From: an uncultured virus (IMG/VR IMGVR_UViG_3300023283_000176)
Lineage: Duplodnaviria > Heunggongvirae > Uroviricota > Caudoviricetes
Length of the DNA: 20,000 nucleotides
Strand: one strand, 5' to 3'
Virus record (IMG/VR): IMGVR_UViG_3300023283_000176
Shown: one piece after another, positions 1 to 20,000 of the stretch
How positions within the stretch are numbered: the stretch's first letter is position 1
How the letters are laid out: the number at the start of each line of letters is the position of its first letter
Notes under the pieces: model-generated
Databases searched by the model: none
What the model saw: only the letters and a program-made list of their open reading frames with translations
Told to the model about the DNA's origin: nothing
Translations under genes and position numbers: made by a program

Positions 1-3000
1 TTTTAAGTGGTACGTTGAAGCTTAACTGATTGTCTGTTATAGGATCACCCACGTTGATTTTAGTGGCAGGGTCAAAATTACCTGCGTGCCATACGGGGTC
101 AGTGCCTATGTTTACGCCTGCGAATTCCACAATGTCAGATGGACTTATAGATTGGGGTAGGGAAAGAGTGATGTCATCATTAAGTACCGCACCATTAGAT
201 GTAGTAACGCTTACTTGGTTAGCTGTGCCTAAAAGTGAACCACTTTGTACTACCAATGAGTCACTATTCGACACCGTAACATCAGAAGTTGCCCAATTAC
301 TTGAAACAAAACCTTTTTTATTGATAGCTTTAATTCTATATTCAAATACACTGGACGGGTTGTTTATTGTAATACTGTTTAAAATTCTAATAAACTGTGT
401 GCCTTTAACTCTTGCAATAGGTTCATAACCTTGTGAATCTTTGTTTTCTTCGATAATATATTCAGAAATGGGTTGTGTCATAGGTGGGTCCCATTTCAAT
501 TCCACAATTAAATTTCCGCCTTTTGATTCGTTTGATGCCGTGAAATTTGGAACATCCGGGGCAGGGATGATTTCAGTTGTTTTTGATAAACCTTGTAATC
601 GACCAACTCCATAAGCAAAGCGTTGATTTGGGGTGGCAGTAATTGTTATCCCCCTGTTGCTTATGGTGGTTTTAGTTTTATATTCATTGACTTTAATATT
701 GGTTACATCAATTCCTTGAAAAAATGCTCCCGAGAAAAAAGAAAGACGTGCAAAAGAATAACCTGTAGTGTGGCCCATCACTGCCCAACTGGATGGTTGA
801 GTTTCAGACTCTAAATCAATCTCGGAAACCACATCCCAATTGGTCCCGTCAGTAGACATTTCCAATCTGGCTTTTATGTCTGTAACCGGTTGACCAATTG
901 TAGATGTTGTTTCAATATCAAAAGTGATTTCAATAGCCACATCACTGTTCTCAATATTAACAGAATTGCTGTTTGTAATGTGGTTCCCAATCGCAAAAGG
1001 TGGTGGGGTGTGTGTTAACGAAGTGATTGACTTTTCAACAATTAAAGAAGTTGGAGATGTCGGATCAGAAGCATTGTGTTGGAACAATAATGCTTGTGTC
1101 ACACCATCATCTTCATATAATTTAATACTTGGATCAGACGCATTAAACTCCATACCACCTTGAGGGGAAATGCTTTCAAATCTGTCCCCAAAAATCTGAT
1201 AAGAACCAAGTGTTGCATTCAACGCAAACAAATCGTTCACCGTTATCTTATCAGCAGTAATTGAGCCATCAATGACTTGACCTGTTCCAACAACGTTCGT
1301 ACCAAGTCCATCAGCTCCAAGTACCAAGTTACCATCCTGATCAAAGACCTCAAGCCCCCAATCAGTCGTAGCCGTACCAAGTTTACCTATATTGATTCGA
1401 CGCTGTGGTGTGGTCTGTGTGTCGTCGATTTGAATAAGTGACCCGTCTGCATCAATCACCATATTGCCTGCCCCATTTTGTATTCTGCCAGCGGTCAGAA
1501 CACCCATCGAAGCACTTAACGCTGAAAGTTGGGCAACGTTGATTAAATTGGCAGTGATTTCATTAGCTCCAATCTCGTTAGCTGTTATTACTCCCGCACC
1601 TATTTCATTCGCGGTAATCGTGTCAGATGCTATTTCAAGAGCAGTGATGGTCCCTACCCCAATTTCATTGGCTGTAATCGTGTCGCTGGCGATCTCATTC
1701 GCAGTAATCGTATCGGAAGCAATGTAATTAGCCGTTATTTTGTCGGCCCATATTAGTTCTGAGGTAATAGATGAAGTGAAAGCTGTGTTGGCTATAAGGG
1801 TCTCGGTCCATACTGTTGAACTCACAAGTGAATCTATGAACGCGGTGTTGCCAACAATTTGATTAACGTCCAATTCATTTGTTGTAATACTGTCAACAGC
1901 AATTTCATTTGCAGTGATTGTGTCAGACTCTATTTCATTTGCAGTGATTTGATCCGCACCAATATTATTAGTTGTAATTGTGTCAGTAGCAATTTCATTG
2001 GAGGTAATAGTTCCTGCAAAAATTTCATTCGCCGTGATTGTGTCAGTAGCAATTTCATTGGAGGTAATAGTTCCTGCAAAAATTTCATTCGCAGTAATCG
2101 TATCAGATGCTATTTCAAAAGCTGTTATTTGGTCCGCACCGATATTGTTTGCGAGTATTGTTCGAGAAGCAATTTCATTTGCTGTTATCTCACCTGCTCC
2201 AATTTTGGTGGCTATAATAGCACCAGTAGCTATTTTTGGTGTGGTTATGGATGCGTCATTAATTTGGGTCTCAGTTATCTGACCTGTAATGTTCGTCGCT
2301 GAAACATTGGAAGTCCATTCTGACCCCGTGTCCCGATACACTGTATTGTCAGTTGTTAAAAATACAATTCTGCCTACATTACCAGGTGAGGGTAGTGTGT
2401 CCACTCTTTCAATCGGTGCGAGTCCATCTGCGAATTTACTAATATCAATAACTCCTTCACCATCCGTCAGTTTAGTGTCAATGTCTGCCTGTAATGCAGG
2501 TAATTCGACATCATTTAAATCAGCTAAATCTGATTCAAGTGCGGGGATGTCTGTCGTCTCAAGTGTGTCTAAACGAGAATCTAAATCAGGTAATTGAACC
2601 AAATTCAGGTCATCAATGTCTGCCTGTAATGCAGGTAGTTCGACGTCGTTAAGATTACTCAGATCATTTTCTAAAGCAGGTATTTTGATCGTGTTTAATT
2701 CATCAACGTTGGTTTCCAGTGCAGGAACTTTAGTGGTTTCAAGTGTGTCTAAACGAGAATCTAAATCAGGTAATTGAACCAAATTCAGGTCATCAATGTC
2801 TGCTTGTAATGCAGGCAACTGATTATTGTTCAAATCGTCCAAATCAGCTTCAAGGGCAGGTATTTTTACGTTATTTAACTCGTCTAAATCAGCCTGTAAT
2901 GCAGGCAACTTTGTGTTATTAAGTTCGTCAATCGCATCTTGTGCATTGGATAAGTCAAGTGATAATGAATCAATGTCAAGTTCAGAGCCTATTTGAATTG

Positions 3001-3124
3001 CGAGATCCGCAAGTTTTTGTACTTGTACCTCACCCATAGGTGTCCATGTAAAGAACCTATTTGTGTCAGAAACAGAACTAATTATTTGTTCATCAAGTAA
3101 ATCAAAGGACTCTAAAACAGCCAT
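1..3124 (-). CDS. Long tail fibre / host-specificity protein (partial, >1040 aa, runs off the left edge; absent from the ORF track)
   Basis: Manual translation from ATG 3124 (abutting the TAA at 3125-3127) is open to the window edge: MAVLESFDLLDEQ... It contains 15-aa repeats, the motif KFADGLAPIERVDTLP..RIVFLTTDNTVYRDTGSEW..ITGQIT seen in J-like tail proteins, 25 decapeptide ITANEIASDT-type repeats, an FN3-like domain (about 270-565: PAPDVPNF..VELKWDPP..SEYIIE..FEYRIKAINKKG) and the fibre motif VWHAGNFDP (68-94). Confidence 0.88.
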   Translation of the reverse strand, partial: MAVLESFDLLDEQIISSVSDTNRFFTWTPMGEVQVQKLADLAIQIGSELDIDSLSLDLSNAQDAIDELNNTKLPALQADLDELNNVKIPALEADLDDLNNNQLPALQADIDDLNLVQLPDLDSRLDTLETTKVPALETNVDELNTIKIPALENDLSNLNDVELPALQADIDDLNLVQLPDLDSRLDTLETTDIPALESDLADLNDVELPALQADIDTKLTDGEGVIDISKFADGLAPIERVDTLPSPGNVGRIVFLTTDNTVYRDTGSEWTSNVSATNITGQITETQINDASITTPKIATGAIIATKIGAGEITANEIASRTILANNIGADQITAFEIASDTITANEIFAGTITSNEIATDTITANEIFAGTITSNEIATDTITTNNIGADQITANEIESDTITANEIAVDSITTNELDVNQIVGNTAFIDSLVSSTVWTETLIANTAFTSSITSELIWADKITANYIASDTITANEIASDTITANEIGVGTITALEIASDTITANEIGAGVITANEIGANEITANLINVAQLSALSASMGVLTAGRIQNGAGNMVIDADGSLIQIDDTQTTPQRRINIGKLGTATTDWGLEVFDQDGNLVLGADGLGTNVVGTGQVIDGSITADKITVNDLFALNATLGSYQIFGDRFESISPQGGMEFNASDPSIKLYEDDGVTQALLFQHNASDPTSPTSLIVEKSITSLTHTPPPFAIGNHITNSNSVNIENSDVAIEITFDIETTSTIGQPVTDIKARLEMSTDGTNWDVVSEIDLESETQPSSWAVMGHTTGYSFARLSFFSGAFFQGIDVTNIKVNEYKTKTTISNRGITITATPNQRFAYGVGRLQGLSKTTEIIPAPDVPNFTASNESKGGNLIVELKWDPPMTQPISEYIIEENKDSQGYEPIARVKGTQFIRILNSITINNPSSVFEYRIKAINKKGFVSSNWATSDVTVSNSDSLVVQSGSLLGTANQVSVTTSNGAVLNDDITLSLPQSISPSDIVEFAGVNIGTDPVWHAGNFDPATKINVGDPITDNQLSFNVPLK
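1529..2278 (-). repeat. 30-bp / 10-aa tandem coding repeat (ITANEIASDT-like), 25 units in unbroken register
   Basis: Units start every 30 nt from 2278 to 1558; 1977-2032 is identical to 2037-2092. Confidence 0.9.
2459..2953 (-). repeat. 45-bp / 15-aa tandem coding repeat (LPALQADxDDLNxxx), 10 units plus one degenerate unit
   Basis: Units start every 45 nt from 2908 to 2503, with a degenerate unit at 2953; 2559-2635 and 2739-2815 match over 77 nt with one mismatch. Confidence 0.9.
2996..3012 (-). promoter_or_regulatory. Near-palindromic TTGCGG-ATC-TCGCAATT site (intragenic copy of dispersed motif)
   Basis: Minus strand AACTTGCGGATCTCGCAATTC aligns with AACTTGCGAGGTTCGCAATTC at 8182-8202; function inferred. 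Confidence 0.45.
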
Positions 3125-3532
3125 TTATTTTAGTTTAAAAAACTTATCATTTATAGAAAGGAACCCTCTTGAACCAAGTTTGACAAAATAGATTTTTGGG
3201 ATTACTCCAAAATAATTTTCAATCCCCTCTAAAAAATCCTCAGTCACTTTAGTTAACTCGTATGTCATATAAGGGATTTCGGGAGACTCAATGATTGATT
3301 CAAGTACTGACTCTACAGAAACCAATTCAATGTTTTCAGTATTGACAACACCAATTGCTTCAATGTTGTCAGGAGTAACAATAATAAATTCTGTTTTATC
3401 AGAAGGGATTAAAGACTCAAGAATGGATGACATATTAGCCGTGACCGCATTCTCGTTCATAATAGGAGTTGGTGTTATAGATTGAAGTTCAGTCTGAAAA
3501 TTATTTAATGTGTTTAATTCTGAGGATTTCAT
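3125..3532 (-). CDS. Hypothetical protein in tail module (135 aa)
   Basis: ATGA overlap with the upstream gene, TAA abutting the fibre ATG, acidic composition like its neighbours; no recognised motif. Confidence 0.75.
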   Translation of the reverse strand: MKSSELNTLNNFQTELQSITPTPIMNENAVTANMSSILESLIPSDKTEFIIVTPDNIEAIGVVNTENIELVSVESVLESIIESPEIPYMTYELTKVTEDFLEGIENYFGVIPKIYFVKLGSRGFLSINDKFFKLK

Positions 3533-3825
3533 AATTCAAATGGGTCATCCCCAAAGTGCAGTAAAAAATCTCTTGAAACGACAAGTTCGTCAGTGTAAAT
3601 TTTGATGGAATATTCTCCTGTAGGCATGTCCACAGGTGATTCAATGACCATTACTGTTTCTTGATTAGGTGGATTTCCCACAGATGTGACACCAGTTGCA
3701 TCTAAACTATATTCTGTTCCATCATCTGCGAATGCGGAAGCGTGTAGTGTCTGTCCATCAAGATCAAGTTCTGACGTAAATTTGATCGGACGTTTTGTGT
3801 CGCCCTTGAATAATTCAACTGCCAT
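3529..3825 (-). CDS. Small beta-rich virion protein, possibly BppU-N/Ig-like tail adaptor (98 aa)
   Basis: KGDTKRPI..LDLDGQT..PTGEYSIKI resembles the GDT..DLTG.T..G.Y pattern of BppU-N-like domains (recalled, not searched); preceded by AACCTCTAAACCC. Confidence 0.6.
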   Translation of the reverse strand: MAVELFKGDTKRPIKFTSELDLDGQTLHASAFADDGTEYSLDATGVTSVGNPPNQETVMVIESPVDMPTGEYSIKIYTDELVVSRDFLLHFGDDPFEL

Positions 3826-3833
3826 GTTGGGTT

Positions 3834-3846
3834 GGGTTTAGAGGTT
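3834..3846 (-). promoter_or_regulatory. AACCTCTAAACCC start-proximal element
   Basis: Exact 13-mer 8 nt upstream of ATG 3825, overlapping the upstream TAA. Confidence 0.75.
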
Positions 3847-6742
3847 ATCTTCGTTTTACAAGATAATCAAAACCTATGGAACGAAGAAAAAATCCCTCGA
3901 CAACAGAACGAATTTTCCAGAAAAAACTTCGAGAATTATTTGATCTGCCTGTTCCAGGTTTTATACCGATCTTGTAACGACCATTAATTTTAGTTTTCTG
4001 TGTGAGATCAACAATATATGGATTCTCAAAATATTTGGAATCATAATGTAATTCCAAAAGACCAAGGTTTGGGCTTTCAGTGTCTACATATAGTTTACGA
4101 TATCGTTTTAATTGGGTGGGTGCATCTAATGTGTTTGCAGTAGATGTTATTTCGGTAACAAATTGATCTCCGCCAAAATCATTGCCTTGATTATGCAAAT
4201 TGTACTGATCATTCCTGAAAGCCATAAGCTCATCAGCAAAATGTTGGCCTACCACATTACCATACGTATAAGGACCCATCCATTCACCCAATTCAAAAGA
4301 ATATGCATATGTTTTTGCAGTAACACCCTGTGGAATAGGTATGGACACGCTATTTTGATTATCAGTATTATCAAGTCCTTCAAATACTGTCAACCTGTAT
4401 TCTTTGTTACGTGGGTCAATCATTCCAACGCATGTGTCACCAATTTCAATAGAGCCATTGGTTAAATTCTGCATTTGTCCGTCAAACATCCATACATCTC
4501 TTGTATCTGAAAAAATGACCATTTTTTCAAATTCAACAATCGAATTGTATTGAATATGCGGTACAGATTTTAAAATCCATTGTGGGTTATGTAGAAACTG
4601 TGAAGATTTGATAAAAATATCACCAGAATCGTTTTGGGCTAACTGACCACCCGCCTGACTCACAGCCACGGCTCGTTCACAAAATATTAACAATGTGTTA
4701 CGGTGTGAGGCCAGTTTAATTATTTTACCGTATTCAGTGGGCACATCAAGAAATGATGTAAACAAATACTTTCTGGCACCAGATCTATTCGAACCCACGA
4801 CTGTCTTTTCAGACCACACTAACTGGTTAGGGAATTCTTCTTCAAGTAATTTTAAATCTTCTTCAAGTAATAATCTTTCAATTACATTGGATTCGAGCAA
4901 ACGTGGAAATATTAAAGATTCTTCCTGCACATATTCAAATCCTGTGTGTTTAAAACGCCCATTGAAAAGAAAATTCTGTGTAAAAGTAGTTTGGTCATAA
5001 TAACTACCGATGTAAATTAAATTGTCGTTGATGAATTCGTCAGCTTCGGTGGAATCAAAAATAGTGTTTGCTTCAAGACCAACATGTAAATCAAACGTAT
5101 CTTGAAATAATGTCTCACTACCTGGTACGGCGATTTGGTCAATCTCTGAACCTGTTGGGTCAGGAAGTTCAAAATCAACGCCTACCAATTCAAAATTAAA
5201 TCTTGGAGTCAAACCACCGTCTGTACGTATGAACTCGTCTCCACGTAAAATGTCCGGATCGAAATCGAATCTATCGTAATTACCAACTGTGTCCTGATTG
5301 TTGATTCCGCGCCTGTCTATTCGCGAATAAATTGAATCAAAAGGTAAAACCAAATAAATTCTGGATGATGGTGGTATGAGTAAATGTCCGTGATCTGTGG
5401 CTCTTACGTCCGCAGAAAATGAAGTATCAACAACGGAATCAACTGTTTCTTCAAAATCAACAAAATCAGAAGAATCTACCTGTGTACTTAAATTGACCAA
5501 ATTCTTCAATCTGACCTTTACATCCGCTACCCTAACAGCCCGTTCTAATGAATCTGCAAAGGATAATTTGTAAACATATTCATATAAAAAACCATCCGGA
5601 GGGGCATTATGAAATGCGTTATCCTCATGATCATCATCAACAATTATATGAGCGTGTCTGCTATAAGTAAGCGGTTGTTGTTCAACGAAGGATTTTTCCA
5701 AAAAATCAGGCACAAATTCAGATGCCTCTACAGCATCTATAAAATTACCACTGCCTGTATCAGGAATAAAAACATCCACCTCATCAACAATAATGAAATC
5801 ATTTATATTGACGTTCTCAATCCTCTGAAAATCTTCATCACGAATAATATCAAAATATTTTGCGGTCCAATTCCCAGAAGTTGAGTTAAAACCGTAATTA
5901 GCAAAAACTCTTTTAAAAAATTTAAAACCAAGAAAAATCTGTGGCCGATTGTTGAAAAAAGGTAATTCTGTTTGTGAAGAAGCTAATGTTTGTACGTTCT
6001 GATTATTGATTTCAATAGAATTAAAAGGGATGGTTAATTTATCTTCTTCATTGATGTTCGGGTCTTTTTGGACTCTCAAAAACAACGCAACGACTTGAAA
6101 AGAACCATCAAAATCGCCACTCACATCAGGTATAGGATTCAACTTTAAAGTCTTGTCCCTTTCAATATTTTGCAGTTCATTTGAAACTGGCATGTGGAAA
6201 CTATCTTGACCATCAGGAAAAACTACTTTCGCATATAATTGGACTGTTGCATTAGTTGGTAATGTTGGGTTACCTTCTTCCACGGCCACATCAACTGTCT
6301 CGATGTTGAACAAGCGAGGGAAATTTACAGACCTTTCAGGATATACCAAATCACCCCTGATGATACGATCTTCCATCTCTGTTTGAGTTCCGTGTTTTTC
6401 AGTGTAAACGATTTCTAAATCATCAAGGTCGTTGCCTTCAAGTTTGCCGTCGTCTACATATTCAATGAACTTTATCTCTGTACCTAATACCGTTTCTTGG
6501 TTAGGATCGACAGTTTCAATATGTCTGAATGGTGTGTCTCCTTCTTTTCGATATATTTCAACTCGGGCATATTTGACATCCGTTGGTTTTGAATGCAAAT
6601 CCTCAGATACTACAATATCTAAATCCGCTTTTCTCTGGGTCAAATCGGTGCGGATGATTTTTGGTTGAGACACCATACTAACATGCCCATCGACATACTG
6701 GTGTCTATAAACATAATAATATGTTTGATCGGGTTTCAACAT
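3845..6742 (-). CDS. Tail nozzle / muzzle (tail stabilisation) protein, main part (965 aa)
   Basis: Position after the ring genes; C-terminal NQLVWSEK..FLDVPTEYGKIIKL..NTLLIFCERAV and LKRYRKLYVD..RSFFWKI..LRSIGFDY resemble crAss muzzle / P22 gp10-type proteins. Confidence 0.7.
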   Translation of the reverse strand: MLKPDQTYYYVYRHQYVDGHVSMVSQPKIIRTDLTQRKADLDIVVSEDLHSKPTDVKYARVEIYRKEGDTPFRHIETVDPNQETVLGTEIKFIEYVDDGKLEGNDLDDLEIVYTEKHGTQTEMEDRIIRGDLVYPERSVNFPRLFNIETVDVAVEEGNPTLPTNATVQLYAKVVFPDGQDSFHMPVSNELQNIERDKTLKLNPIPDVSGDFDGSFQVVALFLRVQKDPNINEEDKLTIPFNSIEINNQNVQTLASSQTELPFFNNRPQIFLGFKFFKRVFANYGFNSTSGNWTAKYFDIIRDEDFQRIENVNINDFIIVDEVDVFIPDTGSGNFIDAVEASEFVPDFLEKSFVEQQPLTYSRHAHIIVDDDHEDNAFHNAPPDGFLYEYVYKLSFADSLERAVRVADVKVRLKNLVNLSTQVDSSDFVDFEETVDSVVDTSFSADVRATDHGHLLIPPSSRIYLVLPFDSIYSRIDRRGINNQDTVGNYDRFDFDPDILRGDEFIRTDGGLTPRFNFELVGVDFELPDPTGSEIDQIAVPGSETLFQDTFDLHVGLEANTIFDSTEADEFINDNLIYIGSYYDQTTFTQNFLFNGRFKHTGFEYVQEESLIFPRLLESNVIERLLLEEDLKLLEEEFPNQLVWSEKTVVGSNRSGARKYLFTSFLDVPTEYGKIIKLASHRNTLLIFCERAVAVSQAGGQLAQNDSGDIFIKSSQFLHNPQWILKSVPHIQYNSIVEFEKMVIFSDTRDVWMFDGQMQNLTNGSIEIGDTCVGMIDPRNKEYRLTVFEGLDNTDNQNSVSIPIPQGVTAKTYAYSFELGEWMGPYTYGNVVGQHFADELMAFRNDQYNLHNQGNDFGGDQFVTEITSTANTLDAPTQLKRYRKLYVDTESPNLGLLELHYDSKYFENPYIVDLTQKTKINGRYKIGIKPGTGRSNNSRSFFWKIRSVVEGFFLRSIGFDYLVKRR

Positions 6743-7224
6743 TATGCTATGGGTTCACCTGCTTGGATTCGTGGATAATCAGGTACAAAATCATTAAAAA
6801 AGTATTCACCTGATATAAAATTTATCATTTTATTAAATGGAGAAATGAAGATTGTAGTGTGTTGTAATAACATTTCGCCATTATCTAAACCGGGGTTTAC
6901 GCCAAGATCAAACGTTGTGATTAATAATGGGTCGTCATATCTATCAGTTACATCAAAGATCTTGATTTTAGTAGTCCCATCTGTTTTGATATAATAAACC
7001 ATCATATCTTGGTTTGATGAAAAGGTGATATCAAATATACGACTGATATCAATATCATTGAGAATGTCTTTCTCAAGAAACCCCTCAATACGAGCCACAC
7101 TCATCGTATTCCCTCTGTCAGATATACGAGCATTCTTTAAACCAAAAATACGATTTGGTTCTGCTTTGTAAGGATCAATTCGTTCATTGATCCCTTTTTG
7201 AAATCTAAGCGTTTCTTGTCTCAT
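6742..7224 (-). CDS. Probable N-terminal portion of nozzle/muzzle protein encoded as a separate ORF (160 aa)
   Basis: FQKGINERIDP..PN....KNARI resembles nozzle/stabilisation-protein N-termini; TAATG-coupled to both neighbours. Confidence 0.6.
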   Translation of the reverse strand: MRQETLRFQKGINERIDPYKAEPNRIFGLKNARISDRGNTMSVARIEGFLEKDILNDIDISRIFDITFSSNQDMMVYYIKTDGTTKIKIFDVTDRYDDPLLITTFDLGVNPGLDNGEMLLQHTTIFISPFNKMINFISGEYFFNDFVPDYPRIQAGEPIA

Positions 7225-7967
7225 TATAAGCTCTTATTGCGTGGGGTTTTGCTAATATATCGGATGCGTTTATTTTCGCGTTTCTGTTTGTATCTCTGTG
7301 TACCAAAATGACGTGGTTTTAATCTGACATGGGGACGATTTTTTGTTCCTCTCCATTTTCTTGAAACATCATGAGCTTCTTCGCTGGCCTCTAATGGGTC
7401 GCCTATACCAAGTATCCTTTCTACCTCAGTAATGATCGCATTCCAATAAGTGTCATCCAAATTGCGGATGTATGTTTCAGTCGGTTTGAAATAATATTCA
7501 ACAAAAATTAAATCATTTACTTCTTTAGGAAACGGGGCGATCACCAATACGTTTTTAAAATCATCTTCGTTTGTAAGATTTAACCGTGGTGTAGAATACA
7601 ACGGTTTGTTCTTCATTTTAGCAATGCGTTCGATATTGAAATGATTGTCCCAAAATTCCAGGTCGAGTTTTCGTTCATTCACTCGAATATCGTCCAATTC
7701 AGAATAATCGTCCGGCAACATGAAATAAGAAAATAAATGTTCACCATTACGATTAATATATTTTTTCCCATCTTCTGGTAAATACTGTACTGTCTTTGGG
7801 GGGATGACCGACCGATTTTGTAACTTAATGATGGCTCTCTTAACATTGAAAGGGATACTATTTAGAATGTCCTCTCTATTTGTTTTCACAACCTGATCAT
7901 CAACCACTCTCTCTTGTGGTATTTTAGTTTTGATGGCTGTACGTACTACTTCATAAATATTACTCAT
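7224..7967 (-). CDS. Putative tail ring / adaptor protein with basic C-terminal tail (247 aa)
   Basis: ATG 7967 overlaps the upstream stop (ATGAGTAA) and is preferred over GTG 7973; YFMLPDDY..VIAPFP..VEYYFKP pattern of tail tubular/adaptor proteins. Confidence 0.65.
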   Translation of the reverse strand: MSNIYEVVRTAIKTKIPQERVVDDQVVKTNREDILNSIPFNVKRAIIKLQNRSVIPPKTVQYLPEDGKKYINRNGEHLFSYFMLPDDYSELDDIRVNERKLDLEFWDNHFNIERIAKMKNKPLYSTPRLNLTNEDDFKNVLVIAPFPKEVNDLIFVEYYFKPTETYIRNLDDTYWNAIITEVERILGIGDPLEASEEAHDVSRKWRGTKNRPHVRLKPRHFGTQRYKQKRENKRIRYISKTPRNKSL

Positions 7968-8823
7968 CGTCACTCACCTGTTGCGGTTGTGGGGTTGTTA
8001 GTTTACGTAATATGGAATTAACTACCTGTTCACGAGTTTGAAGAATGACAGAAGTACTTAATGGGATTTTTTCTTCTGGTTTTTCGATTTTTACCCAATC
8101 CGGAATGTACCAAATATGGAAAAAACCTATATCATTAGATATGTATAAATCACCACTGTTCTCACTAAATGTATAATGTGAAACTTGCGAGGTTCGCAAT
8201 TCTCGAAATGGTAAATAATAAGGCTCAACCAAAGCGTCGCCAACAAACATCCAATAATGCTGTTCAAGATTAGATAAATCATTAGTGAAATCCACACTGG
8301 CTTCAAAATTCTGTGTAGCCCTGTAATATTTTCCATTTTGTACTACATAAACCAATTGCCCAGTCTCAATTTGTTCACCCGTTACCAAATAAGTGACCTC
8401 ATCAGAAAGGAATGTCAGTGATTTTGAAGCAACATTTTGTACGTCATTCACTGCGACATACAATTTATCATTTATGCGGGCAAGTGTGTCTTTTGAAAAT
8501 GTTTGTGGTGTGTCTTTGATCTTATTATTGGTAACATAACCAATGGCACGAATAATGGATTGATGTGGATCAAGATCATTTTCGGGTGGTGGGTCCAACT
8601 TAACCTTTTTAAATTGGGTACTGATCGCCGAAGGGTTGGGTAAATTAAATGTTTTTTCAATCGCATATCGCTCATCATTGCCTTGTTTAATGTCCTGACT
8701 TCGTGCAATTGGAGCGAACAGATTGAACTCTCTGATTATATCCTCAGTAAAAATTTCGCTTCTGCTTAACCCTTGTGTGGTTAACATTGTAGTTACCAAC
8801 TCGGTAAAATCTTTTAATGTCAT
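7960..8823 (-). CDS. Putative tail ring / adaptor protein with inserted CBM-like modules (287 aa)
   Basis: TAATG-coupled; helical N-terminus and C-terminal LYI..IWYIP..IPLS as in adjacent adaptors; central beta-rich insert. Confidence 0.6.
   Translation of the reverse strand: MTLKDFTELVTTMLTTQGLSRSEIFTEDIIREFNLFAPIARSQDIKQGNDERYAIEKTFNLPNPSAISTQFKKVKLDPPPENDLDPHQSIIRAIGYVTNNKIKDTPQTFSKDTLARINDKLYVAVNDVQNVASKSLTFLSDEVTYLVTGEQIETGQLVYVVQNGKYYRATQNFEASVDFTNDLSNLEQHYWMFVGDALVEPYYLPFRELRTSQVSHYTFSENSGDLYISNDIGFFHIWYIPDWVKIEKPEEKIPLSTSVILQTREQVVNSILRKLTTPQPQQVSDDE
8185..8204 (+). promoter_or_regulatory. Palindromic TTGCGA-GGT-TCGCAATTCTC site (intragenic)
   Basis: 20 nt identical to 12680-12699; function inferred. 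Confidence 0.55.
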
Positions 8824-9479
8824 TATAGTCCATTGTCTCTGATTTCACTTAAAAAACTATTTTCATAAGCACCGGCTAAATCGCCATTTTGATCTTTCAG
8901 TGCCATTTTCTTACAAGAAGCGTATATGACGGCCCTTTCCAGGTGTTTTGGTAAATCTGGTAAATCTGTATCAGTGTCAGTTATTGGTGTCGGTTTGACA
9001 ATATAATAGAGACGTACCTGATCTTCATTTGTAGAAATCTCTTTACCAAAAATCTGCATTGTTTTTTGTTGACTATTTGAAGCAATGTGGTAAAAATATT
9101 CCATCCAATTAGGTATTGCGGTCCCAAGATCAATCAAAATAAGTTGTTTGCTTTTAAGCTCCCTGAGCGTGATGGTCTCAGAACGTGAAACGTCAATAAA
9201 GGCTGAATGAACAATATCTAAAATAGTGTCGGGTAAATCTATTTCAGTGACTTGATTACCATTTTCTTCTACAACTGGTTCAACAACATCAATTACGTTC
9301 CTTAAACGTAAATCATCTAAGGAACGTAATGTGACATCAGTGTCTCTTTCCATTTGTGCCAATACAGACACAGTACGAGAATACCCACCATTTAAAAATT
9401 CGATAACGTCATCAGGAGAAAAGAATTCATCTTCTTGATCCCCGTATGTAGATATGACTTTTTCGACGAGTGTTCTCAT
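8823..9479 (-). CDS. Head-tail adaptor / tail tubular ring protein (218 aa)
   Basis: FSPDDVIEFLNGG N-terminal helix, IDLPDTI, LYYIVKPT..DLPKHLERAVIYA..A.AYENSF pattern of podovirus adaptor rings; position after the capsid gene. Confidence 0.72.
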   Translation of the reverse strand: MRTLVEKVISTYGDQEDEFFSPDDVIEFLNGGYSRTVSVLAQMERDTDVTLRSLDDLRLRNVIDVVEPVVEENGNQVTEIDLPDTILDIVHSAFIDVSRSETITLRELKSKQLILIDLGTAIPNWMEYFYHIASNSQQKTMQIFGKEISTNEDQVRLYYIVKPTPITDTDTDLPDLPKHLERAVIYASCKKMALKDQNGDLAGAYENSFLSEIRDNGL

Positions 9480-9481
9480 AT

Positions 9482-9985
9482 TTAACCGTCTTTATCTTTT
9501 TTAGTGGATTTCTTTTTGGTGGGCGATTTTTTGGTCACTTTTTTCTTAGTCGCTGTCTTAGTCGTATCTTGGTCATTGTCTTGGTCAGTGTCGCCATCAT
9601 CACCATTATCAGCTTCCATGACCTCAATAATATCATTAGTGGCTGGTACGCCAACCAATTCTGCTTTAATTAAAGATGGAAATGTGTTTTTAGCGCCAAC
9701 AACTTGACCAACTTTTAAAATTGTTTCATCTGAAACATCGTCAAAAAAGTCGGAACCGATATATTCTGGTTCATCGTCATTTTCAAGATAATTAGCAACC
9801 AATTCAGGATCAGTCACAAGAACATATCTGCCTCTTTTGTAGAAACTGTGACTCAAAAGGGCTTTGATTTCTTCTTTATCAGTAGTGGTTTTTGTGCCTT
9901 TTGAAAAGTAAATTTCTTTTTCGCCAGCAAAAATGGGACCAATTCTGTTCTGTTTAGGTGATTTGGATGCAAAAGTTACTTCCAT
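9482..9985 (-). CDS. Hypothetical protein (167 aa) with an acidic then Lys/Thr-rich C-terminus; probable start ATG 9985
   Basis: ATG 9985 lies after the capsid terminator and is preceded by two TTTAAACCC half-elements; IYFSKGTKTTTDKEEIKALL resembles small proteins commonly found after capsid genes. Confidence 0.72.
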   Translation of the reverse strand: MEVTFASKSPKQNRIGPIFAGEKEIYFSKGTKTTTDKEEIKALLSHSFYKRGRYVLVTDPELVANYLENDDEPEYIGSDFFDDVSDETILKVGQVVGAKNTFPSLIKAELVGVPATNDIIEVMEADNGDDGDTDQDNDQDTTKTATKKKVTKKSPTKKKSTKKDKDG

Positions 9986-10018
9986 TGTCGTAGGGTTTAA
10001 ATTTGAAGTTAGGGGTTT

Positions 10019-10052
10019 AAAAAAGACACTAACCCCGTCAAGAGTTAGTGTC
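10019..10052 (-). terminator. Rho-independent terminator after the major capsid gene
   Basis: Minus strand GACACTAACTCT-TGAC-GGGGTTAGTGTC-TTTTTT: 12-bp stem (two G-U pairs), 4-nt loop, U6; begins 9 nt after the capsid stop. Confidence 0.85.
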
Positions 10053-10061
10053 CGAGTCGGT

Positions 10062-11408
10062 TTATTCTTCCTCAATCGCCGCCGTATATTGTAAGAGTGT
10101 AGTTTTGAGTCCCTCAGTCGTTTTAACACGCATGATTTCTTCCTCATCACCACCGCTTTCTTTGAAGGTCTCACTGGATGGACCTTCATTCCTCATCACG
10201 AGCCGCTCAGTAGATTGCTCAATCGGAATAAGCATTCCGACAGCTTTACCGGCTCCTTCCCTCAACGAACCCCCTACGAGTGGGTGTTTGTATTCTAAAA
10301 TGGGTGCATGAACAAAATCAATGACTCCGAGATTATGTTCAAATCGCATGGTTCGGACACCAGCTACAAATTCGTTTCCGTAAAACCTTTGCTTGTCCTC
10401 AAATGCTTTACTCAAGTAGGAAGCGAATTTACCGCTGATAAAGCACTGTCGGAAATCAGGTCCGCCAGATTCAGCGCCAAAAGCAAACTCAATCAAAGCA
10501 TAAATGCTATTCTTGAATGTTTCTTTGTCAAAAGAACCAGATACTTGTGTTTGTAGTGTGTGTAGGTTCTTGCTGGACAATCTGTCCCAAAGACCGGCAG
10601 AAGTGTGTACCTCGTCGCCATTGTCCAGGGTCACGGTATTGTCAACTCCATAGATATAACCAAGAGACCGAGATCGTCTAAGTTCTTTAAACAGATCAGC
10701 TTCCTGTTCCATAAGGAAATCCAGAAAGTGTTCTTGGTTGTTAGATCTCGGAGTGTAGCCGGTATCATGGACAATTTTTCGAATGAGAGTGTACTCCATT
10801 GTGGAGATTTTACCTCTGGGTTCCGGATCGTAATTCCGGTCAGAACCTCTTAGGGCGTCCATTCGATCAATTTTAGCATCGGCCTTGTCTGCAACAGGCA
10901 AAGTTGTGCCGTCGGCTGAATCAAGTACCATTGACACTTTATTAGCATCAACTGTATTGATTTCGCGGATAATACCAAAACTGTAAGAAGAATTGGTGTC
11001 CACATAACGCACTCTATCTCCCACACGGAAAATATTAGCGTCCTCTGGACTTACTTCAAAATTGGCTCTGGTTGCAGGAACATAAGATGTCCCACCACTA
11101 ACGTTGTTAATAACGTCATCGGCGTCAGTTACTCCTGTAGCCAGACCAGTCGCTTCATCAGGTAAAAGGTCGTCCTTATTGGTCCATTCATGTTTAAAAT
11201 TGGTTACGGTATCAAATCCACCGAACAACTGAATAAAAGTGTCGATGGTATTGTCATAAGGTTTGTATAATGCTACTTCTCTTGCAACGCTTCTCTTTTT
11301 GAAAGAGCCATAGCCTGCGTCTTGTCCCAGTCCCTCGTCATACGATGTAAGAATATCGTATTGATTAAGAACGGAATTGGGTGCATTTCCGTCAATTTCT
11401 AAAGCCAT
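10062..11408 (-). CDS. Major capsid protein (HK97 fold; SU10/DUF5309-like) (448 aa)
   Basis: Portal-scaffold-capsid order, followed by a terminator; TNFKHEWTNKDDL and ELRRSRSLGYIYG..HTSAGLW resemble DUF5309 capsids (recalled). Confidence 0.85.
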   Translation of the reverse strand: MALEIDGNAPNSVLNQYDILTSYDEGLGQDAGYGSFKKRSVAREVALYKPYDNTIDTFIQLFGGFDTVTNFKHEWTNKDDLLPDEATGLATGVTDADDVINNVSGGTSYVPATRANFEVSPEDANIFRVGDRVRYVDTNSSYSFGIIREINTVDANKVSMVLDSADGTTLPVADKADAKIDRMDALRGSDRNYDPEPRGKISTMEYTLIRKIVHDTGYTPRSNNQEHFLDFLMEQEADLFKELRRSRSLGYIYGVDNTVTLDNGDEVHTSAGLWDRLSSKNLHTLQTQVSGSFDKETFKNSIYALIEFAFGAESGGPDFRQCFISGKFASYLSKAFEDKQRFYGNEFVAGVRTMRFEHNLGVIDFVHAPILEYKHPLVGGSLREGAGKAVGMLIPIEQSTERLVMRNEGPSSETFKESGGDEEEIMRVKTTEGLKTTLLQYTAAIEEE

Positions 11409-11416
11409 TAAATTGG

Positions 11417-11429
11417 GTGTTTAGAGGTT
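11417..11429 (-). promoter_or_regulatory. AACCTCTAAACAC start-proximal element
   Basis: 12/13 match, 8 nt upstream of capsid ATG 11408. Confidence 0.72.
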
Positions 11430-11434
11430 AATAA

Positions 11435-12634
11435 TTAAAGATCAAGTTTGTATTTGTTTTTTCTTTGGTTTAGATCTTTAGACATACGTTCAAGTTGTCT
11501 CTGCCTCATTTTATCTTCTATTGTTTGAGGTTCTTCTTTTTTACTTCTTGATGTTTCTTGACGTTTACCTGTAGTTGTGAACAATCTCTGTTCTTTTTTC
11601 TCTGACTTTTTATTATCAGTGTCTTGATCATCGTCCACCTGTGGTTCAATACCACGTCGGTTCATAACTTCCTGGGTCGCTTTTAGTACAGCGTCCTCAC
11701 GGATCAGTCGTTGGTCTTTAGGATCACGAAAAGACTTGGCTTCTTCATAAATTTCGTCAAACAAGTCTTTATGTTCGTTCGTGAAATTGAGACCAAACTC
11801 AACCACGGCTTTGTCAAAACCATCTTCAAAACGGGCTGTGTTGGTGTTGCTCAGTTGCTGTCTTTCAGCTTGTTGAGCTTCTTTTTGCTTCGCCTCTTGC
11901 AAGCTCTGTTGAACCTGTTTATTTACGAGGTTTGGCATCTGCTCGTTCATAAACTTAGATTGAGCAGTCAATATGGCCCGTTCTCTATCGAAATCGTTCA
12001 GATTATCAAAATTCTCATCCAAATAACCTGACTCAATGAGTCGTTCAGTTGTGGGCAGGTACTCATCGTCGACTCCGAGTTTACCTTGATCTTTAGATGT
12101 GTTGCTCGATTTACCATCTGGCTTCGAGCTTTCAAGATTAATCAGGCTCTCGACATCTTCATTTGCTACCGCCTTTTCAAAAAGTGAGCGCAGTGCAGGG
12201 TTTTTTTCAAGAACATCTTCAACCTTAGAAGTTACTTGCTTCGTCTGATTGTATTCGTTCAATACCTTTTTGTGCGCCTGATTCAGCTTATTGTACTCAC
12301 GTTGTGATTCAAGGTAGCTGTTTTCCAAATTCTCAACGTTCCCACCAAAAACTTTGTCAAGAACTGACTGAGAATCCTTTTGATCAGCCGACCCAACCTC
12401 GTCGGAGTCGTCATCTGAATCTTCATTTTCAAGATAAGAACTATTATTATCGTTTCCAAGATTTTCCTCGCCAACAGAAGAATTTTTTTCGTCGCCATCT
12501 TCTTGTTCAGATTGATCTTGTGAATCGTTTTCATTAATGTCCTCATCATTTTGGTCGTTTTCGTTTTGACCTTGTGCATTCTGGAATGCTTGTTGTAGTG
12601 ATTCTTTACGAGCTTTTTCTAATTCATCCATCAT
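11435..12634 (-). CDS. Capsid scaffolding protein (about 399 aa)
   Basis: Between portal and capsid; acidic low-complexity N-terminus, LENSYLESQREYNKL coiled coil, charged C-terminal helix. Start is ATG 12634 or ATG 12631. Confidence 0.8.
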   Translation of the reverse strand: MMDELEKARKESLQQAFQNAQGQNENDQNDEDINENDSQDQSEQEDGDEKNSSVGEENLGNDNNSSYLENEDSDDDSDEVGSADQKDSQSVLDKVFGGNVENLENSYLESQREYNKLNQAHKKVLNEYNQTKQVTSKVEDVLEKNPALRSLFEKAVANEDVESLINLESSKPDGKSSNTSKDQGKLGVDDEYLPTTERLIESGYLDENFDNLNDFDRERAILTAQSKFMNEQMPNLVNKQVQQSLQEAKQKEAQQAERQQLSNTNTARFEDGFDKAVVEFGLNFTNEHKDLFDEIYEEAKSFRDPKDQRLIREDAVLKATQEVMNRRGIEPQVDDDQDTDNKKSEKKEQRLFTTTGKRQETSRSKKEEPQTIEDKMRQRQLERMSKDLNQRKNKYKLDL

Positions 12635-12639
12635 TGTAG

Positions 12640-12652
12640 GGGTTTAGAGGTT
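12640..12652 (-). promoter_or_regulatory. AACCTCTAAACCC start-proximal element
   Basis: Exact 13-mer 5 nt upstream of ATG 12634 and 8 nt upstream of ATG 12631. Confidence 0.75.
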
Positions 12653-12658
12653 AATAAA

Positions 12659-14917
12659 TTACTGTTGTACTTGTTGTTGTTGCGAGGTTCGCAATTCTCC
12701 CTCACGATTTGTTCTATCTTCTATTGCTTGTAATCTGTTTGGTTCATTAGCGTTTCTTTGTAAACTGTTGCCACCATTAAACTGTCTGCCTTGAGGTTGT
12801 TCATTTTGTTGCTCTTGGCGTGCTCTCTCTGCTTGTAGTCTTGCTTGTTTGATAATTTTATCAGCGTTCTCAGCAGTCATATTTGGATCATTCAAAAGGA
12901 TCTCTTGCAGACGTTGTATGTCAACACTGTTTTGTAATTGATCTCTCATTTGTTCACGTCTAAATTCTTTTAGGCGTCTTATAATATCAAACCGATTTGG
13001 ATGTGAACTAAATTCAAGAGCTATTTCAAGTGGGACAGCACCACCAAAAGCAAGTTCCATCATACGATCTTCAAATTGATCGTTTGCTTGATGATCCTCT
13101 GACTTCGGTCTCAGTGTAAATGAAAATTCGCCGGATTTAATCCCGGATTCAAACAGAGCAAAATCAACTTGTTCATCGAAATTGGTTTGGGCAAACTGTC
13201 CCATTTCTTTACCAATTAAACGCGAAACTGCTTGTGGATTTTCTTTTGCGTAGTCAACAACAGATGGAACCATTTTCTTCTTGTAAAAGGATTCCAAAGC
13301 ACGAACAAAATTATCAAATATCAATCCATTCGTAGTTTCACCTTGTTCGATCTGCATTTTGAATCTGGATGCTGGGGTTTCGCTTTGAGTGACCCCTAAC
13401 TGAGCCAAATTAACACCTGAAACTCGGAACAATCTATTGTCGTAATCAGCAATGATGTTGTTAATGGCAGGAATGCCTTCGCCTACAGTATTAATCTGTG
13501 TCATAACATCATTAATACTACGATTATATTTTAATTTAAGTACCAGCATGCCGCCAATTCTGGTGTATTCATCGGCAATGTCAGTAACGTCCAAATCTGA
13601 ATCGTCTAAGACTTTTTGATCAACAACCAACATACCTTTCGCCGAGTGTGCCATCATCAACTCTCGAATAGCCAGGGCTTTGTTTAATGCCACAATAATG
13701 TCCTCAATGTCCTCAAGAAAACCATTAAAGAACCCATCATTGTGTTGGGGAAAAAAGGGTCCATAAGGATGTGTATCAAAAGGATATGGTGATCGTTGGT
13801 GTAAAAATAAACTGTTAAAAGCGAAAACCATTTGAAACCATACAGGTAAATAATCAACATTCAATTCAAATCTCTGATCTACCATTGCTAATACTCTTTC
13901 ACGCGCATCGTCACCAAGTAATAGTTCTTCATCAGATGTGCCTTCAACTTCTTGTTGGATGTCATTGAACATTTTAATTGCTAACGCATCCAAAACTTTA
14001 TCTTCGGTCATCTCAGGTGGTGCATATTGTTCATCACCTGTCTCCGTGTCTGTGATCAAAATCCGTTCTTCAACATCACGATAATACAAATCCATGACCT
14101 TTAACTGCATGGTATCTTGATCATCAAATCTCCACCAATTTCTCCACCTTTGATGGGGTTCAAAACGATTACGATGTCTCTTATTGGTATAAAATTCAAA
14201 CTGTTCACGAATTTGCTCGGCATGGTCGGGAAACGCTTTAACTATGTCCGATTCATACCAACGTACCTTATCACCAATGAACTCAACATCAGAAAGATCA
14301 TACTCAATGCTGTTTGTGTCCCATATCATTCGATTAAGTCCTCGACGAACGGGTACGGGACGACCGTATTTATCCAAATCGACTTTTAAAAAATCTGCCC
14401 CGGTAATCGCTCCACCCTCAAAACAATCTGATTCTTTCCATTTGGTCCCATTAATGTCACGTAATTTGGTCAGTAAACCAGAAACCATTTGTGCATATTT
14501 ATCATCTGCATGTTTTGCATAAAAATCTCTGGCTTCTTCAATACTGTTAAAAAGGTCAATGTTCTTTTCAACAAAAGTGTCGACATACTGTTCTTTACGA
14601 TCTGTACTATGTATATCCAACGGAACAAATTCATACTCGAAACGTCTGGCTCTTTGTTTCGATATCAGATTATTGATAAGTGGTCGAGCAACCGAAAACT
14701 CAATTGGTGTGGCGTCAAATGATTCGAAAAATTCAATATCATCTTCCTGCCATACAGCATTTTTATGAAGATTGAGCATTCGTTCTCCCGTATCATATTC
14801 GTCTGAAAGCTCAATTTCTGCCTGATTAATGCGTTCAGTCCATTGATTGACTAAATCCATTGCCTCATCATCAGGGAGGTCTGTAAAGTTGATAAATGCG
14901 TCTTTAGAAAAATTCAT
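12659..14917 (-). CDS. Portal protein (P22-like, with Gln-rich C-terminal extension) (752 aa)
   Basis: Directly after terminase; IWDTNSIEYDLSDVEF, SPYPFDTHPYGPFF..GFLEDIEDIIVALNK and RVSGVNLAQLG are typical of P22-type portals. Confidence 0.9.
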   Translation of the reverse strand: MNFSKDAFINFTDLPDDEAMDLVNQWTERINQAEIELSDEYDTGERMLNLHKNAVWQEDDIEFFESFDATPIEFSVARPLINNLISKQRARRFEYEFVPLDIHSTDRKEQYVDTFVEKNIDLFNSIEEARDFYAKHADDKYAQMVSGLLTKLRDINGTKWKESDCFEGGAITGADFLKVDLDKYGRPVPVRRGLNRMIWDTNSIEYDLSDVEFIGDKVRWYESDIVKAFPDHAEQIREQFEFYTNKRHRNRFEPHQRWRNWWRFDDQDTMQLKVMDLYYRDVEERILITDTETGDEQYAPPEMTEDKVLDALAIKMFNDIQQEVEGTSDEELLLGDDARERVLAMVDQRFELNVDYLPVWFQMVFAFNSLFLHQRSPYPFDTHPYGPFFPQHNDGFFNGFLEDIEDIIVALNKALAIRELMMAHSAKGMLVVDQKVLDDSDLDVTDIADEYTRIGGMLVLKLKYNRSINDVMTQINTVGEGIPAINNIIADYDNRLFRVSGVNLAQLGVTQSETPASRFKMQIEQGETTNGLIFDNFVRALESFYKKKMVPSVVDYAKENPQAVSRLIGKEMGQFAQTNFDEQVDFALFESGIKSGEFSFTLRPKSEDHQANDQFEDRMMELAFGGAVPLEIALEFSSHPNRFDIIRRLKEFRREQMRDQLQNSVDIQRLQEILLNDPNMTAENADKIIKQARLQAERARQEQQNEQPQGRQFNGGNSLQRNANEPNRLQAIEDRTNREGELRTSQQQQVQQ
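12680..12699 (+). promoter_or_regulatory. Palindromic TTGCGA-GGT-TCGCAATTCTC site at the 3' end of the portal gene
   Basis: 20 nt identical to 8185-8204; 27 nt from the scaffold start element. Confidence 0.55.
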
Positions 14918-14918
14918 A

Positions 14919-16793
14919 TTATCTTCGGCCTAATTTCGATTGTTTTCCTTTCAATTTATTTTCATCTGGATATTTGTATCCGCGTCCACGTCCTTTACGG
15001 CCCAATTGTGATTGTTTCTTGCCTCTTGACCGCATTCTTTCCTGAGTAATGATTTGTTCATAATCTGTCCCTTCATCATTCATTTTGGCAATTTCTTCTT
15101 CCCATTTATCACTGCCCCATATACAAAGGGCCATAGCAATCACTTGGTCATCATGTTTTCCTTCTTTAGCTTCTGGTCGTACGCGTCCATTCTTCCAGAC
15201 TTTAACAAAATCAATATGTTCTTGGACGGCAGATAAATCAGGTATTTTATCGTAATTGTCTCTCAACCAAATTTTATAATCGTCAAGTAATAATTTTCTT
15301 GTTTCTTTGTTGGTTTGGAATCCAAAGTTTAATCTATTACCAACCGTCATAAAATAAACTTCACCATTGTATGGGATTAATCCGTCCGGTTTGATGATGT
15401 TCACCAAGGTTGCGAGGTTGCTCTCAGGAATTAAAAGACCTGTGTTGTAGTAATACCCTATTTTCATCATAACAAGGGCAAGTTTATCTTCGTCCATTCT
15501 CCCATACCATTTAGCTGGAAAATTTTCTTCCAAGCGATCATATACAAAAATAGCACCATAGTCGCCACCCTCTACATTACGGGATGGATCTGCTCCAATG
15601 ACGTATCTATTCTCCCATGTAGGATCTGGTTCGACATAGACTTTTAAATTACCGTCTCCAATTTCAAATTCGATGTCATCATTGATTTCACCATAAACAT
15701 GATCTTTTTCGCCTATATTTTTTAAATTTTCTTTTACCGTGAAAAGGGTTTGTGAATTAAAAAAACAAGTATCAGTAGCTAAAAAGGCGTCTTTTGGAAA
15801 TGTCGGATAATATCTATAAGCTTCGTTCAAATCATAGGAGCACTTATTTTTAATACACCACCGATACCAATTCACTCGTTCAAGAGAAAGACCCATTTCA
15901 TCAATCATGTATTCTTCTCTTTCCTTGTATTTGTCCTCTCCAATGGTTCCAAAATCTACACCATCCAAATCTGTCATTTGATTTTTGTATAGTGGCAACA
16001 AATACTTACTGTGTTCGTACCACGGCAAAAAAACAGGTCTATATCCATCAAACTGTTCTTTAGCGCCGGACTTAAATTTAGACCATTGTTCTTCCGATGT
16101 GTCCCATAGTTTATAAAATCCTTCACCAGTGCCCGAAATGCCGTTTGCTGTTGATTCAAGATTCACAAAAATGTCAGCTTTACGTGGTAATGCTTGAGAA
16201 GTAGAACTAAGTACATCCTTGAAGTGTATGTAATTTGCACATTCACTTAAATGGACTGCATTCAAAGTAATGCCTTTACCAACATTGTCTCCACCACCAG
16301 CAGTTCGGACGTTTAATCGGGAACCAAGTCCCTTAAACTCCATTTTTTTACCACTCAATGATTTTGTTTCCGGCCTAATTGGGTAATCAGATTGAATTAT
16401 ATTGCCTTCATCATCTATGATATCAACAGTGGTGGGCATATTTGTATATGCTCTTGTGTATATATCATACAACAATTGTGTTGTATCATCATCGTGAGCA
16501 AGGACTTGTACATTGTAGAGATCGACCAAACTCATGTTATCAATGTTTCGGAGTCCTGTGTCTGTACTCACACCCAATTGTCGCCCTTTTAATGTGATCA
16601 GACGAATTTGTGCATGACCATAAATTTCTTTAGTGCGCTTTTTTTCTTCTTCAATTATCTTATTTAAACGTAACTGAGATTCGTTGGGAGTGTATGTGAT
16701 TAGACGATTGTCCTCAGAACGAATATGGTATAGATGGGGCGCCCTTGTAATAAAATCACGAAAATCTCGTATGTTGATTTTAGGATTCTCCAT
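14919..16793 (-). CDS. terL: Terminase large subunit (624 aa)
   Basis: Walker A ITLKGRQLGVST, Walker B AVHLSECA, coupling motif LESTANG, RNase H-like nuclease motifs YVIGADPS and HDDQVIAMAL. Confidence 0.95.
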   Translation of the reverse strand: MENPKINIRDFRDFITRAPHLYHIRSEDNRLITYTPNESQLRLNKIIEEEKKRTKEIYGHAQIRLITLKGRQLGVSTDTGLRNIDNMSLVDLYNVQVLAHDDDTTQLLYDIYTRAYTNMPTTVDIIDDEGNIIQSDYPIRPETKSLSGKKMEFKGLGSRLNVRTAGGGDNVGKGITLNAVHLSECANYIHFKDVLSSTSQALPRKADIFVNLESTANGISGTGEGFYKLWDTSEEQWSKFKSGAKEQFDGYRPVFLPWYEHSKYLLPLYKNQMTDLDGVDFGTIGEDKYKEREEYMIDEMGLSLERVNWYRWCIKNKCSYDLNEAYRYYPTFPKDAFLATDTCFFNSQTLFTVKENLKNIGEKDHVYGEINDDIEFEIGDGNLKVYVEPDPTWENRYVIGADPSRNVEGGDYGAIFVYDRLEENFPAKWYGRMDEDKLALVMMKIGYYYNTGLLIPESNLATLVNIIKPDGLIPYNGEVYFMTVGNRLNFGFQTNKETRKLLLDDYKIWLRDNYDKIPDLSAVQEHIDFVKVWKNGRVRPEAKEGKHDDQVIAMALCIWGSDKWEEEIAKMNDEGTDYEQIITQERMRSRGKKQSQLGRKGRGRGYKYPDENKLKGKQSKLGRR

Positions 16794-17548
16794 TATACTA
16801 TTTTTCTGACTTTTATGTCTTTAAGAGAACCTACGGCCGTTTTGGTTTGGTCGATTAACCATTCAATATCTTCTATATCAAGATTCACAGATTGTGTCTC
16901 AAATTGGACCCCAATGAACCCTGCTTTGTTTTTAGAAAGGGTTTTAAAAACAGGAACTAACAACAATGATTGAACACCGTTATCTTCCATCAACCGACGT
17001 AAATTTTTCGGGGCCTTATGTTGTGATACAAAAGCAAAACCTTGTCGGTTCATTTGCTTGTATCCCTTCATGATTAAATCCATCGAACGATTGTACATAT
17101 CTTCTTCTGGAACTTTTACCCCAGGTTCTCCCTGATATCGAACAATTGTGAATCTGCCGGAAGGAAAATCGCCAAAATTGTCTCCATTGTGGTACTTACA
17201 CACAAAAACACATTTCGCGCCAAATCTTGATTTAATTTTTTGAAGTAAATCGTCCATTTGCATTTTCAACAAATCAGACGGAAACGCGACAAATTTTTTC
17301 AGTGTTTTATTTTGTGTGAGGTATCCTGAAATTATTGCGATCACCCCACCACCCAACAGGAAATAAGATATTTTATCTTGTCCAAAAAAAGTGGGTTCGT
17401 GAATGAACCCCTCAAGAAAGCCTATGATGGTGCATGTATAACCAAAAACCTTTAAAATTTTTCCCAAAAGTGAATCGTCAGCACGTAAACGATCAGAAAT
17501 TAAATTGAAAATTGTGCTGACGTTAATGGAATCAAAAATGGTTTTCAT
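16793..17548 (-). CDS. Membrane protein with two TM helices and a C-terminal GAF-like domain; holin candidate (251 aa from ATG 17548)
   Basis: Hydrophobic ILKVFGYTCTIIGFLEGFI and ISYFLLGGGVIAIISGYL; FGAKCVFVCKYHNG..NGVQSLLLVPVF..AGFIGVQF is a GAF pattern; TAATG-coupled to terL. Confidence 0.6.
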   Translation of the reverse strand: MKTIFDSINVSTIFNLISDRLRADDSLLGKILKVFGYTCTIIGFLEGFIHEPTFFGQDKISYFLLGGGVIAIISGYLTQNKTLKKFVAFPSDLLKMQMDDLLQKIKSRFGAKCVFVCKYHNGDNFGDFPSGRFTIVRYQGEPGVKVPEEDMYNRSMDLIMKGYKQMNRQGFAFVSQHKAPKNLRRLMEDNGVQSLLLVPVFKTLSKNKAGFIGVQFETQSVNLDIEDIEWLIDQTKTAVGSLKDIKVRKIV

Positions 17549-17560
17549 GGATTGCAAATG

Positions 17561-17573
17561 GGGTTTAGAGGTT
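17561..17573 (-). promoter_or_regulatory. AACCTCTAAACCC start-proximal element
   Basis: Exact 13-mer 12 nt upstream of ATG 17548. Confidence 0.7.
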
Positions 17574-17683
17574 GTACTTGGATAAATACAAAAGCAAAAT
17601 AAGAGTTATTTAGTTAAAAACCTGAAAATTCCTTGACAACAGATCAAAAAAATAATAACCAACCAAATTCGTGTGGAGAAGTC

Positions 17684-17701
17684 TTGCGAAGTAGTTCGCA
17701 A
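17684..17701. promoter_or_regulatory. Palindrome TTGCGAA-GTAG-TTCGCAA (operator-like)
   Basis: 7-bp perfect arms, 51 nt downstream of the left TTGACA; same half-site as the dispersed motif. Confidence 0.55.
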
Positions 17702-17830
17702 AAAAAGAAGTGAATCAAAGCCAATACAAAGACATAACTACTCCGTAACTTAAATAGAACGTTTCATCCTTACTCTTTCACTAATCTATCCAAACAATAC
17801 TGACCCAAAATAAGAAAGGTAAAGAATTAA

Positions 17831-17931
17831 TCCCCCCTATAGTCCCCCCTTGATAAGAAAACGAAAGAAACAAAGGGGGTTCTTTTCTTTCCTTTCTTTT
17901 CTCTTTCTCGTTCCTTCTTCTCTTTTTTCTT
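17831..17931. other. TCCCCCCT-ATAG-TCCCCCCT core, CCCCCTT/AAGGGGG stem and 52-nt polypyrimidine tract; origin- or terminus-like
   Basis: Direct repeat at 17831-17838 and 17843-17850; stem 17845-17851 with 17873-17879; 17880-17931 has one purine. Function inferred. Confidence 0.45.
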
Positions 17932-17965
17932 GCGAGGGGTTCGCAATTTTGCGAGTGTCGCAATT
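17930..17965. promoter_or_regulatory. Tandem palindromes TTGCGA-GGGGT-TCGCAATT and TTGCGA-GTG-TCGCAATT (operator-like)
   Basis: 17930-17948 and 17949-17965: four alternating half-sites in 36 nt. Confidence 0.6.
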
Positions 17966-18046
17966 TTGGGTACTACAAAAAAATTTCTCTGTTGTCAAGG
18001 AATTTCATGGGATTTTAAAAAACACTCGGTATCTTGAGTCAAATTC

Positions 18047-18059
18047 GACCTCTAAACCC
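18047..18059 (+). promoter_or_regulatory. GACCTCTAAACCC start-proximal element
   Basis: 12/13 match, 6 nt upstream of ATG 18066. Confidence 0.72.
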
Positions 18060-18065
18060 CAAGCA

Positions 18066-18800
18066 ATGAGCAATTTGAAAAAAGAAATTCTGGAACACCC
18101 ACGAAATGAAAACATTCTTTTCGAAGAAGATGGGCACAAATACACTTACCTGCCCACAGGTGAAAGATGGTATGGCGTAACATCACTGATCAAAAATTAC
18201 GCAGAGGAATTTGATGCTGAGAAAATGGCAAAATATGTAGCCAGACGTGATGGGATGACCCAGGATCAAGTTTTGAATATGTGGGACGAGAAAGGCCGTA
18301 AAGCTATTGAATACGGTAATGCTGTACATGAAATGATTGAGTCCAGTATCATGGAAGGGGTTGAATATGAGGATGAAGATTACGATGCATATTTGGACGC
18401 TATTGATGAATTAGGAATTCAACCGTTGTGTTCTGAATGGGTGATTTACGATGAACGCATTCAAAGAGCATCCGCAATTGATGGTCTGTTTGAAAGGGAG
18501 GGTAAGGTAGTTTTAGTCGATTTCAAGACAAATGAAGATTTGGAAAAAGTTTTTAAAGTCTATAAAGATAAACGTTTTTTCTACCCCATCGGAGACATTC
18601 CGGATAGTAAATATTACAAATACGTGTTACAGTTAAACATATATCGAAAGATAGTAGACGAACTTTATCCTGAGATTCCGTTGAGTAATGAAATGTGGAT
18701 ACTACACATCAGGGAAGGCAAATATGAATGGTTACCTGTTTTAAATTTTCAGTCACAAATTAATAAGCTTTATGAGCAAGAATTTAATCTTGTCGCTTGA
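18066..18800 (+). CDS. PD-(D/E)XK exonuclease (RecB/Cas4-like superfamily) (244 aa from ATG 18066)
   Basis: GVTSLI, GNAVHEMIE, SEWVIY..ASAIDGLF..VLVDFKT, KYVLQLNIY; lacks the four-Cys Fe-S pattern of true Cas4. Confidence 0.88.
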   Translation: MSNLKKEILEHPRNENILFEEDGHKYTYLPTGERWYGVTSLIKNYAEEFDAEKMAKYVARRDGMTQDQVLNMWDEKGRKAIEYGNAVHEMIESSIMEGVEYEDEDYDAYLDAIDELGIQPLCSEWVIYDERIQRASAIDGLFEREGKVVLVDFKTNEDLEKVFKVYKDKRFFYPIGDIPDSKYYKYVLQLNIYRKIVDELYPEIPLSNEMWILHIREGKYEWLPVLNFQSQINKLYEQEFNLVA

Positions 18801-19308
18801 TCCCAGTAAAAATGCTACAGGTTATGTTATCTATAATCTGGACAAAATGAGCATTGTTGAAACTGGTGTTTTTGATGCAAGAACAAGTAAAACATTTAAA
18901 CGAAAAACAGAGAAACATCAAGAAGAATGCCGTAATTTTTCAAAATTCTTGGAAGAAATTTTTTTGAAATATGGATTCCACACAATTGTCTCTGAATATC
19001 CTCATGGGACCCAATCTGCCAACGCCTCAAGAAGTCTTTCAATGGTCAATTCTGTCATTTCTACTTTTGCTGATTTTTTTGGGTGCGAATTGATAACATA
19101 TTTGGAGAGAGATGCCAAGAAAAATCATTTTGGACGTATTAAAGTGAAAAAATTGGAAACCATTAAAGCGATGAATGAGACTTTTTCTGATTTCGTCCCA
19201 CCCACAAAAAATGGGAAACCGATCAAATATAAACAAGAGGCGATCAGTGATGCACTTTTAATCCTCAAAACCTATTTAGACAATGCCAATATACATATAT
19301 CGTCGTAA
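18772..19308 (+). CDS. RuvC-like Holliday junction resolvase (178 aa)
   Basis: ILSLDPSKNATGYVI, IVSEYP and EAISDALLI provide the RuvC catalytic acidic residues. Confidence 0.85.
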   Translation: MSKNLILSLDPSKNATGYVIYNLDKMSIVETGVFDARTSKTFKRKTEKHQEECRNFSKFLEEIFLKYGFHTIVSEYPHGTQSANASRSLSMVNSVISTFADFFGCELITYLERDAKKNHFGRIKVKKLETIKAMNETFSDFVPPTKNGKPIKYKQEAISDALLILKTYLDNANIHISS

Positions 19309-19576
19309 AGACGGAACAGAATTTGAGAAATATCAATCTATGAACGACCAACCGTTAGAAACATGCCCTGACACAGGCCAAACTGTGAAACGTGTTATTA
19401 CGGGAGGACAAAATTCAAAATTAACTATGAGTAAAAAACAAACGACAGTAGAAGAAAAGAAAGAAAAACTCGGCGAATTTGGAACTTCCTTAAATGATTA
19501 TTGGAACATCCAAAAACGTCAGAGAGCCAGATATGAACAGAAAAAGGCAGAAGGTAAACTTGGTAAGAAAAAGTAA
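19283..19576 (+). CDS. FmdB-family zinc-ribbon-like protein, Cys-depleted variant (97 aa)
   Basis: MPIYIYRRKDGTEFEKYQSMNDQPLETCPDTGQTVKRVI follows FmdB spacing but keeps only one Cys. Confidence 0.8.
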   Translation: MPIYIYRRKDGTEFEKYQSMNDQPLETCPDTGQTVKRVITGGQNSKLTMSKKQTTVEEKKEKLGEFGTSLNDYWNIQKRQRARYEQKKAEGKLGKKK

Positions 19577-19608
19577 ATTCCCACCCCCTACGAAAGGAAT
19601 TTAACGAT

Positions 19609-19621
19609 AACCTCTAAACCC
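19609..19621 (+). promoter_or_regulatory. AACCTCTAAACCC start-proximal element
   Basis: Exact 13-mer 5 nt upstream of ATG 19627. Confidence 0.75.
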
Positions 19622-19626
19622 AAGCA

Positions 19627-20000
19627 ATGAGCAAGTATTTCAACAGACGTGAGTACGATTACGTACTCGATAAACCAACCCACGTTTTAATTATTCAACT
19701 ACAGAAAAGACCCAGTTATCAAGAATGGGGTCCACAGAGAGTCTCAGACTATTTTGGAACATCTTTGGACACAGCTAAAAATGCATTGGCTTACATTTCA
19801 CAAAATGAAACTGGGGAGACCGGGATACAATTTAAAGCTGACAAAAATTTTGAGAAGAAAGCTGACCAATTTGGTGTAAAAACCGATTATGAACATTTTC
19901 TGGACACTCATGGAATTGACCCCGAAGAAGTTGTTCAGGTTTATTTCAAAGGTAATGGCGATAAAATTGATTTCACGGTCAATACAAGATTCAACCAAGA
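19627..20000 (+). CDS. Hypothetical protein, partial (>124 aa; absent from the ORF track)
   Basis: Open from ATG 19627 to the edge: MSKYFNRREYDYVLDKPTHVLIIQLQKRPSYQEWGPQRVSDYFGTSLDTAKNAL...; preceded by the start element; possible HTH-like N-terminus. Confidence 0.8.
   Translation, partial: MSKYFNRREYDYVLDKPTHVLIIQLQKRPSYQEWGPQRVSDYFGTSLDTAKNALAYISQNETGETGIQFKADKNFEKKADQFGVKTDYEHFLDTHGIDPEEVVQVYFKGNGDKIDFTVNTRFNQ

Follow-up and report, generated by a model that had tools for sequence, protein, structure and literature searches.

Why should one short palindrome recur within unrelated genes of a phage genome, and what might read it there? The question is raised by a 20,000-nucleotide stretch of an uncultured virus (IMG/VR IMGVR_UViG_3300023283_000176; hereafter the window), the late module of a temperate SU10/crAss-like podophage. 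A sequence-only reading of the window had noted the palindrome TTGCGR-N3-YCGCAA in three late genes and in a divergent control region, and had taken the copies for sites of a dimeric protein distributed along the genome. All four copies are present, against none in 200 dinucleotide shuffles, as are the longer-spacer variants described in the divergent region (Table 1).

Table 1 Sites, genes and putative promoters in the window.
Feature	Positions	Strand	Details
Site, 5' part of tail-fibre gene	2998-3012		spacer AGATC on +; read L-A-D-L-A-I
Site, 287-aa virion gene	8185-8199		spacer AGGTT on +; read L-R-T-S-Q
Site, last portal codons	12680-12694		spacer AGGTT on +; read L-R-T-S-Q
Site, control region	17949-17963		spacer AGTGT on +; between both TTGACA words
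Variant, 7-nt gap between 5-nt arms	17930-17946		2 nt from the 17949 site
Variant, 8-nt gap	17684-17701		perfect 7-bp arms around a 4-nt centre; 46 nt past rightward TTGACA
Tail-fibre gene (runs off window)	2-3124	-	PHROG tail-fibre matches
287-aa virion-module gene, one site	7960-8823	-	homologues in all aligned relatives
Major capsid protein, SU10 type	10062-11408	-	PF17236; marker for finding relatives
P22-like portal gene, one site	12659-14917	-	PF16510, phrog_156
Large terminase	14919-16793	-	PHROG; no site in window
Exonuclease, first gene of rightward operon	18066-18800	+	phrog_298
Putative rightward promoter	17609-17643	+	TTGACA 17633-17638; faces exonuclease operon; pairs with 17988-18022 as 35-nt inverted repeat I1
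Putative leftward promoter	17988-18022	-	TTGACA 17998-17993; faces late operon; other arm of I1

Copies of the word in the window

The four copies are separated by 5187, 4495 and 5269 nt. In a look-elsewhere control, a GC-rich spaced palindrome with 5-nt arms reached four copies in 0 of 300 codon-resampled windows, and in 31 of 300 when AT-rich arms were also allowed. The copies in the 287-aa gene and in the portal gene are, as had been observed, identical over 20 nt (repeat family D6) and both encode ELRTSQ; the probability of LRxSQ being coded as the palindrome by chance is 0.002. The earlier label of "ring gene" for the 287-aa gene has a weak PHROG match (E 0.002) behind it, and we call it a virion-module gene. 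At the window's sites no variant or joint was seen in contigs that came from four runs of a single study, a set that is shallow for synonymous variation.

All three control-region copies sit in the long leader of the exonuclease gene, and the 17949 and 17930 sites come directly after the putative leftward promoter. A strict sigma-70 scan of 17400-18200 returned no promoters, so that neither TTGACA candidate was called.

Spread of the word and its geometry

Eight relatives were gathered by capsid homology, with capsid identities of 37-76% across the phages; no portal or capsid relatives were found among IMG/VR and GenBank phages. One of the relatives, in Gracilimonas sp. Q87, is a tmRNA-integrated prophage of 74.7 kb with an integrase and a 25-nt tmRNA att duplication, and the podophage family is temperate. 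Complete contigs of the family measure 66-77 kb. The enrichment extends beyond the window, with 26 copies in the eight relatives against about 0.27 expected from codon-resampled controls (30 against about 0.30 in the nine podophage sequences including the window). About 26 of these 30 sites are intragenic, many in essential genes and in two reading frames, and intergenic copies occur too. Sites turn over between lineages. Relative L006 lacks a site at the position aligned to the tail-fibre copy and retains that of the 287-aa gene with an altered spacer, while the Q87 version of the latter is broken by two changes; L006, L010, L013 and L015 have a site in the large terminase that is absent from the window gene. 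The portal copy is the same 15-mer in the window, Q87 and L006 despite diverged flanks. The suspicion that selection acts on the DNA and not on the peptide is borne out by the codon-resampled controls, the two frames and this portal 15-mer, and the word is selected at the DNA level family-wide.

The Q87 prophage carries six perfect sites, none of them in its first 28 kb, and two one-mismatch sites of the TTGCGA type. Variant copies occur in the control region of four of the eight phages. The period of about 5 kb proposed from the window does not hold in the relatives, where gaps range from 0.9 to 16.8 kb. Even without the window, spacing is more even than random (combined p 9e-4 over six elements and 0.013 over four phages), a comparison made post hoc.

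The word recurs outside the family, in an unrelated siphophage (G002) and in two 13-kb tmRNA islands (G014 and G166). G002 has an HK97-type capsid with 48% identity to that of an Aliifodinibius prophage (a Balneolaceae-type relative), a Terminase_4 small subunit and an HNH protein, and its packaging module is unlike that of the podophages. The islands encode only an integrase and cargo, without a regulator gene. In IMG/VR motif scans the G002 contig was the only one of 52 stretches with more than one site. Among the matches listed for further IMG/VR loci, at least 7 of 168 had more than one (G002 included). Two of these are tight tandem clusters, one locus has four sites of which three fall inside 330 nt, and three loci have two sites at 50-59% GC. 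The 11 relaxed matches of G024 share a different repeated centre.

Across all 12 elements the spacer is 5 nt in 46 sites, 4 nt in five and 6 nt in three, with none at 0-3 nt. The invariant unit is best written 5+5+5, TTGCG-N5-CGCAA, with arms that are perfectly dyadic in all 46 sites and a free centre. The palindrome as first described stands without its sixth arm base, since position 6 may be A, T or G, with a preference for A/T; the inner pair is non-complementary in 11 of 46 sites and half-sites vary independently. Polarity, which had been read from a trailing TT, is not supported across the relatives: TT is weakly preferred (47 and 50 of the 92 half-site flanks), and orientation in G002 is mixed, with a sense-strand spacer of AGGTT in two of five copies and AACCT in one. 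AACCT is also the sense-strand spacer of several late-gene copies. Sites lie near sigma-70-like promoters scoring at least 10 in 4 of 46 cases against 3.9% of random positions, and near those scoring at least 9 in 10 of 46 against 18%.

What might bind the word

That TTGCG-N5-CGCAA is a protein site on double-stranded DNA is very probable, and its binder is probably, if by no wide measure, phage-encoded. The sites have the look of dimeric-protein sites dispersed along the genome, as had been proposed, and binding itself is a prediction. Our main reading, to which we give a probability of roughly 0.4, is that a phage-encoded dimeric protein at the word silences or roadblocks the prophage. The dimer would read a pair of 5-bp half-sites set one helical turn apart and, bound every few kb, would serve as a roadblock or silencer, so that late and lytic genes stay quiet while the prophage resides downstream of tmRNA. 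Copies with odd spacers in the divergent control region could tune both facing promoters, and G002 and the islands would carry the word through sharing or borrowing the phage regulator. Against silencing, the sites show no enrichment near sigma-70-like promoters, and the arms stay invariant over 37-76% capsid identity, whereas the immunity motifs of Cluster A mycobacteriophages drift with their repressor (PMC6550527, available text). The few perfect sites of the Q87 prophage, and their absence from its first 28 kb, also speak against this reading.

A phage HTH or RHH protein had been suggested as what to look for, and a candidate that joins both, P0062 (about 205 aa), occurs family-wide, with its Q87 orthologue at L028:17151-17780. 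Its family has 45 matches, including an orthologue at 48% on a contig as long (73,950 nt) as the one from which the window comes; 400 other genomes of the class gave no strong match and six weak partial ones. The structural model (pLDDT 90) has weak fold matches, the best at Z 6.4, and RHH scores of 0.82-0.84 that serve as leads only. The second-best match of its HTH is StbA, the partition protein of R388 (weak; Z 6.0, rmsd 4.2 over 66 residues). Foldseek returned nothing at E<=0.001, and the RHH and C-terminal part had no structural match at Z>=5. The protein may dimerise, to judge by the RHH lead. Its HTH helices are variable and the arms invariant, the Q87 gene has no site upstream and only one inside it, and searches of G014, G166 and the 23-kb fragment of G002 did not turn up the protein, all of which count against it; P0062 as the binder is a tentative and somewhat doubtful assignment. 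A search for CI/Cro family members among the 76 ORFs of the Q87 region, in which remote members could be missed, found none.

Less probable than silencing, yet possible, is a non-transcriptional role, in which a phage protein loaded at intervals of a few kb would organise, segregate, protect or license phage DNA. It might be an organiser like MatP or StbA, a barrier against translocating nucleases or SMC defences, or a packaging or ejection cue, and the islands would bear the word so as to pass as phage DNA. The even spacing outside the window (post hoc), the absence of promoter enrichment, a depth of conservation unlike that of an immunity motif and the weak StbA resemblance are all consistent with this, as is the islands' use of the prophage's attachment gene at about one sixth of its size. 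The 28 kb of the Q87 prophage without perfect sites and the clustering of variant copies in control regions are less easily fitted, and a common packaging signal is opposed by the different packaging module of G002. In its boldest form the word would be a transferable mark meaning "treat as phage DNA": the HTH+RHH protein would decorate the genome every few kb, thereby protecting, organising or licensing it, and unrelated phages of the same hosts, together with the gene-poor islands, would adopt the word for that service, which we consider unlikely.

A conserved host protein that the elements exploit would account for the same word in a podophage family, a siphophage and islands without a regulator, and for arms that do not diverge. 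Host chromosomes carry the word at chance level (283 Balneolales and 301 Bacteroidota genomes counted), which makes a host binder improbable and disfavours the host organiser of parS/matS type that had been suggested. In the Q87 genome six of eight sites lie inside the prophage, and the two outside (two in the control) fall within tag- and AcrB-like coding regions, as identified by reading the sequences. One-mismatch sites outside elements number 24 against 26 in the control (five genomes). Moreover, an HK97-type capsid locus is present in 18 of the 283 Balneolales genomes and each holds at most one site; the word is therefore element-specific. The Balneolaeota LexA (SOS) box was also considered as the word and rejected, being a different, direct repeat, TTACACATATTTTWTACATA (PMC7739468, available text).

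Perhaps the word is instead a site of recombination or cassette shuffling, marking in the islands the junctions of captured cassettes. All island copies are intergenic and beside a tyrosine integrase, in one orientation in 6/6 (G014) and 4/5 (G166), and several island-spacer alignments stop at the site edge. A flank of about 45 nt is conserved on one side of these sites, and on the other are remnants that we take, judging the consensus by eye, to be attC-like. The largely intragenic phage sites, spacers that differ and so offer no overlap homology, and the integrase's own att, which is the tmRNA T-arm repeat, make this quite improbable; the lack of joints in the four contig sets of one study points weakly the same way.

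Very improbable is a small RNA or single-stranded DNA hairpin serving as a pause, processing or priming signal. A 5-7-bp stem is possible, and variants with gaps of 4, 6, 7 and 8 nt exist, several in transcribed leaders. The stem sequence is invariant without compensatory versions, loop length is nearly fixed and 11 of 46 inner pairs are mismatched; leader RNA folds about as shuffles do (z 0.22), an Rfam search gave no match, and no long flanking hairpin is common to the sites. A separate idea, a virion RNA polymerase that uses hairpin promoters, finds no support, as neither PDB nor PHROG matched the 3023-aa Q87 protein when it was scanned in two pieces. An origin by chance or as a side effect of protein sequence, which the peptide common to the portal and 287-aa copies might suggest, is refuted by the codon-resampled controls, with the two frames and intergenic copies also against it.

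Known systems and what the word may mean

Among published systems the nearest is the unexplained repeat of Cluster O mycobacteriophages, a 17-bp TGTTCGG-N3-CCGAACA in 34 copies for which the available text names neither binder nor function (PMC4351075). Both have dyad symmetry, invariant arms and a free short centre, and both are genome-wide, intragenic, mostly off promoters and absent from the host (PMC4351075, available text). The Balneolales word differs in its sequence, in its 5+5+5 geometry and in number (six perfect copies in 74.7 kb against 34); as far as that text goes, it also differs in that its carriers are temperate and, with G002, G014 and G166, not confined to one phage group. 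The claim of an undescribed system holds in part: neither the word nor its occurrence across unrelated elements seems to be in print, but dispersed phage palindromes of this kind are published (available text of PMC4351075). No description of the word was found in the openly available literature covered.

The stoperators of Cluster A phages (L5, Bxb1), to which the copies had been likened, are asymmetric, 13-14 bp long, oriented with transcription and present at 20-30 per genome (PMC6550527, available text). They resemble the word in belonging to temperate phages, in being intragenic, genome-wide and mostly off promoters, and in having a few copies at the lytic control region; the word differs in its symmetry, its lower density and its constancy over deep divergence (same source, as available). 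Strict membership of the stoperators fails on symmetry (46 of 46 sites dyadic) and on number (six perfect in Q87). The conserved inverted repeats of phiC31, which are sites of the c repressor, are like the word symmetric and dispersed over a temperate phage genome. Unlike lambdoid CI/Cro operators, the sites are not clustered between cI and cro, and most lie elsewhere; the divergent region is situated between the late and exonuclease operons. For the islands, SGI1 offers a parallel as an integrative island with binding sites for a helper-encoded regulator, where a conjugative plasmid is the helper and AcaCD, the regulator, acts as an activator at promoters (PMC4605294, PMC7826253; available text). 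In G014 and G166 the link between helper and island would follow from the common word and the common attachment gene.

The phages of the Balneolales host group are little studied. Here the word is conserved throughout an uncharacterised temperate family, the named genome of Q87 contains an intact-looking prophage, and the family-specific HTH+RHH protein is a concrete candidate; together these make the question testable. The presence of the same word in an unrelated phage and in tmRNA islands points to cross-element regulation or piracy.

A podophage family and the copies in the window

The window is a podophage late module, with an SU10-type capsid and adaptor, a P22-like portal, a terminase, a match to the crAss-like muzzle and a fibre, together with a divergent exonuclease/RuvC operon. 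Its capsid has 59 relatives, one of which belongs to Gracilimonas sp. Q87 and lies within a 74.7-kb prophage that is bounded by a 25-nt duplication of the 3' end of tmRNA and encodes a tyrosine integrase, PolB, a helicase, UvsX and Sak. As this prophage is bounded by tmRNA sequence and carries an integrase, the family is temperate in Balneolaceae, at minimum in its Q87 member. Downstream of the Q87 tail module, a gene for a 3023-aa, probably ejected protein (L025:16741 to L026:5809) had no PDB or PHROG matches. An unnamed window ORF at 19627-20000(+), with an N-terminus that resembles a helix-turn-helix by eye, had no family matches.

All four copies of the palindrome TTGCG-N5-CGCAA reported in a sequence-only reading are present in the window, and none arose in 200 dinucleotide shuffles. 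Codon resampling, which allowed for the post hoc choice of the best-looking word, yielded a four-copy GC-rich spaced palindrome in none of 300 windows and one with any arm, including AT-rich ones, in 31 of 300. The copies at 8185 and 12680 are indeed identical over 20 nt and encode ELRTSQ in two proteins; under the window's codon use, LRxSQ would be coded as the palindrome with a probability of 0.002. A period of about 5 kb, also proposed in that reading, did not hold, with gaps between sites of 0.9 to 16.8 kb, and neither did polarity by a trailing TT: flanking A/T is a weak preference and orientation in the siphophage fragment G002 is mixed.

Coordinates of the palindromes, other short words and tmRNA islands
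Feature	Element	Position	Size and sites
Palindrome, 5-nt gap	window	2998, 8185, 12680, 17949	
Palindrome variant, 7-nt gap	window	17930	
Palindrome variant, 8-nt gap	window	17684	
Second word ACCTCTAAAC(CC)	window	3836-3846(-), 11419-11429(-), 12642-12652(-), 17563-17573(-), 18049(+), 19609(+)	
Promoter-like word CC(T/C)YGACAAC	window	17631(+), 18000(-), 3895(+)	
tmRNA island	G014	C4 199,900-212,400	12.5 kb; 6 sites, all intergenic
tmRNA island	G166	C1 136,400-149,900	13.4 kb; 5 sites, all intergenic

Conservation among capsid relatives

Thirteen metagenome loci were collected by capsid homology alone, and nine contain the perfect palindrome; the other four are 1.9-5.0 kb long. Counting was done on the window, the Q87 prophage and seven loci, leaving out the four site-free loci and the near-duplicates L007 and L012. 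In the scan of relatives proposed earlier, 30 sites were counted where codon-resampled controls predict about 0.30; leaving out the window, the figures are 26 and about 0.27. ORF calls placed 28 of the 30 within genes, two of them start-codon artefacts, hence about 26. Sites are read in two frames, as L-R-x-S/T-Q and as x-A-x-x-A, which together with the codon-resampled controls upholds the suggested selection on DNA rather than protein.

The portal site is an identical 15-mer with diverged flanks in the window, Q87 and the locus L006. The copy in the 287-aa gene (window 7960-8823(-)) is retained in L006 with an altered spacer and broken in Q87, and other pairs of phages have sites in common in their terminase and adaptor genes, where the window has none. 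The number and spread of sites are more conserved than their position. At position 6, A predominates within the window's clade and T in the pair of most distant phages.

Other short words recur as well. The second word lies shortly upstream of the start codon in six window genes, is also found in L006 (9980, 17434) and has AACCTC in common with the commonest palindrome spacer; in Q87, the broken site of the 287-aa gene looks like a hybrid of both words. In G002 (L056:15225-15280) this second word stands on the opposite strand, directly after a strong TTGACT/TATAAT promoter-like sequence, and a transcript, if started there, would be complementary to leaders with the start-associated word. CC(T/C)YGACAAC, also present in L006, Q87 and G002, occurs as a facing pair in the window's control region (17631, 18000) and once more where the muzzle-like gene ends, in antisense orientation (3895).

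Hosts, tmRNA islands and a siphophage

Six of the eight sites in the Q87 genome fall within the prophage, and the two outside equal the reversed-pattern control. One-mismatch sites outside elements numbered 24 against 26 in controls (five genomes). Among 283 Balneolales genomes, at least four TTGCGW-N3-WCGCAA sites were found only in G001, G014 and G166; 18 carry an HK97-type capsid locus, a putative whole prophage, and each of these genomes has at most one site. The relaxed pattern was matched by chance in a few genomes via repeated families (controls of 35 and 9).

The tmRNA islands of G014 and G166 have a 38-nt att repeat and integrases 93% identical, and their cargo differs; the island integrase is 38% identical to that of the Q87 prophage. 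Cargo units, among them an OLD-TOPRIM ATPase plus UvrD pair, Schlafen AlbA_2, PemK-like, NERD and SAP proteins, are divided by the palindrome and attC-like remnants. G002, an HK97-type siphophage fragment with five sites in 23 kb, has its nearest named capsid relative in Aliifodinibius (48%). It has a fibre repeat in common with the window, as well as two further cis words. As G002, G014 and G166 were picked via the motif itself, their site counts cannot serve as an independent test of enrichment, although coincidence is unlikely because the preferred centre is matched too. In G002 (L053:15199-15290) a site is followed by three 27-nt tandem units copying its right half-site, and the exact 15-mer of the portal site in the window forms the end of a Balneolales CRISPR spacer (L091:10270, G183:C81).

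What may read the palindrome

Over 12 elements, 46 sites have a gap of 5 nt, five of 4, three of 6 and none of 0-3. The arms are fixed and the centre is free, with the inner position unpaired in 11 of 46 sites, which fits a dimer on two duplex half-sites better than a hairpin. We give a probability of about 0.4 to a predicted phage-encoded dimer that would be bound along the genome and act in the lysogen as silencer or roadblock. In the window's control region, two TTGACA words that face each other flank the canonical copy and both variants; a strict sigma-70 scan gave no calls for these words. Variant copies also occur in this region of L006, L015 and L018 and are absent from it in Q87, L010, L013 and L016. 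Since sites overall show no enrichment near promoters, classical operators account for few of them only. Purine and then pyrimidine tracts with strong strand bias (17837-17930) form the long stem of the leader fold in this region.

A candidate binder is the 210-aa ORF near the integrase end of the Q87 prophage, with an orthologue, P0062, 48% identical (45 family matches; model pLDDT 90). P0062 is encoded on a 73,950-nt contig, equal in length to the contig of the window's capsid and probably the same genome. The modelled N-terminus is weakly HTH-like (best Z 6.4 to sigmaN, rmsd 2.8 over 61 residues; StbA 6.0), and the middle part appears RHH-like (scores 0.82-0.84), which is a lead. The candidate is not a host gene, with no strong match in 400 other genomes of the class. 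Against it, the HTH helices are variable, no site lies upstream of its gene in Q87, and searches of G014, G166 and the G002 fragment yielded no family member. The CI/Cro family had no matches among 76 Q87 ORFs. A Balneolaeota LexA box was rejected by comparison with the available part of PMC7739468; PMC8565304 offered nothing further.

The main rival, a structural or protective role, is rather unlikely, although it is favoured by the deep conservation of the palindrome and by a spacing more regular than a Poisson process would give (post hoc p values of 0.006 in the window, 9e-4 in six other elements combined and 0.013 in the four other phages). Binding by a host protein is distinctly less probable; a genome-wide excess of the palindrome was absent in 301 Bacteroidota genomes. 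More doubtful still is a recombination site, which fits the islands best. A hairpin is very improbable, as leader RNA folding was no better than shuffles and Rfam held no match to the palindrome.

The phiC31 inverted repeats are a further known system compared. The nearest analogue is the mycobacteriophage Cluster O repeat, itself unexplained in the available part of PMC4351075. The earlier analogy with stoperators stands for distribution and fails on symmetry, number and drift, as far as the available part of PMC6550527 describes them; thus the palindrome may work like a stoperator and is not one. For the tmRNA islands, SGI1/AcaCD, as covered by the accessible parts of PMC4605294 and PMC7826253, is a model of an island borrowing its helper's regulator. 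The palindrome is a real, family-wide, DNA-level signal with an unusual spread, as the mobile elements that carry it are unrelated and belong to a single host group.
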